In this document: positions 1-64,000 of the stretch, piece after piece
Position numbering within the stretch: position 1 is the first letter of the stretch
Layout: each line of letters opens with the position of its first letter
Assembly: GCA_048938105.1 (NCBI GenBank)
Contig: JBHLMN010000025.1
Span: 17,723-81,722 of the forward strand
Direction of reading: 5' to 3'
DNA length: 64,000 nucleotides
Source of the DNA: Promethearchaeota archaeon
GTDB taxonomy: Archaea > Asgardarchaeota > Heimdallarchaeia > Hodarchaeales > Hodarchaeaceae
Made by a program: the position numbers and the translations under genes
Notes under the pieces: generated by a model
What the model was told of the DNA's origin: nothing
Seen by the model: only the letters and a program-made list of their open reading frames with translations
The model's database searches: none

Positions 1-118
1 CAGGATTAAATTTTTCGAGTTTAATGTAAATTTCCACTCGTTCATTTGAGTTCATATTTTGCAGCCGTACCATGGGGGTATTGCCAATTAAATCTTGTAA
101 ACTATCATAGATCACCAC
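1..118 (-). CDS. Cysteine synthase (CysK/CysM-like PLP enzyme), N-terminal part; runs off the window start
   Basis: Manual translation of the minus strand from GTG at 118 gives VVIYDSLQDLIGNTPMVRLQNMNSNERVEIYIKLEKFNP, the typical IGNTP...KLExxNP start. Not in the ORF track. Confidence 0.8.
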   Translation of the reverse strand, partial: MVIYDSLQDLIGNTPMVRLQNMNSNERVEIYIKLEKFNP

Positions 119-272
119 TAAATTTTCATCTCCATATACGTGTTTGTCTTATATAAAATAATTTGATAACTGGTGCAGAATGCCATCGTTTGTGATACAT
201 AATGCTCATCTTTTCATCAATGGATTTATCATTGAAAAGAGAGAACCCACCTGCTTTGTTAAAAGAATACAA

Positions 273-695
273 TTATTCATTAATGTCTCTCCTTTTGATC
301 ACCCCTTCGTCTTTTTGATGGAATATTTCCTCGGTTTTATTTCCAGAATATATGTTTGTCTTATCGAACATGTCTTTGAAATGCTTACATTGGAGCGATC
401 TACAAATTGAACAGATTTTATTCATCATTTTTTCATTAGTTTCCTGTCCTTCGTTTTTAACTAGCATATTTGATATAATTTTGATCTCATCTTCTAATTT
501 GTTGTCATATTCTTTTAAGTCAAGTATTGAACCTCGAGTCTTTGTACTATACTGACTAATTGCACTTTGGGCGACATTCAATCTTTTTGCAATATCTACT
601 TGTTTTAATTTATATGTAGTCTGGAGCTCACTTACGATCATCGCCCTGATTGCAGGAAGTATATACGATACAACTCGTTCGCATGGAGGTCTCAT
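273..695 (-). CDS. Archaeal XRE-type HTH transcriptional regulator (COG2522-like) with C-terminal CxxC
   Basis: MRPPCE..ILPAIRAMI start, HTH QVDIAKRLNVAQSAISQY, ICSICR. Confidence 0.85.
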   Translation of the reverse strand: MRPPCERVVSYILPAIRAMIVSELQTTYKLKQVDIAKRLNVAQSAISQYSTKTRGSILDLKEYDNKLEDEIKIISNMLVKNEGQETNEKMMNKICSICRSLQCKHFKDMFDKTNIYSGNKTEEIFHQKDEGVIKRRDINE

Positions 696-754
696 AATTA
701 CCCCTTATTGCCAAGTTTATGAATTAATTTCTTATTAATATTCTTCTTACAATT

Positions 755-771
755 ATATCACACCGTGATAT
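755..771. promoter_or_regulatory. Inverted repeat ATATCAC-N3-GTGATAT, probable autoregulatory operator
   Basis: Perfect 7-bp arms about 60 bp upstream of the HTH gene, next to a TATA-like AT run. Confidence 0.55.
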
Positions 772-1323
772 TTTGATTTTTTATATATAAAAACTTTACT
801 ACAATAATTATCTTGAAGTATTAAGATATACTCTTTTTACTTCAGACATAATGTCTTATATTTTTTAATTCAAGGAGTAAGTAGTACCTAATATCTATGG
901 GAGAAATGAGAGTGAACTAGCATAATAGAGGTAACTTTATTGGATAAACATATATCAGATGAATGGGATCTTGTTTTTCTTTATCTAATTTCACCCAGTC
1001 TCTTTGGTACGCAATAACTCTTTTATTGAGAGAATTCGGCTTCATTTTTGCGTCTCTTGACTATAGTGCTTTTAGAACAGGGAGACTAAACAAAGTACAT
1101 TAATTTGAGGAAGATTTATAGTGATATATTTAATAAAGATGAAATTTTCCCAAAAAAAAAGAAATCTAATCCAGAACTCATTGAAAATTAATGAATGATG
1201 AAAAAAATGTAGGATCAAGAGCTCATGAAGGAGTGCTTAAGAAGAACTTGAAATACGTATTTTTGAATTACTTCAGAAACCTTGATCAATTATTTTTCTT
1301 GTTATAACCTTAACTACTCTATA

Positions 1324-2013
1324 TCAATCTTTAATTTTCTTTATCCTATAGAGGCAACATTCATCTCCCTGCCTCAAACATTTTTCTTTTATTGCTTTCT
1401 GACCAATAAGTTCGCTGACAATGGTCTCATCAACAGCACAAACCAATGGATCTGCTTTCGCTATTTCATAGATTAGACAATTTGAATTCTTTAGAGCGAA
1501 AGATTCTTCTTCTTCAATCAATTCGGGGTATTTTCCATACTTCATATAGATCTTAGCTACTGCTTCCAGTCGATTTCTTAGAGGATCTAAATCTTTATCA
1601 GTATTCATTTCAGCCTCCATTTCACCACGTACCTCATCAGCGATCCGTTTTCCAACATCTATTAGAAGTTTATTTGTCTCTGCTATACCAATGCGTTCTT
1701 TGATTTCATTGATCAATTTTATGGTAAAATCTGCATAAGTTTTTGGGAAAACACTCAAAGCATCTTCAGTAATGGTGTAACCCATTGCAGGCCGACCGCT
1801 ACTTCCCTTTTTTTGAGATTTGGTAACAAATCCTTCCTTTTCTAAGACTATCAAATATTGTCTGGTTGCGTTTATGCTAATATCTAATTCACTTGCTATT
1901 TGTTTTATTGAACTTGTTTTTTCTAATGAGCGATTCAGCAACAAATATTGAAGAATTTTGTCCCTAGTGGATAAGTATTGACCACTATCTTCTTGAATTG
2001 CCAAAATTAACAC
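1324..2013 (-). CDS. ArsR/SufR-like (COG2345) HTH regulator with Cys-rich sensor domain
   Basis: wHTH (SIKQIASELDISINATRQYL..LEKEG, GRP); C-terminal NC...VC...KC....ECC; divergent from cytochrome cassette 1. Confidence 0.85.
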   Translation of the reverse strand: MLILAIQEDSGQYLSTRDKILQYLLLNRSLEKTSSIKQIASELDISINATRQYLIVLEKEGFVTKSQKKGSSGRPAMGYTITEDALSVFPKTYADFTIKLINEIKERIGIAETNKLLIDVGKRIADEVRGEMEAEMNTDKDLDPLRNRLEAVAKIYMKYGKYPELIEEEESFALKNSNCLIYEIAKADPLVCAVDETIVSELIGQKAIKEKCLRQGDECCLYRIKKIKD

Positions 2014-2177
2014 TTTCTATTTTTTATCGGACATTCTTATTTGTTCTTAAGGATTAGAAATTTCTTAAATTATTTAAATTATTTAATAAAATAATTGTAT
2101 TTTTTCTTTATAAGTATTCACCTAAAATTCATTGTTGAAATTTCAGTAAGATCAAATATAGTAGTGAGAACGATCAT

Positions 2178-2206
2178 AAACACTTTGATCAATGATCAAA
2201 GAGTTT
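2178..2206. promoter_or_regulatory. Inverted repeat in the divergent regulator/cytochrome promoter region
   Basis: AAACA-CTTTGATCA-A-TGATCAAAG-AGTTT. Confidence 0.45.
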
Positions 2207-2671
2207 GTACACTATTTTCCCTATTGTTAGCTCAGTTTCAATGATATAAATTTAGGTTATTTTTCTAAAGAAATAAACCATATATCAATAACGTAGTTTA
2301 AAAATTGATATTTAATGAAGATAAAGCGAAAAATCTTTTTCTTTCCTTGAAGAATGCATAAAATTCTTTCTCTTTTAACTTTTATTTTGGAGATTAAAGG
2401 AGCTCAGGTTTCTTTGCTAACTATGGTTAAATGTATTATGAACAAAATTCGCGAAACATTTTAAAATGATAGTCGCGTTTCTCCCAATTGTTTCTCTAAT
2501 TTATCAATTTCTTTAATGTAAAATATAAAAAACATTTAAATCATGTTATTGTTACATTAACAGAATGGACTGAGAAATCAATCTGTACTCAATTAAAATC
2601 AATAAAAAAACAATGATTCACCTATTACATTATGATAATGGGTGAGGATTGTACTTTACGGCGGTATATTA

Positions 2672-4063
2672 ATGAATGACCAAGAAGAAATACTAATACA
2701 AAAAACTAGATGGAATAGTCGCAGGTTTCTCCTTTTGTATTGGTTCGCTTTCGTTTTCGTAGGAACTGCAGCAGCAGCTGGTTTAGGAACTAGTGTTCTA
2801 AATCCTAAAATAAAGATTAACAAAGTCGATCACAGTTCGCTCAACTTACCAAGTGAATGGGGTCCAGAAGACTGCACAGGTTCCATGTGTCATAATGATA
2901 CAGTCGCTTCCTGGAATGAGACAGGCCATTCAAGAGCTGGGACTCTCTTGCCAAATGGCTCATGGCTTGTAGGAGACGATCATATCTACAACGATTCCTT
3001 TTTCCGCTCCTGTTATGGAGGTGATGAAGCATTAATTCAATGCCATACTACTCGATACAACGAAACAGATGGAACCTACTGGACTGGAACCAACGGTGTT
3101 AGCTGTGCGGCGTGTCATGAAGAACCAGGTATGATAGATTATGCAGCTGACAACTGCCAAATCTGTCACGAGTATTCAAATAATAATATAACTGGAGACT
3201 ATCAGATGAGTGCACATAGTAAATCATATGAAGATTTGTTAGCAGGTGGATATGCACCTAGCAGCTGTTTACACTGTATGACTGGTCAAGGGGTATATAT
3301 GGATGTGACAGGTCAAGAAGACATCTTGACTTCGATAAACTGTGGAACTTGTCATGATCCACATGATGCAACTAATGAAGCCCAACTCAGAGAAACCGAG
3401 GTTAATGAACTTTGTGGCACTTGTCACAGTAGTACAGTAGAAGTATTCGAGGATTCCCGCAATAAACACTTGAACTACGTAGATGAAGCTTGTGCTTCAT
3501 GTCATGGATATCAGCTAGACCCTAAACCCTGGAACCCCAATAATGCGAGGATTAACCATTCATGGACGATTAATTTCGAAGATGCCTGTGGACAATGTCA
3601 CACAGGTCAAGTCGACACACGAAAAGACATGTTAAATTATATCCAGGGGAACTTCGAATCTCTGAATGCCACATACTACACCCAACTCGCTAATGTCACT
3701 GCTAAAGTTGATGAAGCAAATGGGACAGCTGGAGTGGATCTGTGCACAATCGAAGATGCGTATGCTCTGATCGAAGAAGCTGAAGAACTGATTTATCCAG
3801 TTGAACATGATGGAAGTTATGGTTTCCATAATCCCACAATGATGGAAGATAATTTTGCACTGGCCCTAGCCAAACTAGATGAGGCATATGTTAAAGCCGA
3901 GACTGCTATTGGTGGTGAACAAACTAGTTCTACAAGCACTACTGGATCTACTAGTTCAATTACAACTTCAGGTGGTACACCTGGATTCGAGTTGTCCACT
4001 ATCTTGGCAGTAATCAGCCTCGTATCAACAGCAACAATCTTATTACACAGAAAGAGACGCTAA
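2672..4063 (+). CDS. Surface-anchored multiheme cytochrome c 1 (9 heme-type sites, NrfA/c552-like C-terminal core)
   Basis: Sites CX4CH, CX9CH, CAACH, CQICH, CLHCM, CGTCH, CGTCH, CASCH, CGQCH; helical domain with DGSYGFHNP; S/T linker, then PGF+TM+RKRR tail. Start MNDQEE chosen by paralog comparison (ORF track starts at 2642). Confidence 0.92.
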   Translation: MNDQEEILIQKTRWNSRRFLLLYWFAFVFVGTAAAAGLGTSVLNPKIKINKVDHSSLNLPSEWGPEDCTGSMCHNDTVASWNETGHSRAGTLLPNGSWLVGDDHIYNDSFFRSCYGGDEALIQCHTTRYNETDGTYWTGTNGVSCAACHEEPGMIDYAADNCQICHEYSNNNITGDYQMSAHSKSYEDLLAGGYAPSSCLHCMTGQGVYMDVTGQEDILTSINCGTCHDPHDATNEAQLRETEVNELCGTCHSSTVEVFEDSRNKHLNYVDEACASCHGYQLDPKPWNPNNARINHSWTINFEDACGQCHTGQVDTRKDMLNYIQGNFESLNATYYTQLANVTAKVDEANGTAGVDLCTIEDAYALIEEAEELIYPVEHDGSYGFHNPTMMEDNFALALAKLDEAYVKAETAIGGEQTSSTSTTGSTSSITTSGGTPGFELSTILAVISLVSTATILLHRKRR

Positions 4064-4097
4064 ACACTTGGTTGGATCCATCTCTAAAATAAAAAAC

Positions 4098-4157
4098 GAT
4101 AACAGCTCATTCGCTGTTATCTTTACCCTTTTTCCAGAAGTGTGGGGAATGAGGAAG
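4098..4157 (+). terminator. Hairpin plus T-tract after cytochrome 1
   Basis: GATAACAGC-tcattc-GCTGTTATC, then a T-rich run; an equivalent element follows cytochrome 2. Confidence 0.6.
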
Positions 4158-4294
4158 GTTTCGTTGTAAAACATGAGTCTATCGAGCTTGCTTGAAGTGT
4201 TTTCCAAGATTTAATTTTTGCTTTTAAAACTGGTACTTTTTCAATAATCCGCTATAAATTACGATTGTCTTGATACCCCTTCAGAAAAACTGAG

Positions 4295-6469
4295 ATGATT
4301 AAATATATGCAAAATAGTTTATCTACACTACTAAAGTGTAATCAAAGGTATCTTTTCTTGCCTTTACTAGTATTACTTATCATAATCCCTTCGATTATGA
4401 TGTTATCTCCGACTAGTAAAAGGTTGGATTTTGTAGAGTCTCAAAAAAATACTTCTAGTATTTCTCCTAAAGTGAGTAACAACGAACAAGACAACAATCC
4501 TGATGCTTATTTTCCAAATTTTCTTTATTATTCAATTTCAGTGGCAAATGCCCTGATTGATTACTTATACGACAATGATTCTGGTGGATTCTTCCGCTCA
4601 GTTAACCAGTTCTGGTCTAATAATTCCATTAATATGTTGAAATATTCTTATGATCAAGCACAAGCTATTCTTGCATTATTAAAACTTTCTGATGCTGTAA
4701 TTAATGATTCTGAACGTGATTTTGCGATTCATTTTGCTGAATTAATCGGTAATTATATGATAACACGTCTTTATGACAATGAAGTTGGAGGATTCTATAC
4801 ATCCACTAGTAGTTCATATAAAAAGCCAGGAGTGAATGGAAAAGTTATTCAGTCTCTCCTCTCCCTATACAAGACCACTGGCAACATTTCTTATAGAGAT
4901 AAAGCAATTGAAACTTTTGAGTTTATAGACAATTTTGGTTGGGATAGTGAAAGTGGTGGTTATGTTTATCTACTGTCTCATAGTGGTCTCATTGCATCAT
5001 CGAATCCCAGTTCAGCCGATCCTTATGATCCTAACTCAAAAAAAGTAGATCATAATGCTATTATGGGGGAAGCCTTACTTGAACTATATCTTTTAACTTC
5101 TGATCCTTCATACATTTCTAAAGCAACAGAACTTTACCAGTTAATCAACACCTCTTCCAGAGACTATACCACTGAATTGTTCTATATTGGATTTAACAAT
5201 GGTGGAATTGTTGAGCCGGATTATACTGACATTTTTATAAATTCCCTGATGCTAGAGTTTCTATCTCAGCTCTACAACATAACTGGGGATTTGACTTACT
5301 TTTATGATTTTCAATCTTTAATAAATGCTGTTCTTTTAAATTTTTGGGACTCTTCCAATGGAGGATTTTTTGCCACATTCCCCTATAATAGTCAAGTTGA
5401 GAAAGACGAGAAGAAATACACAGAGAGGCAATTTTATGCAATTAGAGCTCTTGATGAGGCCTACAAGTTGACAAACAATAACTTATATTATAATCTCATT
5501 CTGGATGTAATGGAATTTCTAAATAATAATCTCTATGATAATGTTCATGAGGGATACTACCTATTAGCAAACGCTGATGGAACAGAAGGAGAACAAAACT
5601 GGAAAGATAAATATTCTGTTACTCAATCCCTAGCTATCTACGAATTAGCCAATCTCTGGCTTTATAGTAAGCCTAGTGTTCTCAATGCTCTCTGGTCCCC
5701 TTTAAATCCACGACCTTCAGATGCTGTTACGATTAGGATTGCAGCGTTTGATGCGGATGGTCTTTCCACCGTATTGTTGAATTATTCTATGAATAACCAA
5801 CCCTACAAGTTAATAGAAATGACCACCAATGAACTAATAGGGAATATGTATGATTTTACCTTTGATTCTCAACCACATGGCACAACAGTGAATTTTAACA
5901 TCATTGTTAATGATACCTTAGGGAATATCGTTGTTCGAGAGTCATATTTCTTTGTTTGGGAGAATGATATTTTACCTCCTCATATTATGTTATTGGGAAT
6001 AAATCCAAGTAACGAGATTTTTGTCAGTTCTAATTTTAGTATAACTGTGAGTGTACATGATAATCCTCCCCAAGGAGATGTCACGAGTGTTCGTATGTAT
6101 TATAAAGAAACGGGTCAATCAAAGTGGGCATCCAGGGCATTATTTCGGTTAGGTGATTATTTGTGGAGGATAGAATTCCCCGATGGTTTCAAAAAACCTA
6201 ATAGATATGAATACTTCTTTGAAGCAATTGATAATCGAGGAAATTTTGGATTTAGTCCTTATTTTTACTTAGAAGTCTATGGCCATCCAAAAAACTTCCC
6301 ATTAACTGCATTTATTGGTGGCCTTTTTTTCATATTATTTATTGTTCCTGCAGGGATTATTGTTTACAAAGAATACAGTAAAAATAGTGCTCGTACAACC
6401 TTAAGAAACATTAAGAAGACACGCAATGTAAAACGGAGGAAAAAGAGAGGGACAAGACGTATAACGTAG
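4295..6469 (+). CDS. Membrane-anchored YyaL/AGE-like (alpha/alpha)6-barrel protein with Ig-like domains, copy 1
   Basis: Repeated (Y/W)DxxxGG(F/Y) units; KYSYDQAQA resembles YyaL KMLYDxAQ; N-terminal TM, two beta-rich domains, C-terminal TM and basic tail. Confidence 0.75.
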   Translation: MIKYMQNSLSTLLKCNQRYLFLPLLVLLIIIPSIMMLSPTSKRLDFVESQKNTSSISPKVSNNEQDNNPDAYFPNFLYYSISVANALIDYLYDNDSGGFFRSVNQFWSNNSINMLKYSYDQAQAILALLKLSDAVINDSERDFAIHFAELIGNYMITRLYDNEVGGFYTSTSSSYKKPGVNGKVIQSLLSLYKTTGNISYRDKAIETFEFIDNFGWDSESGGYVYLLSHSGLIASSNPSSADPYDPNSKKVDHNAIMGEALLELYLLTSDPSYISKATELYQLINTSSRDYTTELFYIGFNNGGIVEPDYTDIFINSLMLEFLSQLYNITGDLTYFYDFQSLINAVLLNFWDSSNGGFFATFPYNSQVEKDEKKYTERQFYAIRALDEAYKLTNNNLYYNLILDVMEFLNNNLYDNVHEGYYLLANADGTEGEQNWKDKYSVTQSLAIYELANLWLYSKPSVLNALWSPLNPRPSDAVTIRIAAFDADGLSTVLLNYSMNNQPYKLIEMTTNELIGNMYDFTFDSQPHGTTVNFNIIVNDTLGNIVVRESYFFVWENDILPPHIMLLGINPSNEIFVSSNFSITVSVHDNPPQGDVTSVRMYYKETGQSKWASRALFRLGDYLWRIEFPDGFKKPNRYEYFFEAIDNRGNFGFSPYFYLEVYGHPKNFPLTAFIGGLFFILFIVPAGIIVYKEYSKNSARTTLRNIKKTRNVKRRKKRGTRRIT

Positions 6470-8700
6470 TGAATGGAGAAATTACAATGATTTATATTGA
6501 TTTTGGAGCTTTTGGGATGGATTTAGGTATGTTGATATTGCTTTTTAGCCTAGTAGCCCTTTTGATTGATGTCTTTTTAGTGATTTATGGTGGATACATT
6601 GAAAAATGGGAAATTTATTCAGAAATAAGCCTTTCTGCTGGTATTCTGGCTATTATCATCTCTTTCCTATATTTTAGTTATTCAGTTATAACAGCTGATT
6701 ATCACTTCACCTATGTGAGTGATCATATTAACAATGATATGGACTTTTTCTTAAGACTATCAGCCATTTGGTCTGGACAGTCTGGATCTTATTTCTTTTG
6801 GACATTTCTAGTTGTAATGGTTTATTCAATCTTCAGGCTGATGTTCAAAGAGTACGCGCATGAGACAATCTTTTGGCGAGCGTTTGTCTTATCAGCTCTT
6901 CAAACATCTGTTTTGGTGGCCTTAACACTGCTAAGTGATCCGTTTAAAATAAATGATGGTGTTTTTTCCGATGGTATTGGATTAAATCCATTATTAATGA
7001 CGTATTGGAATCTCATACATCCTCCAATTGTTTTCATTGGTTATGCTCTATGTTTAATTCCAATGGTCATTGGAATAACAAGAATCTCTATTCTTAAAAA
7101 TGGTGAGTTGCCAGAATTTGAAGGTAAAGAAAAATTAGATAATTTCTTTGAATTTTTAGTTTCATTTGCATGGCTTATATTAAGCCTTGGAATAATAATT
7201 GGTGCTTATTGGGCTTATATGACTCTCGGTTGGGGTGGTTTCTGGGCATGGGATCCCGTAGAAACAGCTTCGTTGATACCCTGGCTTTTTATAACCCTTT
7301 ATTTCCATGGAAAACCTTTTTTTGGCAAAACTAAATACCTAGAAAATTACATTATTAGCATGAGTTACATTGGTGCTTTGTTTACTACATATTTAACAAG
7401 AAGTAATATAATTTCAAGTGTACACGCATTTCAATCCGAAGCAACTTTAGAAAATATTCTAAAGATTTTTATCCCAGAAAATAGTTTTTTTATGTCCATT
7501 ATATTGCGATTCATTCCTGATGAGAAGATGTTATTACTTTTTATTGTCATAATAAGCACTTTTCTTATCCCACATTATTTTGGAATTAGGAGTAAGGATA
7601 TAACAAGGATTCCAATCTATTTTGAAAGAAAAGATTTTCAAGGATCAAGATCTCATATAACTGCCTTAAAAATCTCCTTTATTTCAGGTCTTATAGGTTC
7701 TTATATTATCATCATAGGTTTGATAACCCCTACTATTTATGATATTGTTGGATATATAATCACTTTCAGTCCAGAGGGAGTTGGTTCAAGCATTGTTGTA
7801 GACCAATTGTATTTTAATACAGTTATAACGATTTTTGGAGGTATAATGTTACTTGCGCAGTTTTTCTGTACTTTTTATCCGAGATTGGATGTTAAGAAGA
7901 AGTTTATGTTAATGATAGGAGGATTAACAGCAGGAATCACATTTTCAATAGGAGGTTTCTTATATCGAAGTGGTTTTCTTAATCAGATTCTTGGAGACAA
8001 AAACCTAATACTTCTCTTATTCAATAACTTCTGGACAACTAGTGACAAAGCAAACTTAGTAATTCCTCTTCTATTTCTGGGAGTGGTTGGATTGCTAGTA
8101 GAGTTTTTAAAAGTGGCTTTTAAAGAAGAAAAGAATGTTATCCGAAAAACATCGCAAATACTGTTACATCTTTCTTTCTTAGTAATTCTCCTTGGTGCAT
8201 TAATGAGTGCAAATATGACTGTTTCTAGTCAAATTTTGGGTCAAGAAGGAGGTGAATATAAAATTCCAGGAACTTCTGTAACAATTATTATTATAGATTT
8301 AGATAGAAGATTTCCTGAATCAGGTTTCAATCGAGTCGAATATGATACACAATTCATGTTGTCATCAGATGCACGAATCATTGCATTTGGAATCAGTAGA
8401 CTCGCTTATGATAAGATAAACCGAATGGATCATGAGGTGACAATAATTAACGATCTCTTTTCTAACATTTACATCGTAACTAGTGGGGTTTTTGAAAACC
8501 CCATTTCTGGAATTTTTGAGGCTGCTTCCCTCCAGATTAAAGTTATACCATATATTAACATTTTGTGGGTAGGATGTCTTCTCCTCCTTTTTGCTATCCT
8601 CCCCTTGACCATAGGGAGATTTATTATCCTGAAAAAGACCTTATCTTTTAGAGAAATAGAACAGAAAGATGTTAAAACGAAAATAGTGCCAATTAAATGA
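6469..8700 (+). CDS. ccmF: Cytochrome c heme lyase CcmF, copy 1
   Basis: WSGQSGS, HPP, WGGFWAWDPVETASL (WWD motif), SVHAF; true start may be ATG 6487 (MIYI, as in the paralog). Confidence 0.93.
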   Translation: MNGEITMIYIDFGAFGMDLGMLILLFSLVALLIDVFLVIYGGYIEKWEIYSEISLSAGILAIIISFLYFSYSVITADYHFTYVSDHINNDMDFFLRLSAIWSGQSGSYFFWTFLVVMVYSIFRLMFKEYAHETIFWRAFVLSALQTSVLVALTLLSDPFKINDGVFSDGIGLNPLLMTYWNLIHPPIVFIGYALCLIPMVIGITRISILKNGELPEFEGKEKLDNFFEFLVSFAWLILSLGIIIGAYWAYMTLGWGGFWAWDPVETASLIPWLFITLYFHGKPFFGKTKYLENYIISMSYIGALFTTYLTRSNIISSVHAFQSEATLENILKIFIPENSFFMSIILRFIPDEKMLLLFIVIISTFLIPHYFGIRSKDITRIPIYFERKDFQGSRSHITALKISFISGLIGSYIIIIGLITPTIYDIVGYIITFSPEGVGSSIVVDQLYFNTVITIFGGIMLLAQFFCTFYPRLDVKKKFMLMIGGLTAGITFSIGGFLYRSGFLNQILGDKNLILLLFNNFWTTSDKANLVIPLLFLGVVGLLVEFLKVAFKEEKNVIRKTSQILLHLSFLVILLGALMSANMTVSSQILGQEGGEYKIPGTSVTIIIIDLDRRFPESGFNRVEYDTQFMLSSDARIIAFGISRLAYDKINRMDHEVTIINDLFSNIYIVTSGVFENPISGIFEAASLQIKVIPYINILWVGCLLLLFAILPLTIGRFIILKKTLSFREIEQKDVKTKIVPIK

Positions 8701-9104
8701 GAGTACATGAAATGATTAGATCTAAAAACCTTATGTTCGCTATAATTATAATGTTTGTAAGTGTAAGTGCATTATTGTTTCTATTAAGTAGTTCCAGTGT
8801 TCCAGTTTTTTCCGTAAAAGAACTTAAAAGCCATTCCCAACCCAGTTCTTTCTTAAATCATAATATTCAAGTGGTAGGTGTCGTTCAGGATATAAATAGT
8901 ACTGGTTTTTTTATAACAGATCCAGAGGATGTAACAAATTCATCCTTGATTATATACATTAATGCGACTAATGTAGAAAAGCCTGTAGGTTTTGAATCTG
9001 GAAAAACTATTCTCGTTGAAGGAAAACTCATTTCAACAACAGGTATGTGGAAGCTAAAAGCGTCAATGATTAGCACTAAGTGTCCATCTAAGTACACAGA
9101 GTGA
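8697..9104 (+). CDS. ccmE: Heme chaperone CcmE, CxxxY (System I*) type, copy 1
   Basis: N-terminal TM, OB-fold-like body, terminal KCPSKY. Confidence 0.92.
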   Translation: MRVHEMIRSKNLMFAIIIMFVSVSALLFLLSSSSVPVFSVKELKSHSQPSSFLNHNIQVVGVVQDINSTGFFITDPEDVTNSSLIIYINATNVEKPVGFESGKTILVEGKLISTTGMWKLKASMISTKCPSKYTE

Positions 9105-9153
9105 GATCTTTTCTTATCAAGAAATATAGAGTAAAGTGTTAAAGTGAGTATAA

Positions 9154-9642
9154 ATGAACATCCAATCAAAGAAAGTAAATGATGAAAGTCTTGAATGGAG
9201 TGGAGAGTTTAAGCAATTCTTAAAGGAATGGTTCTCTGGGTTAATAGCTGGAATTGAAAGATTGAATGATAGTACTTGGCCTATGATTTTAGAGTTAACG
9301 GGTCGTGCTTGTGCACGAATCCATTCTAATGCATTATTTTGGGAGATTTGGGAACTTACCCGTAACCTTGATGATTTCATTGAAAAAGTTAATGAAATAT
9401 ATAAAGAAAAAGTCTTTGAGATTATTGACAAGGATACTATCTCTGTATGTTATTCTAAATGTAATTGCCCATTAGTCGAACATGGTTTAGTAGACTCACC
9501 TCTCCTGTGTAATTGTTCCCCAAACTGGTTAGCAGAGAATTTTGAATCAATTCTTAAAAAATCAGTAATAATAACCACTAAAAATACGATTTTAAGAGGA
9601 GCAAAGAGTTGTAATTTTATTATTTCTATTGAAAGCGAATAA
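9154..9642 (+). CDS. Cys-motif V4R-like small protein (DUF6144-like)
   Basis: GRACA, KCNCP, CNCS, TILRGAKSCNF pattern. Confidence 0.65.
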   Translation: MNIQSKKVNDESLEWSGEFKQFLKEWFSGLIAGIERLNDSTWPMILELTGRACARIHSNALFWEIWELTRNLDDFIEKVNEIYKEKVFEIIDKDTISVCYSKCNCPLVEHGLVDSPLLCNCSPNWLAENFESILKKSVIITTKNTILRGAKSCNFIISIESE

Positions 9643-9965
9643 GGGTATATTAGAATACAGTTATTTTGATTATTTCAATTTGTTTTATCATTCTGAATTA
9701 TTTTTTGGTTTAAAAAAATCCTCACATAGTTTTACTATATATGGGCATCTGATTATCTATAAGGTTTTACTGATTTTTCAATCAATTCAACAACAATGAA
9801 AACAACTCTACATGATATAGTCTGTCTAGCAAACGCATTATCTCTTCTGAGAATGACAAAACTGATATACATCAAATAAACTAGATAACTCTATGTTTAA
9901 GGTTAGCTTCGTTAATTCTGATAACAATAATTCTGCTGATCTTCCTTAGTGAAGCCAAATATAAT

Positions 9966-10151
9966 TCATTTCATCTTGTTTCTTAATTCTTCCAAGTTAT
10001 TATTTGCCATAATCAGTTCTTGAAGAGCTATTTCAGAAAATTCATCATTCAATCCGTTATTAGGGTAGCATTTGAAAAAAAAGTTACAAATATTACAATT
10101 TGGGAAGAAATCACGACAAATCTTTTCTCTATCGGTCTTTCCATTTTTCAT
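9966..10151 (-). CDS. Small Cys-rich protein (Cx6CxxCx5C plus coiled tail)
   Basis: 61-aa ORF with AGGAG upstream and four clustered Cys. Confidence 0.5.
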   Translation of the reverse strand: MKNGKTDREKICRDFFPNCNICNFFFKCYPNNGLNDEFSEIALQELIMANNNLEELRNKMK

Positions 10152-10418
10152 TTTTTCACTTCTCCTTAATACTTATTTACTTAACAACAATTATGTTGTA
10201 GTTATGTTATATTTTTTATATTTATAACATTTTTTATTTTTAAAATTTTTTTTGTGTTTTAATTATTTTATTCATTCTATTAATGAATGGTATATTTCTG
10301 AAGAAATAAACTAAATAACAATAAGACAATTTAGAAATGGGTGCTTGAAAACTTAAATTGAATTTTTCCCTTCTATCCCAACGTATAGCACAATTAGCAG
10401 AAAAAAGAAAAAGAATTT

Positions 10419-10607
10419 TCTGAAGATATGATTAGCAAATCTTTGGTTATTTTTATCAATGTAAATAATGTTAACATACTTACAGGATTTGAATCTGGAA
10501 AAACTGTACTGGTAGAAGGAAAACTCATCTCAACATTTTATACATAGTTCCTTAAAGCTACAATGATTAATACCTAATGTCTGTTTAAAAATAAAAATGA
10601 ATTATGA
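10419..10607 (+). pseudogene. ccmE: Decayed third ccmE (3' half)
   Basis: Translates to SLVIFINVNNVNILTGFESGKTVLVEGKLISTFYT*FLKATMINT*CLFKNK, colinear with both intact CcmEs; two in-frame stops; CPSKY lost. Confidence 0.85.
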
Positions 10608-10693
10608 GGAACTAGTCTTGATAACTAATAAATTTCAATGAAACCTAAACTGGATTTTTTTATCATAGTAATTTGTATTGCCATCCTGAACTA

Positions 10694-10993
10694 TTATTTC
10701 GAAGATCCTAAGCTTCCCATTAAGATAAATACCTTTCTCTTTCCAATTTGATTTGACAAGATTGCAGTTAAAATATCAGCAATCAAGTAAGAAGCATAGA
10801 GGGCTGTGTCGAAATAGGAAGCTTTCAATAAGTATAAACTAAACCGCTCAACCAGGAATTCATATTGATTTGTGTGTAGAAGTGTTGGAGTCAAAATGGT
10901 TACGAAAACCAAAACACCCAACACAATGATTTGCGTCATTGAACTGGGATTTATTGCACTCTAGAAATCCCGATCCCTATTTTCCTTTTTCAT
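10694..10993 (-). pseudogene. Truncated MFS transporter N-terminus
   Basis: About 3 TM segments with an MFS motif-A-like LSNQIGKRK, then an early stop; upstream in-frame ATG at 10993 is cut off by a TAG. Confidence 0.6.
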
Positions 10994-11073
10994 TTCTCAT
11001 CTATTAATTAATATATTACTGATTGGTAATTCAAACCTTTGTTGAAATAATTTAATTCTATGATAAATCCTTG

Positions 11074-12027
11074 TTATGGGAGAAAAGAAGTAATGACCAC
11101 TCCCACAAATAACCAGAGAAATGCAAATGCCATAAAAATTGATGCCAGTTTGAAGATCTTAAATGTCCTTTCATGAGATGGTTTTCTAAGATTAGTAAAT
11201 GCTTGAAAAAGGATGAATAAACAAAAAAGAATTAAAGGGAGAAGAGCGAGAAGATTAATTTCTAGACTGATCCCAGCTAGAACAATGATTGAAGCACTAA
11301 GAATAGCTGATAATGTTACAACACGAATTGTTTGGGTTTGACTACTGACTACAGGCCACATGGGGACACCGGCATTCTTATATCCCTCTAGGTTCTTGGG
11401 GATAAGAGCTAGAGTAAGAATATGCAAAGGAATCCAACAGAGAACAAAAAGCCCCATCAATATTGCAGTCAGATCAATTATTCCAATCACTGCAGCTCGC
11501 CCCGCAACAGCTGGGAGTCCTCCTGCAACACCCCCAAAAATTATAGATAACCGTGTTCGTCGTTTTAACAAAAGTGAATAAACAACAACATCAAAAAAAA
11601 ACCCTAAGAAGACAACAACCATTGTAAGAAAATTAACAAATATTCCCACCACCAGAGTACCTGCAGCTGTGAAGAGAATTCCGTGTTTTAACACAGTCGA
11701 AGGAGGAACTCTTCGACTGGGTAAAGGACGATCTCTTGTTCTTTCCATAAGTGCATCAATATTACGATCTACGTACATATTAAGCAATGTGGAGCCAGAA
11801 ATTGCAAAAAAAAGCCCAACAACAAACCAAATGAATGACAATAGGTTGAAGCTTGCGCCCCAAGCGGTTATTAGATGAGCAAAAATTGCAGTATATAGAA
11901 GAAGAAATGTTTGTTTGCTTTTGATAAGTTCCCCGTATGTAGAAAGAGAAAGAGGGGGGTATGAATATTTTACCAATTCTTCATGTTCCAGTTGTTGTTG
12001 GGGAATTTCCATTTCATCCATCAACAA
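11074..12027 (-). CDS. cyoE: Protoheme IX farnesyltransferase (heme O synthase, CyoE/CtaB)
   Basis: NMYVDRNIDALMERTRDRPLPS, YSLLLKRRT, GGVAGGLP, WIPLH, YKNAGVPM. Confidence 0.93.
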   Translation of the reverse strand: MLMDEMEIPQQQLEHEELVKYSYPPLSLSTYGELIKSKQTFLLLYTAIFAHLITAWGASFNLLSFIWFVVGLFFAISGSTLLNMYVDRNIDALMERTRDRPLPSRRVPPSTVLKHGILFTAAGTLVVGIFVNFLTMVVVFLGFFFDVVVYSLLLKRRTRLSIIFGGVAGGLPAVAGRAAVIGIIDLTAILMGLFVLCWIPLHILTLALIPKNLEGYKNAGVPMWPVVSSQTQTIRVVTLSAILSASIIVLAGISLEINLLALLPLILFCLFILFQAFTNLRKPSHERTFKIFKLASIFMAFAFLWLFVGVVITSFLP

Positions 12028-12059
12028 GCCATTCCATAATTACTCAATTGAATAGGGTA

Positions 12060-13643
12060 TTATTCTGGGAACTCCTTAACATCTTTTCTTCCTTTGAGAA
12101 TCTGGATGAGCTGATGGAAACAAAAGATGGTAATTGCAATGACAAAAAGCATTATTCCAAAATCAATTATAAGATTAATTAAAGATAGATTGGGTAGTAA
12201 AGGCATATTGTGAAGCCAGTAATCCAGTACATCATCGTATTTATCTAATTCTGCCGCCCAAGTCTGATCAAAGTGGGGAAAATACATATAGATCGCTGTA
12301 GGAAGAAATGCCATGATGCTACCAGCAAAAGACAGCCAACCCATTGCTATTCGTGGCTTACCTTGAATATCTAATATGTCAATGAAGAAAAGGAGGAGGA
12401 GGATCGCTGATAACACAGCTAAAACGTGCCAATGACCACGGGCAACCGTATCTTCGATAGCTACAGGGCCCGATCGAAATGATACCATACCTGTTACCCT
12501 CGTCAAAATTGAATCATCGCGAAGACTAAGCGCAAGGAATATACCTGTAAAAGTCATTACGAAATTTACCCATATGAATAAGAAATATAACGTAAGTTTC
12601 ACAGGATCTTTGAACACAGCTTTTGCACGAGTAAGCCAGGATGCAGATCCATAAGAATCACCAAGGATTTCCTTACTCGTTTTATTCCAACCAGTTAATG
12701 CCAATATTAAACCAACAGTTACGAGAATTGCTGAGCCTGCATAAATTAGATAATGAATATCAACATCAGCGAATGAATGAATCCACTCGGAGATTGTAAC
12801 AAGCCAACATCCTATTGACATGATGATAAATCCTGGAATAGCAAGTAACATTGAAATAAGATACCACTTCCCCTTTTGATCTGGAACAGTGTACCGATAT
12901 ACAACTAGTAAGATAATCACATCGATAAGTCCCAACATTATATGTAAATGACCCTTAATCCCATCAACAAATATAACTGGGTAAGTAATATAGTCATATT
13001 CTCTAAGAAAATATTCTGCTTGTAATACTGTCAATCCATTACCGAAGAAAGCTCCTATTGACGCTCCGAGTACAACACTTGCTAAGATACAGATAGTAAG
13101 TAGTGCTAATGCAAGTTGTGCGACAAAAATATTCCTACCTGTATCTGGATCTCGTCTTGGGAAGGTCCTGGTTGGGAAAACACCGATAAGTAACATGATA
13201 CCCGCATAGAAACAAAGAGACATCCCTACCAAGAACAGACCATGTAATATCCACGCCTCTGGAAGAATATACGCAAAAATCAGTGCATTCGCAGAAGCTA
13301 AAATACTCCCAATAAATAAAGGCCATTTCACGCGCGATCTAAACTTCTCCCGAACATCCATGAATTCCAGAACAAAATATGTACATACAGCAATGAATGG
13401 AACCGAGATTGCATGATAAACCATAATTATACGGCCCGCTTTTTCAACTGGATCGGGGTCTAATGTCATCCAAGGCTCTACATTTAAGAGTCCCGTTATT
13501 GGTTCAGAAAAGGTCGATAAAAAGAGAACAATACAGAACTCCCAAACAATCGTAAAAGTTATCATTCCTTTATAGGTCAGACCATAATTGATTTTGTACT
13601 TTAACCAGGGAATAATTCCTTCTTCTTTTACTTCAGTCGTCAT
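12060..13643 (-). CDS. Polytopic membrane protein with intramembrane His motifs (putative heme-binding), upstream of cyoE
   Basis: About 12 hydrophobic segments; VYHA, ILHG, GHLH, DIHY, GHWH. Confidence 0.7.
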   Translation of the reverse strand: MTTEVKEEGIIPWLKYKINYGLTYKGMITFTIVWEFCIVLFLSTFSEPITGLLNVEPWMTLDPDPVEKAGRIIMVYHAISVPFIAVCTYFVLEFMDVREKFRSRVKWPLFIGSILASANALIFAYILPEAWILHGLFLVGMSLCFYAGIMLLIGVFPTRTFPRRDPDTGRNIFVAQLALALLTICILASVVLGASIGAFFGNGLTVLQAEYFLREYDYITYPVIFVDGIKGHLHIMLGLIDVIILLVVYRYTVPDQKGKWYLISMLLAIPGFIIMSIGCWLVTISEWIHSFADVDIHYLIYAGSAILVTVGLILALTGWNKTSKEILGDSYGSASWLTRAKAVFKDPVKLTLYFLFIWVNFVMTFTGIFLALSLRDDSILTRVTGMVSFRSGPVAIEDTVARGHWHVLAVLSAILLLLFFIDILDIQGKPRIAMGWLSFAGSIMAFLPTAIYMYFPHFDQTWAAELDKYDDVLDYWLHNMPLLPNLSLINLIIDFGIMLFVIAITIFCFHQLIQILKGRKDVKEFPE

Positions 13644-13827
13644 ATAATAACCTCTTGAGTAATATCTCTTATTATGGTTTTTTGATGGTTTTTTGACATT
13701 TTATCAATTCTTCATAAGAAATATTTATGATTTAATTTCAACTACTTTAGTAAGTTAAGACTGAGATTTCGATATTTTTATTCAATCTTCTGACAATAAG
13801 TAAGTTTTCTATGGTTTTTCTAATTTG

Positions 13828-13851
13828 GTGAGAAAAAAGTAATCTGATAAC
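13828..13851 (-). promoter_or_regulatory. 24-bp shared operator, copy A
   Basis: Minus strand GTTATCAGATTACTTTTTTCTCAC; matches copies at 16455, 16633 and 18408. Confidence 0.7.
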
Positions 13852-13961
13852 TTCCATTCCCAATGATTGGAAAAAAAAAATAAGGTAGAAAAGACATATT
13901 TTCTACTGGATTGTAATTATTTACCTTCAATGTGTTTGAACGTCAATTACTAGGAATTTAT

Positions 13962-14627
13962 TTAGAAAGGGATTTCTGCTTTCCATTTACTGGGTAACAG
14001 AATTCCTAGAACGAAGAAGACTCCAACAATTACTAATAAGAGAGGTAACACATCAAAAATTTGTTGTTCAGTTAAAAATGGATTTTCCAATGCAACAAAG
14101 GCAAGCAATACTCCACCAAATGAAATTAGTAATCCACCAATTGAGAAGAGAATACTTGTCATTTCCGTTTTTTTAGTGAAGGCGGTATAAAGTGGAATAC
14201 CAACAATTGAAAGACCACTGGGGATATGGAGGCCCATTAATACAGGTGAGGAAAAGGCATCAAGACCAGAAATGAGCTCAAGTCGGACAACTGCCAAAAC
14301 TAGTACCATTACAACTGTAAAAATAGTGTAAAATAATCCGTAAGGTTTGTCCTTCCAAACAGCAAAGAATAGTCCAATTGCTAAACAAGCAGGTATAAAA
14401 GCTGCAACTACTGGCACTAAGGGTTCCTTAAGGATGATAAAACCGTTCAATATAATCAAAACTCCCGATACAAACAGAACAAGGAAGCTAATGGCCCATG
14501 CTATATGATAGACTTTCTTATTCTTTAAGTAATTTAAAATAAGCAAGATTGCCATAACTAGTGCCACAACACCAGTCACCAATAATAGTAGTATTGGTAT
14601 TAGGTTCGTTGATATATCATCTAACAT
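13962..14627 (-). CDS. About 7-TM membrane protein of unknown function
   Basis: Hydrophobic throughout; His in YHIAW and GLHIP. Confidence 0.75.
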   Translation of the reverse strand: MLDDISTNLIPILLLLVTGVVALVMAILLILNYLKNKKVYHIAWAISFLVLFVSGVLIILNGFIILKEPLVPVVAAFIPACLAIGLFFAVWKDKPYGLFYTIFTVVMVLVLAVVRLELISGLDAFSSPVLMGLHIPSGLSIVGIPLYTAFTKKTEMTSILFSIGGLLISFGGVLLAFVALENPFLTEQQIFDVLPLLLVIVGVFFVLGILLPSKWKAEIPF

Positions 14628-14733
14628 CTTTAAACCTCAAATAACAATTGTTAAATCTGCAGAATAGTAGTAGGTGGCAAAAATATTAGGATTTGCTAAA
14701 CGAAAGCTCATGGATTAATAGTTCAGATAGTAC

Positions 14734-14757
14734 ATAACAAAAAAATAACCTAATTAT
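14734..14757 (-). promoter_or_regulatory. Degenerate copy of the 24-bp operator
   Basis: Minus strand ATAATTAGGTTATTTTTTTGTTAT, between the 7-TM gene and the HxlR gene. Confidence 0.4.
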
Positions 14758-14903
14758 TTTTGAGGTAAAAAAATATATACTTGAATTAGGAGTAGCTAAT
14801 AGTTATTATGAAAAATTATTCAATATAATTAATGAATAATTCCCTATTATTAAGAACTGGTTTTTTTCTTAAACCTAAGTTTAATTAAGAAGGTAAATAT
14901 ACG

Positions 14904-15374
14904 ATGAATAATTACTCAGAAGATGAATGCTCTGCTATGGTCGCTATCAAGATTCTTGGACGGAAGTGGATTCCTTGGATTGTGTGTGAACTCTTATCAG
15001 CGGGAGAACTATTCTTTTCTGACCTCCTAGACAGAATTGAAGGAACTTATGGGGAAAAAATATCCGCAAGAGTCTTATCGGAGTCTTTGTCCAGGTTAGA
15101 AGAGATGAACTTATTAGAACGTACGGTAGTTAGCGAAACAATGCCCATTAGAGTGAGATACTCCTTGACTCCTAAAGGAACAGATCTTCAGGTAGTTTTT
15201 GCGGTTTTAAAGGGGTGGGGAATAAAATGGGGAGACATTCGTCAGAAAAGATGTCGTTCATTCAGTTGTATTCATAATTGTGTTCCAATGATTGATATTG
15301 ATAAAGCAGCAGGTTTGTTGGAACTAAGAGATCCAGAATCACCCCCTCTGAATAAGATTGAGGATTCTTCTTAG
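14904..15374 (+). CDS. HxlR/DUF24-family winged-helix regulator with N-terminal Cys and C-terminal CxxxxCxxxC
   Basis: EC...ILGRKW, FSDL, ISARVLSESL, PIRVRYSLTPKG..L. Confidence 0.9.
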   Translation: MNNYSEDECSAMVAIKILGRKWIPWIVCELLSAGELFFSDLLDRIEGTYGEKISARVLSESLSRLEEMNLLERTVVSETMPIRVRYSLTPKGTDLQVVFAVLKGWGIKWGDIRQKRCRSFSCIHNCVPMIDIDKAAGLLELRDPESPPLNKIEDSS

Positions 15375-15560
15375 CTTGTCGTTCTAGCGTTTTTTATTAG
15401 GATTGATCAAAAAGAACTCCATATCGAAGGGTTTATTGTTAAAAAACGAGGGTACTTCATTCGTGAGATGATTAGGTAATAAAAAAAGAGTGGAAGAAAA
15501 CCTACCAAGTTGTTTTCTTCGGATGTTGTCAGGCTTAGTCTCAAGAAAATAATTTCTTAA

Positions 15561-16295
15561 TTAGGTTTTCAAAGGTACTGGTTTAGGAGAATAGATTACA
15601 TTTAACAATCGTCCAGCAATTTGTGTAATCATCCCAAGTAAGAAACACAACATTCCACCAAAGAACTGAAGTGTGCCTGAGGATAAGAGATAACCATATC
15701 TATCTACACCAATATTTACCCCATCAATTATGTGTGTTGGCATAATTAAAGGTTGAACCATCATTACAATCCCTAAACCAAATAACACAAAAGCAAAGTT
15801 TGCAACTTGAGATCCAACGCTTCCTCCAGAAGAAGAAGCAGGTTCTTCTATATGTACCTTAATTTCTTGCTTAAACTTTGGTAATAATAGTAAGATCAAT
15901 ATGATCAAATTCAGGATCGCTGAAATCCAAGAAGGGGTGAAAAGTAAACCTGTCCGTGGTGTAGAAAAAAAGCCAATTGACATTAATATAGCAGGAATAC
16001 CTCTCCCTATAATTCCTGTAATACTGGCAATAAGGGCTGCTGGATAGAACCACGTTTTTCTAGCCCAATATGCCCAGATAAGAACTCCCCACGCAAGCGC
16101 TGAGAACCAGGTCACAAAGTAAGTGATAAACCAGATTTCTGAATAGTCTCCTGCAATTGCGAATGGCCCCTTTTGCCAAAATGGATCAAGTGATACGCAC
16201 GTACTTCCAATGGCACTAACAACTCCAACAGCTGCTGCCGCACCTATTAAGAATTCCATTTTATGTTGAGTTATTGCTTTTAATATACTACTCAA
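15561..16295 (-). CDS. Membrane protein of unknown function
   Basis: About 6 TM helices. Confidence 0.75.
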   Translation of the reverse strand: MSSILKAITQHKMEFLIGAAAAVGVVSAIGSTCVSLDPFWQKGPFAIAGDYSEIWFITYFVTWFSALAWGVLIWAYWARKTWFYPAALIASITGIIGRGIPAILMSIGFFSTPRTGLLFTPSWISAILNLIILILLLLPKFKQEIKVHIEEPASSSGGSVGSQVANFAFVLFGLGIVMMVQPLIMPTHIIDGVNIGVDRYGYLLSSGTLQFFGGMLCFLLGMITQIAGRLLNVIYSPKPVPLKT

Positions 16296-16454
16296 GTTCC
16301 TAACCTTCTTTTTTCTGATTAAATTTCTGCATTAATTTTTAGGATGTACAAGGCTTGAAATTTCAACTAATCATTTGATTGACTATCAAAAATTCAGTTC
16401 TTGGTTCCTTCCAATGTTGCGAATAAGAGCATTTGGTAAGATTTGAATAATATA

Positions 16455-16478
16455 GTGAGAAGAAAGTAACCTGATTAC
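16455..16478 (-). promoter_or_regulatory. 24-bp shared operator, copy B
   Basis: Minus strand GTAATCAGGTTACTTTCTTCTCAC. Confidence 0.7.
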
Positions 16479-16632
16479 TTAGTAAGGGAAAAAACCAGAA
16501 TAAAAATCATCCTAAAAATATACTACAAAAAGCTTTGAAATTAAGATGTTAATTACTTCCCGAGAATTACAGCGCTATCCCACACGATTTATTAAATTCA
16601 CAATTACACTAAGCCTATAAACAACCTTGCAT

Positions 16633-16656
16633 GTTATCGGGTTACTTTCTGTTTAC
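16633..16656 (+). promoter_or_regulatory. 24-bp shared operator, copy C
   Basis: GTTATCGGGTTACTTTCTGTTTAC followed by TTGATTATTGAAAACTTAGAAAA. Confidence 0.7.
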
Positions 16657-16808
16657 TTGATTATTGAAAACTTAGAAAACACTTCTTATTGAAGGAGGGT
16701 GCCTTTTAATAGAGCCCCCTGAAATTTCAATGATCATTCTGATGATTGATTGATATTTCAAAGAGAATTGGGGCTTAATGGCATTAATAAACATGAGGAG
16801 ATAAGGAT

Positions 16809-18185
16809 TTGAATGGAAAGCCGAAACATACCATGCTTTTAACCTCAGTGATTGCTATATTTTTCTTGATCGGAGGAGTATTTGTTATTAAAACTTCTGT
16901 TCATTTTTTCCCGATAGATAGCTCAATTGATTCGAATTTAATTAGCAATGAAGCGAATAAAGTTATTCCTCAGAATTACACCAGACGGGAGGTTATGAAT
17001 GTTCAACAAGACGCGTGTTGTGGTCATACTGATACAACTCCTCCTACAATACAAATCAATTCGCCTGCTAATAATTCCTTTGTACTTGGAGGTACAATTA
17101 TTGATCTAAAAATTTTTGATGATAATCCGTTTTATGATTACGAAGCAAAACAAGTCCTTTATCGTTGGGGAACAGACCAAAGTAATACAACCCTTGACTC
17201 TCCTCATAATGTGGTTATATCAAATGATATTGGAACATATGTTTTGTATGTCTATGCAGAGGATAATGATGATAATTGGGGTTCAGCTATATTCAGTTTT
17301 ACAGTTACATTAACTTACAATCCACCGACTATAGAAATAATTTTCCCCAGCACTAGTAATCAAACTCTTACAGGAATGAAGTTATTCAGTGCCAATGTGA
17401 ATGATGATAATGGAATTCTCGACGTAAAAATACAAATCGATGTAGTGGTGGATGGTGTTAGGTATCCTGGTCGTACTTACCCTATGTATTATAACGAGAC
17501 ATCTAGTTATTATGACATGAATTTCAATGTTTCATCGCTGACTAATGGCTACCATTGGCTTGTAACAATCGCTACAGATCTTGATGGGGAACAGCACATA
17601 GTTACTAAAGAAATTGATTTTACAGTTATTGGTGGGATAGGAGTAATTGTGGGGGGTGATCCACCTGAATGGGATCAAATCCAATCAGTTCTTCCCAAAA
17701 ATGTTAGTAAATATATCGAAGAAGATAAATTCTCAGATTACGAGGCAGAAGTTGGTGATGTTTACTTTAAGCTGGTTGTATCTGATGAAGTGGGAATTGC
17801 AGCAGTTGATCTCACAGTTTACGCGTTGGATGATTTTGATAATAGTACTGGTGAGTTTGAGCTTGGTGATGCTCGGATAGAATTATCTGAATCTCTAAGT
17901 CAAATTGGAACCAATGGAAACTGGCTTATATATGAATATACATGGGATAGCACATCTTCTTTGGATAATTATTATCTATGTAAATTTGAAATCCAAGATG
18001 AGGATACGATAACGAATCGCTTAATAATCAGCATAGTTCTTGAGATAGACAACGTTGTTGATGATCAACCAACCGTTGACTTTGGTTCACCAGGGTTTGA
18101 GGTAGAAATACTAATTCTCGCTCTGTCAAGTTTGGTTCTCTTAGCTGTCCTTATCAACCGTAATCATACTCACAAGAATGACTAG
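16809..18185 (+). CDS. Secreted acidic Ig-like-repeat surface protein with PGF-type C-terminal anchor
   Basis: Signal/TM segment; D(T/N)xPPxI-type Ig repeats; SPGF+TM tail; ACCGH near the N-terminus. Confidence 0.8.
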   Translation: MNGKPKHTMLLTSVIAIFFLIGGVFVIKTSVHFFPIDSSIDSNLISNEANKVIPQNYTRREVMNVQQDACCGHTDTTPPTIQINSPANNSFVLGGTIIDLKIFDDNPFYDYEAKQVLYRWGTDQSNTTLDSPHNVVISNDIGTYVLYVYAEDNDDNWGSAIFSFTVTLTYNPPTIEIIFPSTSNQTLTGMKLFSANVNDDNGILDVKIQIDVVVDGVRYPGRTYPMYYNETSSYYDMNFNVSSLTNGYHWLVTIATDLDGEQHIVTKEIDFTVIGGIGVIVGGDPPEWDQIQSVLPKNVSKYIEEDKFSDYEAEVGDVYFKLVVSDEVGIAAVDLTVYALDDFDNSTGEFELGDARIELSESLSQIGTNGNWLIYEYTWDSTSSLDNYYLCKFEIQDEDTITNRLIISIVLEIDNVVDDQPTVDFGSPGFEVEILILALSSLVLLAVLINRNHTHKND

Positions 18186-18407
18186 AGAACTAGACTCCAA
18201 TCATCTCATCTTTCCCCAAGATTGCTATTTGTTTATTTTGTGATTCAAATTTTCTCATTTTTATTTCCAGAATTATTATTAAAATAATCATGTTCAAAGG
18301 TGTAGAAGACAACCAAACCTACTCTGACTTAGAATTCCATAGGTTCTCTGCTATTATACCTCAACACAGGGTACTCTAATGATGATAATTTCGAGTATTT
18401 TTTACAT

Positions 18408-18431
18408 GTAATCAGGTTACTTTCTACTTAC
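18408..18431 (+). promoter_or_regulatory. 24-bp shared operator, copy D (cytochrome 2 promoter)
   Basis: GTAATCAGGTTACTTTCTACTTAC followed by TTGATTATTGAAACCTTAGAAAA. Confidence 0.7.
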
Positions 18432-18615
18432 TTGATTATTGAAACCTTAGAAAATCTTCTAAAAGTCGTAGGATGTTCTTTATCAGACTTGAAATTTCCT
18501 TAATCTTTCTTATGATTAATCGAAATTTCAAACAGAGCCTATTCTCAAAAATTTAAATCAAAACAGAAATTTGCAGTAACTTTAAATGAAATCCAAAAAA
18601 AATGGCGGAATTTTA

Positions 18616-20178
18616 ATGAATGACCAAGAAGAGATCTTAGTACGCCAAAGTAAGTGGAACGGTCGCAGAGTTGTATTGCTCTACTGGTTTGCTATTGTCT
18701 TCATTGGAACAGCAACAGCTGCTGGTGTTGGAGCTGGTGTTTTAAATCCAAAATACCAGTTTAAAGTGGAACAATACACCCATGACGATAAATTCGGCGA
18801 TGGAACTATCTGGCATCCCGAAGAATGTGCTACTTGCCATCCAGCGGAATACGAAGGTTGGAACCAAACTCTCCACTCTTATCTTTTCGCTGAGTATAAT
18901 GAATCTTATTTGATTCATTATAGCGGTACTTACCAGAACACAACCGCATTCCTGGAAAGTAAAGGCTGTTGCCATGTAACAAATTGGTACAATGATACTT
19001 CTGTTGACCCTTCAGGTGAACTTAAAGTTTGGGATTATGGAGTGACTTGTGCAGCTTGTCACGAGGATCCGGATAATGGATTTGATCCCGTGGGTTATAT
19101 GCCATTCGGTCCAGCATCCTACCCCTGTGGTGGTTATGGTATGAAGGGTATGCCACTATGTCATATCCCCCGTGGTGTTTCTCAGTTTGATATGATTGGT
19201 CCTCACTCCCAAGCGCTCGATGATTTGCTTGCTAGTGACGATATAGACGATTCTTGTCTCCATTGTATGACTGGAAATGGTCTTGTCTATGGTTATGGCC
19301 CAGGTGAAAACAAAAGCTATGAGTACGGAGAACTTATCGGTATCGAGTGTTATGTATGCCACAATCCTATGGGTGTTTCCAATGAACTGTATAAAGAGGA
19401 TAAATATCCTAATCTTACTCTTAATTCTACACTGAGAGCAAATAGTATTCCTGAACTTTGTGGAGAATGTCACAGCGGAGATTACGACTCATCTTATGCA
19501 ATGATAACAGATACTACTGTTCAAGGTCCCCATTCAAACTTCGATTGCACACAATGTCATGGATATTACTTAGATCCTGCAACTGAGTCGCAAAATGCTT
19601 CTTTTGAGCTCAATCATACATGGACACTCAAACTTCCTGATGCGTGTGCTACTTGCCATCTTCCTACGGGTACAAACATGAGTGCTCTCAATGCCACAAT
19701 AATGGCAACTACTATGGAATCTAGGATGGAGCTCCTTGAGGGCATCCAAGAAGATATTGCAGCATTAGTAGATACAGTTGAAACTGAGATAACAGCCACC
19801 ACCACCAAAGCAGACGAAGCTGCAGCAGTTTCAGGTGCTGATGAGGATGAAATCGCTGAAATTTACCTCTTGATTGAAGAAGCTAAAGCCTTGGTCGAGT
19901 TTGTTGAAGCCGATCCAGCAGGTGGATTCCACAATCCTGATCTCACGGAAGTAAAACTACAGTTGGCATTGACTAAGTTATCTTGGGCGAAAACAGCTGC
20001 AGAAGCTATAATCACTCCCCCAGGTACCACCACTGAAGAACCGTTAACAGTAACCAAAACCACACATGCAACTGAAACTATAACTGAAACCACAACTGCA
20101 GCAGCAACAGCTATTGGTATCTTAGCAGTACTCAGTATCCTCAGTGCAACCGTTCTTTTCCAGAAAAAAAGGCGTTAA
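18616..20178 (+). CDS. Surface-anchored multiheme cytochrome c 2 (paralog of 2672..4063)
   Basis: Sites CATCH, GCCH, CAACH, CX10CH, CLHCM, CYVCH, CGECH, CTQCH, CATCH; DPAGGFHNP; Thr-rich linker, TM, KKRR (ORF track start 18586). Confidence 0.92.
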   Translation: MNDQEEILVRQSKWNGRRVVLLYWFAIVFIGTATAAGVGAGVLNPKYQFKVEQYTHDDKFGDGTIWHPEECATCHPAEYEGWNQTLHSYLFAEYNESYLIHYSGTYQNTTAFLESKGCCHVTNWYNDTSVDPSGELKVWDYGVTCAACHEDPDNGFDPVGYMPFGPASYPCGGYGMKGMPLCHIPRGVSQFDMIGPHSQALDDLLASDDIDDSCLHCMTGNGLVYGYGPGENKSYEYGELIGIECYVCHNPMGVSNELYKEDKYPNLTLNSTLRANSIPELCGECHSGDYDSSYAMITDTTVQGPHSNFDCTQCHGYYLDPATESQNASFELNHTWTLKLPDACATCHLPTGTNMSALNATIMATTMESRMELLEGIQEDIAALVDTVETEITATTTKADEAAAVSGADEDEIAEIYLLIEEAKALVEFVEADPAGGFHNPDLTEVKLQLALTKLSWAKTAAEAIITPPGTTTEEPLTVTKTTHATETITETTTAAATAIGILAVLSILSATVLFQKKRR

Positions 20179-20222
20179 ATCTAGATAACAAATTTCGCAT
20201 CATAGTTCATTTCCAAAGCAAG

Positions 20223-20280
20223 AACAGCAGTTTTCTGCTGTTTCTTTTGCCTTTTTTTTCCAAGTGTTCGGGAGCTGAGG
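20223..20280 (+). terminator. Hairpin plus T-tract after cytochrome 2
   Basis: AACAGCAG-tttt-CTGCTGTT, then T8. Confidence 0.65.
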
Positions 20281-20419
20281 TAAGTATCGCTTTTTTTGCT
20301 TTCTATGATATTATCTCTAATTTAAAAGAATTAAAAGAAACTAATTCCCGTCTTATCATAAAATAACTGCCTTCATCATAAAATAATTGTGTGAAATTAC
20401 TAAAGAGATGGAATAATTC

Positions 20420-22657
20420 ATGATAAATAAAGTAAATATCCAAGTTATTTCTCTAAGAGAATGGTTGTTATATTTCTTCATATCTATATTAATATTAGGT
20501 ACAACTCTACCAAGTATTACGTCTTTTACTCAAATAAATTTCACTTTTATTACTATGGAGAATAATAATCAGAAACTGTCTTGGAATCATGGCATCAAAC
20601 CTGATATAAAGCCTCTTTTCCCTTTTAAATCGGTAAATCTGGTTGAAGACAACCCAGAAGCATATTTTCCAAACTTTCTTTATTATTCTGTTGAAATTGC
20701 GAATACTCTTATTGATCATTTATACGACAATAAATCTGGTGGATTCTATCGTTCCGCTGATCAGGAATGGTCTAATAATAGTATAAATAGACTGAAATAT
20801 TCTTATGATCAAGCTCAAGCGATTATTGCACTACTAAAACTATCAAATGCCGTAATTAATCAAACAGAAAGGGAATATGCTATTAAAATTGCAAAGAGAA
20901 CAGGAAAATGCTTAATCACTGATTTACTTGACGTTCAATTTGACGGATTCTTTATTAGTGAGTCAAACAGACTTAAAAAACCTGGAGTTCAAGCAAAAGT
21001 AATTCAGGCACTTCTTTCTCTTTACAAATTAACAGAAAATCTTACCTATCGAGACATGGCTATTAATACTTTTAACTTCCTAGAAGTCGACGCATGGGAA
21101 AATATCGACGAGAATAAAGGATATTACAATTATCTATTGTCTCACACAGGTTTGATCGCTACGTCAAATCCAGAGACAGAGGATCTATATGAACCCAAGG
21201 CAAAGCGAGTAGATCATAATATATTAATGGGTGAAGCATTACTAGATCTTTACCATATAGAATCAGATGAGATATACTTAAGATATGCTAGGCGAATTTA
21301 TAATTTCTTTAATACCACATGTAGGAATAGTACTACTGGGCTATTTTATACTGGATTAAATGACAATAATGAAATTGTAGAAAATAGGTCAGCTGATTTA
21401 TTCATTAATTCCCTTGTGCTTGAATTTTTAGCTCATTTATATACTGCCACTGAGGAGCAGAAATATTATGATGATTTCTTTACCTTATTATATAGCGTAT
21501 TAGGTAATTTTTGGGACGATTTATATGGGGGTTTTTATAAAACTTATTCTTATGTAGGGCCTGAAGCAAGAGACAAAAAGAAACACACAGAAAGACAATT
21601 TTACGCTATTAGAGCTCTTGATGAAGCGTACAAACTTACCAACAATAGTCTATACTATAACCTTATTTATGACATGATGGAATTTTTAACTAATAAACTC
21701 TATGACAATGAGAACTTCGGATATTTTCAAGAGGTTAATCAGGATGGAACAGAAGGACAACCATACTGGAAAGACAAATATGCTGTAACTCAATCCTTGG
21801 CTATCTATTCATTCGCAAATCTCTGGTTGTATAGTAAACCAGGTGTTCTTAATGGAGTTTGGTCACCCTCAACACCCCTAGCTGATCAAGATTCAGTGAC
21901 CATTTCAGTTGCTGCTTTTGATTCTGATGGGCTATCAAATGTTCTTTTCAATTATTCAATAAATAATGATCCATACAAACTTGTAGAAATGGTTCCACAT
22001 AAGCTTATTGGGAATATGTTTGAAACCATGATGGAAGCCCATCCTGATGGTACAACAGTCAATTTTAATATCATTGTCAATGATACTTTTGGTAACAAAA
22101 TTGTTCGTGGTTCCTATTTTTTCCTTTGGCAGATTGATGTTTGGGCTCCTCAAATCTTCGTAATTAGTATTGATCCTGGAATTGAAATCCCAGTCCACAA
22201 AAACTTTTCGATTATTGTAACTGCACAAGATGTGCCTTCGCAAGGTAGTGTTGAATATGTGCGCATGTATTATCACCTTGCAAATAAGCCTGAAGAAACA
22301 ATTTCTTTAAAACAAATGAGTATCGGATCATATTATTGGAAAGCATCTTTTTCTGAAGGAATCCCAACACCTGGCACATATTTATATTATTTTGAAGCAA
22401 TAGATAATAGGGGGAACCCTGGATTTAGCTATACTAGCTCTTTTTCCATTCTAGGCTACCTAGAAACGCTACCTGCATCACTTGTATTTGGTGTACTACT
22501 TCTAATACTTGTTTTCATTCCTGCGGGGCTCTATACATATGTGGAATTTAAGAAAAAGAGTGCAAGAAAAACATTAAAGAATATAAAGAGGGCACGAAAC
22601 CGGAAAGGGAGAGGAAAGAGAGGAGCAAAAAGAATTAGAAGCACAAAGGAGAAATAA
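20420..22657 (+). CDS. Membrane-anchored YyaL/AGE-like (alpha/alpha)6-barrel protein, copy 2
   Basis: Shares AYFPNFLYYS, KYSYDQAQA, TERQFYAIRALDEAYKLTNN and ANLWLYSKP with copy 1. Confidence 0.75.
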   Translation: MINKVNIQVISLREWLLYFFISILILGTTLPSITSFTQINFTFITMENNNQKLSWNHGIKPDIKPLFPFKSVNLVEDNPEAYFPNFLYYSVEIANTLIDHLYDNKSGGFYRSADQEWSNNSINRLKYSYDQAQAIIALLKLSNAVINQTEREYAIKIAKRTGKCLITDLLDVQFDGFFISESNRLKKPGVQAKVIQALLSLYKLTENLTYRDMAINTFNFLEVDAWENIDENKGYYNYLLSHTGLIATSNPETEDLYEPKAKRVDHNILMGEALLDLYHIESDEIYLRYARRIYNFFNTTCRNSTTGLFYTGLNDNNEIVENRSADLFINSLVLEFLAHLYTATEEQKYYDDFFTLLYSVLGNFWDDLYGGFYKTYSYVGPEARDKKKHTERQFYAIRALDEAYKLTNNSLYYNLIYDMMEFLTNKLYDNENFGYFQEVNQDGTEGQPYWKDKYAVTQSLAIYSFANLWLYSKPGVLNGVWSPSTPLADQDSVTISVAAFDSDGLSNVLFNYSINNDPYKLVEMVPHKLIGNMFETMMEAHPDGTTVNFNIIVNDTFGNKIVRGSYFFLWQIDVWAPQIFVISIDPGIEIPVHKNFSIIVTAQDVPSQGSVEYVRMYYHLANKPEETISLKQMSIGSYYWKASFSEGIPTPGTYLYYFEAIDNRGNPGFSYTSSFSILGYLETLPASLVFGVLLLILVFIPAGLYTYVEFKKKSARKTLKNIKRARNRKGRGKRGAKRIRSTKEK

Positions 22658-22659
22658 TA

Positions 22660-24921
22660 ATGATTTACATTGGATTTGGAATGGATTTAGGCATGATTGT
22701 GTTGATTGTAGCTCTAATAGCACTTTTACTCGACGCTATCATTGTTCTTTCTGGAGAACATATAGAAAAGTGGGAATCTCTTTCAGAGCTCTGTCTTACT
22801 GTTGGTATCACAGCTATTATCATCTCTTTTGGCTATTTCAGTTATTCAGTCATTTCTGTTGATTATAGCTTTTCTTATATAAGTGGGTATGTTAATAATG
22901 ACATGGATCTTTTCTTGAGGCTATCAGCTATTTGGTCTGGACAGGTTGGATCATATTTCTTCTGGTTATTTTTGGTTGCTCTTCTTTATGTGATCTTTAG
23001 GTCAATGTTCCGAAAATATGCACATGAATCTGTCATTTGGAAATCATTTGTAATGACGAATGTCCAAGTTATTGTGTTAACAGCATTAACCCTTTTTAAT
23101 GATCCCTTCAAACTCAATATAAAGACTGTCACTGATGGTGTTGGACTTAATCCTATACTTTTGACTGAGTGGAATCTTATTCATCCACCAATTATTTTTA
23201 TTGGTTATGCCCTTTGCTTGGTTCCTATGGCCATTGGAATGGCTAGAATTTCTTCTCTTGAAGATGGGAAGGTACCAGACTTTGAAGGTAAGGAAAAACT
23301 GGATAATTTCTTTGAATTTATGGTTTCACTTTCTTGGCTTGTTTTAAGCTCAGGAATAATAATTGGGGGATATTGGGCTTATGTAACTCTCGGATGGGGG
23401 GGTTTTTGGGCATGGGATCCTGTTGAGACGGCCTCCCTAGTGCCATGGTTTTTTATTACCCTTTATTATCATGGAAAACCTATTCTTGGTAAACGGGAAT
23501 ACCTTGGCAATTACCTTGTAAGTATGAGCTACTTAGGTACCTTATTTGCCACATATTTAACTAGGAGTAATATTATATCAAGTGTACACACATTTCAACC
23601 TGAAGCAACCTTAGAAAATATTCTAAAATTCTTCATTCCTACGAATAGCTTTATGATGAAGATTATCTTACGATTCATACCTGATGAATGGTTATTATTT
23701 TTATTCATTGTTCTAATTGTGACTTTTTTAATTCCCCACTATTACGGAATTAAGAGTAGGGAAATATTTCATATTCCTATCTCACTTAATAAGAAAGATT
23801 TTCAGACTTCAAGATCCCGTATAACCGCATTGAAGATATCCTTCATTTCTGGTCTTTTTTGTTCTTATATCATCATCATAGGCTTGTTAACACCTGTTGT
23901 TTTTGACATTATTGGTTATTTTATTACTTTTAGTCCGAAAGGATTTGGATCAAGTATTATTATCGATATGGTGTTCTTTAATACAGTTATAACTATTTTT
24001 GGAGGACTAATGCTGCTTGCACAGTTTTTCTGTACTTTTTATCCTAGATTAAGCCTTAAGAAGAAGTATAGTCTCTTGATAGGTGGGGTAATAGCTGGAC
24101 TCACATTTTCAATATCTGGTTTTTTTTATCGGAATGGTTCTCTTAATCTGATTCTAGGTGAAAACAACCCTATCCTTGTTTTTTTAAGTAATTTCTGGAC
24201 TACTAGTGATAAAGCAAACTTGGTTATTCCTCTTTTATTTCTGGGAATTATAGGATTGATTATCGAATTTATTAGAGTAGCATTGAAGGAAGAGAAAAAT
24301 CTCATCCGTAAAACATCTCAAATAATGTTACATTTCTCTTTTTTAGTAATTCTTCTTGGTGCCTTACTGAGTGCAAATATGACATTTTCAACTGAGATAC
24401 TTGTTCAAGATGGTGGTGAATATCCAATTGAAGGCACTTCAATTAAGATTACTATCCTTGAGCTAGTTAGAGAATATCCTACTTCAGGCCCACTTGATGT
24501 TGAGTATATTACTAAATTCATGCTATCCTCTGACACACGGGTCATAGGATTTGGAATCAGCAAATTAGTCCGTCATAAGCGGTGGATTAACCCTTCAGAT
24601 GAATTATCAGGTTACAATGCCAAAGTGACAATTATAAGTGATCTTTTTTATGATATTTACATTATTACTGCTGGTTTTAATCAAAATCCATTAATTGGTT
24701 TTACAAATTCTCTTCTTCGAATAAAAATTGTACCGTATATTAACATTCTATGGTTGGGATGTCTTTTCCTTCATTTTGCTATGATTCCTTTAACTATAGG
24801 GAGATTTATCCTCTTAAAAAGGGCTTTTTCACCAGTTGGAAAGGAATCAGATAAATTTAATTCTAAAAGTGGCACCTCAGAGAACGAAAACGTTGTTAAT
24901 GGTGGTAATGAAAATGGTTAA
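22660..24921 (+). CDS. ccmF: Cytochrome c heme lyase CcmF, copy 2
   Basis: HPP, WGGFWAWDPVETASL, SVHTF. Confidence 0.93.
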   Translation: MIYIGFGMDLGMIVLIVALIALLLDAIIVLSGEHIEKWESLSELCLTVGITAIIISFGYFSYSVISVDYSFSYISGYVNNDMDLFLRLSAIWSGQVGSYFFWLFLVALLYVIFRSMFRKYAHESVIWKSFVMTNVQVIVLTALTLFNDPFKLNIKTVTDGVGLNPILLTEWNLIHPPIIFIGYALCLVPMAIGMARISSLEDGKVPDFEGKEKLDNFFEFMVSLSWLVLSSGIIIGGYWAYVTLGWGGFWAWDPVETASLVPWFFITLYYHGKPILGKREYLGNYLVSMSYLGTLFATYLTRSNIISSVHTFQPEATLENILKFFIPTNSFMMKIILRFIPDEWLLFLFIVLIVTFLIPHYYGIKSREIFHIPISLNKKDFQTSRSRITALKISFISGLFCSYIIIIGLLTPVVFDIIGYFITFSPKGFGSSIIIDMVFFNTVITIFGGLMLLAQFFCTFYPRLSLKKKYSLLIGGVIAGLTFSISGFFYRNGSLNLILGENNPILVFLSNFWTTSDKANLVIPLLFLGIIGLIIEFIRVALKEEKNLIRKTSQIMLHFSFLVILLGALLSANMTFSTEILVQDGGEYPIEGTSIKITILELVREYPTSGPLDVEYITKFMLSSDTRVIGFGISKLVRHKRWINPSDELSGYNAKVTIISDLFYDIYIITAGFNQNPLIGFTNSLLRIKIVPYINILWLGCLFLHFAMIPLTIGRFILLKRAFSPVGKESDKFNSKSGTSENENVVNGGNENG

Positions 24922-25312
24922 ATCCAAAAACGTCATAACTTCTGCAATTATCATCATAATATGTATAGGCGCATTTTTATATCTATTAGCCAGCTCTTCT
25001 ACTCCAATCTTCACTGTGAAAGAATTTATGGATCAACAGCAACTTGATTCCTATAAAAATCGTAAAATCCAACTAATAGGTGTTGTTCAACAAGTTAACA
25101 AAACAGGTTTCTTTATAACTGATCCTGATGATATAAATAACGCATCTTTGATTATTTATATTAATTCAACCAATGTAGAAAAACCTGTAGGATTTGAAAC
25201 TGGGAAAACTGTCCTTGTTGAAGGAAAACTTATCTCAACAACTAGTATATGGAAGTTCAAAGCTACAATGATTAGCACTAAATGTCCATCTAAGTATCAA
25301 GATGAAACATAA
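24914..25312 (+). CDS. ccmE: Heme chaperone CcmE, CxxxY type, copy 2
   Basis: KCPSKY; likely start MVKSKN overlapping the ccmF stop (ORF track starts at 24836). Confidence 0.92.
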   Translation: MVKSKNVITSAIIIIICIGAFLYLLASSSTPIFTVKEFMDQQQLDSYKNRKIQLIGVVQQVNKTGFFITDPDDINNASLIIYINSTNVEKPVGFETGKTVLVEGKLISTTSIWKFKATMISTKCPSKYQDET

Positions 25313-25444
25313 GGATTTTTTATGAAAAATGGTTGTTAATAAAATGTCTATTATTTGTATGTGGAAATATGTTTTCATGTTGAGACATTACTTTTTCTTA
25401 AATACACTGGTTACTTATAAAACCACAGTGGTGATTAGATAACG

Positions 25445-26125
25445 ATGCTTGAGAAAATACAGGAAAATCAGAACTGGATTATTCTGGCTTTGATGAGTAT
25501 CTTTGCCGTTATTAACTATTTTCTCGTGTTTATAGTTGTCAAACCGTTTCAAGGTTTTAATGTGAGTGGGCATCCAATTTTTTACATGGTTCCATTTGCA
25601 TTTTCAACATACCTGTGTTTTGCTGTTGTTCTTCTAAGTGCTATTCTTTACTTATGGAGAAAAGACACGCGATTCGATCTTCTTCTAGTTTCTGGGGCTC
25701 AGACTGGAGTCGTTGTTGGAGTAATAACAATTATAGTTGGAATAATCTGGTCTAAACCAGAATGGGGCTATTGGTGGCAATGGGAGCCCAGACAAACTGT
25801 AACATTGATCATGTGGTTGGCTTATGTTGGATTACTAGTTTTTAGAGAGATGATGGATGAGAAAAACTATGAGAAGAAAGCTACACTTTCCGCGATATTT
25901 GGAATTATAACTTCCCCCTCTGTTCCTTTATCCAACTTCGTCGTTGGTGCATTGCATCCACCCCCTCAACAAACAACACTTGGACCAGGGGTAGGTCTTT
26001 ATTTAATGTTAAATTTCTTATTCATTGGTTTTTTAACCTTATTACTTATTTATATGTCTTATAGGGTCAATAAGATTGATGTGAAGTTGAAAAAAATTAG
26101 AAGAATTAAAATGGACCAAATTTGA
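25445..26125 (+). CDS. ccmC: Heme exporter CcmC
   Basis: WSKPEWGYWWQWEPRQT tryptophan-rich motif, LHP, 6 TM. Confidence 0.9.
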   Translation: MLEKIQENQNWIILALMSIFAVINYFLVFIVVKPFQGFNVSGHPIFYMVPFAFSTYLCFAVVLLSAILYLWRKDTRFDLLLVSGAQTGVVVGVITIIVGIIWSKPEWGYWWQWEPRQTVTLIMWLAYVGLLVFREMMDEKNYEKKATLSAIFGIITSPSVPLSNFVVGALHPPPQQTTLGPGVGLYLMLNFLFIGFLTLLLIYMSYRVNKIDVKLKKIRRIKMDQI

Positions 26126-26157
26126 AGCTGGCTGGAAATTAAGAGGTGATGATTATC

Positions 26158-26313
26158 ATGACAGATATTTTTGATGAGCTATTAGGATCTGATTTGAGTT
26201 TAATGTTTTTCATTTCGATTGCAGTTTGGATTTTTATCTTTATATATCTGTATTTTACAAATATTAGGTTGAAAAAACTTGAAAAAGAATTGAATAGCTT
26301 GAAAGATGAATGA
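26158..26313 (+). CDS. ccmD: CcmD-like small membrane protein (51 aa), missed by the ORF track
   Basis: MTDIFDELLGSDLSLMFFISIAVWIFIFIYLYFTNIRLKKLEKELNSLKDE: single TM plus charged coiled tail; lies between ccmC and ccmA; GAGGTG upstream. Confidence 0.8.
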   Translation: MTDIFDELLGSDLSLMFFISIAVWIFIFIYLYFTNIRLKKLEKELNSLKDE

Positions 26314-26389
26314 AACACCATAATAAGCAGAATAACAAAGATCTTCGCTGATTGTATGGAAATGGATAAATTAAACAGAGTGTGCTAAG

Positions 26390-27100
26390 ATGTCAGTCTT
26401 AAACCACAATAATCCTCCCGTCGTGAAACTAACAAACGTATCCAAGGTTTACGGTTTCATTAATGCCGTGAAAGACATCGACTTGACAATTAAAGAAGGT
26501 GAAATCGTCGGACTATTAGGGAACAACGGTGCTGGAAAAAGTACACTATTAAAGATCATTTCTCTCTTAATTATACCTACAACTGGTAAGATTGAAATGT
26601 TTGGGAAAGAAGTGAAAGGAGACCAATTTCTCCTCAAAAGAGAGATTGGTACTCTATTAAGCCATTCTTTTTTTTATGAAGACTTAACTGGCCGTGAAAA
26701 TCTTGAATTTTATCTTAAGATGAATAGAAGAACAGATGACCATGTTAACGTTATTAACAAGGTAGTTAAAGAATATGGATTAAAGTTTTTTATTGATAGA
26801 CCTACCCATGAACTCTCAACTGGTATGGCAAAGAAACTTGAACTCTTAAGAGTCACTTTACCCAAGTTACCTAAGTTAATGTTACTTGATGAACCTTTTA
26901 GTGGTTTGGATATTGAAAACAAACAATTTATAAAAAATATTATAACAGAACGTAAATCTAATACTACTATTATTATCTGTTCGCATGATTTTAACTCAAT
27001 TTCTCACATATGTACCAAAGTGTATTATCTTGAAAAAGGGAGGATAAATAAAATTCTGGAACCTTCAGAATTCGATTACTTCCTCAATAAGCAAAATTAA
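26390..27100 (+). CDS. ccmA: ABC ATPase CcmA
   Basis: GNNGAGKS Walker A, LSTGM signature, LLDEP; ccm context. Confidence 0.88.
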   Translation: MSVLNHNNPPVVKLTNVSKVYGFINAVKDIDLTIKEGEIVGLLGNNGAGKSTLLKIISLLIIPTTGKIEMFGKEVKGDQFLLKREIGTLLSHSFFYEDLTGRENLEFYLKMNRRTDDHVNVINKVVKEYGLKFFIDRPTHELSTGMAKKLELLRVTLPKLPKLMLLDEPFSGLDIENKQFIKNIITERKSNTTIIICSHDFNSISHICTKVYYLEKGRINKILEPSEFDYFLNKQN

Positions 27101-27113
27101 ACCTTGGGGATGA

Positions 27114-27803
27114 ATGTTGTCAATAATTACTGATATTTATTTTCTAGCAAAAAAAGATATTCTGCTAGAATTTAGGAAAAGAGAAACACTCTTCTCCATG
27201 GGCCTCTTCTCCTTTGCTTCTGTCCTCATCTTTTCCACACTCTTTAATCTCATAGATATATCAGTAGAGGGAAAACAAGCTATTTCTGCTGCTTGTTTAT
27301 GGTTTATCATCACATTTATGGTGATGTTAGGCTTAACTTCTGTTTTTTCTCGTGAATTGAAAAAAAATTCGATTTATTCACTATTATCTCTTCCAATAAA
27401 ACCACAAGCGATCTTTCTAGCAAAACTTTTCTATTTAGTCGCTATTTTAACATTTATTGAAATTATTACACTAATTCTTGCGGTTATCTTTTTGAGGATA
27501 ACTTTACAAGTAAATTTTCTTCTTTTATGTGTAGTTTTAACAATTGGAACTCTCGATCTATGTGTTGCAGGCTGTATTGTCTCCTTTCTAACTATTTATG
27601 CAAAGTCAAAAACATTGGCGATTCCAATCCTGTTTTTTCCCCTGATTCTTCCTTCTGTCTTAATAGCCACACAAACAACAACTAATCTCTTCCTTTTCGA
27701 CGATACAATGACAGTAATCAACAATACCTTACTTCTCATCTTTCATGCTGTAATTATCCTTACTTTCATTTTACTTGTGACAGATGAACTCATTAGAGAA
27801 TAG
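27114..27803 (+). CDS. ccmB: Heme exporter permease CcmB
   Basis: KKDILLEFRKRE, IFLAK, LAIPILFFPLILP; 6 TM. Confidence 0.9.
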   Translation: MLSIITDIYFLAKKDILLEFRKRETLFSMGLFSFASVLIFSTLFNLIDISVEGKQAISAACLWFIITFMVMLGLTSVFSRELKKNSIYSLLSLPIKPQAIFLAKLFYLVAILTFIEIITLILAVIFLRITLQVNFLLLCVVLTIGTLDLCVAGCIVSFLTIYAKSKTLAIPILFFPLILPSVLIATQTTTNLFLFDDTMTVINNTLLLIFHAVIILTFILLVTDELIRE

Positions 27804-27831
27804 ATACGTTTAAAATAGTATGATAATGATT

Positions 27832-28797
27832 TTAATCACTACTTGACTGAAGTATCCTTTCATTCATTACAGAGAGACTTTTTACTCGCTTGATAGCTAT
27901 GATAATGACAATATAGTAGAGAACATATGTGAAAACCTCAATCAAAGCTGGGTTATCATTCCAACCAAATAATCCAACAATGATTCCACCAATAACACTT
28001 TTTTCAAACATTGTGGGATTTAGTGGATCATAACCCCATCCAAACAACAATAATAAGAATTCCCCAAGTGGAGAATCGTTAATATTCCAGACTTCCATCC
28101 AGATGACATTATTAATGAAAGAAGAACCTGAAATTTCTATAAATTCATAGATTTCATGAATACCATGCGCAAGTAACCCCGCGGCAAAAATAATAAGTAT
28201 TACACTAGTTACTTGAAAGAACTTCTTAATATCTAATTGTCGGGTCGTCGTAAACAGCAAGAATGCCATTATTGAAGCAAATAATAGACCAGTGAGAGAT
28301 CCAATAATTATTGCAGAAAAAGCTGTAACAACTCCTACGTAACCCAAACTGCTTATATAACTGGCATATAAAAAGAAGACTAATTCTGCCCCTTCTCTCG
28401 CCACTGAAATAAAAACTAAAAATGTTATACCAGCTTTTTCTTGATTTGAAATTATTTTGTCAATTTTATCTTGGATATCTGAACGTATGTTCTTAGATTG
28501 GTGTGTCATCCAAATAATCATCCATGAGAGAACCGCTGCAGCTAAAAGCATTGCAATTCCTTCGAATAATTTTTGATATTCAGCTAGATTTGTGAGAAAT
28601 GTGAGAAAAATCCAAGCCATTCCAATACTGAAAATTATTGCTACAAAAACACCGTAGAGAATATCCCGATATAAATCTCTCCGATTTATTAAAGTTAAAT
28701 AGCTCATAATAATACCTATGATTAGGGCTGCTTCCAAAACTTCACGTAATGACGTTACAAAACTAAAAATTACACTTCCCAAGATTTCATATGCCAT
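27832..28797 (-). CDS. FTR1/EfeU-family iron permease
   Basis: Two RExxE motifs (REVLE, REGAE). Confidence 0.92.
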   Translation of the reverse strand: MAYEILGSVIFSFVTSLREVLEAALIIGIIMSYLTLINRRDLYRDILYGVFVAIIFSIGMAWIFLTFLTNLAEYQKLFEGIAMLLAAAVLSWMIIWMTHQSKNIRSDIQDKIDKIISNQEKAGITFLVFISVAREGAELVFFLYASYISSLGYVGVVTAFSAIIIGSLTGLLFASIMAFLLFTTTRQLDIKKFFQVTSVILIIFAAGLLAHGIHEIYEFIEISGSSFINNVIWMEVWNINDSPLGEFLLLLFGWGYDPLNPTMFEKSVIGGIIVGLFGWNDNPALIEVFTYVLYYIVIIIAIKRVKSLSVMNERILQSSSD

Positions 28798-28966
28798 TTC
28801 TTGTTACACCATCTAAAAGACTTATGAAAAGCTGATAGAACATCATTTACAATAAAATTAACAATAGTTTAGTATATTGTCTTACGATTAAAATATACAA
28901 ATTTTAAAATTAAATTGAGTAGTATTCCAATATTAAGAATCTAGAACATAATACGGGTATAAGAGT

Positions 28967-29404
28967 ATGGTAGATATAATTAAAGCTAGCTACGATGATC
29001 TAGAAAGTGTATATTCATTGTTGAAATTAGTAAGCCTCCCTATAGATGGTGTTGCTGATAATTTTCACAATTTTTTTGTTTTGTGGGAAAAAAACCAACT
29101 TCAAGGTTGTGCAGGGATTGAAATTTACGATGAAATTGGTCTCCTTCGATCTGTCGCGGTTCATCCCTCTTTTCAGGGCCAGGGATTGGGGCAAAAACTA
29201 GTTGAGACAATTCAAAGATTCTCCATTGAAAAGGGACTGACCGAAATTTATTTATTAACTGAAACAGCAGAAAGATTCTTCTTAAAGCTGAACTATGTTG
29301 TTATCTCAAGAGATGAAGCTGATGATAAGGTCAAACAATCTATTGAATTTATCTCTCTATGTCCTATTTCAGCGGTTTGCATGGTAAAAAGATTAACTGA
29401 ATGA
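28967..29404 (+). CDS. GNAT N-acetyltransferase (ArsN2-like)
   Basis: LLRSVAV..QGQGLG, YLLTETAERFF, EF..LCP.SA..M. Confidence 0.85.
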   Translation: MVDIIKASYDDLESVYSLLKLVSLPIDGVADNFHNFFVLWEKNQLQGCAGIEIYDEIGLLRSVAVHPSFQGQGLGQKLVETIQRFSIEKGLTEIYLLTETAERFFLKLNYVVISRDEADDKVKQSIEFISLCPISAVCMVKRLTE

Positions 29405-29514
29405 ATCAAAATTAACTGTAGAAATCTGATAAATTGAGATTTAAGAAATTAAATCAATAAATTTCGAAGAAGTCACCAATTAATTTATGATAAATCTTAA
29501 AGGATGAGATTTAA

Positions 29515-30909
29515 ATGTCAAGCATCAAATTAACCGAATCAACTAAGATCAATGATTTGATTGAAGAGTTTCCATTTGTTATAGATACTTTAATAAAGTT
29601 AGATCCTAAATTAAAACGATTGAAAAATCCTTTCCTTCGGAAAACTGTAGGAAGACGAGCTACGTTAACTGATGTATCCCAAATGTGTGGAACACCCCTT
29701 CCACAGTTACTTCAAGTCATTAATTCAGATATTGAAAAAAATATATCGAAAGAAGTTCTAATTAAATTAACTGTTGAAGATGTGAGTGGTTGGCATAGTG
29801 AACAAGCAAGAAGGCAAGAAATGCTTAAAGCTTTAGTTCTGGAATTACATGAAGGAGGAGATTTGAATGAACTCCAAAGGCGTTTTAATGAACTCTTAGG
29901 TGATGTTGAGGCTTCTGAAATTGCAGCCATGGAACAGGCACTTATTGATGAAGGATCTTTAACAGCGGAACAGATTACTAAGCTATGTGATCTCCATATC
30001 GGGATTTTTGAATATTCACTTGATCAACACAAGCGACCCGAAACAATTCCAGGCCATCCAGTTCATACATATATGCATGAAAATCAAGTGGCAAGAACTT
30101 TGATTTCCGAAATCCGTCAAACCTCTAATCTTGAAACAGTTAAGAAGCTTCAGAAAATCGAGATTCATTATACACGATTGGAGAATCAGCTTTTTCCAAG
30201 GTTAGAAAATGTGGGTTTCACAGGCCCCTCTCAAGTCATGTGGGCAAAACACGATGAGATACGGGAATTATTTCGACAAAAAAATATCAATGTCGAAGAA
30301 CTGACTAAGCAGGTTGAAGATTTAATCTATAAAGAAGAAACAATCCTTTTCCCAACAGCTCTCGATTTATTGGGTTCAAGAGAATGGATTGAAGTCAGAA
30401 ATGGAGAGGAGAAAATAGGTTATGCTTGGGTAACACCAGGTACAGAATGGGTGCCCATTACACCTGAAATAATTCATCAACCTGAGATTAAAGAGCGTGA
30501 CCTTCTAGAGTTAAGGACTGGTCAGTTAAGTCTCTCACAAGTGTCACTCTTATTAACCCATCTCCCAATTGAAATATCTTTTATTGATGAGAATGATATT
30601 ATTCGCTTCTATTCTGATACTCCAAATCGAATCTTTCCCCGTAGTCCAGGAGTGATAGGGAGGAAAGTCCAAAATTGCCATCCTACAAAAAGTGTTCATA
30701 TTGTCAATCGTATCTTAGATGCCTTTAAAAATGAACAGAAAAATAGTGCAGAATTCTGGATTCAATCAAAAGAAAAATTTATTCATATACGTTATTTTGC
30801 TGTTCGAGACAAGAATAGAAAATATCAAGGAACGCTAGAAGTAACCCAGGACATATCTAAACTACGGGGACTAGAAGGGGAACAGCGACTTCTTAATTGG
30901 CAAGATTAA
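29515..30909 (+). CDS. DUF1858-DUF438-hemerythrin-PAS domain protein
   Basis: LKNPFLR, EIAAMEQ, LCDLH, GHPVH, HYTRLENQLFP, MWAKHDEIR, IGRKVQNCHP. Confidence 0.9.
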   Translation: MSSIKLTESTKINDLIEEFPFVIDTLIKLDPKLKRLKNPFLRKTVGRRATLTDVSQMCGTPLPQLLQVINSDIEKNISKEVLIKLTVEDVSGWHSEQARRQEMLKALVLELHEGGDLNELQRRFNELLGDVEASEIAAMEQALIDEGSLTAEQITKLCDLHIGIFEYSLDQHKRPETIPGHPVHTYMHENQVARTLISEIRQTSNLETVKKLQKIEIHYTRLENQLFPRLENVGFTGPSQVMWAKHDEIRELFRQKNINVEELTKQVEDLIYKEETILFPTALDLLGSREWIEVRNGEEKIGYAWVTPGTEWVPITPEIIHQPEIKERDLLELRTGQLSLSQVSLLLTHLPIEISFIDENDIIRFYSDTPNRIFPRSPGVIGRKVQNCHPTKSVHIVNRILDAFKNEQKNSAEFWIQSKEKFIHIRYFAVRDKNRKYQGTLEVTQDISKLRGLEGEQRLLNWQD

Positions 30910-30928
30910 ATTATGATAGGATGACGAA

Positions 30929-31318
30929 TCAACCTTTAGCTCTAGGTTCAGCTACAATTTGAATTCTATTCCCTTCAGAGTCATACATGTCAAAAAAGGA
31001 AACCAATTTTGGAATGTCAGTAATATCGGTTGTTTTTATGTCATTTTTTTCTAAATATGATTTAGCTGCATCAAGATCAGTTACATCGAAAGTAAGTATT
31101 CCTGAACCTGGAGTTATTTCGCCTTCTAGTTTTAAACTCAGTCCGAGTTTTACTCCTTTAATAGGGAGGGCTAACTCACACCATCCTACTTCTGAACCAC
31201 CATCCCAGGTAACTTTAAACCCAAATATATCAGCATAGAAATTCTTAGCACGATCGATATCCTTTACATTGTATTGAAAATATATTGAATTTTTTTTAAA
31301 AGGAAATTCTTTATTCAT
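30929..31318 (-). CDS. VOC/glyoxalase family protein
   Basis: VKDIDRAKNFY..IFG, DSEGNRIQI; likely start MNKEF at 31318. Confidence 0.85.
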   Translation of the reverse strand: MNKEFPFKKNSIYFQYNVKDIDRAKNFYADIFGFKVTWDGGSEVGWCELALPIKGVKLGLSLKLEGEITPGSGILTFDVTDLDAAKSYLEKNDIKTTDITDIPKLVSFFDMYDSEGNRIQIVAEPRAKG

Positions 31319-31388
31319 TGCAGTTTCACCATCAAAAATAGTTGCGATCCTTTGAAATTTATATTTTTTTCTGTTTAAAATCCTTTTT

Positions 31389-32228
31389 TTAACCAAATTC
31401 AATCCTTAATTCTGTAGCATTAACCCAGAGTTCTTGAAATTTTGGTTTTAATTCCATTGCAAGTTTTTTCTGCCAGACAAAAATCCAAGCAAAAAACTCG
31501 TCAGGGTTTACTGGATTCATTACTTTCAATAGGATTTTCTCACCATCAATAATATCAAAAGCTGTTGGTGTTAATTGAGTACGTTTTACTTCAGCTTTAT
31601 CTAAAAGAACGAAAAAATGTGCTATAGAGGTAAAATATCTCTCTTCCAAGCTGCCTGGTGTAATACCGCTCAATAAGACTTGAACAGTTACCCCCCTCTT
31701 GGTTAACATATCGATTGTGGCAATTAAATTTTGAATTATCCCCTTCTGGGGCACACGAGCTGCAACTCTGATATTAATTATTGTTTGTAATTCCTTTTCA
31801 GCTTCACTAATTTTTTCAATATAACGATTAATTGCTTTTTCACCAAGAGCCACACTCCAGAATAAGCTATCCTCTGGTTTTATAGTTTGTAAATTGCTTA
31901 ATTTCTCTTCAATCACGGCTGCTGTTGCAGTTAGAGTTTGAAGTTCGGCCCTCTTCATCTTCAAGATATTGTTTAAGGCAATTTTGGGTTCTTTTGCAAT
32001 GAATTTTTTTGGTCTAGATTCTTGTCTATCAGCAAGTCCTTTGTCTTCTAAGGAACTTAAAACATCATAAACTCTTCCAAATGGGATTTTTGATTGATTA
32101 GCTATTTCTTTTGCGGTTCTAATTCCAGTTGATAATAAAGTAAGATAAGCGCGAGATTCATAGTTGGATAAACCAAGCATTTCAAGCTCTTTAGAAGTTA
32201 TTTCTGCATTATTACTAATAATATCCAC
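31389..32228 (-). CDS. TrmB-family transcriptional regulator
   Basis: LGLSNYESRAY, IPFGRVYDVL..LEDKG, RPKKF. Confidence 0.92.
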   Translation of the reverse strand: MDIISNNAEITSKELEMLGLSNYESRAYLTLLSTGIRTAKEIANQSKIPFGRVYDVLSSLEDKGLADRQESRPKKFIAKEPKIALNNILKMKRAELQTLTATAAVIEEKLSNLQTIKPEDSLFWSVALGEKAINRYIEKISEAEKELQTIINIRVAARVPQKGIIQNLIATIDMLTKRGVTVQVLLSGITPGSLEERYFTSIAHFFVLLDKAEVKRTQLTPTAFDIIDGEKILLKVMNPVNPDEFFAWIFVWQKKLAMELKPKFQELWVNATELRIEFG

Positions 32229-32261
32229 CCAAGTTTTATTGATTATTCTCCTTTTTATAGT

Positions 32262-32280
32262 TTACAACTCTTTGTTGTGA
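32262..32280. promoter_or_regulatory. Inverted repeat ACAAC-N5-GTTGT in the divergent trmB promoter
   Basis: TTACAACTCTTTGTTGTGA; a weaker related site near 32309. Confidence 0.4.
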
Positions 32281-32367
32281 AAATCTGAGTGAAAGGTATT
32301 AATACACCACAAATAGTTGTTATAGATATTATGATTTATAAAAATCGTAATGAGGATTGGTTAACTC

Positions 32368-33219
32368 ATGAATAAGCATCAACTCTTAGGAATTGTACTC
32401 TCCTTAGGAGGTGCAATTATAGGAATAATAGGTGGTATGGTACTCTTTTTCCTGACCTACGAACCTTACTGGATTGCTGAGCTTGATCCTGTTAATTTAG
32501 GAGAACAGGGATGTGATATCATTATAAGGGATATTCTACCCATAATTGCTGACCTTTGTATCATTGGTGGCCTTTGTTTTGCATTAAGTGCTTATGGTTT
32601 TTTCACAGACGAAGAATGGGCTGTTTCATTAGCAGTTGTTGGAAATACACTTTGTTTGTTGGCTGGTTTCTGGCCAACAATTCCTGCAATGCAAATGGGA
32701 TTAGTTCCTCTATGGGGAATCGTGTTTATCCCCAACTTAATCATTTTCTTCATCATGACACATTATGTTGACAATATCCCATGGATTACTGTTCTATTTG
32801 CTTTAATGATGGGAATTGCCTATGTCATGGCTTTCTTGAATGGTGTAGCTAGTACAAACCGTCTAAACTTATATTCTCCTAATATAGACCTCGAAGGAAC
32901 CCGATTGCCATCAATACATGCCATATTTAAGGGTTTACAACGTGTGAATTGGATTGCAGCCATCGGTTTTGGTGTTGCAACAATTGGAATACTACGTCGT
33001 CCAGAGAAAGATTGGGTACGCATAGTTGCTTTAGGATCTGCTATTCTAGAAGTTGTCGCAGGGTATCCTGTAGCTGTTACATCATCAATAACTTTTGGAA
33101 AATTCTCCATGTTTTTCATGGCACCAATCCTTGCTACTTTATTATTAATAGTACCATTTTGGCCAAATTTATGGAAGAAACTTGCCTCCCCAAGAGCTAA
33201 ATCATCAATATCTCTCTAG
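32368..33219 (+). CDS. About 8-TM membrane protein of unknown function
   Basis: Hydrophobic, with an apparent internal two-fold repeat. Confidence 0.75.
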   Translation: MNKHQLLGIVLSLGGAIIGIIGGMVLFFLTYEPYWIAELDPVNLGEQGCDIIIRDILPIIADLCIIGGLCFALSAYGFFTDEEWAVSLAVVGNTLCLLAGFWPTIPAMQMGLVPLWGIVFIPNLIIFFIMTHYVDNIPWITVLFALMMGIAYVMAFLNGVASTNRLNLYSPNIDLEGTRLPSIHAIFKGLQRVNWIAAIGFGVATIGILRRPEKDWVRIVALGSAILEVVAGYPVAVTSSITFGKFSMFFMAPILATLLLIVPFWPNLWKKLASPRAKSSISL

Positions 33220-33281
33220 AAGATAAACTACATCCAAAATGTATCAACTTGAATGTATTTAACTGAAAAATAGGGCTATTT

Positions 33282-33320
33282 TTGGGGATATGAGAACGGT
33301 GTCTTTCTTTATATCCCCAA
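33282..33320. repeat. Intergenic stem-loop
   Basis: TTGGGGATAT-N19-ATATCCCCAA. Confidence 0.55.
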
Positions 33321-33376
33321 CAACATCCAGGGATTAAAAGAGAACCTAGAAACAACTCTTCAATAGTCTAAATTAC

Positions 33377-34258
33377 ATGGGAAATAGTGAAATGGATTTT
33401 TACAATAATTTAACGGTTCTCCAAAATGAAATAGTACTTCCTTTTGACTACTCCTTCGGAGTTCCAATGCTTGTCTCTTGGATAGTTACTTTTCTGTTTT
33501 GTATTATATTAATAGATGCAGAATTAATGAATAAAAAGATAAGCTTTCTAGTTTATCTAATTACTATCATTGTTGGAGGTCTGCTATTAGGTGGTACTCC
33601 AAATGCGGTCATGCCTATCCAACAAATTCTCACAACTTTAAGTATCAAAGCTGAAGTTGGCTATCTTCTTCCAGCTATCATCACATTATGTGTCTTGCTA
33701 ACTTCTTCCATTCTTATTGGTAGGATTTTTTGTGGATTTGCGTGCCCTTTAGGCGCATTACAAGAGATAATCTCAAAAATCAACTTTAAAACGGATTTGA
33801 AAGCACAAAAAAAGGTTAAATATCGCATTGAAGTATCCTCACAAACTCCAACCATAATACGTTGGATATTTTTAGGGATCTTAATCCTATTTGTGTTTTG
33901 GGGTATATCGCTTCTTCCTGTATTCAATCCATTTTCTGGATTTTCGTTTCTCAAGACGCCATCAGAGCAAACACTATTATTACCTTTTTTTGGTTTAACT
34001 ATAGTGTGTATCGCTAGTGTATTCATGTACCGTCCTTGGTGTAGGTTTTTATGTCCATTTGGAGCAGGATCATCTTTCTGTAGCCAATTTGCTAGAAGCA
34101 AATATCAACGAACGGAAGATTGCACTGAATGTGGATTGTGTGAAGAAATTTGTCCAACTCAAGAGGCTGCAAAAGAGAGTAAAAAAAGTGAATGCTATTA
34201 TTGCAATCGGTGTATAGAAATATGTCCTCATAATGCTATCAAACTCAATTTAGGTTGA
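33377..34258 (+). CDS. NapH/MauN/YccM-like membrane 4Fe-4S protein
   Basis: GRIFCGFACPLG, RPWCRFLCPFG, two CxxCxxCxxxCP. Confidence 0.9.
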   Translation: MGNSEMDFYNNLTVLQNEIVLPFDYSFGVPMLVSWIVTFLFCIILIDAELMNKKISFLVYLITIIVGGLLLGGTPNAVMPIQQILTTLSIKAEVGYLLPAIITLCVLLTSSILIGRIFCGFACPLGALQEIISKINFKTDLKAQKKVKYRIEVSSQTPTIIRWIFLGILILFVFWGISLLPVFNPFSGFSFLKTPSEQTLLLPFFGLTIVCIASVFMYRPWCRFLCPFGAGSSFCSQFARSKYQRTEDCTECGLCEEICPTQEAAKESKKSECYYCNRCIEICPHNAIKLNLG

Positions 34259-34439
34259 AGCAAGAAGAAAAGATGACAGAGACTTTGGTAGAATTTCTAC
34301 TAGCATAATTCTGCTTTTTTAAGACAATAATGATATCTAATCCCCGAACATCGCAGAAATTTGTAAATAGTAAAACTACGAAAACCTTAAATATTACTAA
34401 CTTAACAATTGTTAATTGGAAAATATTTATTCAATATAG

Positions 34440-34904
34440 GTGAATATAATGATTTCTGACGATATTGACAGACAAATTTTGGAAATTCTAAATCGTGACG
34501 GTAGAACTAAATTTACTACTATTGCTAAGAGAATAAAACGAACTGAAGGGACAGTTCGCAACCGTGTCCGTCGTTTGCGGGAACAGGGAATTATTCAGGG
34601 ATTTCGTGTTGTTACTGATCCTGAGAACCTTGGTTATGAAGGACAAGCAGTTGTTAAATTCTATTTAGAACCTAGCTATGATACTTACGCCCAAATGGAT
34701 CAACTACCTTTCTTATGTGATACAGAACAGTGTAAACTAATCTCCTTATATAGATCTAATGGTGAGAGTTCGTTCATACTCGAAGTTCTTACTAAGAATA
34801 AACAAGATTTGGATCGCTTTGTCCATGAATTAGGTAAATTTACAGGAATAAAGGATATCGAAGTACTTATTAAAGAGCAAAAAATCTATGACCATCTTTC
34901 CTAG
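34440..34904 (+). CDS. Lrp/AsnC regulator
   Basis: DDIDRQILEIL..DGR, TVRNRVRRL...GIIQGF. Confidence 0.9.
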   Translation: MNIMISDDIDRQILEILNRDGRTKFTTIAKRIKRTEGTVRNRVRRLREQGIIQGFRVVTDPENLGYEGQAVVKFYLEPSYDTYAQMDQLPFLCDTEQCKLISLYRSNGESSFILEVLTKNKQDLDRFVHELGKFTGIKDIEVLIKEQKIYDHLS

Positions 34905-34986
34905 TGTCCAAAATCCCCACAATATTTAAGTAGGGAGGGAGTATTATCCCTTTTGAAGATCCAGAAATTTATTAAGGGATAAAATC

Positions 34987-35553
34987 ATGAAAGATAAAGT
35001 GAAGTTCCGATTCAGTGGACGTGGTGGGCAGGGCATTAAGTTTTTAGGAAGTGCATTGGTTCGAGTTGCAATGCTTGCCAAATACCATGCTACGCTCGCT
35101 GTTGATTATACCCCTTCAGTTCGGGGTGGCCCCATTTTTTGTGATGTTGTTCTCAGCGAAAATCCAATTTCTTACCCATATTGTGATGGAGATGCCGATT
35201 TCTTTTTGGCAATTGACCAAAATGGGATTGAACGTGCTACAGAATGCACTAGTGACACAACAGATTGCTTTATTGATTCCGATTCAATCGATGATATAGC
35301 TGAGAAAATCATTAAGAGCCCGATGCATCGTGTTCCCATTACTAGACGTGCTGATGAAACTAATATGACTGGATCAGTAAATATTCTTTCTCTAGGATTT
35401 CTCTCTGAACATCTCAATAAGAAAAATGCCATTAACTTGACAGATGATCAATATATCCAAGTCTTTAAAAGCATGCGAAATAGTGAGAATAATATTCGAA
35501 CCTTCCAAATCGGGAAAGACTTGTATCATGAAATATTTAGCAATGCTGCTTAA
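34987..35553 (+). CDS. 2-oxoacid:acceptor oxidoreductase gamma subunit (stand-alone)
   Basis: FSGRGGQGI, YTPSVRGG, NILSLG, NIRTFQIG. Confidence 0.85.
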   Translation: MKDKVKFRFSGRGGQGIKFLGSALVRVAMLAKYHATLAVDYTPSVRGGPIFCDVVLSENPISYPYCDGDADFFLAIDQNGIERATECTSDTTDCFIDSDSIDDIAEKIIKSPMHRVPITRRADETNMTGSVNILSLGFLSEHLNKKNAINLTDDQYIQVFKSMRNSENNIRTFQIGKDLYHEIFSNAA

Positions 35554-35740
35554 AATAGAACATTAGTCATTAGAATATTATAACAAAAATTCATCTCTGA
35601 AGTTTTTATGGATTTATTTACTATAAAATACGATAACGCGCTTTTAATGGGCCACATTTCTATTGATATGACCCTAATCGCATTTTATTACACTAAAACG
35701 AAAAATCTTTTAAGCAGGGATTCTGGTATTATAAGAGGTT

Positions 35741-37345
35741 TTGATTATGTTAAATCGTCCGATTTTAATATATAATGGTACTCTTGTTGACGGAACAGGA
35801 AAACCAGCTGCTCAAAATAGTGCGGTTATTATCCATGGATCTCGTATTGTTGGTGTAGGAACAGTTGGGGGTATCGATGTCCCAAAGAATGCGGAAATTT
35901 TTGATGCAACAGGAAAAACTATTATTCCAGGCTTCATAGACAGTCATACTCATTTTATTTTGATGGGAGTTCGAACGCTCACTACTATAGATCTTTCTAA
36001 TACAAAATCTATCTTAGAGCTCGTGGAGCAGGTCAAAGCAAGATTGACTAACCTGCCAAAAAGAACATGGCTTAGTGGCCATGGATGGGACGAAAGCGGT
36101 TGGTTTGAGAAAAGATATCCAACGAAAAAAGATCTTGATCATATATCTCCTAATAATCCCGTGGTTCTCACTCCTTGTTATGGACACTTAATGTCAGTTA
36201 ATTCTCGCGCACTCGAGCTGGCAGAAATAACCAAAGAGACTGTCGACCCTTCAGGGGGGAAAATTGATCGAGATCCGATAACAGGAGAACCAATAGGCGT
36301 ACTGAGGGAGGAAGCAATGACATTAATAGATAATATTAAACCTCTTATTACAAAAGAAGAATCCTTGAAAGGTTTGCATAAGGCTTGCGAAATCTCATTG
36401 AGTTGGGGCTGTACGAGTATCCACGAACTTGAAGCACAAGCTCTCGACTTCCGTACCTACCAAACTGCTCTTGAACAGGGAAACCTCAGAGTGAGAGCTT
36501 ATGTCATGCCCACAGCGCGGTTCACTGAGAAGATGTTGGATGGAATACAGACTCTTGGTGTTAGAACATTTTTTGGGGATGAATTTCTTAGAATCGGAGC
36601 TGTGAAGATCTATATAGATGGGTCAATGGGAGCTCGCACTGCAGTATTTTCTGAACCATATTCAGATGATCCTTCAACCAAAGGGATTTTTACTATATCT
36701 CCCGAAGAGCTTGAACAAAGAGTGATAAGAGCGCATAAATTAGGAATGCAAGTTGCCATTCATGCTATTGGTGACAGAGGAATTGAAGAAGCCCTTAATG
36801 CTATTGAAGTGGCACTTGAACAAGAACCAAGGAAAGATCATAGGCATAGAGTCGAGCACTGCGAAATACTAACAGCTGATCAGATCCTTAGGATAAAGCG
36901 TCTTGGAATTATTCCATCAATGCAACCAAACTTTGTTGGAGAGTGGGGACAACGAGGAGGGATGTATGAACAACGTTTAGGGCCAAATCGCCTTAAACTT
37001 AACAATCCCTACCGAAGGTTGCTTGATGAGAATATCACAGTGACATTCGGCTCTGACTGTGGTTATTGCCCCCCTTGGCCTTTTAACCCAATGTATGGAA
37101 TTTGGTCTGCTGTAAATCACCCTATAAAAGAGAATAGAATCTCTTTAGAAGAAGCTGTAAGATGTTATACCCTTAATGGAGCATATGCTTCTTTTGAAGA
37201 AGATATCAAAGGGACAGTCGAACCTGGTAAACTTGCTGACATTGCCATTCTCTCTAAAGATTTAACTTCCATCCCTCCAGAAGAAATCAAGGATATAACA
37301 GTCGAATTGACCATGGTAAATGGCAGAATCCAATGGAGAGCTTAA
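35741..37345 (+). CDS. Amidohydrolase 3 (YtcJ-like)
   Basis: PGFIDSHTH, DGSMGARTA, HAIGD, RVEH, GSD, GKLADI. Confidence 0.92.
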   Translation: MIMLNRPILIYNGTLVDGTGKPAAQNSAVIIHGSRIVGVGTVGGIDVPKNAEIFDATGKTIIPGFIDSHTHFILMGVRTLTTIDLSNTKSILELVEQVKARLTNLPKRTWLSGHGWDESGWFEKRYPTKKDLDHISPNNPVVLTPCYGHLMSVNSRALELAEITKETVDPSGGKIDRDPITGEPIGVLREEAMTLIDNIKPLITKEESLKGLHKACEISLSWGCTSIHELEAQALDFRTYQTALEQGNLRVRAYVMPTARFTEKMLDGIQTLGVRTFFGDEFLRIGAVKIYIDGSMGARTAVFSEPYSDDPSTKGIFTISPEELEQRVIRAHKLGMQVAIHAIGDRGIEEALNAIEVALEQEPRKDHRHRVEHCEILTADQILRIKRLGIIPSMQPNFVGEWGQRGGMYEQRLGPNRLKLNNPYRRLLDENITVTFGSDCGYCPPWPFNPMYGIWSAVNHPIKENRISLEEAVRCYTLNGAYASFEEDIKGTVEPGKLADIAILSKDLTSIPPEEIKDITVELTMVNGRIQWRA

Positions 37346-37404
37346 ATGTTCATCTTTTTTTTCTAAAAAAGGAATAGCGGTATTAACCATTAATTTAAAT
37401 GCAA

Positions 37405-37884
37405 TTAAAGCTCTTTCTGCAGATTTTCTCCATAGCTGGATAAGGAAGAGTCGTATTTAATTGCCTCCTCTGAATTTATCAATTCATATTCATTTAACAT
37501 TTTTCTATGACTTTCAGACCAGTCACCTAGTTGGTCATGCATTTTAATATAATTTGTAGGCATAGGATGCGTTCCCACAATAACAGGTAACTCAGTATAC
37601 TCCTCGATGAATTTTTTAAGAACATCCAAATAAAGACATGGAGGATAACCTGCCAATACTCCTGTGGCAAAATGAATTGCTTGAGCCCCATACTTTTTCA
37701 TTCCCATGACTGCATTTTCAACATTTCCTCCAGGACAACCACCACAGGTTGTATAAGAAACCACTTCTAAAGATTCCTCTTTTGAGTAACGTCTAAAAGC
37801 TCCCTCTCGATTTCTAACTGCACGAAAACACTTCCCTCCTTCGCATGATTTATAGCGATCACATATTATTATACCAATTCTCAT
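37405..37884 (-). CDS. CGGC domain protein
   Basis: IIICD...CEGGKC, TCGGCPG, IHFATG, PPC, VGTH. Confidence 0.9.
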   Translation of the reverse strand: MRIGIIICDRYKSCEGGKCFRAVRNREGAFRRYSKEESLEVVSYTTCGGCPGGNVENAVMGMKKYGAQAIHFATGVLAGYPPCLYLDVLKKFIEEYTELPVIVGTHPMPTNYIKMHDQLGDWSESHRKMLNEYELINSEEAIKYDSSLSSYGENLQKEL

Positions 37885-37991
37885 TTTAATTCCCAGATCT
37901 TTACTCAGTTATACTCATTTTAAAACTTCCTTATTACAGAGTTATAAGAGATAAAAAGGAGAAAAGAATGAAGATTAGCTAATGATAATTA

Positions 37992-38366
37992 TTATTCTTT
38001 CTTTTTCTCTACTAATTCTTGCAATCTTTTCTCAATAACTTCCATCTCTTTCTTCAAACTTGTAAGAGTCTGTTCTAGAAATTTTGATTCTTCTTTCGGA
38101 TCTAGAGTAGGAGGAGCAATTGGATAAGGAGGAACTACTTCTGAGGAATAAGGATATGGATAGTAGAAAGGCCCGAAATCTCGTCCCCAACCTATATCCA
38201 GTCCAGCACGGCCCCAACCACGGCCCCAACCGCGTCCTCCACCGCGACCCCAACCCATGCCTGGCCCCTTGGTATATCCAGGACTAGAGAAACCACTACA
38301 ATATCCCAGTCCTCGGCCAGTTCTAGCTCCAAATCCCCATGGTCCAGTTCTATCTCCTCTTGGCAT
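37992..38366 (-). CDS. DUF5320-like GRG-rich small protein, copy 1
   Basis: MPRGDRTGP..GRGLGYCSG, G(W/G)GRG repeats, C-terminal coiled coil. Confidence 0.85.
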   Translation of the reverse strand: MPRGDRTGPWGFGARTGRGLGYCSGFSSPGYTKGPGMGWGRGGGRGWGRGWGRAGLDIGWGRDFGPFYYPYPYSSEVVPPYPIAPPTLDPKEESKFLEQTLTSLKKEMEVIEKRLQELVEKKKE

Positions 38367-38374
38367 TTTATCAC

Positions 38375-38426
38375 CAATGAGCTATTGCACAAAACTTCCT
38401 TATAAATTTTGTGCATATGCACAAAA
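38375..38426. promoter_or_regulatory. Paired 20-bp operators flanking a TATA box
   Basis: Perfect palindrome TTTTGTGCATATGCACAAAA (38407-38426) plus a degenerate site at 38375-38394. Confidence 0.75.
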
Positions 38427-38468
38427 CTCAAATCGCTATTTCAAATGATTTTCCTCATCTTAAAGTAC

Positions 38469-39248
38469 TTATTCTTTTAAGAAAACATATTTCTCGGTGT
38501 AATTTTTAAAAAATTTATATCCTCCACCTTCCTGTATAATCTTCATTGTTAATTTGGAGTCGATTATTCTTGAACTTCCAACAGCTGAAAATCCAAGATC
38601 AAAAGCTAATTTAGGAAAGATCTGAGCTGATGGCCCAACAAGGACTTTTTTTCCAGATACATAAGGTAATAAATGGATGATCTCATCAAAGTTATCAAAT
38701 AACAAAGCTGAACCAGAAATAAGGATAATATCAACTTCATTAAGATCTGATACCTTATAAACTTGAGTAATACTGTTTATATGTGTTGGTGGCATAAATT
38801 TGTCTAAAATCCTCATTGAGACGCCTTCTTTTGCCAAATAAGAAGAAATTGGATGGACATTCCCTACCATTCCTACCACCATGCCAGGTAATGGTGTAAA
38901 AATCTCGATAATATTGTTACATGATGCATCAGAAAAATTAATATGAGCTTGACAATAAGCGTTAAGTGCAGCAACCCCAATTGATCTTAATATAGCATAA
39001 GGGGAAGAACAATATTCAATTAATTCAATTAAGGTTTTATCTGAAAGAAATCCTTTACGGAGAAGACGATGGTACCCCTCATGGTCGATTGAACGATCCG
39101 TTAATGTGAAGGATACTCCAGTTGTGTTATCTTCTAATTCAATTCCTGTATAGAGAACTCCTACAACTACTTTTTTAATAAACAAATTCTTAGTTGGTTT
39201 AATTAATTTTAGAGCTCGTTTCGAAATTTTTGCAAGTTGAGAAGACAT
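38469..39248 (-). CDS. DUF364 Rossmann-like (putative heavy-metal chelation) protein
   Basis: SIGVAALNA, VGMVG, ISGSAL, VGPSA, GGG. Confidence 0.85.
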   Translation of the reverse strand: MSSQLAKISKRALKLIKPTKNLFIKKVVVGVLYTGIELEDNTTGVSFTLTDRSIDHEGYHRLLRKGFLSDKTLIELIEYCSSPYAILRSIGVAALNAYCQAHINFSDASCNNIIEIFTPLPGMVVGMVGNVHPISSYLAKEGVSMRILDKFMPPTHINSITQVYKVSDLNEVDIILISGSALLFDNFDEIIHLLPYVSGKKVLVGPSAQIFPKLAFDLGFSAVGSSRIIDSKLTMKIIQEGGGYKFFKNYTEKYVFLKE

Positions 39249-39336
39249 CTATTTAGCCTCACAAATAACAAAGGAGTTTTAATTCTTCTTTCATCAATTG
39301 ACATATAAAGAGTAGATTCCTCTTAATTCCCCCTAT

Positions 39337-40134
39337 TTACGAATTTTTAGTTTTTGATAGAATTTTCTCAACAATAGGATTGAAATACTTAAAAGCCTGT
39401 GTAATCCCTTGATCCTCATCAGCTCTGATTTTAGGATCAAAAGGAATCTGTCCAAGAAGTTCGGTTCCAAATTCTTTAGCCATTCTTTCTCCACCCCCTT
39501 CTCCAAAAATTGCATGTTTTTTCCCACAAGAGGGACAGACAAACCCTGACATGTTTTCTATTATCCCAATGACTGGACGATCCATTTTCCTTGACATGAC
39601 AAGTGATTTTCCCGTATCTAAGAGACTCATTTCTTGCGGGGTAGTAACAATCACAACTCCATCCATATCTGGAATTATTTGCATAATAGAAATAGCTTCA
39701 TCTCCTGTTCCAGGTGGTAAATCAAAAATTAACACCTCTAAATCGCCCCAGATGAAGTCTGTTAGAAATTGTCGAAGAGCTTTGATCTTTAAAGGACCAC
39801 GCCAAACGACAGGTGTGGAAGTTGTCTCTAAAAAAAAGGCCATAGATACTATCTTAAGATCCAGAGGTCCTTTCATTGGATGAAACTTCTCATTTTCAGG
39901 AGGGTCTAATCTTCCAGCCTCCACACCTAATATTTTTGGAATATTAGGGCCCGAAAAATCTAAATCAGCAATTCCAACCTTACCAGGAAACTTTTCCGCA
40001 AAACCTAAGGCAAGATTGGCCGCGACTGTTGACTTTCCTACACCTCCTTTACCCGAAAGAACTACAATTTTTCGTTTAATTCTTTTCATGTAAGAATCGA
40101 TTTCTTCTTGTTGTTTTTGTAAGTTTTTTTGCAT
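39337..40134 (-). CDS. mrp: Mrp/NBP35 (ApbC) Fe-S carrier ATPase
   Basis: SGKGGVGKS, VVWRGP, DLPPGTGD, VTTPQ, ENMSGFVCPSC. Confidence 0.93.
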   Translation of the reverse strand: MQKNLQKQQEEIDSYMKRIKRKIVVLSGKGGVGKSTVAANLALGFAEKFPGKVGIADLDFSGPNIPKILGVEAGRLDPPENEKFHPMKGPLDLKIVSMAFFLETTSTPVVWRGPLKIKALRQFLTDFIWGDLEVLIFDLPPGTGDEAISIMQIIPDMDGVVIVTTPQEMSLLDTGKSLVMSRKMDRPVIGIIENMSGFVCPSCGKKHAIFGEGGGERMAKEFGTELLGQIPFDPKIRADEDQGITQAFKYFNPIVEKILSKTKNS

Positions 40135-40229
40135 TTAATCTTCCTTCATCAATTGTTTTGACTTTCTATCTATTGAGATCCATTTATTTTTTCACAAATT
40201 CACTTTTTTTCTGTATTAAATCTATACAT

Positions 40230-41534
40230 CTATTCGGTTTTTTGGGCTTTTTTTTGATAAATTACGAATCCCTCCAGAATTTCTTGAATTGTTTCACCAT
40301 GAAATTGATATAATAAGACATTATTCTCAGTAAGAACCGCTTTAGGACCAATACCAAAGGTTGTGGTATCCTTAATTGCAAGTACGTCTATTCCCTCTTT
40401 CACCAGAAATTTAGCACTTAAAATTCCTCGTTTTCTTTCAGCCTGTCTATGAGGATTCTCTACTATTTTTTCTGTAAGAATTGTTTTTCTTAGAATATCA
40501 ATATCAGTAAGTAGAAATGCTGGTGCTAGTCCAAAATGCTCTGTAGGAATTTCATTTGTGTTAATATCAATAGAGGAAACAGCTATTGCAACTTTGAAAT
40601 GAGTTTTTACAATAGGCTTAACACTTATCATGATACTATCTAGTTGAGGTATTTTTTCCTTCAATGATGATTCTAATTGGTGAGTCACATCAGCAAGGGA
40701 TTTTACTGTCTCTGTGGCTTGCATTTGAATTTTAATATCTGCAAAATAAAAAGGGCCAGAGCGTCTAATTCTAATATTTGACACCTCTTGAACCTCGGGA
40801 GATTGTATCACGACTGATCGTATTTGTTTAATTATATCAGGATCATCAATGGCATCTAAAAGGGTTAAAAGGGAATTTTTACCAAATCCCAACCCAGTTT
40901 TAATAATAAGAATACTAATCACTAAACCAACCAATCCTTCCAATTGAGGAAATTCCACTAAATGAGCTAAAATTCCCAAAAAGACTAATGAATTGGTAAT
41001 AATATCTAATTGAAATTCTTTGGCTGTCCCGATCATTGCATTAGAGGCTATTTTGGTACCAATTTTCAAATTATAACGATAAAGAAAAAATGCTGCGAAA
41101 ATAAAGATTAGGGAAATCATTAACCCGAAAACAGGCTGAAATAACGTATTGGGGGCCAAAATAATACTAATACTTTCAATAAAAACACTTATACCAAACA
41201 AAAGAATGAAAATAGCGACAATTAAGGTAGCTAATGTTTCCATTCGGTAATATCCATAAGGGAATCGAGCTGATGGATCCTTTTGAGAGTAACGAAGACC
41301 TAAAAGAACTGCTAAAGTTGCTATTAGATCTGTTAGAGCATCCAAGCCAGAAGCAAGTAAGGCGATACTTCCAATAAATATTCCTGTAGCAATTTTAAAA
41401 ATAACCAAGAGAATGTTGCATATCATTGTTATAAATGTAGCCCTTTCTCCTTCAGCTAATAGAACCTTTCTATCCTGCTCTTTTATGGAGCTCACCCTCT
41501 TTATAGCTGTAATAACTCTTGAATTTCTAACCAC
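40230..41534 (-). CDS. Cation diffusion facilitator fused to a NifB/NifX domain
   Basis: SIALLASGLD, FPYGYYRME, CDF C-terminal domain, then HFGLAPAF...ENP. Confidence 0.88.
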   Translation of the reverse strand: MVRNSRVITAIKRVSSIKEQDRKVLLAEGERATFITMICNILLVIFKIATGIFIGSIALLASGLDALTDLIATLAVLLGLRYSQKDPSARFPYGYYRMETLATLIVAIFILLFGISVFIESISIILAPNTLFQPVFGLMISLIFIFAAFFLYRYNLKIGTKIASNAMIGTAKEFQLDIITNSLVFLGILAHLVEFPQLEGLVGLVISILIIKTGLGFGKNSLLTLLDAIDDPDIIKQIRSVVIQSPEVQEVSNIRIRRSGPFYFADIKIQMQATETVKSLADVTHQLESSLKEKIPQLDSIMISVKPIVKTHFKVAIAVSSIDINTNEIPTEHFGLAPAFLLTDIDILRKTILTEKIVENPHRQAERKRGILSAKFLVKEGIDVLAIKDTTTFGIGPKAVLTENNVLLYQFHGETIQEILEGFVIYQKKAQKTE

Positions 41535-42382
41535 ATATCATTCAAAGGATTCTCTAGATCTTCAATACCATACTCTAATACAGTTTTTCTATTAATCATC
41601 GCCTTATAAATCTCCAAATTGTAAGGAATCTCAGTTAGAATGGGAATTTTTCTTTTTTTACAAAAATTAATGATATTGCTTCGCTGTTCCTCATTTATAG
41701 ACGCCTTATTGATGATGATTGCTGGAGATAACTTAAAAAATTGTACAAGTTCTAGAGTTCTTTTCATGTCATGAATTGCGGTAGATGTGGGTTCAACTAC
41801 AATGATGACTAGTTTTGCATTAGTTAAAGCAGCAATTACTGGACAACCAATCCCTGGGCTACCATCAACAATAACAATGTCTTTGTTAAGTTGGTTAGCT
41901 TTGAAATGACTTTTTTGAATGACTTCACTGACTAATTTTCCAGAATTTTCAGCCCCAATATCTAAACGAGCATGTACCATTGGTCCAAATCGTGTGTTAG
42001 CTTCATAGACCTTTCCAGATGGCTGAATTTCCATCTTTATTGCATTTGTAGGACAAATCCAAGCACAAGCACCACAACCTTCGCAACTCATGGGTTTAAT
42101 GTCAAAATCAGCGGTTATTGCTCCAAAACGACACACCTCTAGGCATTTTCCACAATTAGAGCATTTTTCAAGATCCTTAATTGCTAATTTCCCACTCATA
42201 AATCGTTCTTCTGAGGTATTGGTTGGATTCATAAGTAAGTGTAAATTCGGCGCATCAACATCACAATCTGCCAGAAGAGATCTAGGAGCTGACAATTGAG
42301 CAAGTACTGCAGTGATTGTAGTTTTGCCAGTTCCTCCTTTGCCTGAAAGAACAGTTATTTGACTTTTAATATTTTCTGTCAT
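41501..42382 (-). CDS. MinD-like P-loop ATPase with inserted 2x[4Fe-4S] domain (COG1149), subunit B
   Basis: SGKGGTGKT, DCDVDAPNL, two CxxCxxCxxxC, ENSGKLV, DGSPGIGCPVI. Confidence 0.92.
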   Translation of the reverse strand: MTENIKSQITVLSGKGGTGKTTITAVLAQLSAPRSLLADCDVDAPNLHLLMNPTNTSEERFMSGKLAIKDLEKCSNCGKCLEVCRFGAITADFDIKPMSCEGCGACAWICPTNAIKMEIQPSGKVYEANTRFGPMVHARLDIGAENSGKLVSEVIQKSHFKANQLNKDIVIVDGSPGIGCPVIAALTNAKLVIIVVEPTSTAIHDMKRTLELVQFFKLSPAIIINKASINEEQRSNIINFCKKRKIPILTEIPYNLEIYKAMINRKTVLEYGIEDLENPLNDMWLEIQELLQL

Positions 42383-43233
42383 TTCATGACCTCCTCAATT
42401 CGAGTCCACAGATTTGAAAACATTGGATCAAATTTAATTGTTGTCCCGATAAGAGGATGCCCATTTGAGTAAAGCCAAAGAATCTCTTTATCATGGGGGA
42501 TGTTTAATAACAACTCATAACCTTCGTTTTTAACCAGAAGATCAATGCGATTATCACCCACATCAGAGCGATTATTTACAATTCCGAAAGGGATTCCAAG
42601 CTGTTTTACTAGATCAATAGCAATAAGGAGGTCATGTTCACCAGCAGGAGTTGGTTCTGTTACCAAAATTGTAAAATCAGTTTCAGATAACGCTTCAATA
42701 ACAGGACAAGCAGACCCAGGCGGTAAATCCAAGATGATAAATTCATGATTTTCTTCAAATGCTATCTTCTTAAGTTCATGTATGATTGGGGTAGCAAGAG
42801 CCTCCCCAACCCTCATTATTCCTTCATAAAATGTTAAGTTGTTATTTCCTTTTCTCGATTTTCGAATAAGTCCCAATCGATGAGATTTCTCTTTTATAGC
42901 TTTCTCGGGGCAAGCCATAGAACATAATCCACAGCCATGGCATAATTCCTCGAATACCATGACTTGTGTAGGTAAAACTGCTAAAGCATTGAATTCACAT
43001 AATTCACCGCAAAGACCACAATGTGTACAGATTGATTCGTCAATTAATGGCCTTGATATATTGACATCTTTAAAATTAGTTAACTCAAAATGAAGAAAAT
43101 GATTATCATTTGGTTCTTCAACATCAAGGTCAAATAAAGCTACTTTATGCGATTTTGTTAGATAGAGTGCTAAGTTAACTGCAATTGTGGTTTTGCCAGT
43201 CCCACCTTTACCACTAGCCACACTAATAATCGT
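42379..43233 (-). CDS. MinD-like P-loop ATPase with inserted ferredoxin (COG1149), subunit A; start codon atypical
   Basis: IISVASGKGGTGKTT, DLDVEEPN, two Fe-S motifs, DLPPGSACP; the expected Met position is ACG at 43233. Confidence 0.88.
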   Translation of the reverse strand, partial: TIISVASGKGGTGKTTIAVNLALYLTKSHKVALFDLDVEEPNDNHFLHFELTNFKDVNISRPLIDESICTHCGLCGELCEFNALAVLPTQVMVFEELCHGCGLCSMACPEKAIKEKSHRLGLIRKSRKGNNNLTFYEGIMRVGEALATPIIHELKKIAFEENHEFIILDLPPGSACPVIEALSETDFTILVTEPTPAGEHDLLIAIDLVKQLGIPFGIVNNRSDVGDNRIDLLVKNEGYELLLNIPHDKEILWLYSNGHPLIGTTIKFDPMFSNLWTRIEEVMK

Positions 43234-43245
43234 ATAGTGTGCCTC

Positions 43246-43644
43246 CTAATGGTGATGTCCATGATGTTCCCCATGTGCTTCCCCACGATATTTATGCTGT
43301 TGACAGGCATCTTTATCTGTGGCCATTTGCAATCTTTTTTGGTTATACTGTTCAATTGCGTCCTTAACTGTCCCTTGCGCACCTATATACACTTCAACTC
43401 CGAATTGTTCAAATAATTGTATCGCTCGTCGACCGACTCCGCCACATAGCATAATATCAACGTTATGATCACGTAAAAGTTCTGCAGGTAATTTTGTTCC
43501 ACCCATGTGGGAGGAAGTATTCTCTATAATTTCAACCTCTTTTGTTTCATCATTATAAATAGTATATGATGGTACTCGACCAAAATGATAACCTATTTGA
43601 GCCTGAAGTCCATCCTTTGTTTCAGAAGGAATACCTAATCGCAT
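43246..43644 (-). CDS. NifB/NifX-family metallocluster-binding protein with His-rich tail
   Basis: HFGRVP, IENT, CGGVG; ends ACQQH...HGEHHGHHH. Confidence 0.9.
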   Translation of the reverse strand: MRLGIPSETKDGLQAQIGYHFGRVPSYTIYNDETKEVEIIENTSSHMGGTKLPAELLRDHNVDIMLCGGVGRRAIQLFEQFGVEVYIGAQGTVKDAIEQYNQKRLQMATDKDACQQHKYRGEAHGEHHGHHH

Positions 43645-43682
43645 TACATTTTACCTCTAAAGTAATTAATATCAAATTTACC

Positions 43683-44108
43683 TTAACCTTGACCACGACC
43701 CATACCGCGTCCTCCACCGCGGCCCATACCTCTTCCCCTGCCACGACCCATACCAGGTCCAAAATTTGCAACCCCAGTCATCTCAACTAATTTTCCTGCA
43801 ATATAAGCTTCAATATTTTGCTGAACAGTACCATTTATTCCTGTGAATATTTTTATACCAGCCCCCTGCAGTACATTCCAAGCGTTTGGGCCCATTCTTG
43901 GAGCTATAATTACCTCTACTTGTTGATTAATCAGTGATTGAGCGGCCTGAATTCCTGCGCCTCCTGCAGCATTTCGGGCTTCATTTGGGTAAGTAGTTAT
44001 AATTTTCTGTTCAGATGAATCTACTACTACAAAATGTGAGCAACGTCCAAAGACTGTTGCAAATGCTTGAGAAAGATCATTTCCATTTGAAGGTATACCG
44101 ATTTTCAT
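43683..44108 (-). CDS. NifB/NifX-family protein with GRG tail
   Basis: FGRCSHF, GGAGIQAAQ, MGPNA, GMGRGRGRG. Confidence 0.9.
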   Translation of the reverse strand: MKIGIPSNGNDLSQAFATVFGRCSHFVVVDSSEQKIITTYPNEARNAAGGAGIQAAQSLINQQVEVIIAPRMGPNAWNVLQGAGIKIFTGINGTVQQNIEAYIAGKLVEMTGVANFGPGMGRGRGRGMGRGGGRGMGRGQG

Positions 44109-44113
44109 TCAAT

Positions 44114-44572
44114 TCACTTCTTTGTATTCATTTTGTTTTGTTGAATTGGTTGTTTGTCATTGGAATGACCATGAAGATGAAATTCGGTTGATCCACACTT
44201 TTCACATTGCCTTACTGTGCTTAAATCCTCAGGAAATGACCAAGTGTGGCCGCATTGATCACAATGAAAAAAATCTGCAGGATTAGCAATTCGAATTGCA
44301 TACCCCAATATTAAAGCCTTAGCAATCTTATGATGGGCCTCTTCTAAATGCCTTGAAATAGTTGATTGCGATACACTCATTCTTTTTCCTGCTTCGTTCT
44401 GGGATAAACCTTCCAAATCAGTCAAACGAATTGCTTCTAACTCTTCCAAAGTCACGGCCACTTCACCTTTGATTTCTAACAATGGGATTCCACGTGGTTT
44501 AAAGTAAGTATGTGTAGGATCACAACGAATTGTTCTCGGATTTCTGCTTCGTGGTATTGTTTGCCACTCCAA
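44114..44572 (-). CDS. DUF134 HTH protein with Zn ribbon
   Basis: YFKPRGIP, EELEAIRLTDLEGLSQ..AG..M.VSQST, CxxC..CxxC. Confidence 0.9.
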   Translation of the reverse strand: MEWQTIPRSRNPRTIRCDPTHTYFKPRGIPLLEIKGEVAVTLEELEAIRLTDLEGLSQNEAGKRMSVSQSTISRHLEEAHHKIAKALILGYAIRIANPADFFHCDQCGHTWSFPEDLSTVRQCEKCGSTEFHLHGHSNDKQPIQQNKMNTKK

Positions 44573-44598
44573 AAAACTAATTCTATCTGTTTTTAAAA

Positions 44599-44641
44599 TT
44601 ATGAATATTTATTCATAAAGTTTTTGCATAATTATTCATAA
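44599..44641. promoter_or_regulatory. Tandem 20-bp palindromic operators
   Basis: TTATGAATATTTATTCATAA (44599-44618) and TTTTGCATAATTATTCATAA (44622-44641). Confidence 0.65.
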
Positions 44642-44716
44642 TACATAAATTTATTTAAATTTTCTAGGAATACCTCCATTCGCTCTCTCTAATTTCATTG
44701 AGATAAATAAGATAAA

Positions 44717-45217
44717 GTGATAATGATGGGTTTTAAAGAAACGTATGAAGCAGTCAAAGCAGACCCTTCCAAGGGTGAAAAAAACTTTAACGTCGTTGTA
44801 GAATCTCAACCTGATGGAAGTTTCCTAGCGAACATGGGAGAAGATTTTCGATTTACTTTTGACGCTCCTCCTGGACTTGGAGGAAAAGACCTCGGCCCCT
44901 CACCACTCTTAGGTATTCTTGCCACGGTTGGGGCTTGCATTGGTGCAGTAATCAAATTTTGGAGCCAAATCTTGGACGTTCCTATTGATCATGTTAAAAT
45001 TTTCTCACGAGGCCATATAAATTTAGCTGGCATATTTGGTACAGACAATGCAAACTATAAGGGAATGTATGATAAAGTTGAACCCACAGTGGAAATCAAA
45101 ACTTCAGCACCAAAAGAGAAAGTCGATGAGCTCTTGGATCAAGTATGGAAACATTGCCCTATTGTCAATAATTTTAATAACGAATCTGGATTACAATGGA
45201 AAATAAGAATAAAATAA
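44717..45217 (+). CDS. OsmC/Ohr-family protein
   Basis: DAPPGLGGKDLGPSP, GAC, HCPI. Confidence 0.9.
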   Translation: MIMMGFKETYEAVKADPSKGEKNFNVVVESQPDGSFLANMGEDFRFTFDAPPGLGGKDLGPSPLLGILATVGACIGAVIKFWSQILDVPIDHVKIFSRGHINLAGIFGTDNANYKGMYDKVEPTVEIKTSAPKEKVDELLDQVWKHCPIVNNFNNESGLQWKIRIK

Positions 45218-45335
45218 CTCAATTTTCACTCCAGTTTCTCCCTTTTTTTCTATTAATTTTTAAGACACCTTTCTATGCTTAAACTGTACTATAACTATCA
45301 TCAAGCACACTTGAAGACACCACGAGGAAAATAAG

Positions 45336-46685
45336 ATGAAAATAATTGTTATAGGGGGAAATCCTGCAGGATTGAGTGCCGCTAGTGCTATTCGTAGGAA
45401 TCATGCAGATTGGAGAATTGATGTTTATGAAAAGGATCAATATATTTCCTATGGTTCATGTGGTATTCCTTATTATGTTGCAGATGAAGTTAAAAGCTTA
45501 GATAATTTAATAACTCTGACAAGAGAAAAGATAGAACAGAAACGAAATATTCCAGTTCATCTATTTCATGAAGTTGTCAATGTTGATTTCGAAAAAAAAA
45601 TGGTTCAGGTAAGAGATATTAAGAACAATAAGGAATTTGAGAAAGAATACGATTATCTAATCATTGCTACGGGGGGTAAAGCTAAAGATATTCCAAATAT
45701 GGAAATGGATCATCCGCATATTTTTAAAATCCATACGTTAGGTCATGCAAAGAGACTAAAGACATTTCTGAAAGAAAACAAGGTGAATTCAGTAATAATT
45801 ATTGGTGCAGGTTATATTGGATTAGAAATGCTCGAATCTTATGAAGCACAAGGAGTCACTGAGGTCACCATCATTGGTCCTCGGCTAGTATTCAATTCAC
45901 AAAGCCAAAACTATATTAAAGAAGAACTGGAAAAACATGGTGTAAAAGTAATTCTCCAGAAGCGCGTTAAAGCTATTGAACCTTTATCGAATAAGCAATT
46001 GAAAGTTATCCTAAAAAGTGGCCAAGAATTAATAGCTGATATCGTACAAGTCTCCATTGGAGTAGAACCCGCGACAGATATCTTTAGAGGGACGGATTTA
46101 TCCATGTTACCCAATGGGGCAATCATTACAGACGAATATATGCGAACAAACATTGAAAATGTATACGCTGCAGGAGACTGTGTTGCTTCTTATCATCAAA
46201 TTTTAAAAGAAAATGTCTATATTCCATTGGCTCCCGCTGCTAACAAACAAGGTAGAATTGCAGGAGTACATATTTCAGGTAATAAGGTTGACCCGTTTCC
46301 TGGTATAGTTGGAACGTCGATCTTTAAAGTGTTTGATTTATATTGCGGAAGAACAGGAATATCTGAAAAACAAGCTAAAAAAATTGGTTTTAGAGTTCAG
46401 GTAACACACATAGAGAATAACGAAATAGCTCATTACTATCCTGGTGTCAAAAAAATGTCCATTTTAGTCATTTTTGACTCCAAAAGTCATCTTTTTCTTG
46501 GTGCTGAAATTATAGCCCCATCACCATTAGGAGCAAAGAAAATTGATGTGTTTGCAACTGCTCTTGCTGCTAAAATGAAGATTGAGGATATTCAAAAGCT
46601 CGATCTCTCCTATGCACCCCCTTTTGCTCCAGTTTGGGATCCAATTCTCATTGTTGCTAATGTTGCTAGAAAAAAATGCGAATAA
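45336..46685 (+). CDS. CoA-disulfide reductase / NADH oxidase family flavoprotein
   Basis: SYGSCGIPY, GAGYIGLE, YAAGDC, ANKQGR, YYPG, YAPPFAPVWDP. Confidence 0.92.
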   Translation: MKIIVIGGNPAGLSAASAIRRNHADWRIDVYEKDQYISYGSCGIPYYVADEVKSLDNLITLTREKIEQKRNIPVHLFHEVVNVDFEKKMVQVRDIKNNKEFEKEYDYLIIATGGKAKDIPNMEMDHPHIFKIHTLGHAKRLKTFLKENKVNSVIIIGAGYIGLEMLESYEAQGVTEVTIIGPRLVFNSQSQNYIKEELEKHGVKVILQKRVKAIEPLSNKQLKVILKSGQELIADIVQVSIGVEPATDIFRGTDLSMLPNGAIITDEYMRTNIENVYAAGDCVASYHQILKENVYIPLAPAANKQGRIAGVHISGNKVDPFPGIVGTSIFKVFDLYCGRTGISEKQAKKIGFRVQVTHIENNEIAHYYPGVKKMSILVIFDSKSHLFLGAEIIAPSPLGAKKIDVFATALAAKMKIEDIQKLDLSYAPPFAPVWDPILIVANVARKKCE

Positions 46686-46705
46686 CAATAATAGTTAGTT
46701 GTCTC

Positions 46706-47116
46706 TCACTTGTTGAATGGTAGAAATAGCTCATCAAAAATTGGATATAAATTTCTCAGACTTTCAGTGTCTATATTCCAACTTAAGAGTATCGTATCGT
46801 AAGTTTTTAGTTCTATTGCTAGGTTCATTAGTACTTTTCGTATATATTTTGTGCTTGCTTTACAAATCGCATATAGAAGATAAAAATTCTCTTCTCCTCC
46901 ACATTTGAATCGGTAGAGACTGGTAATGAAATCTTCCATTTGAAATACTCCAGGAATTTCACAATAAACTGTCGTGGAGAAGACTTGGATAGCTGACAGG
47001 AGCTCGCCAACAAGAATGGGGCATTGAGATAACTCTGCAGACCCAATATATTGTCTTCGGATAACAGACAATCCATTATTCATTAATCCTACTTCATAAA
47101 TGGTTTTTTTTGACAT
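46706..47116 (-). CDS. Small longin-like domain protein (Asgard type)
   Basis: YEVGLMNNGLSVIRRQY...LVGELLSAIQVFS; beta-beta-alpha-beta-beta-beta-alpha pattern. Confidence 0.55.
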   Translation of the reverse strand: MSKKTIYEVGLMNNGLSVIRRQYIGSAELSQCPILVGELLSAIQVFSTTVYCEIPGVFQMEDFITSLYRFKCGGEENFYLLYAICKASTKYIRKVLMNLAIELKTYDTILLSWNIDTESLRNLYPIFDELFLPFNK

Positions 47117-47241
47117 TAAAGATCAACTATTCTAAATCAACAATAGCAGAATTATTACTTTTAACAATCCCTTCCAAAGGTATATATTTTTCTGAATTAA
47201 ACCAAGACATTGGTTTTGAGAGTTCATTAACTGAATATCAT

Positions 47242-47526
47242 TTATCTTAAATCTTCATTGATATATACATGAATATCAGTTTTGCCTGAATAAAGAGCTG
47301 AAATTAATTTTTTTCTAGCTTGTTGTAAAATTCGCCATAATGTCCCCCGTGATATATGCATTCTTTCAGCTGCCTGCTCTTGGGTTAAATTCTGTTCATC
47401 AACAAGTCTGAGGGCCTCTAATTCTACTCTAGAGAGAGATAAGATGGTCTTACCATTTGAGCTATTCCATTCTTTACCAATGAAAGGTTGAACTCTAGGT
47501 CTTCCTCCCCTAAAGCGTTTTCGCAT
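47242..47526 (-). CDS. DUF134 HTH protein, copy 2
   Basis: ELEALRLVD...LTQEQAAERMHISRGTLWRIL..ARKK. Confidence 0.9.
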   Translation of the reverse strand: MRKRFRGGRPRVQPFIGKEWNSSNGKTILSLSRVELEALRLVDEQNLTQEQAAERMHISRGTLWRILQQARKKLISALYSGKTDIHVYINEDLR

Positions 47527-47743
47527 ACCAGATTGACTACCCCTGCCATGACCTCTAATAATTCACACGCTCGAACATTAATAAGTTTATTTTTTCTTCT
47601 GTTTTATTTCTTAGAATTCAATTAAGTAGCTTTATAATATTCTATATATTTAGAATATCTCTTTTGACTCTTTCTTGAATTAGAAAATGTAAAGTTCTAC
47701 TTTAATTTCATAGCTAATTTTTCATAAATAGCTAATTTTATTG

Positions 47744-48433
47744 TCACTCAGGTTTAACACAGAGAAGTCTAGAAATCGAGAGGGGAATTCTTCGTAGGTT
47801 TTCATTTATTTCAACCGCAATTCCCTCATTATTAATGTTTTTCACGCACATTTTTACCCCAACAGCATCAATATCATACGCTTTTAATTTTTTGGCAAAT
47901 TCTGTCGAATGATCTTGGATTCTAGTCAGAGTCACTGGTAATCCTACAGAAACTTCATTTAAACATTTATCTTCACAACCCGAATCTTCATCTTTCTCCT
48001 TCATAGGAATGGGCATCCCAAAAGGAGTCATTTTCACTTTAAGCTTGCGATAGATGTATTCGGCAATTTCATCAGAGATTCCATGTTCGAGATGACATGC
48101 TTGTTCATGAAGCTTAATGAATGGCATCTCGAATATTTGATAGAGCATGGCTTCTGCAAGACGATGATTTCGCGCAATTCTTCTTGCCATTTGATATCCT
48201 AGTCTAGTTAGGTTAACACCTTCATAGGGAAGATAATCAACATAACCCTGAGGTTCTAGTTTTCGGCGTACAATATTTGTAAGCTGGGCTTTTGTAAGCT
48301 TATCTTCCATTCTCTCCAATATTTCTCCCATCTTGATACGTTGTCTTTCACTCTTAGAAATATGTAAACTAAACAAAACCTCCATGATATCCTCTTCGAT
48401 GACTCTTAATCCTTGTCGTTCTTTTTCATGCAT
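47744..48433 (-). CDS. DtxR/MntR metal-dependent repressor with FeoA-like domain
   Basis: EDIME, PYEGVNLT, RNHRLAE, ACHLEH, TPFGMPIP. Confidence 0.9.
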   Translation of the reverse strand: MHEKERQGLRVIEEDIMEVLFSLHISKSERQRIKMGEILERMEDKLTKAQLTNIVRRKLEPQGYVDYLPYEGVNLTRLGYQMARRIARNHRLAEAMLYQIFEMPFIKLHEQACHLEHGISDEIAEYIYRKLKVKMTPFGMPIPMKEKDEDSGCEDKCLNEVSVGLPVTLTRIQDHSTEFAKKLKAYDIDAVGVKMCVKNINNEGIAVEINENLRRIPLSISRLLCVKPE

Positions 48434-48616
48434 TCAATCTCACTTAAATCCCCAATTGAATGAGATTTTGTTCACCTTAGAGGTTTCTTTTTTCAATAAA
48501 TGTCGCTGTGTTATAGGATATAACAAAGATAACAATTACTTCATTTCCATTCACAAACAAGGAAAATCTTAGCTGACTATCGTGAAAAGAAGAAAAGGCA
48601 TTAAATAGAAAGTTAA

Positions 48617-48988
48617 TTAATCTTTCTTCTTACTAGCCAATTCTGCTAATCTTTTCTCTATTAATTCGATCTCTTTTCTCATACTTTTTAGTGTCTGATC
48701 AAGATATTTTGATTCATCTTCTGGACTAAGCGCAGTTGGCCAAGCAGGCACCGTCACGGGGGAAAGAGGCGGCAAATCAGGTGGATAATAATATGGATCT
48801 GGATAAAATCCCCGACCTCGACCCCAACCGCCTCCTCTTCCCCATCCACGACCCCACCCACCTCCCCAACCCATACCCATACCTGGCCCCTTGGTATATC
48901 CAGGAGTGGAAAATCCACTACAATACCCCAAGCCTCGTCCAGTTCTCGGCCCATATCCTCTTGGTCCAGTTCTATCTCCTCTAGGCAT
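48617..48988 (-). CDS. DUF5320-like GRG-rich small protein, copy 2
   Basis: N-terminus and 5' region nearly identical to 37992..38366. Confidence 0.85.
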   Translation of the reverse strand: MPRGDRTGPRGYGPRTGRGLGYCSGFSTPGYTKGPGMGMGWGGGWGRGWGRGGGWGRGRGFYPDPYYYPPDLPPLSPVTVPAWPTALSPEDESKYLDQTLKSMRKEIELIEKRLAELASKKKD

Positions 48989-48996
48989 TTTATCAC

Positions 48997-49050
48997 CAAT
49001 GAGCTATTGCACAAAACATATATATAAATTTTGTGCAAATGCACAAAATT
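48997..49050. promoter_or_regulatory. Duplicated promoter/operator of DUF5320 copy 2
   Basis: AATTTTGTGCAAATGCACAAAATT plus CAATGAGCTATTGCACAAAA around TATATAAA. Confidence 0.75.
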
Positions 49051-49630
49051 CAGTATAAACTTTCTCATTATAATACAAGATGCTAACAAGATTTTTGCTT
49101 TTTCCTTTTTTTCTCTATGTAAGGTGTTTACACCCTATGAATTTTATGGTACTAGTCGGCATTATGACTGGAAAATTAGCTTTTAAAGAAAAAATCAAAG
49201 ATTATTTTAATTACTCATCTCCTTTAAAGGACACTCATATAGAGTAGAATTGCATTCGTTTTAATTAGATTATTTATCAAAAAAAAGTACTCAATCTGGC
49301 TTTTTCTTCTTACCTAAAAACCCCTTCACAAGAATTACCAATTCTTCATGTGTACTGAATATAGATAAGTGACTGATGCCTTCTTCAAACATGTGTGCTT
49401 TGATATTCTTAAATAATGATTTACAATCTGCCTTTATTCCGTTTTAAACAGTTAATCACTTTCTGATTCTAAAATAAGGACTTTCTCCACCCAATTAATG
49501 AAACTCTTGGTTGATAGGATATAGTATTTTATATAATCATTCATATTCATTTATGTACTCGTTTTTAATTTAGAGAAAAAGAAAAAAAATTGGATTTGAT
49601 GACCCGAAGATTATCAGTTGTCCTGCTATT

Positions 49631-50503
49631 TTAGCCTGTTATTTTTTCTAGGACTGGGGTCACTTTGATAGTGTGCATTTTAAGACCTGTGGTGAAATCC
49701 ATGCCCATACTAATTCCTAGTAGTTCAGGATAGATAAATACTGGAAGGTTTGTTTTATCAAACTGTTTAGCCATTAATCGTTGACCAACATCATATTGAA
49801 CGAAACAAGTTGGACAAACAGTAACAAGAGCATCGGCCTTAGCTTTTTCTGCTCCTACTATCTTCTCATGTGCCATAGCTATTGCTGTATCTTGGTTAAC
49901 ACCACGAGTTCCAGCTCCACAGCACATAAGTTTATTTAAATAAGGAACTGCTTGAGCTCCTAAAGCCTCAACCATTTCATCTAGTCTTTGAGGATTCTCT
50001 GGATTATCAGTCTGTAGAATCTCTGGAGGTTTAACGAAGTGACAACCAGTGTGAGTAGCCAACCTCACTCCCGTAAGAGGTTTCTGAACTTTAGCTGCAA
50101 TCTTGTCTATGCCTACTTCATCATACAAAACTTCAGCAAAATGTTTTACTTCAATAGTTCCCTTGAACTCACGACCAACTTCATTTAGATGTTCATTTAC
50201 CTTGTCTTTAAGGCTAGAATCGTTTTTCAACCTTGTATTACTTACTTTTAACGTTTCAAAACAACCACTGCATGCTGTAATAATATTTAGATTTGCTTCT
50301 TCTGCAAGACATAAATTCCGTGCTGCTAATGTGTACCAAGTCTCACTATCGAATCCTTGTACGCCACCAGGATCAGGACAACAAGCAAATGGTAGATCGC
50401 TGAGCTCAATGCCAAACTCTGGTAGTGTCTTACGGATTGATGTTTCAACGAAAGGAATACGATATGGTATGGTACAGCCAACGAAAAACGCATATTTTGA
50501 CAT
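49631..50503 (-). CDS. hdrB: Heterodisulfide reductase subunit B
   Basis: Two CCG domains: FVGC, ACCP, ACSGC; HTGCH, CCGAG, VCPTC. Confidence 0.93.
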   Translation of the reverse strand: MSKYAFFVGCTIPYRIPFVETSIRKTLPEFGIELSDLPFACCPDPGGVQGFDSETWYTLAARNLCLAEEANLNIITACSGCFETLKVSNTRLKNDSSLKDKVNEHLNEVGREFKGTIEVKHFAEVLYDEVGIDKIAAKVQKPLTGVRLATHTGCHFVKPPEILQTDNPENPQRLDEMVEALGAQAVPYLNKLMCCGAGTRGVNQDTAIAMAHEKIVGAEKAKADALVTVCPTCFVQYDVGQRLMAKQFDKTNLPVFIYPELLGISMGMDFTTGLKMHTIKVTPVLEKITG

Positions 50504-51012
50504 TAGTTTGTTTCCTCCTTTATCTGCTTAATATACTTCGCAGCTCCTGTCACTTCGAAAATTTTTCGTATTTCGTCAAGATTGGGCGGAGGTAACTCTG
50601 GCAACTCTAATGTAGCTCTTCTCTTCATGATCCCTTTAGAGATGGCTGCTGTTACCCCTGTTTCCATAATTGCCTCCATTTCAGCCACGATTCCTGGAGG
50701 AGCGTTCTTCATTTGTACCGCGAGGTTTTTTATTTCTGTGATGACATGTCCAATATCAATCCCTTGAGGACATCGAACACTACAAGTATAGCACATCGAA
50801 CAATACCATATCTGTTGATCATCAAATATCTGCTCTGAAAAATCCTTCATAAGTAATTTTTCCATTACTCTTCGCGGATTAAAATTAGGATATTGTCGAA
50901 ATACAGGACAGCCACCTGCGCAAGTACCACACTGATAACATAACTTTGTAACTTCTAAAAGTTCTTCAAATTTTTCAAGGAGTTCTGTTGATTCGGTCAT
51001 TTGTATTTTCAC
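50503..51012 (-). CDS. hdrC: Heterodisulfide reductase subunit C
   Basis: CYQCGTCAGGCP, WYCSMCYTCSVRCP. Confidence 0.93.
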   Translation of the reverse strand: MKIQMTESTELLEKFEELLEVTKLCYQCGTCAGGCPVFRQYPNFNPRRVMEKLLMKDFSEQIFDDQQIWYCSMCYTCSVRCPQGIDIGHVITEIKNLAVQMKNAPPGIVAEMEAIMETGVTAAISKGIMKRRATLELPELPPPNLDEIRKIFEVTGAAKYIKQIKEETN

Positions 51013-51028
51013 CCTGTGTCTAAAACCT

Positions 51029-53494
51029 TCAGCGTTCTAATTTACCCAATTTTTTGAGTGTGTTTGCCATCTGGGTTGCTGTGAGAGCAAATCTGTCACA
51101 ACTCATAAAATAGGTAGTCTGTTTTTCTAACCGCCTAGGATCAATTCCTGCATATTCGAGCATTGACTTGAGAATTTCCACACGAGTACCCGATGCTTTT
51201 GATCCGGTTTCATAATGACACTTGTCTTCATAACAACCAAGTATGATTATCCCATCTGCACCCATTGCAAATGTTTTTTGGATCATTCTTGCAGAAACAT
51301 TCCCTGTACACTGAACTGGGAGAATTCTTACGTTATGAGGATATTCTCCAGCTATAAATCCTCCACTGTCGTATTGTGCTGCTTTCAAATGCGATGTCGT
51401 CTTAGGGCGATAATTCATATTCATTCCTAAAGCATCAGTTGCAGAATATGCGCACTCCCAGCAAGCAAAGGTCACAATTATTGGGTCAGGATTGTCCTTC
51501 GCATCATAAAGCAATCCTTCGACTTGCTTAAGGATTTGATCCTCTGTATAATAATCAATATTGATCGCAGAGGCAGGACAGGAGGAAGCGCATTGTCCAC
51601 AGCCCACACATATGGTTGGACTCACTTGAACTTTGATGCCTGGATTAGCCACTTCTACAGCTTCAATTGCTCCGAATGGACAAGCAGCTATACATATCTC
51701 ACAACGGGTACATTTATCATCGTCAATCTCTGCTATTGGGAATCTTTTCTCAACGGTTCCTTTCGATAGAAGCATGTCGAGATGACTCGCAGCAAATCCT
51801 GCTCGTGTTTTTGTTGTTGGAATGTCGGCTGGAGCGATGGCTGTACCAGCTACAAATACGCCTGGTTGTTTTGTTTCTGTTGTCTTAAACTTTGAATAGA
51901 GAGATTTGAAATAACCAGACTCGTCAATGTCGATATTAAGTTTCTCTGCTAATTCTTTGACTCCAGGGCTAGCTACCATCGACATAGAGAGAGCAACCAT
52001 GTCTGTTTTGATTGCCAATAGTTCATCAGCTTGAGCATCTTCTGTGTGAACATATAAGGTAGTTCCATCACTTTCAATCTCTGCAGGACGCCCTCGGACG
52101 AATTTGACTCCGAGATCACGCGCCTTGTTGTAAAACTCTTCGTAATTGGAACCAACAGCCCTGATATCAATATAACAGCATGTCACATCGATATTAGGGA
52201 AATTCTCTTTTATTTTTATCGCATGCTTGATTCCAATCATACAACAGATATTAGAACACCAAATATTATATTTTTGTGACCGTGATCCCACACAATTTAT
52301 AATAACAAGGCTTTCTACATCACTACCATCTTTCTTTATCAATCTACCAAAGGTCGGCCCTGTTAGATCAAGTAATCTAGCCAGTTCACTTTGGGTAACA
52401 ACATTTTCATACCCAGGTGCCCCATAATGGTATTCCTCTACTAGTTTAGGATCATATTCTTCAAAACCAGTGGCCAGAATGACACCACCAGCTAATATCT
52501 CATGAGACACTGCCTTCATGCCTAGATCTATAGCATCTACTGGACATGCCTTTGCACATTCCGTACAACCATCTGGGCACTCTTCTCTGTTGATAACATA
52601 TTTTGTAGTGTTAGAATGAGGAGCAGGTAAGTGAGCTGCTTTTCGAGTTATTAATCCAAGATTCATTTCATCAGGCGTATCAACTGGGCATATATCAGCA
52701 CATAAACCACAATTCACACATTTGTCCATTTTTACATAAGTGGGTTCCGTGTTTATTGTAACTGAATAACTTCCCAGAGCTCCACTGACATTGGTCACTT
52801 CCGATTTTATATAAAGGTTGATCTTTGGATGGAGATCAAAAGCTGAACGATAGTGACATCGTCTTACACTTTGTTGATCTAATCCCGTTATTCCTACATT
52901 AGGCATACACGTAGCACAATCTTCACTTGGGAAGAAAGTCCCAAGTTTTGTAGCATTACCCCCAATATACGGATTACGGTCAATCAAGTGTACTGTATGT
53001 CCCTTTTCAGCTAAGTCTTGGGCAGCTTGAAGGCCTGCGGGACCAGCACCAATAACAACTGCAGCTTGGGATATTTCGATCTTATAGGGTTCCACGGGAC
53101 TCTTAAAGCTTGCCTTGTTAAATGCTCCTAATAGGGCTGCTTTCGCATCCCTTGTAGCTAGTTCCTTATCTTTAGTGATCCATCCTATATGTTCCCGTAA
53201 ATTCGCTCCAACAACTTGGAAAGGGGACATATTGAGTTCTTTCATCGTATCCTCGAATAAGTAACCAGCTGTCTTTGGGGTACAACCTCCAAAAACTATT
53301 GCCTCTGGTTTTTCTTTGTTTACAGTTTCTTTGAACCATATTTTCCCCTCTGGTGAACAGAGGCTTTCGTGATACACACAAAAGTTACCTTCTCCACTTT
53401 TTTCTTTCATGAAGCTTTGAAGTTCATCCCAATCAATATTCTTAAGGGAACCTCCACAATTGCATAAAAACGTACCTATCTTCATCGTACTCAC
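51029..53494 (-). CDS. hdrA: HdrA flavoprotein fused to a C-terminal MvhD domain
   Basis: LCNCG, ANLRE, GAGPAG, FPSEDC, inserted and C-terminal ferredoxins, CVGSR..WCSNICC; MvhD FACWEC..VQCTG..GC...CHY. Confidence 0.93.
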   Translation of the reverse strand: MSTMKIGTFLCNCGGSLKNIDWDELQSFMKEKSGEGNFCVYHESLCSPEGKIWFKETVNKEKPEAIVFGGCTPKTAGYLFEDTMKELNMSPFQVVGANLREHIGWITKDKELATRDAKAALLGAFNKASFKSPVEPYKIEISQAAVVIGAGPAGLQAAQDLAEKGHTVHLIDRNPYIGGNATKLGTFFPSEDCATCMPNVGITGLDQQSVRRCHYRSAFDLHPKINLYIKSEVTNVSGALGSYSVTINTEPTYVKMDKCVNCGLCADICPVDTPDEMNLGLITRKAAHLPAPHSNTTKYVINREECPDGCTECAKACPVDAIDLGMKAVSHEILAGGVILATGFEEYDPKLVEEYHYGAPGYENVVTQSELARLLDLTGPTFGRLIKKDGSDVESLVIINCVGSRSQKYNIWCSNICCMIGIKHAIKIKENFPNIDVTCCYIDIRAVGSNYEEFYNKARDLGVKFVRGRPAEIESDGTTLYVHTEDAQADELLAIKTDMVALSMSMVASPGVKELAEKLNIDIDESGYFKSLYSKFKTTETKQPGVFVAGTAIAPADIPTTKTRAGFAASHLDMLLSKGTVEKRFPIAEIDDDKCTRCEICIAACPFGAIEAVEVANPGIKVQVSPTICVGCGQCASSCPASAINIDYYTEDQILKQVEGLLYDAKDNPDPIIVTFACWECAYSATDALGMNMNYRPKTTSHLKAAQYDSGGFIAGEYPHNVRILPVQCTGNVSARMIQKTFAMGADGIIILGCYEDKCHYETGSKASGTRVEILKSMLEYAGIDPRRLEKQTTYFMSCDRFALTATQMANTLKKLGKLER

Positions 53495-54951
53495 CTTCGT
53501 TCATTCTCCCAATTTTTCAAAGTATGGGTGATCTTTCCCTTGTGATCTATGATTTGTAGTTCTGTAGCAATAACACCTGATCGCAGATAATGGGTAGCAC
53601 AACTGAAGCAAGGATCGTATGCTCGTACAATCATTTCAAGTCTATTGAGTAAACCTTCCGCTGGTTCAGCATCCACGATCAGTTCTTTAGCAGATGCATG
53701 AACAGAGCGATTTATTGCTTCATTGTTCCCTACAGTAGCAACAATTAAGTTCACGTCAGTTGTAATACCCTTTTTGTCAGTTACATAATGATGAAATAGT
53801 GTACCACGATGGGCTTCTAATATTCCGACACCTTCACCCTCACGGGCTTTAACTGGTGTTCTAAGCTTAGTTCCTGTGATATCAGGATCAGCTACTAAAT
53901 CTAAAATCGTTTCTACTGTATAAGCTAGTTCAATTATCCTTGCATAGCTATAAAGGAGCGATTTATTTGCTGGTCTGCCAAATTTACCACGAAACTCTGT
54001 GAGAAGCTCTTGAGCAATTGGTGTATCAATCTTATCAGCAGCATTAATTCTTGCTAATGGACCAACGCGGTAACAACCGTCTTCAAAAGATCGTTTCTTG
54101 TAGTATGGAAACTTCAGATAAGAATAATCTTTGATCCGTTCAGCAATTACATCTCTATATTCAGCACCCCGAAATTCCTCAAGTACTTGAGCATCAGTCC
54201 CGAGTAATCTCACCTTTCCGTTGTAAAACTCTAGTTCACCGTTGTTATCAACTAATCCCATATGCATTGTAGGATAATCACCAAGAGTATCAATAGCATC
54301 AGAATACTTATCGAAAAGCGATAATGCCAAATCTTTCGCTTCAATCAAGAATCCGCTGGCAAAATCCTTTACTTCCCTTTCGATTTTGTCCCGATTTTCA
54401 TTTGATAGAGGGTGAGCTTGGCCTCCAGGAACACAGGATACTGGATGAACTGTTCTACCACCAAGTATCTTTGTTATTTCTTGGCCTAGTTTACGAGCTG
54501 CAATTACTTTTTTCACTAGTTCAGGATTAGCCTCAAGTACACCAAAGACATTTCTTTTAGCTGGATCAGAATCTGGGCCCATCACTAGGTCAGGCGCAAC
54601 CAAGTAAAAGAAGTGTAACACGTGACTGTGGATATACGATCCATAAAGCATTAATTTCCTTAACTTAAATGCTGTTGGAGGAATATCTTCGGGTTCAAGA
54701 CCGAAAGCAGCATCAACTCCTTTTGCTGAACACATGTGATGTGGAGCATGACAAATACCACACATACGGGGAGTTATTAATGGCATCTCCTCTACTGGCC
54801 GTCCAACTAAGAATTTTTCAAATCCTCTAAGCTCAACAACTTTGACCTGTGAATCCACAAGTTTATTATTATCATCAAGGAAGAGTTTGATTTCTGCATG
54901 ACCTTCGATTCGCGTAACTGGATCTACTTTGATTATTTTGGTTGCATTCAT
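53491..54951 (-). CDS. mvhA: [NiFe]-hydrogenase large subunit (Mvh, group 3c)
   Basis: VTRIEGH, RMCGIC (L1), DPCFSCATH (L2) plus C-terminal extension. Confidence 0.93.
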   Translation of the reverse strand: MNATKIIKVDPVTRIEGHAEIKLFLDDNNKLVDSQVKVVELRGFEKFLVGRPVEEMPLITPRMCGICHAPHHMCSAKGVDAAFGLEPEDIPPTAFKLRKLMLYGSYIHSHVLHFFYLVAPDLVMGPDSDPAKRNVFGVLEANPELVKKVIAARKLGQEITKILGGRTVHPVSCVPGGQAHPLSNENRDKIEREVKDFASGFLIEAKDLALSLFDKYSDAIDTLGDYPTMHMGLVDNNGELEFYNGKVRLLGTDAQVLEEFRGAEYRDVIAERIKDYSYLKFPYYKKRSFEDGCYRVGPLARINAADKIDTPIAQELLTEFRGKFGRPANKSLLYSYARIIELAYTVETILDLVADPDITGTKLRTPVKAREGEGVGILEAHRGTLFHHYVTDKKGITTDVNLIVATVGNNEAINRSVHASAKELIVDAEPAEGLLNRLEMIVRAYDPCFSCATHYLRSGVIATELQIIDHKGKITHTLKNWENERR

Positions 54952-55856
54952 TCTTTCTTACCTTCCTTAACTTTGTTAAATTTAGTATAACCATACTGAT
55001 GCTGGTACAATATCGGTATTGGATCATTACCCATTGCTTCCATAACTTGCTCCATTGGAATATCAGTAGATAATGTTCCCAAAAATGAAGCAGCATCGAC
55101 ACCAGGATCCCGATCAGGGTTTAACGGACCGTGACATCCTCGACATGGTACTCCTACTTTCGGACATCTTGCATCGCATAATCCCCAGGTTACTGGTCCC
55201 AAGCAAATATAACCCTGTTCTAAAAAGCAACGATCTGGATCAATATCTTCTCCAGCTGATTTGTACCACCGTTTCAATTCAGTAATCTTTGTATTCTTTT
55301 TTTCTCGTGGACAGGGTTCACAAACAGATTGATTTGGTAATTCCAAAGGTTTTCCTTCTAACAGACTCATCACACCTTGAGCAATGAGTTCAGGAACTGG
55401 AGGGCAACCAGGAATTAATACATCTACATCAATGACAGAGGAGAGTGGAGCTACTTTCTCTGTTAATGGGGGAACATCATCCTGAGGTTCTCGGCCTAAG
55501 GGATTGTCTACCCCCATTGTATTGTTGTAGACTTTATCAAAAAGTTCTTCGCGTGTATACATATTTGCAAGACTGGGAGTCCCACCGAAACAGGCGCAAC
55601 TTCCTAGAGAAACAATGATTTTACAATTCTTCCGCATTTCTTTCGCTACATGAATGTTATGTTCATTCCTAATACCCCCTGTTATGATCCCCACATCTGC
55701 TGGAACAAATTCTTTCACATCAGCAAGAACAGGAGATCTTACTATTTCTGCTTTCGCTAGAACATCAACAATTGCTTCATGGATGTCTAACAGGGAAATA
55801 TGGCATCCAGAACAGACCATGAGCCATTCAGTAGCAATTCTTGCTTTACCACTCAT
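54948..55856 (-). CDS. mvhG: [NiFe]-hydrogenase small subunit
   Basis: CSGC, GSCACFGG, PGCPP, CEPCP, CFL...CLGP, CRGC. Confidence 0.93.
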   Translation of the reverse strand: MSGKARIATEWLMVCSGCHISLLDIHEAIVDVLAKAEIVRSPVLADVKEFVPADVGIITGGIRNEHNIHVAKEMRKNCKIIVSLGSCACFGGTPSLANMYTREELFDKVYNNTMGVDNPLGREPQDDVPPLTEKVAPLSSVIDVDVLIPGCPPVPELIAQGVMSLLEGKPLELPNQSVCEPCPREKKNTKITELKRWYKSAGEDIDPDRCFLEQGYICLGPVTWGLCDARCPKVGVPCRGCHGPLNPDRDPGVDAASFLGTLSTDIPMEQVMEAMGNDPIPILYQHQYGYTKFNKVKEGKKE

Positions 55857-56346
55857 TTTATGTTATCCTCGTTTCGTCTATCATCAATTAACTTTTATAA
55901 AATAACAGATATTTAAATTTAAAAAGAATATATGAATAGTTTGAGTGAGGCATTCAACTTTGGGCAATTTTAAAAAAGTTTGCTTGTAACTATTGTTAAA
56001 CTAGTTTGGATTTTATCTGAATTGTGGTTATTTTGTCACCAAGGCCTCTCTGTATTTTCTAAATGAATAAAAATTCATAAAAAAAAGAGTATAAAAAGAG
56101 TTAAATGACGAAAAACACAATTGTTATCCTCTTTTCCTCCTCATTTCTTCAGGTAAAATATCTTTATAAAGTAAATAATCAATATTTAGAAAAGTAAATC
56201 CTCTCAATAATTATCAAGGAACCTTATTTATATTGAAGATAAAAGAAGTAGGCTACAAAGTAATCAAGAAACTAGAAAACTGGACATATATTGAGTAAAT
56301 AGCTAAAGAATTAGATAGTCAATTAGAAATTATAAAAAATAAAAAG

Positions 56347-56904
56347 CTATTTCTCTACTGCTTGAGAAATCCGCTTGATAACCCCACAAGTACCACATTT
56401 ATCTTGACACTCATGCTGCTTGAATAATTTTTTACCAGAACCATTAGGAATGAAAAGCCAAAAAGGTTTATCTGAAAACCCTTCTGATTCCTTGACAAAA
56501 AAGCTATTTCGGCGTTTAACTCCTGGAAGATGACTGAGGGGGAATGTGTCAATAAAAGTGGAAATTTTTTCTCGGGAGTCAGCCACAAGACAAATTACAA
56601 GATTATACTCAAAACCAGATAGAGAAAAGATAGCTGTGACGAGGGGACAATCATAAAAGTAATCTAGGATCGCTTTCTCAGTCTGTGGATCAGTGATTTC
56701 GATAAAAGAAAGAGCATGACTAAATTTCAATGCAGAGAGATTTAACCCAATACCTTCAGAGATCAGGTTATCTTTAATTAATCTTTCATATCGTCTCTGT
56801 ACTGTCCCTTTAGCCATTTGAAGATCTTTAGCAGCTTGTGTGAAAGAACTTCGTGGGTTTTTCTGAAAGTGTTCAATAATTACTCTATCTTTGTCATCTA
56901 ACAT
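56347..56904 (-). CDS. Lrp/AsnC regulator with C-terminal Cys cluster
   Basis: LDDKDRVII..FQKNPR HTH; CPLV; CQDKCGTC. Confidence 0.85.
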   Translation of the reverse strand: MLDDKDRVIIEHFQKNPRSSFTQAAKDLQMAKGTVQRRYERLIKDNLISEGIGLNLSALKFSHALSFIEITDPQTEKAILDYFYDCPLVTAIFSLSGFEYNLVICLVADSREKISTFIDTFPLSHLPGVKRRNSFFVKESEGFSDKPFWLFIPNGSGKKLFKQHECQDKCGTCGVIKRISQAVEK

Positions 56905-56935
56905 TCAGAATCTAACCTCATCAGTTGACCTCATA

Positions 56936-58141
56936 TTACATTCGACCTGAGAGGAAACCATAGAAATAAAAAAATCTTTGGTATTTCTTAAAATAGTAGA
57001 ATAAGCGATTAGAGATGTATCCAAGCCCAAATGGGGAACGGTTATAGTTAAAATCGAAGAACATTGCGGAAGTCAGCGAAGTAAGCACTAGACATGTCGC
57101 ATGCCCATTATATTTCTCCTTAACCTCTGAAATATTTAATTTCCCCTTTAAAACGTCTTTTAGGTTATGAGCCACGGCCATCGCTTGATAATGGGCAGAA
57201 GAGCCTGCCTTTGAAACTGGAAGATTAGCAGCATCGCCAATAGCGAAAATGTGAGGATATTCTTCATTTTGAAGAGTTTTAGTGTTCACATTGACCCAAC
57301 CACTCTCATCAGCAATAGGAGTTCCTTTCAGATATGGTTGGCCAGTGTGTGGAGGAACCATAATTAGAAGGTCATACCCTATCTCATCACCTTCAAGAGA
57401 TTCAACGACCTTACGGTCAGGATGAATAGCATCGGTATTAAAGAAAGTGTGTAAGTTAATGTTCTTCTTTTTGAATTTTTTCTCAATATGGACATTTGCT
57501 TGTTCAATAGAGAAGGCTCCACCTATTGGTGAAAGATAGTGAATATTTGTTGTTTTTCTAAGCTTTTTACGTCTTAAAAAATGCTCCATCATAAAAGTTC
57601 CTTCAAGAGGAGCAACAGGACACTTGAAAGGTAAATCAGCTATCCCAATAACTACATTCTGAATATCATCTTTTCCCTTACCATTCTTTCCATTTACCAC
57701 AAAAGAATCCAGAGCCTTTCTAAGCTTATGGATACCTTCTTCATTGTAATAATGATAAGCACCCTCTTTAAATCCAGGTACGCTATCAAAATCATAATAG
57801 GCTCCAGTTGCGATAACTAAATAATCGTAAGGAATATTAGATCCACTCTTGAATGAGACAATCTTTTTGTCTACATCTAAACCCACTACTTCTTCTTTAA
57901 GGACATTTACATTCTTATTGACAACCTTACGGACTGGTTTATACATAGATTTCAAAGACTTCTCATCAAAGATATGGAAAGGTAGATCTGCTTCATAAAA
58001 AACATTTTCTTGTTTAGAAACTAAAGTAATGTCAGCTTGCTTCTTAGTTTTACGACCAAGAACATTTGCGACAATAACTCCACCGGTACCGCCGCCTAGA
58101 ATCACAACTTTTGATTTCTCTTTTTTCATAAAAATCACCAA
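56936..58141 (-). CDS. sqr: Sulfide:quinone oxidoreductase-like flavoprotein (type III-like)
   Basis: GGGTGG, KCPVAP, PPHTG, IGDA, SKAGSSAH, YNGHATC. Confidence 0.82.
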   Translation of the reverse strand: MVIFMKKEKSKVVILGGGTGGVIVANVLGRKTKKQADITLVSKQENVFYEADLPFHIFDEKSLKSMYKPVRKVVNKNVNVLKEEVVGLDVDKKIVSFKSGSNIPYDYLVIATGAYYDFDSVPGFKEGAYHYYNEEGIHKLRKALDSFVVNGKNGKGKDDIQNVVIGIADLPFKCPVAPLEGTFMMEHFLRRKKLRKTTNIHYLSPIGGAFSIEQANVHIEKKFKKKNINLHTFFNTDAIHPDRKVVESLEGDEIGYDLLIMVPPHTGQPYLKGTPIADESGWVNVNTKTLQNEEYPHIFAIGDAANLPVSKAGSSAHYQAMAVAHNLKDVLKGKLNISEVKEKYNGHATCLVLTSLTSAMFFDFNYNRSPFGLGYISNRLFYYFKKYQRFFYFYGFLSGRM

Positions 58142-58160
58142 AAAATAAAGTTAGAGAAAA

Positions 58161-58406
58161 TTACCTCATTTTTCTGACCTGAAAACGAGTGTAACCATTC
58201 TCTTCAATAATAGATATCATTTCATGAGATGCTTTAGCCACCCATTTGGGGATATCTTTTATTGAACCCGCGTCTTTACTCCAGACCTCATAGACTTTAC
58301 CAACTTCACCTTTTTTAATGGATTTAATCAGTTCCATGAGAGGGCCTGGACAGAAGGCGTTACGAGCATCCATGACTTTATCTGCTTGTACTACTTCAAT
58401 ACTCAT
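58161..58406 (-). CDS. tusA: TusA-family sulfurtransferase
   Basis: DARNAFCPGP, DIPKW. Confidence 0.9.
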   Translation of the reverse strand: MSIEVVQADKVMDARNAFCPGPLMELIKSIKKGEVGKVYEVWSKDAGSIKDIPKWVAKASHEMISIIEENGYTRFQVRKMR

Positions 58407-58419
58407 TTTTAATACCTCT

Positions 58420-58833
58420 TTAAAATGAAATTACGTGATCAGCATCAGCTGCTTCTTCAGTAAGGGTTGCAACACCTGCAACCTGATCAACAAGGGGAAG
58501 AAAATCATCTTTCGACAAATCCAAAATCTCAGCAATTTGTGCACAAACTATGATTTCCAATTCACCAATATCTTTGAGATCTTCTAGAATAGAATCCCAG
58601 AGTACTAATTTTCCTTCAGCTCTAGCTTTTTCAACTTTTTCAGTAACTTCAGGATAAGTACTGTTAGTTCGTAAATTCATAGAAGGATTACTTTTGTGCA
58701 TAGCCCAAACGGCGTCGTGCATAAAGAACATGACAACACTATGATCGTTCATGATCGCGCCAGAGGCAACCAAGGCCGCAGTCTGGAGCTTATCGAATGA
58801 ACCCTCACTACACACAATAATGTATTTACCCAT
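58420..58833 (-). CDS. DsrE/DrsH-like protein
   Basis: MFFMHDAV, IVCAQ, VAGVAT. Confidence 0.82.
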   Translation of the reverse strand: MGKYIIVCSEGSFDKLQTAALVASGAIMNDHSVVMFFMHDAVWAMHKSNPSMNLRTNSTYPEVTEKVEKARAEGKLVLWDSILEDLKDIGELEIIVCAQIAEILDLSKDDFLPLVDQVAGVATLTEEAADADHVISF

Positions 58834-58861
58834 TCTTTCTTACCTTCCCAAGAATAAAATT

Positions 58862-59371
58862 TTACATGTAAAGGGTGATATCAGCATCTTTGGCGAATTC
58901 TAGGAATGCTGCGGCACCACCAGTTTCGACACCATCAATTATATCTGATTCCTTGATGCCCATAACATCCATGGTCATTTGACAAGCAATCATTCGAACG
59001 CCACCTTCGATACAAGCTTCTCTTAATTCTTCAAACTTGGCTACATTCGCATTCTTCATCCAGCGTTTCATCATCCAAGTAGCCATCCCAGTCATCCCTG
59101 GGATCATACCAACAATATTGGGAACAGGCATTGGAGCTGCAGGGTTAGCAATAGGACTAACTTTCAACTTTTTACTACGTTTCTTATGGATTAAATCAAA
59201 ACCATAGAATGTGAAGAAAATTGCTACTTCCATATCCATAGCTGCAGCTGTTGATCCTAGAATCATAGGAGGATATGCCGCATCAAGAGTACCTTGGGAG
59301 ACGATAATTGCCATACGTTTGGGCTTCTCTTCACTAGGAAGAGTAACACTTTGAGGGATAGATTCAGTCAT
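58862..59371 (-). CDS. DsrE2-type sulfur carrier
   Basis: AYPPMILGSTAAA, IFFTFYG, MIACQMTMD, GAAAFL. Confidence 0.9.
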   Translation of the reverse strand: MTESIPQSVTLPSEEKPKRMAIIVSQGTLDAAYPPMILGSTAAAMDMEVAIFFTFYGFDLIHKKRSKKLKVSPIANPAAPMPVPNIVGMIPGMTGMATWMMKRWMKNANVAKFEELREACIEGGVRMIACQMTMDVMGIKESDIIDGVETGGAAAFLEFAKDADITLYM

Positions 59372-59389
59372 AATATCACCATTCTACTC

Positions 59390-59626
59390 TTAATTTAGTC
59401 TTCTAACAAGAAAACGATAATCTTTAGGCCCGCGTTCTTCCGCGGAAATGAGTTCCTGACCTGTGGTACGAGTCCAAGCTGGAATGTCTGCCATACTCCC
59501 AGGATCAGTAGCTAAAATTTCTAACACTTGGTTAATTTCCAAGGCTTTTAATGCCTTTTTTGACTTTAAAACAGGCATTGGACAAGACAAATTCCGTGCA
59601 TCTAATGTTTGATGTACTTCAGTCAT
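59390..59626 (-). CDS. tusA: TusA-family sulfurtransferase
   Basis: LDARNLSCPMP, ATDPGS..DIPAW. Confidence 0.92.
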   Translation of the reverse strand: MTEVHQTLDARNLSCPMPVLKSKKALKALEINQVLEILATDPGSMADIPAWTRTTGQELISAEERGPKDYRFLVRRLN

Positions 59627-59698
59627 ATCTTAATTCTTCCTATTCAGTTTTACTCATGTTTTAAACTCTTTTCCTACAAGAGATAAAAGGATGCGAGT

Positions 59699-59810
59699 GA
59701 ACAGAGTTTCCCTCTGAGTGAAAGCTATCTCCGAGAGGCTAAATAATCAGCATAAGCAGTTATTAACCCAGTAGGGGAAGTCGGTGACATAAATTAGGGA
59801 AAAGCTGTTC
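59699..59810 (-). ncRNA. Candidate structured leader RNA of the tusA-dsrE-sqr operon
   Basis: GC-enriched non-coding stretch closed by GAACAG-AG-TTTCCCT / AGGGAAA-AG-CTGTTC; no known family recognised. Confidence 0.35.
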
Positions 59811-59812
59811 AA

Positions 59813-59894
59813 TGACCAAATGGTCAATAAACTTTATAAAGATATTGCCTAAGTGGACAACTTATATGTATAAATTGTTTCCAAATGGTCAATA
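59813..59894. promoter_or_regulatory. Repeated operator CCAAATGGTCAATA around TATA elements
   Basis: 14-bp direct repeat (about 59816 and 59881); the first copy is within the palindrome TGACCA-AA-TGGTCA. Confidence 0.6.
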
Positions 59895-59950
59895 TTAGTA
59901 TATATTGTCATTATTTCCCCATTATAATATAGTTAATTCAAGCAGTTAAA

Positions 59951-60097
59951 GTGAAAGAAAGGCAGACTCTAAAATCATTGTTTAAAAATGCGACAGTGCA
60001 CACTTTTGAAGGAGATAAAACGAGCCATTTATCTTTATTCAACAAGTGTGAAGAATTTATATCCATTGTGAAAGAGTTTTTCCAAATAGCTAGCTGA
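59951..60097 (+). pseudogene. Remnant 3' end of an alpha/beta-hydrolase-like gene
   Basis: LKSLFKNATVHTFEGDKTSHLSLFNKCEEFISIVKEFF resembles the catalytic-His C-terminus; no upstream body. Confidence 0.45.
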
Positions 60098-60357
60098 AAT
60101 CAACCTTAAAATTGGATCTATGACCCATACATTTTAAAACTAAAAATCAAAGAAAAAAAATTAGTTAGGCTTCCTCTTCTTCTTTTTGTCTAGCTTGTTC
60201 ATGTACTAGCATTTGTAGTTTAAATGATATAAGAAAGAGAGAACTTGTAAGTTTAAAAACGATGATGTCAAAGATTCCTAGGATCATAATTTCTATCATT
60301 ACAAACTACATATTCATGAAAATAATTTACAATGCTGAAAGGGATTTTTTAGAAATC

Positions 60358-60428
60358 TGTTCAGAAATTCGAACACCAAAGCCTAGCGTGTTCGAATAAG
60401 CAAGACAGCCTGTTCGGAATTATAAACA
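60358..60428. promoter_or_regulatory. TGTTC-N8-(G/A)AACA operator-like repeats upstream of the ABC permease
   Basis: Sites at 60358-60375 and 60411-60428; overlapping TTCGAACAC/GTGTTCGAA inverted repeat. Confidence 0.5.
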
Positions 60429-60644
60429 CCCTATACTATTTTTTTTTACCATGTTCTAATCTATAGTCTTATAGAACAATTTATTTTATGATTTATACGT
60501 TAAAATTTCAATACTTAGTAATGCAAAATGATGAACAGTATTTTACACACCAATCCAACATAATAAAAGTATACGCAATAGAAATGATGTTTGTCACTTG
60601 TTACATAGTAAAATATGATTTAACAGGAGCCATGAAAAGTCAAA

Positions 60645-63600
60645 ATGTCCATTAGAGTCGCGATAGCAAGAATAACAGATCCTATCTTCTTAATCTACGA
60701 GCTACTAATTGGTAACCGTAAACTTGTTTTCCCAACAATGATTGGGTTGATCATTGCATTAACAGTGATCTCACAAAGTGGTGTTCTCGTGGAATCTTAT
60801 CGAGAAAAAATCTTTGAAGAAACCGTCTTTAAAACTCATGATGAGTACTCGGGAGATATAACAGTTGACCTGTATATTAGTAATATCTTTTCAGATATAA
60901 CCTTCAGCGGATCAACCAACCAACAACTTCATTGGGGTCCGAATATATTTACTAATTTTACGCTTTATGAGGAACTTGTTAACAAATCAATCAAAGATGT
61001 AAACTATTTTAGATACCTTTCAGAAAGTTATTGGTATAGTGCCCCTTCGCTTGGTCTATGGTTGAATTCAACAGATATATTTCGAGAACCAGGGAAAAAA
61101 CAGAATAATGAAATGGAATGGTCGATATCCATTCTAACCTCGTCAGCTCCTACATTTTACAACCAGCTAGAACTGATCCTAGAAAAGGAAGGAATAGGGC
61201 AACAACCTGGAAATTCTTCAGAAGTTATCCTTGTCCGCCCAAAAGAGGCAGATCCTTGGGCAGAGAAACAGTTTGAAAATCTTACACTTAACACAAAAGT
61301 AAACATTACCATTCCAAAATGGACCCTCCCTGAAGGAGAAAAACAACCAAACAAAACTATCACAATAGTCGGTATAGTAGAATATGAGAGGAAAGCTTCT
61401 TCAATTTTCTTCCAAAAAAATGAATTAAATGCTGCCTCTCCAAATGATAACAGTACCGCCCTCTTATGGAAATATTTTACCCCTGAATTATATGGTTACT
61501 ATTTCTTAACCCGTCCCTTACTCTTAAACCAAACACTTAGAGAGCTTGCAAGTGATCACTCCGATCTAAACTGGCAGGGGCAAGTCAAAGGGAAAATTTT
61601 CTTAGATAAAACACAGTTTGATGCATTTAACACAAATAATGAGATCCTTCAACTACAATATTTTCTCCAAGCCCTCCAACAGAATTTTTATTCAATCACC
61701 TCTTCTCCAAATGTCCACAGCCCGATCCATGGTTTGATGAAAGAATTTGAAGCTACTATTTTTAGTTTAATCCTGATACTTCTGTTGGTAAGCTTACCAG
61801 TAATCAGTATTGCTCTCTATCTAGTGGTTTATTCCTTTGGACTGATCAGAAGGGAAAAACAAGCACAAATTGGAATTATTAAGACGCGAGGCGGCTCCTG
61901 GATTCAAATCCTAGGAATCCTGCTTGGGGAAATGATGATCTCCACAATTATTGCCGTCCTCGCAGGTTTTATTCTCAGTCTGTTCCTTTCGGATTTTATC
62001 ATGCGATCTACAGACTATTTGACATTCTTGGGACAAACCATCCCCATAAAAGCCTCATTAGAGCTACTCCTTGGCTTAATTGTAATAGGAATAGGCATCA
62101 CCCTGCTTCTAAATTTTATACGAATCATTCACATGAGTCGCCAACAGATTATTGAAACACTCGTTCCAACTGAAGTGCGCGATCCCCTCTGGAAACGATA
62201 TTATCTCGACATCCTTATGTTTATCCTTGGTAACGCGGCTTGGTTTATTCTTAATGCTCTGGTACGTCCAGTTCCAGGAGGAGAAACCTTCCAAGATCCA
62301 TCAGATGTTCGTCCCAATCCTAATCCAAGCTCAGGGCTAATCTCTCTTCTTATGTTATTAATTGGCCTCCCTGCGCCTTTCCTCATATTCTTTGGAACGA
62401 TTATGCTAATAGCTCGCTTCTTTCCAGTCCTGATGAAGAAGCTTGCTGATATGTTGTGGAAAGTGGAAGGTGGAGTCAACGCATTCGCCATTCGTAATAT
62501 TGTCCGCCATAAGCAAGCCGCAAATCGCGCAGTACTGTTGATTACATTGGCATTATCTGTTTCTATTCTTGCTTCCGCCTTAATCTTTTCATTAGATGAA
62601 ACCCAACACCTCAAGCTCTATTATCAAGAGGGAGCAGATGTGAGTCTCTCAACAGGCACGGATTTGAATGAGACTGTGTGTACCCTGTTAGAACAGAATG
62701 CCTCCCATTTAAGCAGTATTTCAGGAGTCTATTCTGCCAACTATTGGTCTGGAGGCACTATCTATCGCCACTACCAGTTCCTATTTGTCGATCCTGCAAC
62801 CTACGCGGAAACAGCATTTACGGATCCGAGCTTCAAGTTGAGTAGTAGTTTGCCCACTTTAATTAACCAGCTTGCTGATAATACTACGCTACTCATCTTC
62901 GATGAAAATCTGAAAGCAGATATCTCCAAACCACAGATAGGTGAAAATCTTTCGATCCAGTTCAAAACACCTAATAAAACGGAGATACTCTCCTTCCATA
63001 TTGGTGGAACGTTTAAACTATGGCCCACCTTTTATCCACAGACTTGGCATGACCCTAGTACCAATTATTGGATCATTGGGAGCTTGGGGATGTTTAACCG
63101 TTTGAACCAGTCCTCCTATCTTAATAATGTGGAAGGTGCATATCTCATGAAAATGGACTCCCTCACTCATATTGAAGAGACGGTAGAAACTATCATCGAT
63201 GTAACAGGGAAGAGGCCTAGTTCAGCTGCATTAGCCTATAAAGAATATAAAACCTCCTTTGAGCGATATTTCCAACTTTCTATTCTCAATTCTGATTTGA
63301 TCATCAGTATTGCCGTGGCAGTGATAGGTGTGATCATGTTCGCTTTCTTTACGTATGTCGATCGCGAGAAAGAGATTGGAGTAGAGCGTGCTCTTGGAAT
63401 GACGCGTTTTCAAACTGCTCAATCGTTTTTGGTGGAAGCCGCAACCATTTTGATATTTGGGTCTGTGATTGGTTATCTTACGGGTGTATTTTTTGTGACG
63501 ATGTTTTTGCAAATCACTCAGGTAGGGCAGACAATTCCCCCTCAAGTCATCATTTACCCAACAAAATTGTTGGTTCCCCTCATCGCAGGGATCCTCATTG

Positions 63601-63677
63601 CTTCAGGGATTGGTTCGGTGTTACCTGCTTATTTTGCGACCCGGAAAGATGTAAGTCGCATTTTAAAGGTGGAATAA
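60645..63677 (+). CDS. FtsX/MacB-type ABC transporter permease (two FtsX domains)
   Basis: [33 protein letters not shown]. Confidence 0.9.
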
Positions 63678-63681
63678 CCAA

Positions 63682-63861
63682 ATGACATTTCTCGAATGTA
63701 ATGATGTGATAAAACTCTATACTGAGGAACAGAGTAGGCTCCAAGTTCCAGCACTCCGGGGGATTGATTTAGCAGTCAATGAAGGGGAGTTGATTGCGAT
63801 CATTGGTCCTAGTGGTTCAGGTAAAAGTATATTACTAAACGTATGGAGGGATTGATAGACC
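63682..63861 (+). pseudogene. ABC ATPase (LolD-like), frameshifted and interrupted
   Basis: [13 protein letters not shown]...ALRGIDL...GPSGSGKS, then a frameshift before GGIDRP, then unrelated sequence. Confidence 0.8.
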
Positions 63862-64000
63862 GTTCCTTGATACCTATGCTTTTATTGCCAGCAATAAGAG
63901 CTGCTCATTCCTGCTTCATAGGGTTGTGCCTGGGAGTACCAGGTCTTATCAACTCTCCACAAGCGTTTTCCGTCTCTGGGGAACTCTCAGCGACGGGGGC
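63860..64000 (-). mobile_element. Right end of a TnpB-encoding IS (IS607- or IS200/IS605-like)
   Basis: Minus-strand ORF tail APVAESSPETENACGE...MKQE* (63905-64000) typical of TnpB C-termini; hairpin GCTCTTATTGC/GCAATAAAAGC; ends ...GGAACGG at the junction; GC shift. Confidence 0.7.

Follow-up and report, generated by a model that had tools for sequence, protein, structure and literature searches.

In the window, the whole 64,000-nucleotide stretch of DNA that was analysed, the genes for a multiheme cytochrome, a membrane-anchored (alpha/alpha)6 protein (here called the barrel), CcmF and CcmE occur in the same order twice, and ccmC, ccmD, ccmA and ccmB occur once, downstream of the second cassette. 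This arrangement had been pointed out in a preliminary description of the sequence and was confirmed by the open reading frames and their Pfam matches. The features are as follows.

2672..4063, + strand: cyt1, gene of an OcwA-like nonaheme c-type cytochrome (Pfam, motifs, family profile)
4098..4133, + strand: hairpin GATAACAGC/GCTGTTATC followed by a T-run, directly 3' of the cyt1 stop, terminator- or attenuator-like (sequence)
4295..6469, + strand: barrel1, (alpha/alpha)6 AGE-fold membrane-anchored protein (Pfam GlcNAc_2-epim, AF2, Foldseek)
6469..8700, + strand: ccmF1, heme lyase (Pfam Cytochrom_C_asm, 86 bits, and CcmF_C; WGGFWAWD motif); the start is GTG 6469, which overlaps the barrel1 stop, or ATG 6487
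8697..9104, + strand: ccmE1, heme chaperone with C-terminal CPSKY, overlapping the end of ccmF1 (Pfam CcmE, sequence, family comparison)
18616..20178, + strand: cyt2, nonaheme cytochrome, paralog of cyt1 (Pfam, motifs, BLAST)
20218..20259, + strand: hairpin AACAGCAG/CTGCTGTT with a T8 run after the cyt2 stop (sequence)
20420..22657, + strand: barrel2, paralog of barrel1 with the same architecture (Pfam, pairwise comparison)
22660..24921, + strand: ccmF2, starting 3 nt past the barrel2 stop (ORF list, Pfam, conserved His)
24914..25312, + strand: ccmE2 (CPSKY), overlapping the end of ccmF2, with an uncertain start between 24836 and 24914 (ORF list, Pfam)
25445..26125, + strand: ccmC, single copy (Pfam Cytochrom_C_asm, 72 bits; NCBIfam ccmC)
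26146..26313, + strand: ccmD candidate, 55 aa with one TM helix (NCBIfam CcmD_alt_fam, 31.8 bits, cut-off 24)
26390..27100, + strand: ccmA, ABC ATPase (Pfam ABC_tran)
27114..27803, + strand: ccmB (Pfam CcmB, 45 bits)

Between the two cassettes, amino acid identity is 34% (BLAST) to 43% (global) for the cytochromes, 55% for the barrels, 67% for CcmF and 63% for CcmE. Judged from sequence, these identities (34 to 67%) mark the two cassettes as an old duplication, with both chance and an assembly artefact excluded. The whole unit was duplicated in an ancestor common to related species.

The Ccm system of the genome and its clients

The genome (5.85 Mb) is 99% complete, and a genome-wide search with PF01578 matched ccmF1, ccmF2 and ccmC only. 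CcmH (PF03918) gave no match across this genome even at E ≤ 1, a search that does find it in control genomes, and there was no thioredoxin-type ccmG among the window ORFs scanned, in agreement with the absence of both genes from the window that was reported earlier. Beyond cyt1 and cyt2, no other c-type cytochrome was detectable in the 99%-complete genome. Since there is neither a general Ccm system nor any other detectable c-type cytochrome, the window genes make up the entire cytochrome c biogenesis system of the organism, a System I variant with a CxxxY CcmE and without CcmH. Its detectable clients are only cyt1 and cyt2, two paralogous OcwA-like nonaheme surface cytochromes. A CcdA/DsbD-like gene was observed on another contig of the same genome.

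Both CcmE1 and CcmE2 end in TKCPSKY, a CxxxY motif, and the CPSKY ending was also found in the CcmE homologs of g1, f31 and f32. CcmF carries the WGGFWAWD motif together with the invariant histidines H178, H274, H313 and H561, which are kept in at least 95% of the sequences in every CcmF group compared. The best NCBIfam match of ccmF1 was the NrfE subfamily, with a score below its cut-off. The assignment to a System I variant in the preliminary description therefore holds, given the CxxxY CcmE and the lack of CcmH. As summarised in PMC4429474 and PMC9012536, the variant System I of archaea and some bacteria ("System I*"; Allen et al. 2006) likewise has CcmA, B, C, D, E and F, a C-x3-Y motif instead of the His motif in CcmE, and no CcmH. 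In contrast with that system, ccmF and ccmE are duplicated here, and a conserved six-hairpin ectoprotein, found in no described Ccm system, is encoded just before each ccmF.

The heme sites of cyt1 are, in order, CX4CH, CX9CH, two CXXCH, CLHCM and four CXXCH, and those of cyt2 are CXXCH, CCH, CXXCH, CX10CH, CLHCM and four CXXCH. Each protein thus has six CXXCH sites, and the remaining ones bear out the non-canonical heme motifs that had been proposed. Moreover, cyt1 has a conserved N-terminal TM segment, a Ser/Thr-rich stalk and a PGF-type C-terminal anchor, and matches the Pfam families Cytochrome_C7, C554, C552 and Paired_CXXCH. The cytochrome family profile aligned with PDB 6I5B (OcwA) over the whole length, motif by motif (E 1e-35), and a motif scan found nine heme sites in 31 of 34 family sequences.

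The best solved relative of these cytochromes is OcwA, a nonaheme terminal reductase on the cell surface of Thermincola potens (PMC6703420). The Asgard proteins are accordingly predicted to be OcwA-like nonahemes of the NrfA/c554/MccA superfamily at the cell surface, with a c554-like tetraheme part preceding an NrfA-like pentaheme part and a C-terminal helix bundle; confident AF2 helices span residues 314-414. The OcwA hemes with open coordination, 2 and 5, have CXXCH sites with a proximal His, whereas the motifs read from sequence in the Asgard family are CXXCM at site 5 in 31 of 34 members (CLHCM aligning with OcwA CLKCH) and often CX0-2CM or CXnCH at site 2 (CX9CH, CCH, CX0CM or CX2CM in g1). 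The odd motifs (CXXCM, CXnCH) map to the two active-site hemes of OcwA and to other sites. Also unlike OcwA, the Asgard proteins have TM or PGF-type anchors.

Architecture of the barrel protein

The N terminus of barrel1 is a signal peptide or TM segment, followed by an (alpha/alpha)6 AGE-fold ectodomain (about residues 76-457), two Ig-like beta-sandwich domains (466-560 and 563-662), and a C-terminal TM helix with a basic tail. The AF2 model has a pLDDT of 83. Foldseek matched the barrel to AGE-superfamily structures with E values of 1e-22 to 1e-14, and to cellobiose/glucose 2-epimerases with TM-scores of 0.75-0.83 (target-length normalised), and Pfam GlcNAc_2-epim (PF07221) scored 33-34 bits against a cut-off of 23.4. 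The fold and the WD/YDxxxGGF loop repeats are shared with the AGE superfamily (N-acylglucosamine, cellobiose and glucose 2-epimerases, YihS) and with YyaL/SSP411 (DUF255). The barrel differs from all of these in being extracytoplasmic and membrane-anchored and in having two Ig-like domains.

The catalytic positions of RmCE were mapped onto the barrels by way of the bona fide cellobiose epimerase P0086. His200, which we take to be a catalytic residue of RmCE, is replaced by L or I in the barrels; the equivalent of H259 is a gap, and that of H390 is T, S or A, in 36 of 36 sequences. His259 and His390 are catalytic in RmCE (PMC5726027). A sugar epimerase was ruled out by the absence of all three catalytic His of cellobiose 2-epimerase from every one of these barrels. 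YyaL was ruled out as well, given that neither barrel1 nor barrel2 matches the thioredoxin-like domain PF03190, which is N-terminal in YyaL/SSP411, and YyaL-type proteins match the barrel only at E ~4e-4. A thiol-disulfide oxidoreductase of the CcmG/CcmH type was discarded for lack of a conserved Cys and of a thioredoxin domain; the barrel1 ectodomain has no Cys, and no column of the barrel alignment exceeds 44% Cys. Taken together, the missing catalytic His, conserved Cys and thioredoxin domain indicate that the barrel is not an epimerase, a YyaL protein or an analogue of CcmG/H. Of the YyaL/AGE label given earlier, AGE therefore applies to the fold only, and YyaL does not apply.

The invariant polar residues of the barrel are D252, K374, E377, D404, W436 and Q444, with H253 near-invariant, and most of this set lies at or just before the N termini of alternate barrel helices in the AF2 model. 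The Ig domains are also strongly conserved. In a set of 1.84 billion proteins, only ~4 clusters (50% identity) show the full architecture; long multi-domain proteins that match the barrel profile often carry six-hairpin and Ig architectures.

Linkage, spacing and phylogeny of the cassettes

The order cytochrome-barrel-ccmF was found in 38 of 38 loci wherever contigs allow, in two Asgard families. In a third Asgard lineage (f32, L083) all three genes are adjacent, the barrel following the cytochrome and ccmF being convergent. Barrel identity is 48-87% within the genus and 24-28% against the family of a different class. The gap between barrel and ccmF has a median of 17 nt and a range of 0-39 nt (34/34 loci), and the gap between cytochrome and barrel has a median of 177 nt, with spacers of 80-490 nt. 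A hairpin with a T5+ run lies 55-87 nt past the cytochrome stop at 31 of 34 loci in two families. The conserved unit thus has two parts, the cytochrome with its hairpin and T-run and then, after a spacer, a tightly coupled barrel-ccmF(-ccmE). This spacing suggests that expression of the barrel is tied to that of ccmF, and not to that of the cytochrome.

The barrel, the cytochrome family and the long ccmF are distributed alike (~15-16 of 20 in the genus, ~35-46 of 89 in other families), and Asgard families with ccm genes but without this cytochrome family also lack the barrel. No full-length barrel homolog away from cytochrome and ccmF was found in the three Asgard lineages or in the search of 1.84 billion proteins. 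Far from being mostly unlinked, every full-length homolog adjoins the cytochrome family and ccmF, and with 34 of 34 loci coupled and adjacency in three lineages the linkage of the barrel to the cassette is not due to chance.

The gene island is all-or-none within the genus, which would fit a mobile island carrying an envelope protein that acts on or binds glycans and does nothing specific for the biogenesis or function of the cytochrome. Pfam, Foldseek and Atlas indeed place the barrel among six-hairpin glycoside hydrolase/epimerase folds, and similar domains occur in many large surface proteins. We nevertheless regard this explanation as very unlikely, because position and coupling are kept down to 24-28% identity, adjacency survives the rearrangement in the third lineage, full-length members were found only beside cytochrome and ccmF, and the barrel has lost the residues known to be catalytic in its nearest enzyme family.

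G347 keeps a cassette-type ccmF, nested in the cassette clade, and has neither barrel nor cytochrome, which indicates that CcmF does not generally have the barrel as a subunit. The cassette is single in most relatives. In some of them extra cytochrome paralogs, CXXCM ones included, occur without a barrel or ccmF of their own (L085, L086), and among the relatives only G070 has, besides the cassette ccmF, a second and divergent one next to ccmCAB and ccmE. Another, sister family has a triad of an EB_dh-type monoheme c protein, a LanC-like toroid and ccmF that is conserved in two genera; the toroid is Cys-free and has a signal peptide and a C-terminal anchor. What the two triads have in common is ccmF together with covalent heme, rather than any single cytochrome.

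Comparison of the trees showed that barrel and cytochrome agree with each other and that both conflict with ccmF. The two window copies of ccmF group together (SH-aLRT 96), a grouping that is rejected by the barrel and cytochrome data (AU p 0.0026 and 4e-9, respectively). This suggests replacement or homogenisation of ccmF, and therefore interchangeability of the two copies. Each component of cassette 1 is closest to the G072 cassette on contig C54, and the barrel and ccm genes of cassette 2 are closest to the G068 locus, where the cytochrome gene is missing at a contig edge.

NrfEFG of Escherichia coli, SirEFG of Shewanella and CcsA1 of Wolinella are dedicated heme lyases for CXXCK or CX15CH sites. 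The preliminary description proposed that each cassette is likewise self-contained, its barrel, CcmF and CcmE forming a dedicated lyase suited to the unusual motifs of the cytochrome encoded with it, in the way that NrfEFG serves NrfA. Two complete cassettes with the affinities described above, the different heme-site spacing at equivalent sites of cyt1 and cyt2, and the second ccmF of G070 would be in line with this proposal. It appears quite improbable, however, given that the genome has no general CcmF to be "dedicated" from, that the four His and the WWD motif are common to all CcmFs, and that most relatives have one cassette. The conflicting ccmF phylogeny and the stand-alone cytochrome paralogs further weaken the idea of one lyase per cytochrome. 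The observations of the preliminary description were therefore upheld and its interpretation in part, the linkage and the System I variant being retained and the dedicated, own-lyase and YyaL elements not being borne out in the form in which they were put.

Proposed role of the barrel in heme attachment

Because it lies beside the cytochrome and ccmF in every relative examined, the barrel makes a good candidate for a so far undescribed helper in cytochrome assembly. From the genomic context we infer a role in heme attachment, and we put at about even the chance that the barrel works with CcmF as an assembly adaptor or chaperone specific to this client, the cytochrome. Its site of action would be the outer side of the membrane, next to CcmF and CcmE. 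There the exported apocytochrome, still tethered to the membrane, or an intermediate with part of its hemes would be held or presented by the barrel. CcmF would then attach heme at the nine sites, several of which are non-CXXCH (CXXCM, CCH, CX3-11CH). Such a role would resemble that of CcmI/NrfG, missing from this CcmH-less system, and not that of the thiol-redox proteins CcmG/CcmH. Like CcmI/NrfG, the barrel is a membrane-anchored, all-helical, Cys-free module on the periplasmic side that is encoded with the lyase; it has no sequence or fold kinship with them (six-hairpin barrel versus TPR), and its binding of the apocytochrome is putative.

In support of the adaptor reading, the barrel ectodomain, the CcmF WWD domain and CcmE all lie on one side of the membrane. 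The narrow family, the matching phyletic pattern, the conserved synteny, the barrel-ccmF coupling, the lost epimerase His and the parallel toroid triad argue in the same direction, and NrfEFG for CXXCK and the ANME CcmF2 beside MHC-B may serve as precedents. As with NrfEFG, SirEFG and CcsA1, a CcmF-type lyase gene adjoins an NrfA-superfamily cytochrome with non-CXXCH sites, and as with NrfEFG a non-catalytic helical accessory (NrfG there) is encoded with the lyase. In contrast with NrfEFG, there is no general lyase alongside in this genome, a genome search gave no NrfF/CcmH homolog, no TPR family is among the Pfam matches of the cassette genes, the accessory is an (alpha/alpha)6 barrel, and the odd motifs are CXXCM, CCH and CX3-11CH.

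In ANME, a CcmF2 gene lies beside MHC-B, with extra unannotated maturation candidates (PMC9012536). In both cases the surface multiheme cytochrome of an archaeon, its heme motifs widened, goes together with its own ccmF and with lineage-specific unannotated genes; they differ in phylum, cytochrome family and accessory genes, and no six-hairpin protein is reported for ANME. The signal peptidase and the 8-TM tryptophan-rich gene by ccmF in the ANME cluster were not noticed among the Pfam-annotated window neighbours.

Several observations count against the adaptor. The barrel tree tracks the cytochrome, which would fit a stoichiometric partner of the mature cytochrome equally well. One lineage has barrel and ccmF in opposite orientations, G347 kept ccmF without barrel and cytochrome, and six-hairpin plus Ig architectures are common among the long multi-domain matches of the barrel profile. 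The conserved polar pocket, as modelled, looks like a small-ligand or carbohydrate site and not like a peptide groove. In addition, no barrel-like protein is known to accompany OcwA of Thermincola.

The same evidence bears on a rather unlikely alternative, in which the barrel would not be a maturation factor and would associate with the cytochrome once that is mature, either as an envelope docking or positioning subunit or as a binder of a ligand (glycan, flavin or humic-type acceptor) for the terminal reductase. Agreement of the barrel and cytochrome trees against ccmF, the joint loss suggested by G347, the barrel following the cytochrome in the f32 and L083 lineage while ccmF is convergent, and the conservation of the pocket and Ig domains are all consistent with it, and OcwA-type proteins are FMN-binding surface terminal reductases (PMC6703420). 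However, a stoichiometric partner is expected to be co-expressed with the cytochrome, and the barrel is set apart from it by the hairpin, T-run and long spacer, yet kept within 0-39 nt of ccmF. The parallel toroid-ccmF linkage with an unrelated monoheme protein also speaks against such a partner.

A bolder form of the adaptor reading, possible but on balance doubtful, is that the six-hairpin ectoprotein is a previously unrecognised essential part of a CcmH-less archaeal heme lyase. Its binding partner would be the apocytochrome, or else heme carried by CcmE/CcmF, and covalent heme attachment at non-CXXCH sites would depend on it, among them CXXCM with Met as a new proximal c-heme ligand. Degenerate alpha/alpha-toroid ectoproteins, AGE-like here and LanC-like in the sister family, would then be the Heimdallarchaeial substitute for CcmH/CcmI.

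Archaeal cytochrome c maturation runs without CcmH, and lyases that handle non-CXXCH sites are known from few bacterial cases (Nrf, Sir, Mcc). The barrel family is narrow, always stands between an OcwA-like surface cytochrome and ccmF, and has lost the enzyme chemistry while keeping a conserved pocket. The module is thus a concrete, genetically testable candidate for an archaeal CcmH/CcmI stand-in and for non-CXXCH heme attachment. It belongs to Hodarchaeales-type Asgard archaea, which are the lineage discussed as closest to eukaryotes, and some published accounts of their respiration report no cytochrome c or leave multiheme cytochromes unmentioned. With an extracellular nonaheme reductase and the machinery to mature it, these archaea would gain a means of electron transfer that has not so far been taken into account for them.

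Gene content of the two cassettes and the Ccm system

ORF listing combined with Pfam and NCBIfam scans revealed two co-directional cassettes in the window, each containing a cytochrome gene (cyt), a gene for a membrane-anchored (alpha/alpha)6 AGE-fold ectoprotein (the barrel), ccmF and ccmE. A single set of the remaining ccm genes lies 3' of cassette 2.

2672-4063, + strand, cyt1 (cassette 1)
4295-6469, + strand, barrel1 (cassette 1)
6469/6487-8700, + strand, ccmF1 (cassette 1)
8697-9104, + strand, ccmE1 (cassette 1)
18616-20178, + strand, cyt2 (cassette 2)
20420-22657, + strand, barrel2 (cassette 2)
22660-24921, + strand, ccmF2 (cassette 2)
about 24914-25312, + strand, ccmE2 (cassette 2)
3' of cassette 2, ending at 27803, + strand, ccmC, ccmD, ccmA and ccmB (single set)

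The 55-residue CcmD matches the NCBIfam CcmD_alt_fam model above its cut-off, and both CcmE proteins end in CPSKY. Identity between the two cassettes is 34-43% for the cytochromes, 55% for the barrels, 67% for CcmF and 63% for CcmE; the copies are old paralogs.

The genome (5.85 Mb, 99% complete) contains no PF01578 genes beyond those of the window and no detectable CcmH, and searches with PF00034 and PF13442 revealed class I cytochrome c neither in it nor in five relatives. Among the ORFs of the whole genome, only cyt1 and cyt2 carry at least three CXXCH motifs, and the two ORFs with two such motifs are, judged by sequence, a DnaJ-like protein and the small subunit of a hydrogenase. This indicates that the Ccm genes of the window are the whole system of this organism. 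The duplicated module sits within a variant of System I, and cyt1 and cyt2 are the only visible clients of the Ccm system in this genome.

Barrel and ccmF are separated by a median of 17 nt (range 0-39; n=34), with the same median in the genus of the window's organism (g1) and in family f31, and ccmF overlaps ccmE in g1. The gap between cytochrome and barrel has a median of 177 nt (81-491), and in 31 of 34 loci it holds a stable hairpin right behind the stop codon of the cytochrome gene, followed at +55 to +87 nt by a run of at least five T. The stem sequences are unlike in the two families, which shows that the structure of the hairpin is conserved and not its sequence. From this layout, the cytochrome mRNA would be terminated or stabilised at the hairpin, and the barrel would be expressed together with ccmF and ccmE.

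The region between the cassettes (11074-18185) encodes a UbiA/heme O synthase-like protein (11074-12027), a 527-residue protein without a Pfam family (12060-13643), an HxlR regulator (14904-15374), an Ig-domain surface protein (16809-18185) and two ORFs of 221 and 244 residues without a Pfam or NCBIfam match. The palindrome AAGTAA-N5-TTACTT occurs at 13837, 16464 and 18406 (three matches against 0.63 expected); the copy at 18406 precedes cyt2 by about 200 nt, and cyt1 has no copy upstream. On the other side of the ccm genes (27832-30909), a gene for an FTR1-family iron permease is convergent to ccmB, a GNAT acetyltransferase gene is next, and a third gene encodes a protein in which DUF1858, DUF438, hemerythrin and PAS domains are combined; adjoining the heme-handling genes, it may act as a sensor of O2, NO or iron.

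Non-canonical nonaheme cytochromes

The AF2 model of cyt1 has a pLDDT of 60 and is confident for the C-terminal helices only, and for this reason its relatives were identified by comparing the sequence profile of the family with the PDB. The best match was OcwA (PDB 6I5B; E 1e-35, full-length alignment), followed by NrfA, octaheme nitrite reductases and MccA. OcwA is a nonaheme terminal reductase of the cell surface, in which a c554-like tetraheme part is fused to an NrfA-like pentaheme part, and its hemes 2 and 5 are five-coordinate "active-site" hemes (PMC6703420).

Nine heme sites are found across 34 members of the cytochrome family. Site 5 is CXXCM in 31 of the 34 sequences, its counterpart in the OcwA alignment being CLKCH. 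Site 2 varies among CX9CH, CCH, CX0CM, CX2CM and CXXCH, and sites 1, 4 and 9 range from CX3CH to CX11CH. At the level of motifs, the preliminary description of these proteins as non-canonical multiheme cytochromes is therefore correct. In the literature searched, we found no mention of CXXCM as a heme motif, no paper linking Heimdallarchaeia or Hodarchaeales with multiheme cytochromes and nothing on a six-hairpin/cytochrome/ccmF module.

The cytochromes keep an N-terminal TM segment and a C-terminal anchor, which is PGF-like in many g1 members. Their cytoplasmic N-terminus and TM segment are unusually conserved (MNDQEEIL...; window 2672-2800 and 18616-18750), with R18, Y23, G31 and G37 invariant across families. 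This conservation suggests that the segment is kept as a signal anchor and has a specific partner in the membrane, and that it is not cleaved off as a signal peptide.

A membrane protein of the cytochrome b561 type (Ni_hydr_CYTB) recurs near cytochrome/ccm loci in g1 and in family f6. It is a candidate electron-input partner in the membrane for the surface cytochromes, for which no quinol dehydrogenase is otherwise visible.

G000:C50:14800-15585, Ni_hydr_CYTB gene of the window's genome, some 2.1-2.9 kb ahead of the first base of the window
L036:4928-5653, Ni_hydr_CYTB gene of locus L036
L075:737-1711, Ni_hydr_CYTB gene of locus L075 (G046, f6)

The barrel is an AGE-fold protein without AGE chemistry

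The AF2 model of the barrel (pLDDT 83) comprises a 12-helix (alpha/alpha)6 barrel at residues 76-457, two beta-sandwich domains and, at the C-terminus, a TM helix and a basic tail; the N-terminal hydrophobic segment is poorly conserved and signal-peptide-like. Foldseek places the protein in the AGE superfamily, with 14-19% identity and TM-scores of 0.75-0.83 normalised to target length. Direct profile alignment with epimerases of the PDB was discarded, its register being off by one repeat, and catalytic residues were instead mapped through the cellobiose epimerase P0086, which can be aligned to both the barrel and the reference cellobiose 2-epimerase RmCE. In all 36 barrel sequences, RmCE His390 is replaced by T, S or A, His259 falls in a gap, and His200, which we take to be a catalytic residue of RmCE, is replaced by L or I. 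His259 and His390 are catalytic in RmCE (PMC5726027).

The AGE-like label proposed for the barrel thus stands for the fold and fails for the catalytic histidines, whose absence rules out an epimerase of known type. The YyaL label was mistaken, given that a Pfam scan of the barrel proteins found no thioredoxin-like domain. The family also has no conserved Cys (the barrel1 ectodomain has none at all), and thiol chemistry of the CcmG/CcmH type is likewise ruled out. What is invariant is another polar set, D252, K176, K374, E377, D404, W436 and Q444, with R250 and H253 near-invariant; in the AF2 model most of this set is located at the N-termini of alternate barrel helices or immediately ahead of them. 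The Ig-like domains are conserved to the same degree as the barrel domain.

In word-based and profile searches, the full architecture was found solely in Asgard archaea. About 85 clusters lie at 50% or higher identity to the barrel query, and among 1.84 billion representatives the full architecture occurs in only about four 50%-identity clusters. The remaining profile matches fall either within Ig regions of giant surface proteins or in other six-hairpin surface proteins. The long proteins matched carry six-hairpin, Ig, FG-GAP or subtilase domains, and none is a Rosetta-stone fusion with a cytochrome or Ccm domain. An Atlas feature search returned generic six-hairpin clusters only, with scores under 0.9. 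A single barrel sequence searched against genome contigs gave no related loci; a separate genome search did recover homologs.

Across 399 genomes of the phylum, the barrel is present in 16 of 20 g1 genomes. About 35 genomes of f31 and f32, families of another class, also have it, with 24-30% identity. The cytochrome family has the same distribution (15/20 in g1, 38/89 in f31-f32), and every barrel-positive genome has Ccm genes. Genomes with ccm genes and neither the barrel nor a cytochrome of this type occur in families f20 (31/135), f6 (5/12) and f19 (3/14). In 38 fetched loci, the order cytochrome, barrel, ccmF is held wherever the contig allows; in f32 and one metagenome contig the three genes are still adjacent, with ccmF convergent. 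The proposed linkage of the barrel gene to cytochrome and ccmF is borne out by these loci.

The barrel gene of G396 (f32) is divided between two ORFs of 189-231 and 465-510 residues that overlap (L076:9350-11402 = L084:7469-9398). The split reflects a frameshift or pseudogene, or else an error of assembly, and the same contig bears two additional cytochrome paralogs. In G318 (L089, L090; single 3.16 Mb contig), site 5 of a cytochrome paralog is canonical CXXCH, and ccmA, ccmB and ccmC are present. Neither ccmF nor barrel was detected in this genome (86% complete), which may reflect incompleteness or a decaying system.

History of ccmF and the role of the barrel

Shallow cassette pairs are congruent among the cytochrome, barrel and ccmF trees. 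One conflict is prominent: ccmF1 and its G072 ortholog are sister to ccmF2 (SH-aLRT 96), and in the barrel and cytochrome trees (support 100 and 95) cassette 2 falls in a clade without cassette 1. The ccmF1/ccmF2 grouping is rejected by the barrel and cytochrome data (AU p 0.0026 and 4e-9) and the ccmF data resist the barrel/cytochrome topology only marginally (p 0.057), these p-values being indicative only because the groups were named after the trees had been seen. The reading is that barrel and cytochrome have a common history and that ccmF was replaced or homogenised between cassettes, which argues against a strictly co-specialised lyase for each cytochrome. Some cytochrome paralogs, including several with CXXCM, stand alone without their own barrel or ccmF; G065 has a cassette-type ccmF without adjacent barrel or cytochrome, and G347 has one with no barrel or cytochrome match anywhere in the genome. 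The earlier proposal that each cytochrome carries its own dedicated lyase is not upheld in this strict form. The main rival to a role in assembly, which we regard as rather unlikely, is that the barrel would be a partner of the surface cytochrome in its mature form, or a factor that positions it.

The cassette ccmFs do not form a supported cross-taxon clade; they group by taxon (a g1 clade and an f31 clade) with weak deep nodes. A docking domain on CcmF was also discarded, the approximately 110 residues beyond the f20 proteins being the ordinary periplasmic CcmF_C part, with no cassette-specific insert. In barrel-less f20 (L071, L072, L077-L080), CcmF is short (563-594 residues) and lacks this C-terminal part, and the C-terminus of CcmE reads QCS, in which the Cys is not followed by Tyr. 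The f20 Ccm may represent yet another System I variant.

A parallel arrangement occurs in f6, a family that shares its class with the window's organism. The ccmF gene of two f6 genera adjoins genes for a LanC-like toroid and for monoheme c proteins of the EB_dh type, of which there are one or two. The EB_dh-type proteins have a single CXXCH and are anchored C-terminally; the toroid starts with a signal peptide and ends in a TM helix and a basic tail.

L075:2278-8518, f6 triad of G046
L074:3305-10596, f6 triad of G051

The two loci are 33-36% identical to each other. In G046 the gap from ccmF to the first toroid gene is 11 nt, and the toroid has no Cys, so that the LanC zinc ligands are absent. 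A similar LanC-like protein is encoded 2 kb from a divergent second ccmF of G070 (L070:12517-14316). LanC-like genes are not general neighbours of ccmF, the f6 triads and this G070 locus being the only linked cases. Most copies in these genomes lie elsewhere, which makes the f6 evidence suggestive and not decisive. This second triad combines ccmF with a degenerate alpha/alpha toroid ectoprotein and with a c-type cytochrome unlike that of the cassettes, and it suggests ccmF-dependent heme attachment as the common denominator.

The module is conserved and duplicated; gene position ties its barrel to ccmF, and shared history ties it to the cytochrome. Lyases linked to particular cytochromes have precedents in NrfEFG and in ANME CcmF2 with MHC-B (PMC9012536); neither includes a six-hairpin protein, in contrast with the Asgard module. 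With confidence that is about evenly balanced, we propose that the barrel would act at the CcmF/CcmE site as an assembly adaptor specific to its client, in a role analogous to that of CcmI/NrfG.

Follow-up and report, generated by a model that had tools for sequence, protein, structure and literature searches.

We identified, in a 64,000-nucleotide stretch of DNA from a Promethearchaeota archaeon (hereafter the window, along which all positions are counted), two genes for paralogous proteins that we read as OcwA-type nonahaem c-type cytochromes held at the cell surface, each with a CxHCM motif that would be a genuine haem c site with Met as its proximal ligand. We give this reading as a whole a probability of about 0.55. 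Judging from sequence comparison, the most likely role of CxHCM is genuine attachment of haem c, at the place of OcwA haem 5, and CxHCM is apparently a conserved haem motif that was previously undescribed. To our knowledge, natural haem c motifs have His after the second Cys (CxxCH, CXnCH, A/FxxCH) or, in NrfA, Lys. Our literature search for a CXXCM-type or proximal-methionine haem motif returned an engineered CXXCM variant only and no natural one. If the reading is true, the Met version would be a fourth kind of motif and would bring new coordination chemistry to the reactive haem of the NrfA/OcwA superfamily.

Two paralogous nine-site cytochrome genes carry CLHCM

The two cytochrome genes and their haem sites are located as follows.

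2672..4063, + strand: multihaem cytochrome 1, 463 aa from ATG 2672
2873..3169, + strand: cytochrome 1 sites 1-4, CTGSMCH (CX4CH, 2873-2893), CX9CH (3011-3046), CAACH (3104-3118) and CQICH (3155-3169)
3266..3280, + strand: CLHCM, site 5 of cytochrome 1, residues 209-213 of P0001; aligns to CLKCH of OcwA haem 5
3341..3601, + strand: cytochrome 1 sites 6-9, CGTCH, CGTCH, CASCH and CGQCH
18616..20178, + strand: multihaem cytochrome 2, 520 aa from ATG 18616
19255..19269, + strand: CLHCM, site 5 of cytochrome 2, residues 224-228 of P0002

Both CLHCM motifs reported in the first-pass annotation, together with their different synonymous codons, can be read directly from the sequence: copy 1 is encoded by TGT TTA CAC TGT ATG and copy 2 by TGT CTC CAT TGT ATG, the Leu and His codons differing between them. 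Sites 1-4 of cytochrome 2 are CATCH, CCH, CAACH and CX10CH, and its sites 6-9 are CYVCH, CGECH, CTQCH and CATCH. Each cytochrome thus has four sites before CLHCM and four after it, which bears out the nine-site architecture proposed earlier. Exactly four CxxCH motifs followed by a helical domain with GFHNP, also part of that description, are seen in both proteins, the latter as a three-helix C-terminal domain downstream of site 9, and the paralogs are indeed otherwise diverged, with 38% identity. The ORFs containing CLHCM run from 2642 to 4063 (opening at GTG 2642) and from 18586 to 20178; the true cytochrome starts are likely ATG 2672 and ATG 18616, each of which has a GGCGG box before it and agrees with the starts of homologues. 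The 463-aa sequence P0003 is identical to cytochrome 1.

The same CLHCM codons were found, with no difference, in contigs of two public runs from one study, the best match of which may be the source sample of the window itself. A better argument that CLHCM is not chance or error is that the motif is kept in dozens of homologues from independent assemblies. Among the public datasets listed as holding this stretch, which include sediment and mangrove samples, there were no RNA runs.

Cytochrome 1 consists of an N-terminal TM anchor, the nine haem sites, the three-helix domain with GFHNP, an S/T-rich linker and a PGF...RKRR sorting tail, which scored 18.4 bits against the Heimdall-CTERM model, under the cut-off of 24. 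The two cytochromes have 10 and 11 NxS/T N-glycosylation sequons. The N-terminal TM helix, S/T linker, PGF...RKRR tail and 10-11 sequons suggest a surface location, in which the TM helix and the C-terminal sorting tail would anchor the cytochromes on the Asgard surface. These anchors, the kinship with OcwA described below and the NrfCD-type genes that adjoin the cytochrome in relatives together point to a cell-surface electron-transfer protein, in place of the enzyme, perhaps of sulfur or metal chemistry, that the first-pass annotation had suggested.

Site 5 aligns to a proven haem site of OcwA

The closest known systems to the window cytochromes are OcwA (PDB 6I5B), the nonahaem terminal reductase on the cell surface of Thermincola potens, and OmhA (6QVM), an undecahaem relative of OcwA. 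OcwA was the best structural match (VIA-align Z 18.0, 310 residues, 3.9 A) and also the top match with Foldseek; it was followed in VIA-align by OmhA (Z 15.2), the octahaem nitrite reductase ONR (Z 14.4-14.6) and NrfA (Z 13.6-14.1). The first-pass annotation had described an NrfA-like core and proposed superposition on NrfA and ONR. Membership of the NrfA/ONR/OcwA superfamily holds and both enzymes do match, but OcwA and OmhA match better and are the nearest relatives.

OcwA was also the best match to a profile of the family, which aligned to it over its full length (E 1e-35) with sites 1-9 aligned and C-l-H-C-m placed on C-L-K-C-H. C209, C212 and M213 align to OcwA haem 5, a proven haem site, and the alignment pairs cytochrome 1 sites 6-9 with haems 6-9 of OcwA and haems 2-5 of NrfA. 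The AF2 model (haem-free, pLDDT 71) places CLHCM in a short helix (207-214), as it does the CxxCH motifs. OcwA haems 5-9 superpose on NrfA haems 1-5 (PMC6703420), which puts CLHCM in the reactive-haem column to which it had first been assigned. Local alignments of CLHCM to the CxxCK of NrfA end just past the motif, so the equivalence of site 5 with NrfA haem 1 rests on OcwA and the published superposition. The earlier view that Met stands in place of the CxxCK Lys had to be given up: OcwA haem 5 uses CxxCH, so Met would replace the His of an OcwA-like ancestor.

OcwA and the window cytochromes have in common the number (nine) and the order of their haem sites, a c554-like four-haem N-terminal part, an NrfA-like five-haem part and a three-helix bundle. 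The odd sites of the window cytochromes, 2 and 5, are exactly the haems that are five-coordinate in OcwA, its only two (PMC6703420). OcwA is a cell-surface protein, as the window cytochromes are predicted to be, and neither organism has an outer membrane. The two differ in that OcwA haems 2 and 5 are both CxxCH, whereas the window proteins have CLHCM at site 5 and either CX9CH or CCH at site 2, where relatives have CxHCM. The distal HH motifs of OcwA also differ, HH/RH being missing from P0001 and P0002 but present in relatives. The window proteins also differ from OcwA in their archaeal origin, in their TM and sorting-tail anchors and in their numerous N-glycosylation sequons. The octahaem sulfite reductase MccA (4RKM) belongs to the clade of OcwA, and its active site at haem 2 corresponds to site 2 here. 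MccA differs in three respects that are not seen in the window: the site-5 haem is missing, a dedicated lyase serves its CX15CH haem, and it binds a copper through Cys.

The motif is conserved and covaries with the residue before the second Cys

The superfamily search gave about 16,000 matches in all, with 150 among the matches listed. A count of CxxCM in homologues, which the first-pass annotation had suggested, found the motif conserved and aligned, with C-x-H-C-M in the site-5 column of 54/103 single-module homologues. The residue following CxxC in this column was His in 135 homologues, Met in 67, Lys in 4, Val in 6 and others in 6, and we count the dominance of the ligand-type residues His, Met and Lys in favor of a haem site. 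Within a 56-sequence Asgard family, site 5 retains Cys in 50/56, His at x2 (the residue before the second Cys) in 46/56 and Met in 44/56. C-x-H-C-M is also present in many relatives at site 2, the other five-coordinate haem of OcwA, and in giant archaeal cytochromes TYCA[H/K]CMSP[F/Y] is found 7-9 times, in modules of ~95 aa; one repeat of a giant cytochrome has CARCH in the same column.

The motif announced as CxxCM does have Met at position 5, but it is better written C-x-[H/K]-C-M and extends to site 2 in relatives. When position 5 is Met, x2 is His (75) or Lys (8) and nothing else, and when position 5 is His, x2 is His in 1/150. For the single-module proteins x2 is His in 54/54 with Met versus 0/27. 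Met and x2 His arose together at several separate places on the tree, and 4/4 independent contrasts were concordant for this link, with only four pairs available (p 0.125).

Departures from the motif are of two kinds. Position 5 is V, Q or L in some lineages with both Cys kept, while in one subclade (P0041, P0043, P0047, P0048, P0051 and P0054) both Cys and Met are lost together, so some lineages can do without site 5. An OcwA-like HH after site 7 occurs in six sequences, five of which have V/Q/L at position 5 (P0039, P0045, P0078, P0053 and P0056). In the alignment the His of this HH falls on OcwA H381, which lies distal to haem 5 without bonding to it. Outside the haem motifs the 56-sequence Asgard family conserves seven His, against seven canonical CxxCH sites, and therefore none is spare for site 5.

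From the homology, site equivalence, conservation and covariation described here we infer haem occupancy and Met ligation at site 5, along with its likely coordination number and physiological role. Haem iron can be ligated by Met. In the mechanism that we propose, the two Cys of CxHCM would form thioethers to the haem and the Met sulfur would stand where the proximal His of CxxCH or the Lys of CxxCK would be. The distal side of this haem may be open or solvent-bound because no conserved His remains for it; we know of little precedent for a five-coordinate Met-ligated haem. The His or Lys at x2 could serve as a stand-in nitrogen ligand while archaeal System I (CcmF with a Cys-type CcmE) attaches the haem, or else as a second-sphere residue. 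Haems 2 and 5 are the two ends of the haem chain in OcwA, and a thioether ligand at a chain end would adjust the potential or reactivity of a haem that exchanges electrons with extracellular or soluble partners.

Several points count against the main reading. The V, Q and L found at position 5 of some members cannot ligate iron, a subclade has given up both Cys, the covariation has only four independent contrasts behind it, and the strictness of His/Lys at x2 could make x2, not Met, the functional residue.

One alternative, which we consider unlikely, is that haem is covalently held at CxHCM but that its iron ligand is not Met. The ligand would be the x2 His/Lys after a loop rearrangement, the distal RH/HH His in relatives, or nothing on that face, as with haem ci of cytochrome b6f, which has no protein ligand on one face. 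This would fit the confinement of x2, whenever position 5 is Met, to His and Lys, the known proximal ligands of CxxCH and CxxCK, and it would suit the V/Q/L lineages, which keep both Cys and include 5/6 of the sequences with an OcwA-like HH. By textbook geometry, however, the x2 side chain of a CxxCH turn is directed off its own haem, and the CLKCH of OcwA combines an x2 Lys with a normal proximal His, so Lys at x2 need not ligate. Furthermore, the RH/HH His is missing in both window proteins, where Met is the sole conserved candidate, and Met is retained in those 44/56 family members. We prefer Met as the proximal ligand.

The cytochromes lie in duplicated cassettes with a single System I

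Each cytochrome gene is the first of a conserved cassette that continues with genes for a six-hairpin protein, CcmF and CcmE (CxxxY), and the second cassette is followed by further Ccm genes.

4295..6469, + strand: six-hairpin protein 1, (alpha/alpha)6, GlcNAc-2-epimerase/GH76-like, with Ig-like domains, a signal anchor and a C-terminal TM plus basic tail
6469..8700, + strand: CcmF/NrfE-family haem lyase 1, WWD domain WGGFWAWDPVE
8697..9104, + strand: CcmE-like haem chaperone 1, ending in archaeal CPSKY (CxxxY)
20420..22657, + strand: six-hairpin partner 2, 54% identical to copy 1
22660..24921, + strand: CcmF haem lyase 2, 67% identical to copy 1
24836..25312, + strand: CcmE 2 (CPSKY), ORF opening at TTG, with an internal ATG as the probable true start
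25445..27803, + strand: rest of System I, CcmC 25445-26125, CcmA 26390-27100 and CcmB 27114-27803

The genome is 99% complete, and its three PF01578 genes (two CcmF and one CcmC) and its one CcmE above threshold are all in the window. This System I is complete and the only one of the genome. No protein in the genome besides the two cytochromes has three or more CxxCH, and the two are the only multihaem substrates of the system. Because these are the only Ccm genes and the only multihaem proteins of the genome, we regard Ccm here as a general system that was duplicated with its substrate. It matches archaeal System I (CcmABCEF with a CxxxY-type CcmE) by its CPSKY motif, the WWD domain of CcmF, and CcmA, CcmB and CcmC. 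It departs from the usual archaeal System I in its close linkage with the substrate and a six-hairpin surface protein and in the duplication of both CcmF and CcmE, one copy of each accompanying each cytochrome paralog. It would have to handle CxxCM, CCH and CXnCH sites.

The CxxCK of NrfA needs an extra lyase, NrfEFG or a CcsBA variant. By this analogy a dedicated extra lyase for CxxCM was considered and rejected, as the genome has one Ccm system only. The six-hairpin protein, which lies beside the cytochrome in 31/32 positive Asgard genomes, found no support as a CxxCM-specific maturation factor, given that the CxHCM cytochromes of loci L004, L005, L009 and L010 have no such neighbor and that the fold class is generic.

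According to PMC4158909, which cites Allen et al. 2005, E. coli Ccm cannot mature CXXCM, CXXCK or CXXCR variants. This rejection, in a genome without a separate lyase, counts against the main reading and poses a maturation puzzle, for which the His/Lys covariation may offer a testable handle on archaeal CcmF and CcmE.

The same rejection favors a second and less probable alternative, namely that CxHCM is no haem site but a disulfide, a small metal site or a decaying relic, and that the proteins are seven- or eight-haem wires. Cys, His and Met are copper-type ligands, and the relative MccA has its Cys-bound copper at the active site. The joint disappearance of the Cys pair and Met in one subclade would also agree with this alternative, as would the arrangement of NrfA and OcwA, where this haem is a side branch or terminus that a wire could do without. 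Nevertheless, the motif is kept over deep divergence and arises with x2 His repeatedly, at a second site and in repeated modules, and its column switches among the haem-ligating residues H, M and K. Exchange of His for Lys at x2 is a poor fit to a copper site, and a relic would not converge on a single five-residue pattern. A haem-bearing CxHCM remains our preferred reading of site 5.

Relation to ammonia-forming nitrite reductases

The window cytochromes share with NrfA and ONR (TvNiR) the C-terminal five-haem core and helical bundle as well as an odd motif at catalytic haem 1, with a residue other than His after the second Cys (Lys in NrfA, Met in the window). They differ in having nine sites as opposed to five or eight, and apparently in lacking both the NrfA-type distal His and the stretch around it. 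CxxCK is absent from both window proteins, which have CLHCM there, and Lys appears in this column in 4 homologues only. In NrfA the KxQH region between haems 3 and 4 provides the distal catalytic His/Tyr/Arg and the Ca site. Sites 7 and 8 are only 21-27 residues apart, and in the alignment to OcwA no His there matches H381. Neither window protein appears to have a distal His of the OcwA or NrfA type, in agreement with the missing NrfA-type distal motif recorded in the first-pass annotation. Pfam PF02335 (Cytochrom_C552) matched at 31.8 and 29.5 bits (cut-off 24.1) over profile positions 243-405 of 438, which is the C-terminal half only, and no NrfA model was found among the NCBIfam matches at E <= 0.01.

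The reading of these proteins as genuine ammonia-forming nitrite reductases (orthologues of NrfA/ONR), the name given to several homologues by NCBI's pipeline, is very improbable: the above-cut-off Cytochrom_C552 match, the good structural matches to ONR and NrfA (Z 13.6-14.6) and the in vitro reduction of nitrite and hydroxylamine by OcwA (PMC6703420) are set against the lack of CxxCK and of an NrfA model match, a shortened site 7-8 stretch with the distal catalytic His apparently missing in both proteins, the absence of NrfH or NrfBCD genes from the window, and nearest relatives that are the OcwA/OmhA surface cytochromes.

Occurrence in Asgard genomes

Surface multihaem cytochromes with their own Ccm were found in 32/250 sampled Asgard genomes. 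A preprint on a cultured Hodarchaeales strain reports, from a domain search, no cytochrome c in Heimdallarchaeia (10.1101/2025.02.26.640444), and our search of the literature on Asgard multihaem cytochromes found nothing on these proteins. Their genes show that c-type cytochromes are made by some Asgard lineages, which may pass electrons to or from the outside. More tentatively, and at slightly less than even odds, we propose that C-x-[His/Lys]-Cys-Met is a new class of natural haem c motif with a Met thioether as proximal ligand. An archaeal System I able to use a non-His site, as that of E. coli is not, would attach the haem there, perhaps with the internal His/Lys as a temporary ligand. The motif would label the reactive haems at the chain ends of those c-type cytochromes that are the only ones in several Asgard lineages, and it would be multiplied in the giant archaeal cytochromes.

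Two further ORFs of the window were considered as cytochromes and rejected. The 244-aa ORF at 15561-16295, taken as a candidate counterpart of the cytochrome b in locus L001, showed no similarity to it, and the 302-aa ORF at 54948-55856, which has two CxxCH motifs, is a NiFe-hydrogenase small subunit.

Two cytochromes with CLHCM at the fifth putative haem site

The window encodes two paralogous nine-haem-site cytochromes, each followed by a six-hairpin, (alpha/alpha)6 partner gene:

2642-4063: ORF of cytochrome 1, containing CLHCM at 3266-3280
4295-6469: six-hairpin protein (GlcNAc-2-epimerase/GH76-like), 724 aa, with Ig-like domains and a membrane anchor at each end
18586-20178: ORF of cytochrome 2, containing CLHCM at 19255-19269
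20420-22657: second six-hairpin protein, 745 aa, same features

As the first-pass annotation had stated, CLHCM (site 5) is present twice in the window DNA, encoded by TGT TTA CAC TGT ATG in cytochrome 1 and by TGT CTC CAT TGT ATG in cytochrome 2. The further description of four CxxCH motifs and then a helical domain with GFHNP also agrees with both proteins: exactly four CxxCH (sites 6-9) come after CLHCM, and C-terminal to the last of these lie three long helices bearing GFHNP. Sites 1-4 read CX4CH, CX9CH, CAACH and CQICH in cytochrome 1 and CATCH, CCH, CAACH and CX10CH in cytochrome 2, with spacing that differs between the paralogs at sites 1, 2 and 4 (2873-3169 vs 18826-19164). Translation likely starts at ATG 2672 (463 aa) and ATG 18616 (520 aa), because homologues begin MNDQEE and GGCGG precedes each ATG. 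Identity between the paralogs is 38% for the cytochromes, 54% for the six-hairpin proteins and 67% for CcmF. Two public runs of a single study gave contigs in which the motif codons are unchanged, which is weak support since the closest-matching run may be the window's source sample; chance or error is better countered by the conservation of the motif over many independent assemblies.

Both cytochromes have an N-terminal TM segment preceded by a short conserved cytoplasmic peptide, a Ser/Thr-rich linker, a PGF...RKRR tail resembling the NCBI Heimdall-CTERM model (18.4 bits, under the cut-off of 24) and N-glycosylation sequons (10 and 11), from which we infer that they are cell-surface proteins. 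The peptide before the TM helix, MNDQEEIL.RQSKW.GRR (2672-2750 and 18616-18700), is conserved family-wide and unusual for a signal peptide. This N-terminus suggests a retained anchor that may contact a partner; its RR recalls the twin-arginine motif. The closest homologues come from MAGs labelled by their sources as Hodarchaeales, Hermodarchaeota, Heimdallarchaeota, Thorarchaeota, Odinarchaeota and Sifarchaeia.

Site 5 aligns with haem 5 of OcwA

The best match of a family profile built from 58 members was OcwA of Thermincola (6I5B, E 1e-35), followed by MccA and OmhA and then by NrfA and ONR. OcwA was also the top Foldseek match of an AlphaFold2 model (pLDDT 71), and VIA-align gave Z 18.0 for OcwA (310 residues, 3.9 A), 15.2 for OmhA, 14.4-14.6 for ONR, 13.6-14.1 for NrfA (only model residues ~158-428 covered), 12.1 for MccA and about 10 for HAO. 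The superposition on NrfA and ONR proposed in the first-pass annotation yields matches to both, with OcwA ahead.

In the profile alignment C-l-H-C-m pairs with C-L-K-C-H of OcwA haem 5, flanking motifs in register, and site 2 pairs with CAGCH of haem 2. Two haems of OcwA, 2 and 5, are reported to be five-coordinate and high-spin and to lie at opposite chain ends, and NrfA haems 1-5 superpose with OcwA haems 5-9 (PMC6703420; see also PMC9250108). Because C-l-H-C-m aligns to OcwA haem 5 and OcwA haems 5-9 superpose on NrfA 1-5, the earlier assignment of CLHCM to the NrfA catalytic position is structurally right, but the direct ancestral state is an OcwA-like CxxCH and not CxxCK. OcwA haem 5 combines Lys at x2 (the second x of CxxC) with a normal proximal His, whereas the window cytochromes have CLHCM; since OcwA makes that pairing, x2 need not ligate its own haem.

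Conservation and covariation of CxHCM

Of the 56 sequences in the Asgard family, 50 have the first Cys of site 5, 46 have His at x2, 50 have the second Cys and 44 have Met. A wider set, comprising the best 150 matches among 1.84 billion cluster representatives plus the earlier set, aligned to the profile, has after the second Cys (position 5) H 135, M 67, K 4, V 6 and others 6, residues that can bind haem iron accounting for ~94% of the column. A FastTree phylogeny with 103 single-module proteins places site-5 CxHCM in the large Asgard clade and at four other positions (P0087/91, P0093/98, P0059, P0122/190), which requires at least five H/M changes. Both Cys are gone from site 5 in one subclade; the relative with P0047, a cytochrome lacking both, has two tandem CcmF genes after its six-hairpin gene (L003:14211-18880).

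Site 2 is likewise C-x-H-C-M in many relatives (CGHCM, CAHCM, CSHCM) and CxxCH in outgroups. Across the family it takes the forms CxxCH, CxHCM, CxxCK, xCCH, xCCM, CX3CH and CX9CH; its sole invariant residue is the second Cys. NrfA-type CxxCK stands in the CxHCM columns of a few homologues (P0040, site 2 CFMCK; P0086, site 5 CLHCK; P0120, P0124, P0189).

The motif also recurs in giant cytochromes of archaea, 1.3-1.8 thousand residues long, in which a ~95-aa module, TYCA[H/K]CMSP[F/Y] ... CxxCHxxH ... CGxCH-GSHH ... SAH, is repeated 7-9 times. Each three-haem module has one CA[H/K]CM, two CxxCH and one SHH motif; the Met column is CARCH in one repeat. Two loci carry them:

L004:10001-20941 and L005:10001-15235: giant cytochromes, 1729-1786 aa, 7-9 tandem modules

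Their genes adjoin a long CcmF, and the contigs also hold archaeal-type haem synthesis genes (NirD/L-like, radical SAM).

In matched domains with Met at position 5, x2 is either His (75) or Lys (8), without exception; among those with His at position 5, only 1/150 has His at x2. Among single-module proteins x2 is His in 54/54 with Met vs 0/27 with His. Phylogenetically independent contrasts were concordant in 4/4 (p 0.125, four pairs being too few for significance). The coupling holds less strictly at site 2, where CAGCM, CAACM and xCCM are also found.

Candidate ligands at site 5

Canonical CxxCH sites in the family number seven, as do the conserved His outside the motifs (H64, H96, H192, H241, one before site 8, H306, H396). 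As these numbers match, no conserved His is left over for site 2 or site 5, in keeping with OcwA haems 2 and 5 being five-coordinate. An RH/HH after site 7, kept in many relatives, lines up with H381 of OcwA, which stands distal to haem 5 without bonding to it (PMC9250108); in alignment with relatives and OcwA it is absent from both window cytochromes. Met is the sole conserved candidate ligand at their site 5. Where a lineage has V, Q or L at position 5, HH is usually present after site 7.

We consider it somewhat better than an even bet (about 0.55) that CLHCM is a true haem c site in which Met holds the iron on the proximal side, the distal side is open and the haem forms one terminus of a haem wire on the cell surface. 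His/Lys at x2 would then be a co-requirement, with a maturation role or as a second-sphere residue. The main evidence against this reading is that the Ccm system (cytochrome c maturation System I) of E. coli does not cope with CXXCM (Allen et al. 2005, as cited in PMC4158909) and that a non-ligating residue, or loss of the site, is tolerated in some lineages. A haem attached at CxHCM without Met as iron ligand is unlikely. That CxHCM does not serve as a haem site would agree with the E. coli failure and the lost Cys pairs, and seems quite improbable beside the conserved motif and its x2 coupling. Genuine nitrite reductases, to which the NrfA and ONR matches might point, are very improbable with OcwA the nearer relative.

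Searches of published full text for CxHCM in several spellings found only an engineered variant, and the papers on Hodarchaeales found by literature search make no mention of these cytochromes; one reports cytochrome c as undetected in Heimdallarchaeia (10.1101/2025.02.26.640444).

A cytochrome cassette with its own Ccm genes

In each cassette the cytochrome gene is followed by those for the six-hairpin protein, CcmF and CcmE, and the second cassette goes on with CcmC, CcmA and CcmB. CcmE of both ends CPSKY, the archaeal CxxxY type. A genome-wide inventory (5.85 Mb, 35% G+C, 99% complete) found no further CcmF, CcmC or CcmE genes outside the window cassettes and no ORF with at least three CxxCH besides the two cytochromes.

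The order cytochrome-six-hairpin-CcmF is repeated in relatives' loci L001, L002, L003 and L008 and partly in L007. The cytochrome was found in 32/250 sampled genomes of the phylum, of which 31 have a strong six-hairpin match, mostly on the same contig and with a long CcmF next. Phylum families f3 and f13, with a shorter CcmF, had the cytochrome in 0 sampled genomes and a single weak six-hairpin match (9e-11, residues 79-229 only). Because L004, L005, L009 and L010 have CxHCM cytochromes with no six-hairpin neighbour, the six-hairpin protein is a partner of the Asgard cytochrome family rather than something that CxHCM generally needs. Cytochrome relatives in L007 and L009 have membrane modules of NrfC/NrfD type as neighbours, suggestive of an electron route linked to quinol.

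Other genes in the window

11074-13643, minus strand: haem O synthase (TIGR01473, 215 bits vs cut-off 210) and a 527-aa protein
27832-30909: FTR1-type iron permease, opposite strand, directly after ccmB, then a DUF1858-DUF438-hemerythrin-PAS protein
49631-55856, minus strand: MvhADG/HdrABC-like cluster with NiFe hydrogenase large and small subunits, HdrA-MvhD fusion, HdrC- and HdrB-like proteins

Two CxxCH of the hydrogenase small subunit were rejected as haem sites, being Fe-S ligands. The permease and the hemerythrin-PAS protein may be linked to iron/haem supply or redox sensing. The 527-aa protein matches nothing in Pfam, NCBIfam or PDB; in L002 and L003, too, it is paired with haem O synthase close to the cytochrome cassette.

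Follow-up and report, generated by a model that had tools for sequence, protein, structure and literature searches.

Probable nonahaem OcwA-like surface cytochromes with remodelled haem motifs in a Hodarchaeales-type archaeon

Two paralogous genes in the window (the whole stretch of 64,000 nucleotides that was analysed), here called A and B, most likely code for nonahaem c-type cytochromes anchored at the cell surface, judging from their sequences. The proteins are homologous to OcwA of Thermincola (the NrfA/c554/MccA superfamily), and every named member of their family is from an Asgard archaeon. The explanation that best accounts for the data as a whole, to which we give a probability of about 0.7, is that both proteins are nonahaem and OcwA-like, that their unusual spacers represent insertions and remodelling, that maturation would be carried out by a CcmH-less system encoded in the cytochrome cassettes, and that each cassette is inherited as a unit.

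Nine cysteine-pair sites in each paralog

The two genes and their haem-motif sites, numbered 1 to 9 from the N-terminus, are as follows.

2642 to 4063, plus strand: multihaem cytochrome paralog A, 473 aa from a GTG start; the database form begins at Met11 (nt 2672)
2873 to 2893, plus strand: A site 1, CTGSMCH (CX4CH), aligned to OcwA haem 1
3011 to 3046, plus strand: A site 2, CYGGDEALIQCH (CX9CH), aligned to OcwA haem 2, which is five-coordinate and a putative active site
3104 to 3118, plus strand: A site 3, CAACH, a position that is CXXCH in 78 of 78 relatives
3155 to 3169, plus strand: A site 4, CQICH, canonical
3266 to 3280, plus strand: A site 5, CLHCM, aligned to OcwA haem 5, the structural counterpart of NrfA haem 1 (CXXCK)
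3341 to 3601, plus strand: A sites 6 to 9, CGTCH, CGTCH, CASCH and CGQCH, all canonical
18586 to 20178, plus strand: multihaem cytochrome paralog B, 530 aa; Met11 at nt 18616
18826 to 18840, plus strand: B site 1, CATCH, canonical
18967 to 18975, plus strand: B site 2, (G)CCH, zero spacer, with the first Cys at -1 and not at -3
19048 to 19062, plus strand: B site 3, CAACH
19126 to 19164, plus strand: B site 4, CGGYGMKGMPLCH (CX10CH), a loop conserved in seven sequences
19255 to 19269, plus strand: B site 5, CLHCM
19348 to 19659, plus strand: B sites 6 to 9, CYVCH, CGECH, CTQCH and CATCH

The motif coordinates in the first-pass annotation were all exact when the DNA was re-read, and its observation that spacing differs between the paralogs at equivalent sites was confirmed for each of the four forms reported (CX4CH, CX9CH, CCH and CX10CH). 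Its estimate of six haems by CXXCH count and up to nine in all also agrees with the sequences, since a regular-expression search found six CXXCH motifs in A and six in B, and nine Cys pairs are present in each, three of the nine sites being non-canonical in either paralog. The 18 Cys of B make up exactly nine pairs and the 19 Cys of A nine pairs plus C368. Exactly 18 Cys are found in 47 of 78 family proteins, and neither in the paralogs nor in this 78-sequence family was any conserved Cys detected outside the nine motif pairs. The most likely haem complement would be nine per protein, and at least seven.

Paralog A consists of an N-terminal TM anchor, the nine Cys-pair sites, a C-terminal three-helix bundle, an S/T-rich linker and a PGF-type C-terminal anchor, and its AF2 model contains helices at residues 324-361, 367-388 and 398-422. 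The architecture of B, which is 34% identical to A, is alike. No other ORF in the genome contains three or more CXXCH motifs, and A and B seem to make up the whole multihaem c-type cytochrome complement of this Hodarchaeales-type genome. Cytochrome c was not found in Heimdallarchaeia in a recent Asgard study, in which the search was made by monohaem cytochrome c domain. All genomes used here are metagenome-derived; as the A and B cassettes both lie on a single 81.7-kb contig, the paralog pair is not a binning artefact.

The genome ORFs with one or two CXXCH motifs look incidental, and the one that was checked, a window ORF, encodes a VhuG-like hydrogenase small subunit.

The unusual motifs recur in relatives. 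Those of A were found again in an 81%-identical ortholog, with graded CX3, CX7 and CX9 forms within its clade, and the combination of CCH with CX10CH or CX11CH is present in seven sequences that share the conserved loop C-[GSA]-G-[YV]-G-[MV]-[KR]-G-x-P-[LFM]-C-H. This recurrence indicates that the unusual spellings are due neither to chance nor to sequencing error.

Homology to OcwA and related multihaem cytochromes

A family profile built from 56 relatives, every named one of which is Asgard, matched OcwA (PDB 6I5B) with an E value of 4e-35 when compared with the PDB, followed by MccA (5e-29) and OmhA (3e-21). Single-sequence phmmer searches of A and B against the PDB returned marginal matches only, hence the need for a profile. 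In the profile alignment, sites 1-9 correspond in order and one-to-one to the nine CXXCH motifs of OcwA, and the earlier proposal that the canonical motifs and the stretched ones stand at homologous haem sites is thus borne out by the family alignment. OcwA was also the best fold match of the AF2 models, with VIA Z scores of 18.6 for A (311 residues) and 16.8 for B (328 residues); pLDDT falls below 50 at residues 161-198 of B, which include the CX10CH loop, and confidence is low for the CX9CH loop of A too. At the CX10CH loop it is too poor to sustain an argument from geometry.

In common with OcwA of Thermincola potens, A and B have nine haem sites in identical order, a c554-like N-terminal module, an NrfA-like C-terminal module, a three-helix bundle and a cell-surface location, which for A and B is predicted. 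They differ from it in being archaeal, in their N-terminal TM anchor and PGF/Heimdall-type C-terminal anchor, and in their motifs, the nine sites of OcwA being canonical CXXCH whereas CX4, CX9, CCH, CX10 and CXXCM forms occur in A and B. In the description of OcwA, haems 2 and 5 are five-coordinate and considered putative active sites, and haems 5-9 superimpose on NrfA haems 1-5.

The resemblance to NrfA is confined to a C-terminal five-site core with its helices: the fold alignment starts at about residue 165, i.e. at site 5 (Z about 12-14), the PF02335 (C552) match covers only the C-terminal part (30-32 bits), and site 5 corresponds to the CXXCK haem of NrfA. An identity with NrfA was rejected, as A and B have nine sites, not five, and CLHCM, not CXXCK, at the equivalent position, and no curated NrfA model is among their NCBIfam matches. 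Automated CXXCH counts lead to a figure of six haems, and many relatives have been named 'NrfA' by NCBI; these proteins are more aptly described as surface cytochromes of the nonahaem, OcwA-like kind.

The octahaem sulfite reductases MccA/SirA (PDB 4RKM) belong to the same superfamily (Z 12-13.5), their active-site haem 2 being the equivalent of site 2, and also contain a long-spacer motif (CX15CH or CX17CH). However, it is the last haem of MccA that has the long spacer, against haems 1, 2 or 4 in A and B, MccA does not have the haem 5 position, and it possesses additional Cu-binding Cys (C399, C495), whereas all conserved Cys of the A/B family lie in motif pairs. With site 9 being CXXCH in both paralogs and no conserved Cys beyond the nine pairs, identity with MccA/SirA was likewise rejected. 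A and B are concrete candidates for extracellular reduction, or for reduction of small molecules (N or S oxyanions), in close relatives of eukaryotes.

Rigid and labile haem sites across the family

Motif states were tabulated for 78 family sequences and the minimum number of state changes was counted on the tree, giving 11, 11, 0, 5, 8, 0, 0, 0 and 8 changes for sites 1 to 9. CXXCH is invariant at sites 3, 6, 7 and 8, repeated spacer changes have occurred at sites 1, 4 and 9, and sites 2 and 5 vary both in spacer and in the residue after the second Cys; four rigid and five labile haem sites are found within a single family. At sites 1, 3, 4, 6, 7, 8 and 9, both Cys and the following His are retained whatever the spacer. 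Seven non-motif His (H64, H96, H192, H241, H276, H306 and H396) are conserved, the same number as the invariant CXnCH sites, suggesting that sites 1 and 4, though stretched, most likely hold haems of the ordinary bis-His type. The CX4CH and CX10CH forms would be due to loops inserted, in particular lineages, between the thioether Cys of these electron-transfer haems. In B, Met takes the place of the distal His that follows site 6 (CHNPM).

The positions of the putative catalytic haems, 2 and 5, are also the most variable of the nine sites, a point absent from the first-pass annotation. Site 2 would be the equivalent of the active-site haem of c554, MccA and OcwA, with a motif that has been repeatedly remodelled, probably from CXXCH through CxHCM to CC[M/H] in the B lineage, or to CX3, CX7 and CX9CH in the A lineage, where the ancestral CXXC of A is interrupted by a 7-residue insertion. 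Site 5, CLHCM in both paralogs, would occupy the position of the NrfA catalytic haem. A coupling between CCH and a non-canonical site 4, seen in 19 of 19 CCH sequences, goes back to a single evolutionary event, that is, one independent pair, and no claim is made for it.

Do the CCH and CXXCM sites bind haem?

In the list of published motifs in a 2024 survey (PMC11492766), the spacer between the thioether Cys ranges from one residue (CX1C) up to 17 and includes CX3CH, CX4CH, CX11CH, CX15CH and CX17CH, but neither CX7, CX9 and CX10 nor the zero-spacer CCH, and the proximal ligand of known motifs is His or Lys. The survey refers to a contracted motif in a Kuenenia multihaem cytochrome (Ferousi et al., 2019). 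A full-text literature search recovered no natural CXXCM, only an engineered variant, and no precedent for either CCH or CXXCM as a haem motif was found in print. The remark that a zero-spacer CCH would be very unusual therefore holds with respect to the survey list; in this family it is a conserved clade trait, CC[H/M] being present in 34 of 78 sequences with a single origin on the tree. CCH and CXXCM are thus two motif types not represented in that list.

One possibility, which we put forward tentatively, is that CC[H/M] and CXXCM represent novel motifs for haem c attachment at both catalytic positions, matured without CcmH and with the six-hairpin membrane protein of the cassette replacing the missing apocytochrome-handling factors. 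If so, CC[H/M] would act as a zero-spacer motif, or provide a single thioether and a functional vicinal Cys, and CXXCM would give a Met-ligated haem. Rather unlikely, in our estimation, is an alternative in which CCH and CLHCM no longer bind haem and their paired Cys, with the His or Met, form a disulfide or a metal site (Cu(I), on the model of the two Cys at the active site of MccA, a haem-copper enzyme with Cys-bound Cu), leaving hepta- or octahaem proteins. The limits of the survey list and the lack of a natural CXXCM in the literature search are in line with this alternative, as is the presence in some relatives of V, L, Q, F or W after the second Cys, residues unable to ligate iron. In OcwA, haem 2 is at one end of the haem arrangement and haem 5 at the other, so the rest of the chain would presumably stay intact without them. 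Furthermore, the distal pockets of haems 2 and 5 in OcwA are of the HH type, and HH-type motifs after sites 4 and 7 occur in many relatives but in neither A nor B; this loss suggests that haems 2 and 5 may be altered or absent in the two paralogs. On the other hand, the CXXC spacing and position of site 5 are exact in 70 of 78 sequences, 60 of which have CXXCM with Met, a common haem ligand, and both Cys of site 2 are present in every variant. Where site 5 has truly been lost, in eight relatives, an aromatic-rich sequence stands in place of the Cys pair. Loss of H276 together with site 5 was not observed in a covariation test, all eight site-5-less sequences retaining this His.

Cassette-encoded maturation and the two CcmF proteins

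The genes for cytochrome c maturation are the following.

4295 to 6469, plus strand: six-hairpin (alpha/alpha)6 membrane protein 1, its gene invariably lying between those for the cytochrome and CcmF
6469 to 8700, plus strand: CcmF1, with the WWD motif and four conserved His
8697 to 9104, plus strand: CcmE1, with the archaeal CPSKY (CXXXY) haem-binding motif
20420 to 22657, plus strand: six-hairpin membrane protein 2, 54% identical to copy 1
22660 to 24921, plus strand: CcmF2, 67% identical to CcmF1
24836 to 25312, plus strand: CcmE2 (CPSKY), its true start probably a Met near 24899
25445 to 27803, plus strand: single-copy ccmC, ccmA and ccmB, common to both cassettes

The genome encodes what is found in the archaeal variant of System I: CPSKY in both CcmE proteins, ccmCAB and CcmF, with CcmH (PF03918) absent from a genome that is 99% complete. 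The set resembles the streamlined System I of Methanosarcina acetivorans (CcmABCEF) in its CXXXY-type CcmE, in the presence of ccmABC, ccmE and ccmF and in that CcmH was not found, and differs from it in a CcmF made of one polypeptide of ~750 aa, in the duplication of CcmF and CcmE, and in a conserved six-hairpin membrane protein within the operon; no Cys is visible in the alignment of copy 1 of this protein. All sites of A and B would be matured by this CcmH-less archaeal System I. Every motif type is apparently handled by the minimal archaeal Ccm, and the family constitutes a natural test set for CcmF acceptance. The motif His is also needed by the bacterial Ccm system, in which CXXCK and CX15CH need dedicated lyases (E. 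coli, Wolinella, Shewanella). Given both requirements, a single CcmF can only tentatively be assumed to mature CXXCM and CCH.

It had been suggested that each paralog retains a CcmF of its own on account of the differing motifs. CcmF1 and CcmF2 would then be substrate-specific lyases, like NrfE, SirE or CcsA1, needed for the different non-canonical motifs, a reading that we consider improbable. The bacterial precedents speak for it, as do the duplication of CcmF, CcmE and the six-hairpin protein in both cassettes alongside a single ccmCAB, and the identical motif patterns of two relatives (P0018 and P0019) with one CcmF between them; in NrfEFG, SirEFG and CcsA1/NrfI, too, a CcmF-family gene adjoins that of a multihaem cytochrome with atypical motifs. 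Nevertheless, those lyases work beside a housekeeping lyase and have CcmH-like partners, whereas the Cytochrom_C_asm domain was found genome-wide only in CcmF1, CcmF2 and CcmC, leaving the cassette CcmFs as the only lyases, with no general CcmF alongside and a six-hairpin protein as partner. The suggestion was not supported by the wider comparison either, since the cassette of cytochrome, six-hairpin protein, CcmF and CcmE is conserved in 18 of 18 loci examined, each with its own CcmF, including single-copy genes canonically spaced at sites 1 and 4 and members in which sites 1, 2 and 4 are all spaced as CXXC. Two distant relatives with canonical motifs throughout (P0083 and P0092) lie on contigs of <5 kb, where the lyase context is uninformative.

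The sequences of the lyases argue in the same direction. The WWD and His motifs of CcmF1 and CcmF2 are near-identical, and the two proteins, 67% identical against 34% for the cytochromes, fall in sister clades of the CcmF tree, whereas A and B belong to different deep clades. Congruence of the CcmF tree with the cytochrome and six-hairpin trees was rejected (AU p 3.6e-5, 1.4e-5 and 3.6e-4, for groups picked after the trees had been seen), so that the lyase lineage fails to track the substrate lineage as a dedicated lyase of the NrfE/SirE type should. The two CcmF/CcmE/six-hairpin sets would rather reflect the whole cassette being the unit of inheritance in the family than differences in spacers. 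In one relative (genome G018, 88% complete), paralogs bearing CX4CH and CX9CH coexist and one CcmF was found, which seems to mature both.

Organization of the two cassettes

The window contains two parallel cassettes, both on the + strand, with single-copy ccmC, ccmA and ccmB genes following cassette B.

Features of the two cassettes
2642-4063, +, cytochrome A
4295-6469, +, cassette A six-hairpin membrane protein
6469-8700, +, cassette A CcmF (CcmF1)
8697-9104, +, cassette A CcmE
18586-20178, +, cytochrome B
20420-22657, +, cassette B six-hairpin protein
22660-24921, +, cassette B CcmF (CcmF2)
24836-25312, +, cassette B CcmE

Cytochromes A and B are 34% identical; identity reaches 54% between the six-hairpin proteins, 62% between the CcmE copies, and 67% between CcmF1 and CcmF2, both of which have the WWD motif and four His. 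At the nucleotide level, ccmF-ccmE is 71.5% identical between cassettes, and the cytochrome genes are detectably alike over their first 153 nt only. The ccmF-ccmE segments (6469-9104 and 22660-25312) are more similar to each other than the flanking genes are. The best-conserved part of the cytochromes is the N-terminal cytoplasmic/TM segment (MNDQEEIL...RR..LLYWF...GTA; 2672-2812 and 18616-18755), with 62% amino acid and 75% nucleotide identity between A and B over 153 nt and about 30% elsewhere. It is nearly invariant family-wide; such conservation is unusual for a simple signal anchor.

Nine sites matching the haems of OcwA

The motifs named in the first-pass annotation, including CX4CH and CX9CH at sites 1 and 2 of A and CCH and CX10CH at sites 2 and 4 of B, were all found exactly where it had placed them. 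Each cytochrome has six CXXCH motifs, and all Cys fall into nine pairs, with C368 of A as the sole exception; the residue after the second Cys is His at eight sites and Met at one (CLHCM, site 5). The motifs are thus confirmed, and they are conserved.

Searching with the sequence of A recovered about 60 close homologs, often labelled NrfA at NCBI, and every one carrying a name belongs to Asgard archaea (Hodarchaeales, Heimdall, Hermod, Thor, Odin). The best PDB match of a 56-member profile was OcwA from Thermincola potens (6i5b, E 4e-35), followed by MccA (5e-29), OmhA (3e-21), and octahaem and pentahaem nitrite reductases (~1e-17). In the profile alignment, sites 1-9 land, in order, on the nine CXXCH of OcwA. 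OcwA was also the best structural match of the AF2 models (pLDDT 72.6 for A and 71.6 for B), with VIA Z 18.6 over 311 residues for A and 16.8 over 328 for B. The NrfA alignment to the models starts only at about residue 165, i.e., from site 5 onward. The OcwA study (PMC6703420) superimposes haems 1-4 with cytochrome c554 and haems 5-9 with NrfA. It describes haems 2 and 5 as putative active sites that are five-coordinate, haem 2 being equivalent to the active-site haem of MccA and haem 5 occupying the position of the NrfA CXXCK haem. The earlier proposal that the unusual motifs are real haem sites, giving nine rather than six, is well supported through this homology.

Variation of the nine sites across the family

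Spacer length and the residue after the second Cys were tabulated per site in 78 full-length relatives, and minimum state changes were counted on the family FastTree.

Site spellings in 78 full-length relatives, with minimum state changes
Site 1: X2 58, X4 14, X9 3, X1 2; 11 changes
Site 2: CXXCM 23, CCH 19, CCM 15, CXXCH 11; rarer, CXXC then K, R, F or W, and CX3, CX7, CX9CH; 11 changes
Sites 3, 6, 7 and 8: CXXCH 78/78; 0 changes each
Site 4: X2 56, X3 14, X10 6, X11 1, X7 1; 5 changes
Site 5: CXXCM 60, absent 8, CXXCV 5, CXXCH 3, CXXCQ 1, CXXCL 1; 8 changes
Site 9: X2 61, remainder X3-X10; 8 changes

The CC state has a single origin on this tree, in a clade of 34 sequences, and a graded CX3, CX7, CX9 series lies within the lineage of A. 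The most distant family members have nine canonical CXXCH, as OcwA does. Conservation extends to the loop of CX10CH (C-[GSA]-G-[YV]-G-[MV]-[KR]-G-x-P-[LFM]-C-H). Outside the motifs, seven His are conserved (H64, H96, H192, H241, H276, H306 and H396, A numbering), as many as there are invariant CXnCH sites, a count that fits seven six-coordinate haems plus two special haems. On this basis, sites 1 and 4 in their stretched form are read as electron-transfer haems of the ordinary kind, whose two thioether cysteines have been separated by an inserted loop.

In B, the position of the conserved distal His that follows site 6 is occupied by Met (CHNPMG, 19348-19368, for CHDPH), implying that one bis-His haem has turned His/Met. 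The closest relatives of B keep His at this position, and the clade of the relative protein P0023 has the same change independently.

CCH and CXXCM at sites 2 and 5

The greatest variation falls at sites 2 and 5, the positions of the open-coordination haems in OcwA. Many relatives carry HH-type motifs like those of OcwA downstream of site 4 (GSHHPQY) and of site 7, and both A and B have lost them; the haem-2 and haem-5 environments of A and B have therefore been remodelled. A 2024 survey reports CXCK, CX2CK, CX3CH, CX4CH, CX11CH, CX15CH and CX17CH, the proximal ligand being His or Lys (PMC11492766), and a full-text literature search returned no natural CXXCM haem motif. CCH and CXXCM are thus unprecedented in the literature searched; CCH, already singled out as very unusual, is indeed surprising, as is CXXCM.

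That CCH and CXXCM bind haem, and in which mode, we can only infer. In favour, both Cys are strictly kept in every site-2 variant, and CXXC-Met is kept at site 5. Against it, V, L, F or W follows the second Cys in some relatives, site 5 is lost in eight, and the bacterial Ccm system requires the motif His.

CcmF and the motif differences

The first-pass annotation had also suggested that the differing motifs explain why each paralog keeps its own CcmF. Dedicated lyases exist for CXXCK and CX15CH (NrfEFG, SirEFG, CcsA1; PMC6976685). Nevertheless, nothing specific favours this explanation here, and it is unsupported rather than disproved. The cytochrome/six-hairpin/CcmF/CcmE cassette was found in 18/18 related loci examined, including genomes that hold a single copy and members spaced CXXC at sites 1, 2 and 4, and also in a distant archaeal relative. 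One relative's genome (G018, 88% completeness) has paralogs whose site 1 is CX4CH and CX9CH, and only one CcmF was found in it; the relative proteins P0018 and P0019 have one CcmF in common. The only Cytochrom_C_asm genes in the genome of A and B are those of CcmF1, CcmF2 and CcmC, CcmH was not found in it, and only cytochromes A and B carry at least three CXXCH. Thus, the cassette CcmFs are general lyases, not extras. However, all family members linked to a cassette carry one or more atypical motifs (CXXCM or CCM), and therefore the CcmF and six-hairpin pair may be adapted to such motifs as a family trait.

A and B fall in separate deep clades of both the cytochrome and six-hairpin trees; in the CcmF tree, CcmF1 and CcmF2, each with its orthologs, are sister groups. 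AU tests rejected the alternative topologies (p 3.6e-5, 1.4e-5 and 3.6e-4, for groups picked after viewing the trees). Rather than long co-specialisation, this history points to ccmF having been replaced or converted within the lineage.

Six-hairpin protein and neighbouring genes

In every cassette, the cytochrome gene and ccmF are separated by the gene for a protein of about 730 aa (4295-6469 and 20420-22657 in the window; related loci L003, L004, L006 and L029-L045). The protein has a TM at each end, with a six-hairpin (GlcNAc-2-epimerase-like) domain and Ig-like domains in between, and no Cys was seen in the pairwise alignment. Its tree tracks the cytochrome rather than CcmF. A role as maturation factor or partner subunit in a CcmH-less system is possible.

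Between the cassettes (11074-13643, - strand), a gene of the UbiA family (haem O synthase-like) forms a pair with one encoding a polytopic protein (about 530 aa, no Pfam match). The pair recurs downstream of the cassette in L004 (18477-21001; NCBI label Thorarchaeota), and this conserved neighbour is possibly a membrane electron donor. The surface protein encoded upstream of cassette B (16809-18185) combines Big_7 and Y_Y_Y domains with a PGF-type C-terminal anchor; Ig/PKD-type genes also precede the cassette in L003 and L004. A probable hydrogenase operon (51029-55856, - strand) includes a 302-aa ORF matching the F420-non-reducing hydrogenase small subunit VhuG, whose two CXXCH are taken as Fe-S ligands rather than haem sites.

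Two genes of about 600 aa each come after, or lie close to, the cytochrome paralogs without their own CcmF (L007 11714-15301; L033 9610-13198); the L007 pair, ABC_membrane plus ABC_tran transporters, looks CydDC-like. Extra CcmF-like genes adjoining no cytochrome gene occur in L046 (genome G009, 8064-10761) and L047 (G014, 5969-7990), one of them only 35% identical, with ccmCAB and a ccmE fragment a few kb away.

Follow-up and report, generated by a model that had tools for sequence, protein, structure and literature searches.

The window analysed here, a 64,000-nucleotide stretch of a Promethearchaeota genome of the order Hodarchaeales, encodes a haem O synthase (CyoE/CtaB/COX10, 317 aa; 11074..12027, minus strand) in a genome where we found no ordinary haem-copper oxidase. 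Which protein does this synthase serve? The initial annotation pointed to the gene upstream (12060..13643, minus strand), encoding a 527-aa polytopic protein, and proposed either a new prenylated-haem membrane protein or a haem-modifying enzyme. The two genes are separated by the 32 nt that it gave, counted from the stop of the 527-aa gene to the TTG start of cyoE, and the histidine motifs that it listed are all present in the translation (Y76-H77, H134-G135, G231-H232-L233-H234 and G403-H404-W405-H406). The preceding gene, c3 (221 aa; 13962..14627, minus strand), does encode a protein with 7 transmembrane (TM) helices, as judged from its AlphaFold (AF2) model. The spacer between c3 and the 527-aa gene is 318 nt and contains a T-run; open reading frame positions imply a spacer of ~10-14 nt upstream of the corresponding gene in several relatives.

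The absence of a terminal oxidase near the locus, noted from the window, extends to the whole 5.85-Mb, 99%-complete genome, in which profile searches returned 0 matches for both COX1 (PF00115) and CtaA (PF02628). A cytochrome bd oxidase is encoded on a different contig. The cyoE gene is the only one in the genome. Its product belongs to the UbiA family (PF01040, 2.5e-48), shows the UbiA-type Asp-rich motif N-x3-D-x3-D and scores 215.0 bits against TIGR01473 (equivalog cut-off, 210.3). Because this score is only just above the cut-off, the product could be a different prenylated tetrapyrrole. Several CyoE proteins of the same clade (see below) fall just below the cut-off (204-210 bits).

Sequence profiles from Pfam and NCBIfam gave no relevant match to the 527-aa protein or to 26 homologues. 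PF00115 did not match the protein at E ≤ 0.01, nor any of these homologues at E ≤ 10, and the genome search with this profile, which is able to detect COX1 in relatives, returned nothing at the locus. The haem A synthase profile PF02628 (CtaA/COX15) did not match the protein either. Two PDB sequence matches were judged spurious, one to COX6A2 (E 1.1) and one to MrpB (E 5e-4) that spans 87 residues and resembles TM bias.

We then compared the AF2 model of the protein (pLDDT 86, pTM 0.88) with known structures. The best 50 Foldseek matches were all subunit I of haem-copper oxidoreductases (HCO) or quinol-dependent nitric oxide reductase (qNOR). With VIA, the top 10 were likewise all HCO/NOR chains (Z 14-20, ~400-420 residues covered), led by CcoN (Z 19.9) and NorB (Z 19.4) and followed by matches at 18.8 and 17.5, and the next fold after this group dropped to Z 10.4. 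The fold was neither that of a transporter nor that of CtaA, and CtaA was not among the top matches listed for either search. The protein is thus predicted, from the model, to have the 12-TM subunit I fold of the HCO superfamily. In a local profile-profile alignment against a COX1 alignment (hhalign, E 3e-4, with a probability of only 38%), H77, H406 and H404 align with the invariant H104, H412 and H410. The posteriors are 0.77 for H77, at the position of the TM2 haem histidine, and 0.99 for H404 and H406, where GHWH corresponds to GHFH; the TM6-TM8 part is unreliable (posteriors 0.1-0.3). Placement in COX1 by sequence methods alone fails. By the profile-profile alignment the three haem-ligating histidines of HCOs (TM2 His and TM10 HxH) are conserved in the family.

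The histidines that drew attention to the protein are indeed conserved. H77 (TM2), H134 (outer start of TM4), H232 and H234 (TM6), H297 (TM7/8 junction) and H404 and H406 (TM10) do not vary in any of 26 homologues with identities as low as 29%. Among 35 homologues, down to 21% identity, H77, H232 and H404 are invariant and the other four are ≥90% conserved. E210, R214, R390, E397 and D494 are also invariant and form, with H134 and H297, a set at the outer face. None of the invariant residues is a polar residue in the inner helix halves, by the predicted helix limits, that could serve a cytoplasmic proton channel. An apparent in-frame TGA in two homologues (G001 and G016), considered as a selenocysteine codon, is a natural stop near a shorter C-terminus.

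The canonical active-site motifs are missing, as the initial annotation had remarked of HPxxY and the HH pair that binds CuB. TM7 (259-292) has no conserved histidine; at haem depth it carries the invariant G278 and W280 (≥90% conserved), and H297 lies ~10-17 residues beyond these positions, at the outer surface. The cross-linked tyrosine, a feature of O2 reductases only, is missing as well: no tyrosine of TM6 or TM7 is invariant among the 26 homologues, and the invariant tyrosines of the family are Y76 (TM2) and Y125 (end of TM3). At haem depth TM6 instead carries H232-x-H234, which is new to this family and falls in the stretch that holds His-Pro-x-Val-Tyr in the oxidases, with an uncertain register (posterior 0.23).

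We compared these features with those of characterized relatives. CcoN (cbb3, PDB 3mk7_A; 416 residues aligned) and NorB (cNOR, PDB 4xyd_A; 400 residues), which are minimal 12-TM catalytic subunits, share the fold, the TM2 His and the TM10 HxH ligands. The cNOR enzymes take protons from outside, and conserved charged residues of the 527-aa family are likewise found only on the outer face. However, identity to both is only 8-11%, the family lacks the Pfam COX1 match, the TM7 His-His and the three-His FeB pattern of cNOR and qNOR, and a TM6 HxH replaces a single histidine. An FeB glutamate pattern was not apparent either, although the family has the invariant glutamates E210 and E397. No NorC, CcoO or CcoP partner gene was seen for the family, and a NorC-like gene in particular was not found next to it in 81 loci. 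Moreover, cNOR and cbb3 use haem B only, whereas this family is linked to a haem O synthase. The A and B family oxidases bo3 (PDB 1fft/6wti) and ba3 (PDB 3s8f/3eh3) also share the fold (VIA Z 16.8-17.5; Foldseek E 5e-3 to 1e-2), and they use prenylated haem from CyoE/CtaB, as this family probably does. Unlike them, it has no HPxVY, His-His pair, cross-linked tyrosine or detectable D or K channel residues; no COX2 or COX3 homologue was recognized adjacent to the family gene, and its partners c3 and c4 (see below) have no Pfam or PDB match.

Other related systems are the recently described HCO families without the active-site tyrosine (eNOR, sNOR, gNOR, nNOR and NOD), which are proposed or shown to reduce NO (PMC11214002). 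Like these, the 527-aa family combines an HCO scaffold with an altered active site. The tyrosine-less families keep at least two of three active-site histidines and have cupredoxin partners, and eNOR uses prenylated haem (PMC11214002). The 527-aa family, in contrast, lacks the TM7 pair, is accompanied by c3, c4 and a lipoprotein resembling formylglycine-generating enzyme (FGE), and lies outside the reach of COX1 profiles, within which the tyrosine-less families fall, judged from a gNOR-like neighbour discussed below.

The reading that we favour, with evenly balanced confidence, is that the 527-aa protein is the catalytic subunit of a haem-O-dependent branch of the HCO superfamily, undescribed and very divergent, that reduces a small oxidant, most likely NO. 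H77 and H406 would ligate a low-spin haem, and H404 a high-spin haem O that the neighbouring synthase provides. The TM6 histidines would form the core of a remodelled distal pocket containing either no metal or a different one. The oxidant, a small diatomic molecule or a peroxide, would be reduced in the outer membrane half; the electrons would come from quinol or from multihaem cytochromes of the surface or periplasm, and the protons from outside, as in cNOR. With NO as the likeliest substrate the enzyme would have a nitrosative or oxidative-stress role in anaerobes; O2 or H2O2 would be the alternatives. A more specific proposal is a new type of catalysis on the oxidase scaffold, in which histidines alone make up the distal pocket of a high-spin haem O, with a new metal or no metal, and the protein acts as a membrane NO, O2 or H2O2 reductase of anaerobes; this is plausible but more tentative.

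A true, possibly high-affinity O2 reductase, with which anaerobes would scavenge oxygen traces using haem O and an unconventional distal site, seems unlikely. The A and B families, which reduce O2, typically use prenylated haems, the regulators found near the gene (FNR/FixK-like and HxlR/RrpB-like) suggest control by O2 or redox state, and the family is frequent among organisms with a cytochrome bd. The conserved TM6/TM7 tyrosine, the three-His copper site and the inner-half polar residues are nevertheless missing, and known tyrosine-less families are read as not reducing O2 (PMC11214002). Loss of the copper site and drift of the sequence out of Pfam's reach might also indicate that the protein is the remnant of a degenerated oxidase and now acts outside redox chemistry, as scaffold, sensor or transporter. 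This is very improbable given the strict conservation of haem ligands and many other residues in two domains, the retention of the gene in a multi-gene module with a cofactor synthase and its near-universal presence in genus-level relatives (19/20).

At least 588 genomes carry the family; they belong to Asgard archaea and to several phyla of anaerobic bacteria. Our literature searches found no paper describing it. The family gene lies in a module of four to six genes, together with cyoE of a separate clade and the membrane proteins c3 and c4. Besides Asgard archaea, at least five bacterial phyla have the module, and some of the genomes with it lack COX1. The bacterial modules add the FGE-like lipoprotein, Crp/FNR regulators and sometimes multihaem cytochromes.

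The proposed check of co-occurrence with cyoE showed an association, in that cyoE lies downstream of the family gene in 66 of 80 loci. In the CyoE tree, 62 family-adjacent sequences and 4 recent Asgard paralogues form a clade (SH-aLRT 100) apart from the COX1-adjacent copies of both domains, and the CyoE of the window falls in this clade. The trees of the family and of CyoE have 26 of 57 splits in common, and in each of them archaea and bacteria are separated. No cyoE was found among 40 relatives unless the family or COX1 was also present, and ten of these genomes, including the single-contig G009 and G015, have the family and cyoE without COX1. All 28 family-positive Anaerolineae carry cyoE, 5 of them without COX1. 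Haem O synthase homologues also have other contexts: a cyoE gene, in some cases next to NarI/HdrD-like genes, is present in 17 of the 56 Anaerolineae that lack both COX1 and the family. In five such genomes we found no family gene, c3, c4 or COX1 beside the orphan cyoE. Together, the fold, the haem ligands, the synteny and the dedicated CyoE clade support the first proposal of the initial annotation, a new prenylated-haem membrane protein akin to HCO/NOR subunit I.

Its second proposal, a haem-modifying enzyme, did not find support, because we found no client for a modified haem in the genomes without COX1. Tight coupling to cyoE would also be expected if the protein handled haem O, either as an alternative haem-modifying enzyme (a haem A synthase analogue) or as a haem O chaperone. 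Four genomes with a canonical COX1 (G002, G004, G006 and G020) have the family-adjacent cyoE as their only copy, and in the Anaerolineae genome G059 the family gene is directly downstream of a gNOR-like HCO. However, the fold is that of HCO subunit I and not of CtaA, the genome lacks PF02628, the complete set of HCO haem ligands is retained, and no COX1-type client was found in G000, G009, G015, G027 or G040. We regard a haem-O-handling role as improbable.

The partner gene c3 lies next to the family gene at 42 of 81 loci, in both domains, and bacteria often have two copies. It has one invariant histidine (its own H134) and an invariant Ile-Pro. The structures that its AF2 model (pLDDT 93.6) matched were all generic, GPCR-like bundles of 7 helices, the Z scores being evenly spread (11-14), and COX3 was not among the top 50 matches listed. 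c4 (244 aa; 15561..16295, minus strand) recurs in 39 of 81 loci of both domains; TM1 of its product contains an invariant Cys, and a His-x5-Asn motif is conserved in a loop. Neither c3 nor c4 has a Pfam match or PDB sequence relatives, and their Atlas clusters are unannotated. The FGE-fold lipoprotein gene is present in 37 bacterial loci and is fused in Symbiobacterium; a sulfatase-maturing function was excluded, as the protein lacks the catalytic Cys pair of formylglycine-generating enzyme. Crp/FNR-type regulator genes lie upstream in 25 bacterial loci. In the window, a divergently transcribed HxlR-family regulator gene (14904..15374, plus strand; PF01638, 2.2e-16; NF047364, 3.6e-16, below cut-off) separates c3 from c4. 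Its product has weak similarity to the redox regulator RrpB, and such a gene lies beside the module in 15 loci, mostly Asgard.

The annotation had also suggested an operator shared with the hexahaem cytochrome gene ("cytochrome 2"), and this was borne out in part. An element of ~50 nt is real, but it is not at the promoter of the 527-aa gene. It forms an inverted pair (16426..16478, the inverted copy, and 16627..16679) between c4 and the gene for a 458-aa Big_7/Y_Y_Y surface protein with a PGF-type C-terminal anchor (16809..18185, plus strand), and a third, 89% identical copy (18402..18454, plus strand) precedes the cytochrome gene (530 aa; 18586..20178, plus strand). Its 30-nt core is found again without any change at 18415-18444, where chance alone would give 0 matches. 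The element is thus common to c4, the Big_7 gene and the cytochrome gene. The cytochrome has six CXXCH motifs, Pfam C554, C7 and C552 matches, a Thr-rich linker and a hydrophobic C-terminal anchor, and is a possible electron partner of the 527-aa protein.

This context raises the question of whether the protein is catalytic at all. A TM6 histidine could be a sixth ligand, the second haem then being low-spin and serving electron transfer only. The protein would then be a non-catalytic two-haem cytochrome that links the quinone pool to multihaem cytochromes (MHC) outside the cell or in the periplasm, for extracellular electron transfer, with the second haem closed as bis-His. In keeping with this, the module is flanked in the window by two MHC-CcmF-CcmE modules, paired MHC genes adjoin the family gene in 8 bacterial loci, a NapH-like Fer4_5 protein is encoded in 4 loci, and c4 shares its promoter element with the surface-anchored cytochrome. 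Most loci, however, have no cytochrome c gene nearby. Seven invariant histidines and the outer-face Glu, Arg and Asp exceed the needs of two bis-His haems, a dedicated haem O synthase is unexpected for simple electron-transfer haems, and the stress-type regulators and FGE-like partner would be left unexplained. We therefore consider such a role unlikely. The MHC genes adjacent in the 8 bacterial loci, and the Ccm/MHC genes that flank the module in the window and in several Hodarchaeales loci, also fit the supply of electrons by cytochromes in our favoured reading.

Several neighbours, with the Crp/FNR-type regulators of the bacterial loci, fit a role in NO reduction or stress. The gNOR-like HCO of G059 (PF00115, 221 bits) comes with NDH-2 and a cupredoxin subunit; G088 has the same HCO, as well as Hcp, no more than 8 kb away from the family gene. 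Genes for hemerythrin-DUF438-PAS_10 proteins neighbour the family in 8 loci, and in the window they are 16 kb away. The fold of the FGE-like partner is also that of NirV, the partner of NirK, which NirV often accompanies. The NO context is limited to a minority of loci and related genomes, and gNOR itself could be the cyoE client in those bacteria.

All HCO families described to date keep the active-site histidines, with gNOR alone having exchanged one of them for Asp (PMC11214002). The chemistry of this superfamily, one of the best studied among enzymes, would be broadened by a widespread family in which scaffold and haems are retained and the other half of the binuclear centre is built anew. 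All Heimdallarchaeia lineages are reported to encode haem O biosynthesis enzymes (10.1101/2024.07.04.601786), and haem O synthase has been grouped with Cox subunits in an analysis of aerotolerance genes (10.1101/2025.02.26.640444). The haem O synthases reported in these two Asgard studies could have the 527-aa family as their client. Inferences of oxygen use in the lineage closest to eukaryotes need to consider this alternative, because ten relatives have cyoE and the family without COX1. If our reading is correct, the ability of Hodarchaeales and other Asgard archaea to make haem O would not in itself be evidence of aerobic respiration, and the reading of COX10/CyoE presence in reconstructions of the archaeal ancestor of eukaryotes would change. 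As the family is frequent in Anaerolineae, Aminicenantes and other anaerobes of sediments and digesters, it may also affect the turnover of NO, N2O or O2 where oxic and anoxic zones meet. Bacterial members also occur in Symbiobacterium, a genus with cultured species.

The 527-aa, 12-TM protein (12060-13643, minus strand) is encoded 32 nt upstream of cyoE (11074-12027, minus strand, 317 aa), the last gene in transcription order, just as the initial annotation had placed it. The first is a 221-aa, 7-TM ORF, here called c3 (13962-14627, minus strand), which that annotation had also recognized as the preceding gene and which is separated from the 527-aa ORF by a 318-nt spacer with a T-run. An HxlR regulator gene (14904-15374, plus strand) lies divergently upstream, and a 244-aa membrane protein, c4 (15561-16295, minus strand), is encoded farther upstream. 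The 317-aa protein belongs to the UbiA family and scores 215.0 bits with the NCBI equivalog model for haem O synthase (TIGR01473), above its cut-off of 210.3. Neither the 527-aa nor the 221-aa protein has a match in Pfam or NCBIfam. Near the end of cyoE is an 82-aa MFS remnant (about 10700-10945, minus strand), 71% identical to residues 8-89 of a 408-aa transporter; the full transporter gene follows cyoE in related Hodarchaeales loci, and the remainder is missing in the window.

We built an AlphaFold2 model of the 527-aa protein on the alignment of family homologues (pLDDT 86.1, pTM 0.88). The initial annotation had considered an oxidase or NO reductase fold, with a transporter or CtaA as the competing outcomes. 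All of the best 50 Foldseek matches in the PDB were qNOR or subunit I of an A-, B- or C-family oxidase, in alignments that span nearly the whole protein (E from 5e-3, TM about 0.45-0.56). An independent fold search with VIA against 48,161 chains retrieved CcoN (3mk7_A, Z 19.9, 416 aligned residues), NorB (4xyd_A, Z 19.4, 400 aligned residues) and eight more haem-copper oxidoreductase (HCO) chains (Z 14.4-18.8); the next matches were unrelated helical bundles at Z 10.4 and below. Given the best 50 Foldseek matches and the drop in VIA scores after the HCO chains, the fold of an HCO catalytic subunit is well supported as a prediction, and neither a transporter nor CtaA was among the best matches. 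The Pfam COX1 profile did not match any of the 26 family homologues searched, even at E ≤ 10.

All 68 close homologues are annotated as hypothetical; most belong to Heimdall-, Hod- and Thorarchaeota, and Anaerolineae and Bacillota supply some. The YH, HG, GHLH and GHWH motifs previously listed are all present in the 527-aa translation, and the lack of histidine conservation that would have spoken against a haem protein was not observed: seven histidines (H77, H134, H232, H234, H297, H404 and H406) are invariant among 26 aligned sequences (29-75% identity), as are R71, Y76, Y125, E210, R214, R390, E397 and D494. When the alignment is extended to 35 sequences, down to 21% identity, H77, H232 and H404 are still invariant and the other four histidines are conserved in ≥90%. 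This conservation speaks against one rival reading, that the family is a degenerate relic. Comparison of the translation with the model helices showed that positive loops alternate as an N-in/C-in 12-TM topology predicts. H77, H232/H234 and H404/H406 share one membrane depth, because all lie 9-12 residues below the outer ends of TM2, TM6 and TM10, respectively; TM4 and TM8 carry H134 and H297, respectively, at their outer ends.

We compared the family alignment, profile to profile, with a COX1 alignment of 11 Asgard HCO genes. H77 pairs with the TM2 haem His of COX1 (posterior 0.77), G403-H404-W405-H406 with the Gly-His-Phe-His of TM10 (0.99), E397 with the Asp of the His-Asp pair preceding TM10 (0.39), and the E210/R214 segment with the Trp-Gln-His...Trp start of TM6 (0.7-0.84). 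The His-Pro-x-Val-Tyr and TM7 His-His of COX1 are paired with no family histidines, in agreement with the earlier remark that canonical CuB motifs are absent. H232-x-H234 of TM6 falls inside the oxidase His...Tyr stretch, in an uncertain register, and TM7 has G278 and W280 at haem depth; neither TM6 nor TM7 of the family has a conserved Tyr. Judged from these alignments, the family retains the haem-binding half of the centre and lacks the copper or non-haem-iron half as it is known.

In a pattern scan with each species represented by a single genome, the family was detected in at least 588 genomes; the taxa among the matches listed are Asgard archaea, Chloroflexota (mainly Anaerolineae), Aminicenantes, Bacillota (Symbiobacteriaceae), Bacteroidota and Thermodesulfobacteriota. 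The suspected co-occurrence with cyoE was recovered: of the 80 family loci kept, 66 have a cyoE homologue closely following the family gene in the same orientation. The window's genome has one cyoE and one cytochrome bd, and COX1 and CtaA were not found in it. The family is present in 19 of 20 genus-level relatives and COX1 in about half. Across 40 relatives, cyoE is confined to genomes with the family or COX1, and 10 genomes, including two on single contigs (G009 and G015), combine the family and cyoE without COX1, as does a complete Anaerolineaceae chromosome (G040). We scored 151 genomes of the class Anaerolineae for the family, COX1 and cyoE. All 23 genomes with family and COX1 have cyoE, as do all 5 with the family only, 61 out of 67 with COX1 only and 17 out of 56 with neither. 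These last 17 are a caveat: haem O synthase homologues occur in further contexts besides the family and COX1, and the orphan copies suggest another non-oxidase context. In 2 of 5 inspected genomes of this kind, cyoE is beside NarI/HdrD-like genes. In the Anaerolineae G096 and G058 (L131:7903-9958 and L132:8085-9200), it adjoins genes for NarI-like and HdrD/CCG-type Fe-S proteins.

The CyoE of the window shares 37-40% identity with bacterial CyoE encoded beside the family gene, and only 28-31% with the CyoE that other Asgard archaea encode beside COX1. A maximum-likelihood tree of 77 sequences unites all 62 family-adjacent copies with four recent Asgard paralogues in a single clade (SH-aLRT 100), apart from the COX1-adjacent CyoE of both domains. 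Archaea and bacteria separate inside this clade (99 and 98), the same split occurs in the tree of the 12-TM protein (100), and the two trees, both quick trees with few outgroup sequences, have 26 out of 57 splits in common. Genomes with both the family and COX1 systems carry two cyoE genes, one adjoining each. In a rival explanation, the 527-aa protein handles haem O; its coupling to cyoE would favour this, and its predicted HCO fold speaks against it. One contig labelled Methanosarcinales archaeon (L056) has a CyoE nested in an Anaerolineales clade, where its distance to L051 and L045 is 0.02-0.03 substitutions per site; instead of an archaeal copy, the contig probably represents bacterial DNA that was mis-binned.

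Clustering of ORFs across the 80 family loci and the window revealed two more conserved partners, both unannotated. c3, which bacteria often carry in duplicate, is found in 42 loci and contains a single invariant His; its model is confident, with structural likeness confined to generic 7-helix bundles. c4, found in 39 loci, is marked by an invariant Cys in TM1 and a His-x5-Asn loop motif. In 37 bacterial loci, the 12-TM gene and cyoE flank a gene for an FGE-sulfatase-fold protein. This protein bears a lipoprotein signal containing an invariant Cys and, unlike real FGE, lacks the catalytic Cys pair. In Symbiobacterium sp. (L058:2567-4927, plus strand), the two proteins are fused (786 aa), with the FGE-like domain joined to the 12-TM C-terminus through an extra hydrophobic segment. 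The retained lipoprotein signal is likely a 13th transmembrane segment, and the FGE-like domain should therefore lie on the outer face. NirV has the FGE fold. NirV is a frequent companion of NirK, the copper nitrite reductase (PMC4770552). Ahead of the operon, 25 bacterial loci have a gene for a Crp/FNR-type regulator; Asgard loci have an HxlR regulator instead. Two multihaem cytochrome c genes adjoin the module in 8 bacterial loci, an arrangement that would favour a rival reading in which the protein is a cytochrome that only transfers electrons and passes them to multihaem cytochromes.

The neighbours of the family gene in one subgroup of the Anaerolineae loci include genes for hemerythrin-DUF438-PAS_10, DUF166 and methyltransferase proteins. 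One operon (G059) comprises a methyltransferase, NDH-2, a cupredoxin-like subunit, a COX1-family gene, the family gene, hemerythrin-DUF438-PAS_10 and DUF166. Its COX1-family gene keeps the TM7 His-His and is considered gNOR-like because Asp replaces the TM6 His and Tyr is absent. Such gNOR-like genes of Anaerolineae, preceded by the cupredoxin-like subunit and NDH-2, are located at L125:8316-9944 (minus strand) and L126:10627-12357 (plus strand), and G088 has genes for Hcp (hybrid-cluster protein) and this gNOR-like HCO within 8 kb. These associations, from a minority of loci among which kin do not count as independent, point to nitrosative or oxidative stress. Tyrosine-less HCO families have so far been read as non-O2-reducing and proposed to be NO reductases, and eNOR has been shown to be one (PMC11214002); this background and the missing Tyr speak against the rival that the family is a true O2 reductase. 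In the reading we prefer, haem O would occupy a high-spin site of the 527-aa protein, the rebuilt distal pocket would be catalytic, and the substrate would be NO, then O2 or H2O2.

No description of the family was found in the literature searched. Haem O biosynthesis or its synthase in Heimdallarchaeia comes up in two preprints on Asgard oxygen metabolism (10.1101/2024.07.04.601786, 10.1101/2025.02.26.640444), and the 12-TM protein in neither of them. What we attribute to the family, by observation or prediction, is the predicted HCO fold, the kept haem ligands with a lost canonical copper site, the module, the CyoE lineage and the occurrence without COX1.

The module is flanked by two parallel gene sets (2642-9104 and 18586-25312), each encoding a hexahaem cytochrome, a large glycosidase-like membrane-anchored protein (724/745 aa), CcmF and CcmE; the second continues with CcmC, CcmA and CcmB (18586-27803). 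Each of the two cytochromes combines six CXXCH motifs with a Ser/Thr-rich linker and a hydrophobic anchor at the C-terminus. This Hodarchaeales-like Asgard archaeon thus has a full System I cytochrome c maturation pathway and surface-anchored multihaem cytochromes. According to one Asgard preprint, Heimdallarchaeia that bear Cox have no cytochrome c, as judged from a search for the class I cytochrome c domain. An element of ~50 nt occurs as an inverted pair (16426-16478 and 16627-16679) between c4 and the divergent Big_7 surface protein gene (16809..18185, plus strand) and as a single copy (18402-18454) upstream of the second hexahaem cytochrome gene (18586..20178, plus strand). The three copies are 81-89% alike, their 30-nt core is not expected by chance, and they are probably a shared promoter or operator. 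The shared operator of the initial annotation is thus real in that cytochrome 2 and c4 have the element in common; it is absent from the 527-aa gene's own promoter. Farther along, a gene at 29515-30909 (plus strand) encodes a DUF1858-DUF438-hemerythrin-PAS_10 protein that, DUF1858 aside, has the architecture found beside the family gene in some Anaerolineae loci. In RIC (repair of iron centres) proteins, the N-terminal domain corresponds to DUF1858, and the protein encoded here may therefore sense NO or O2.
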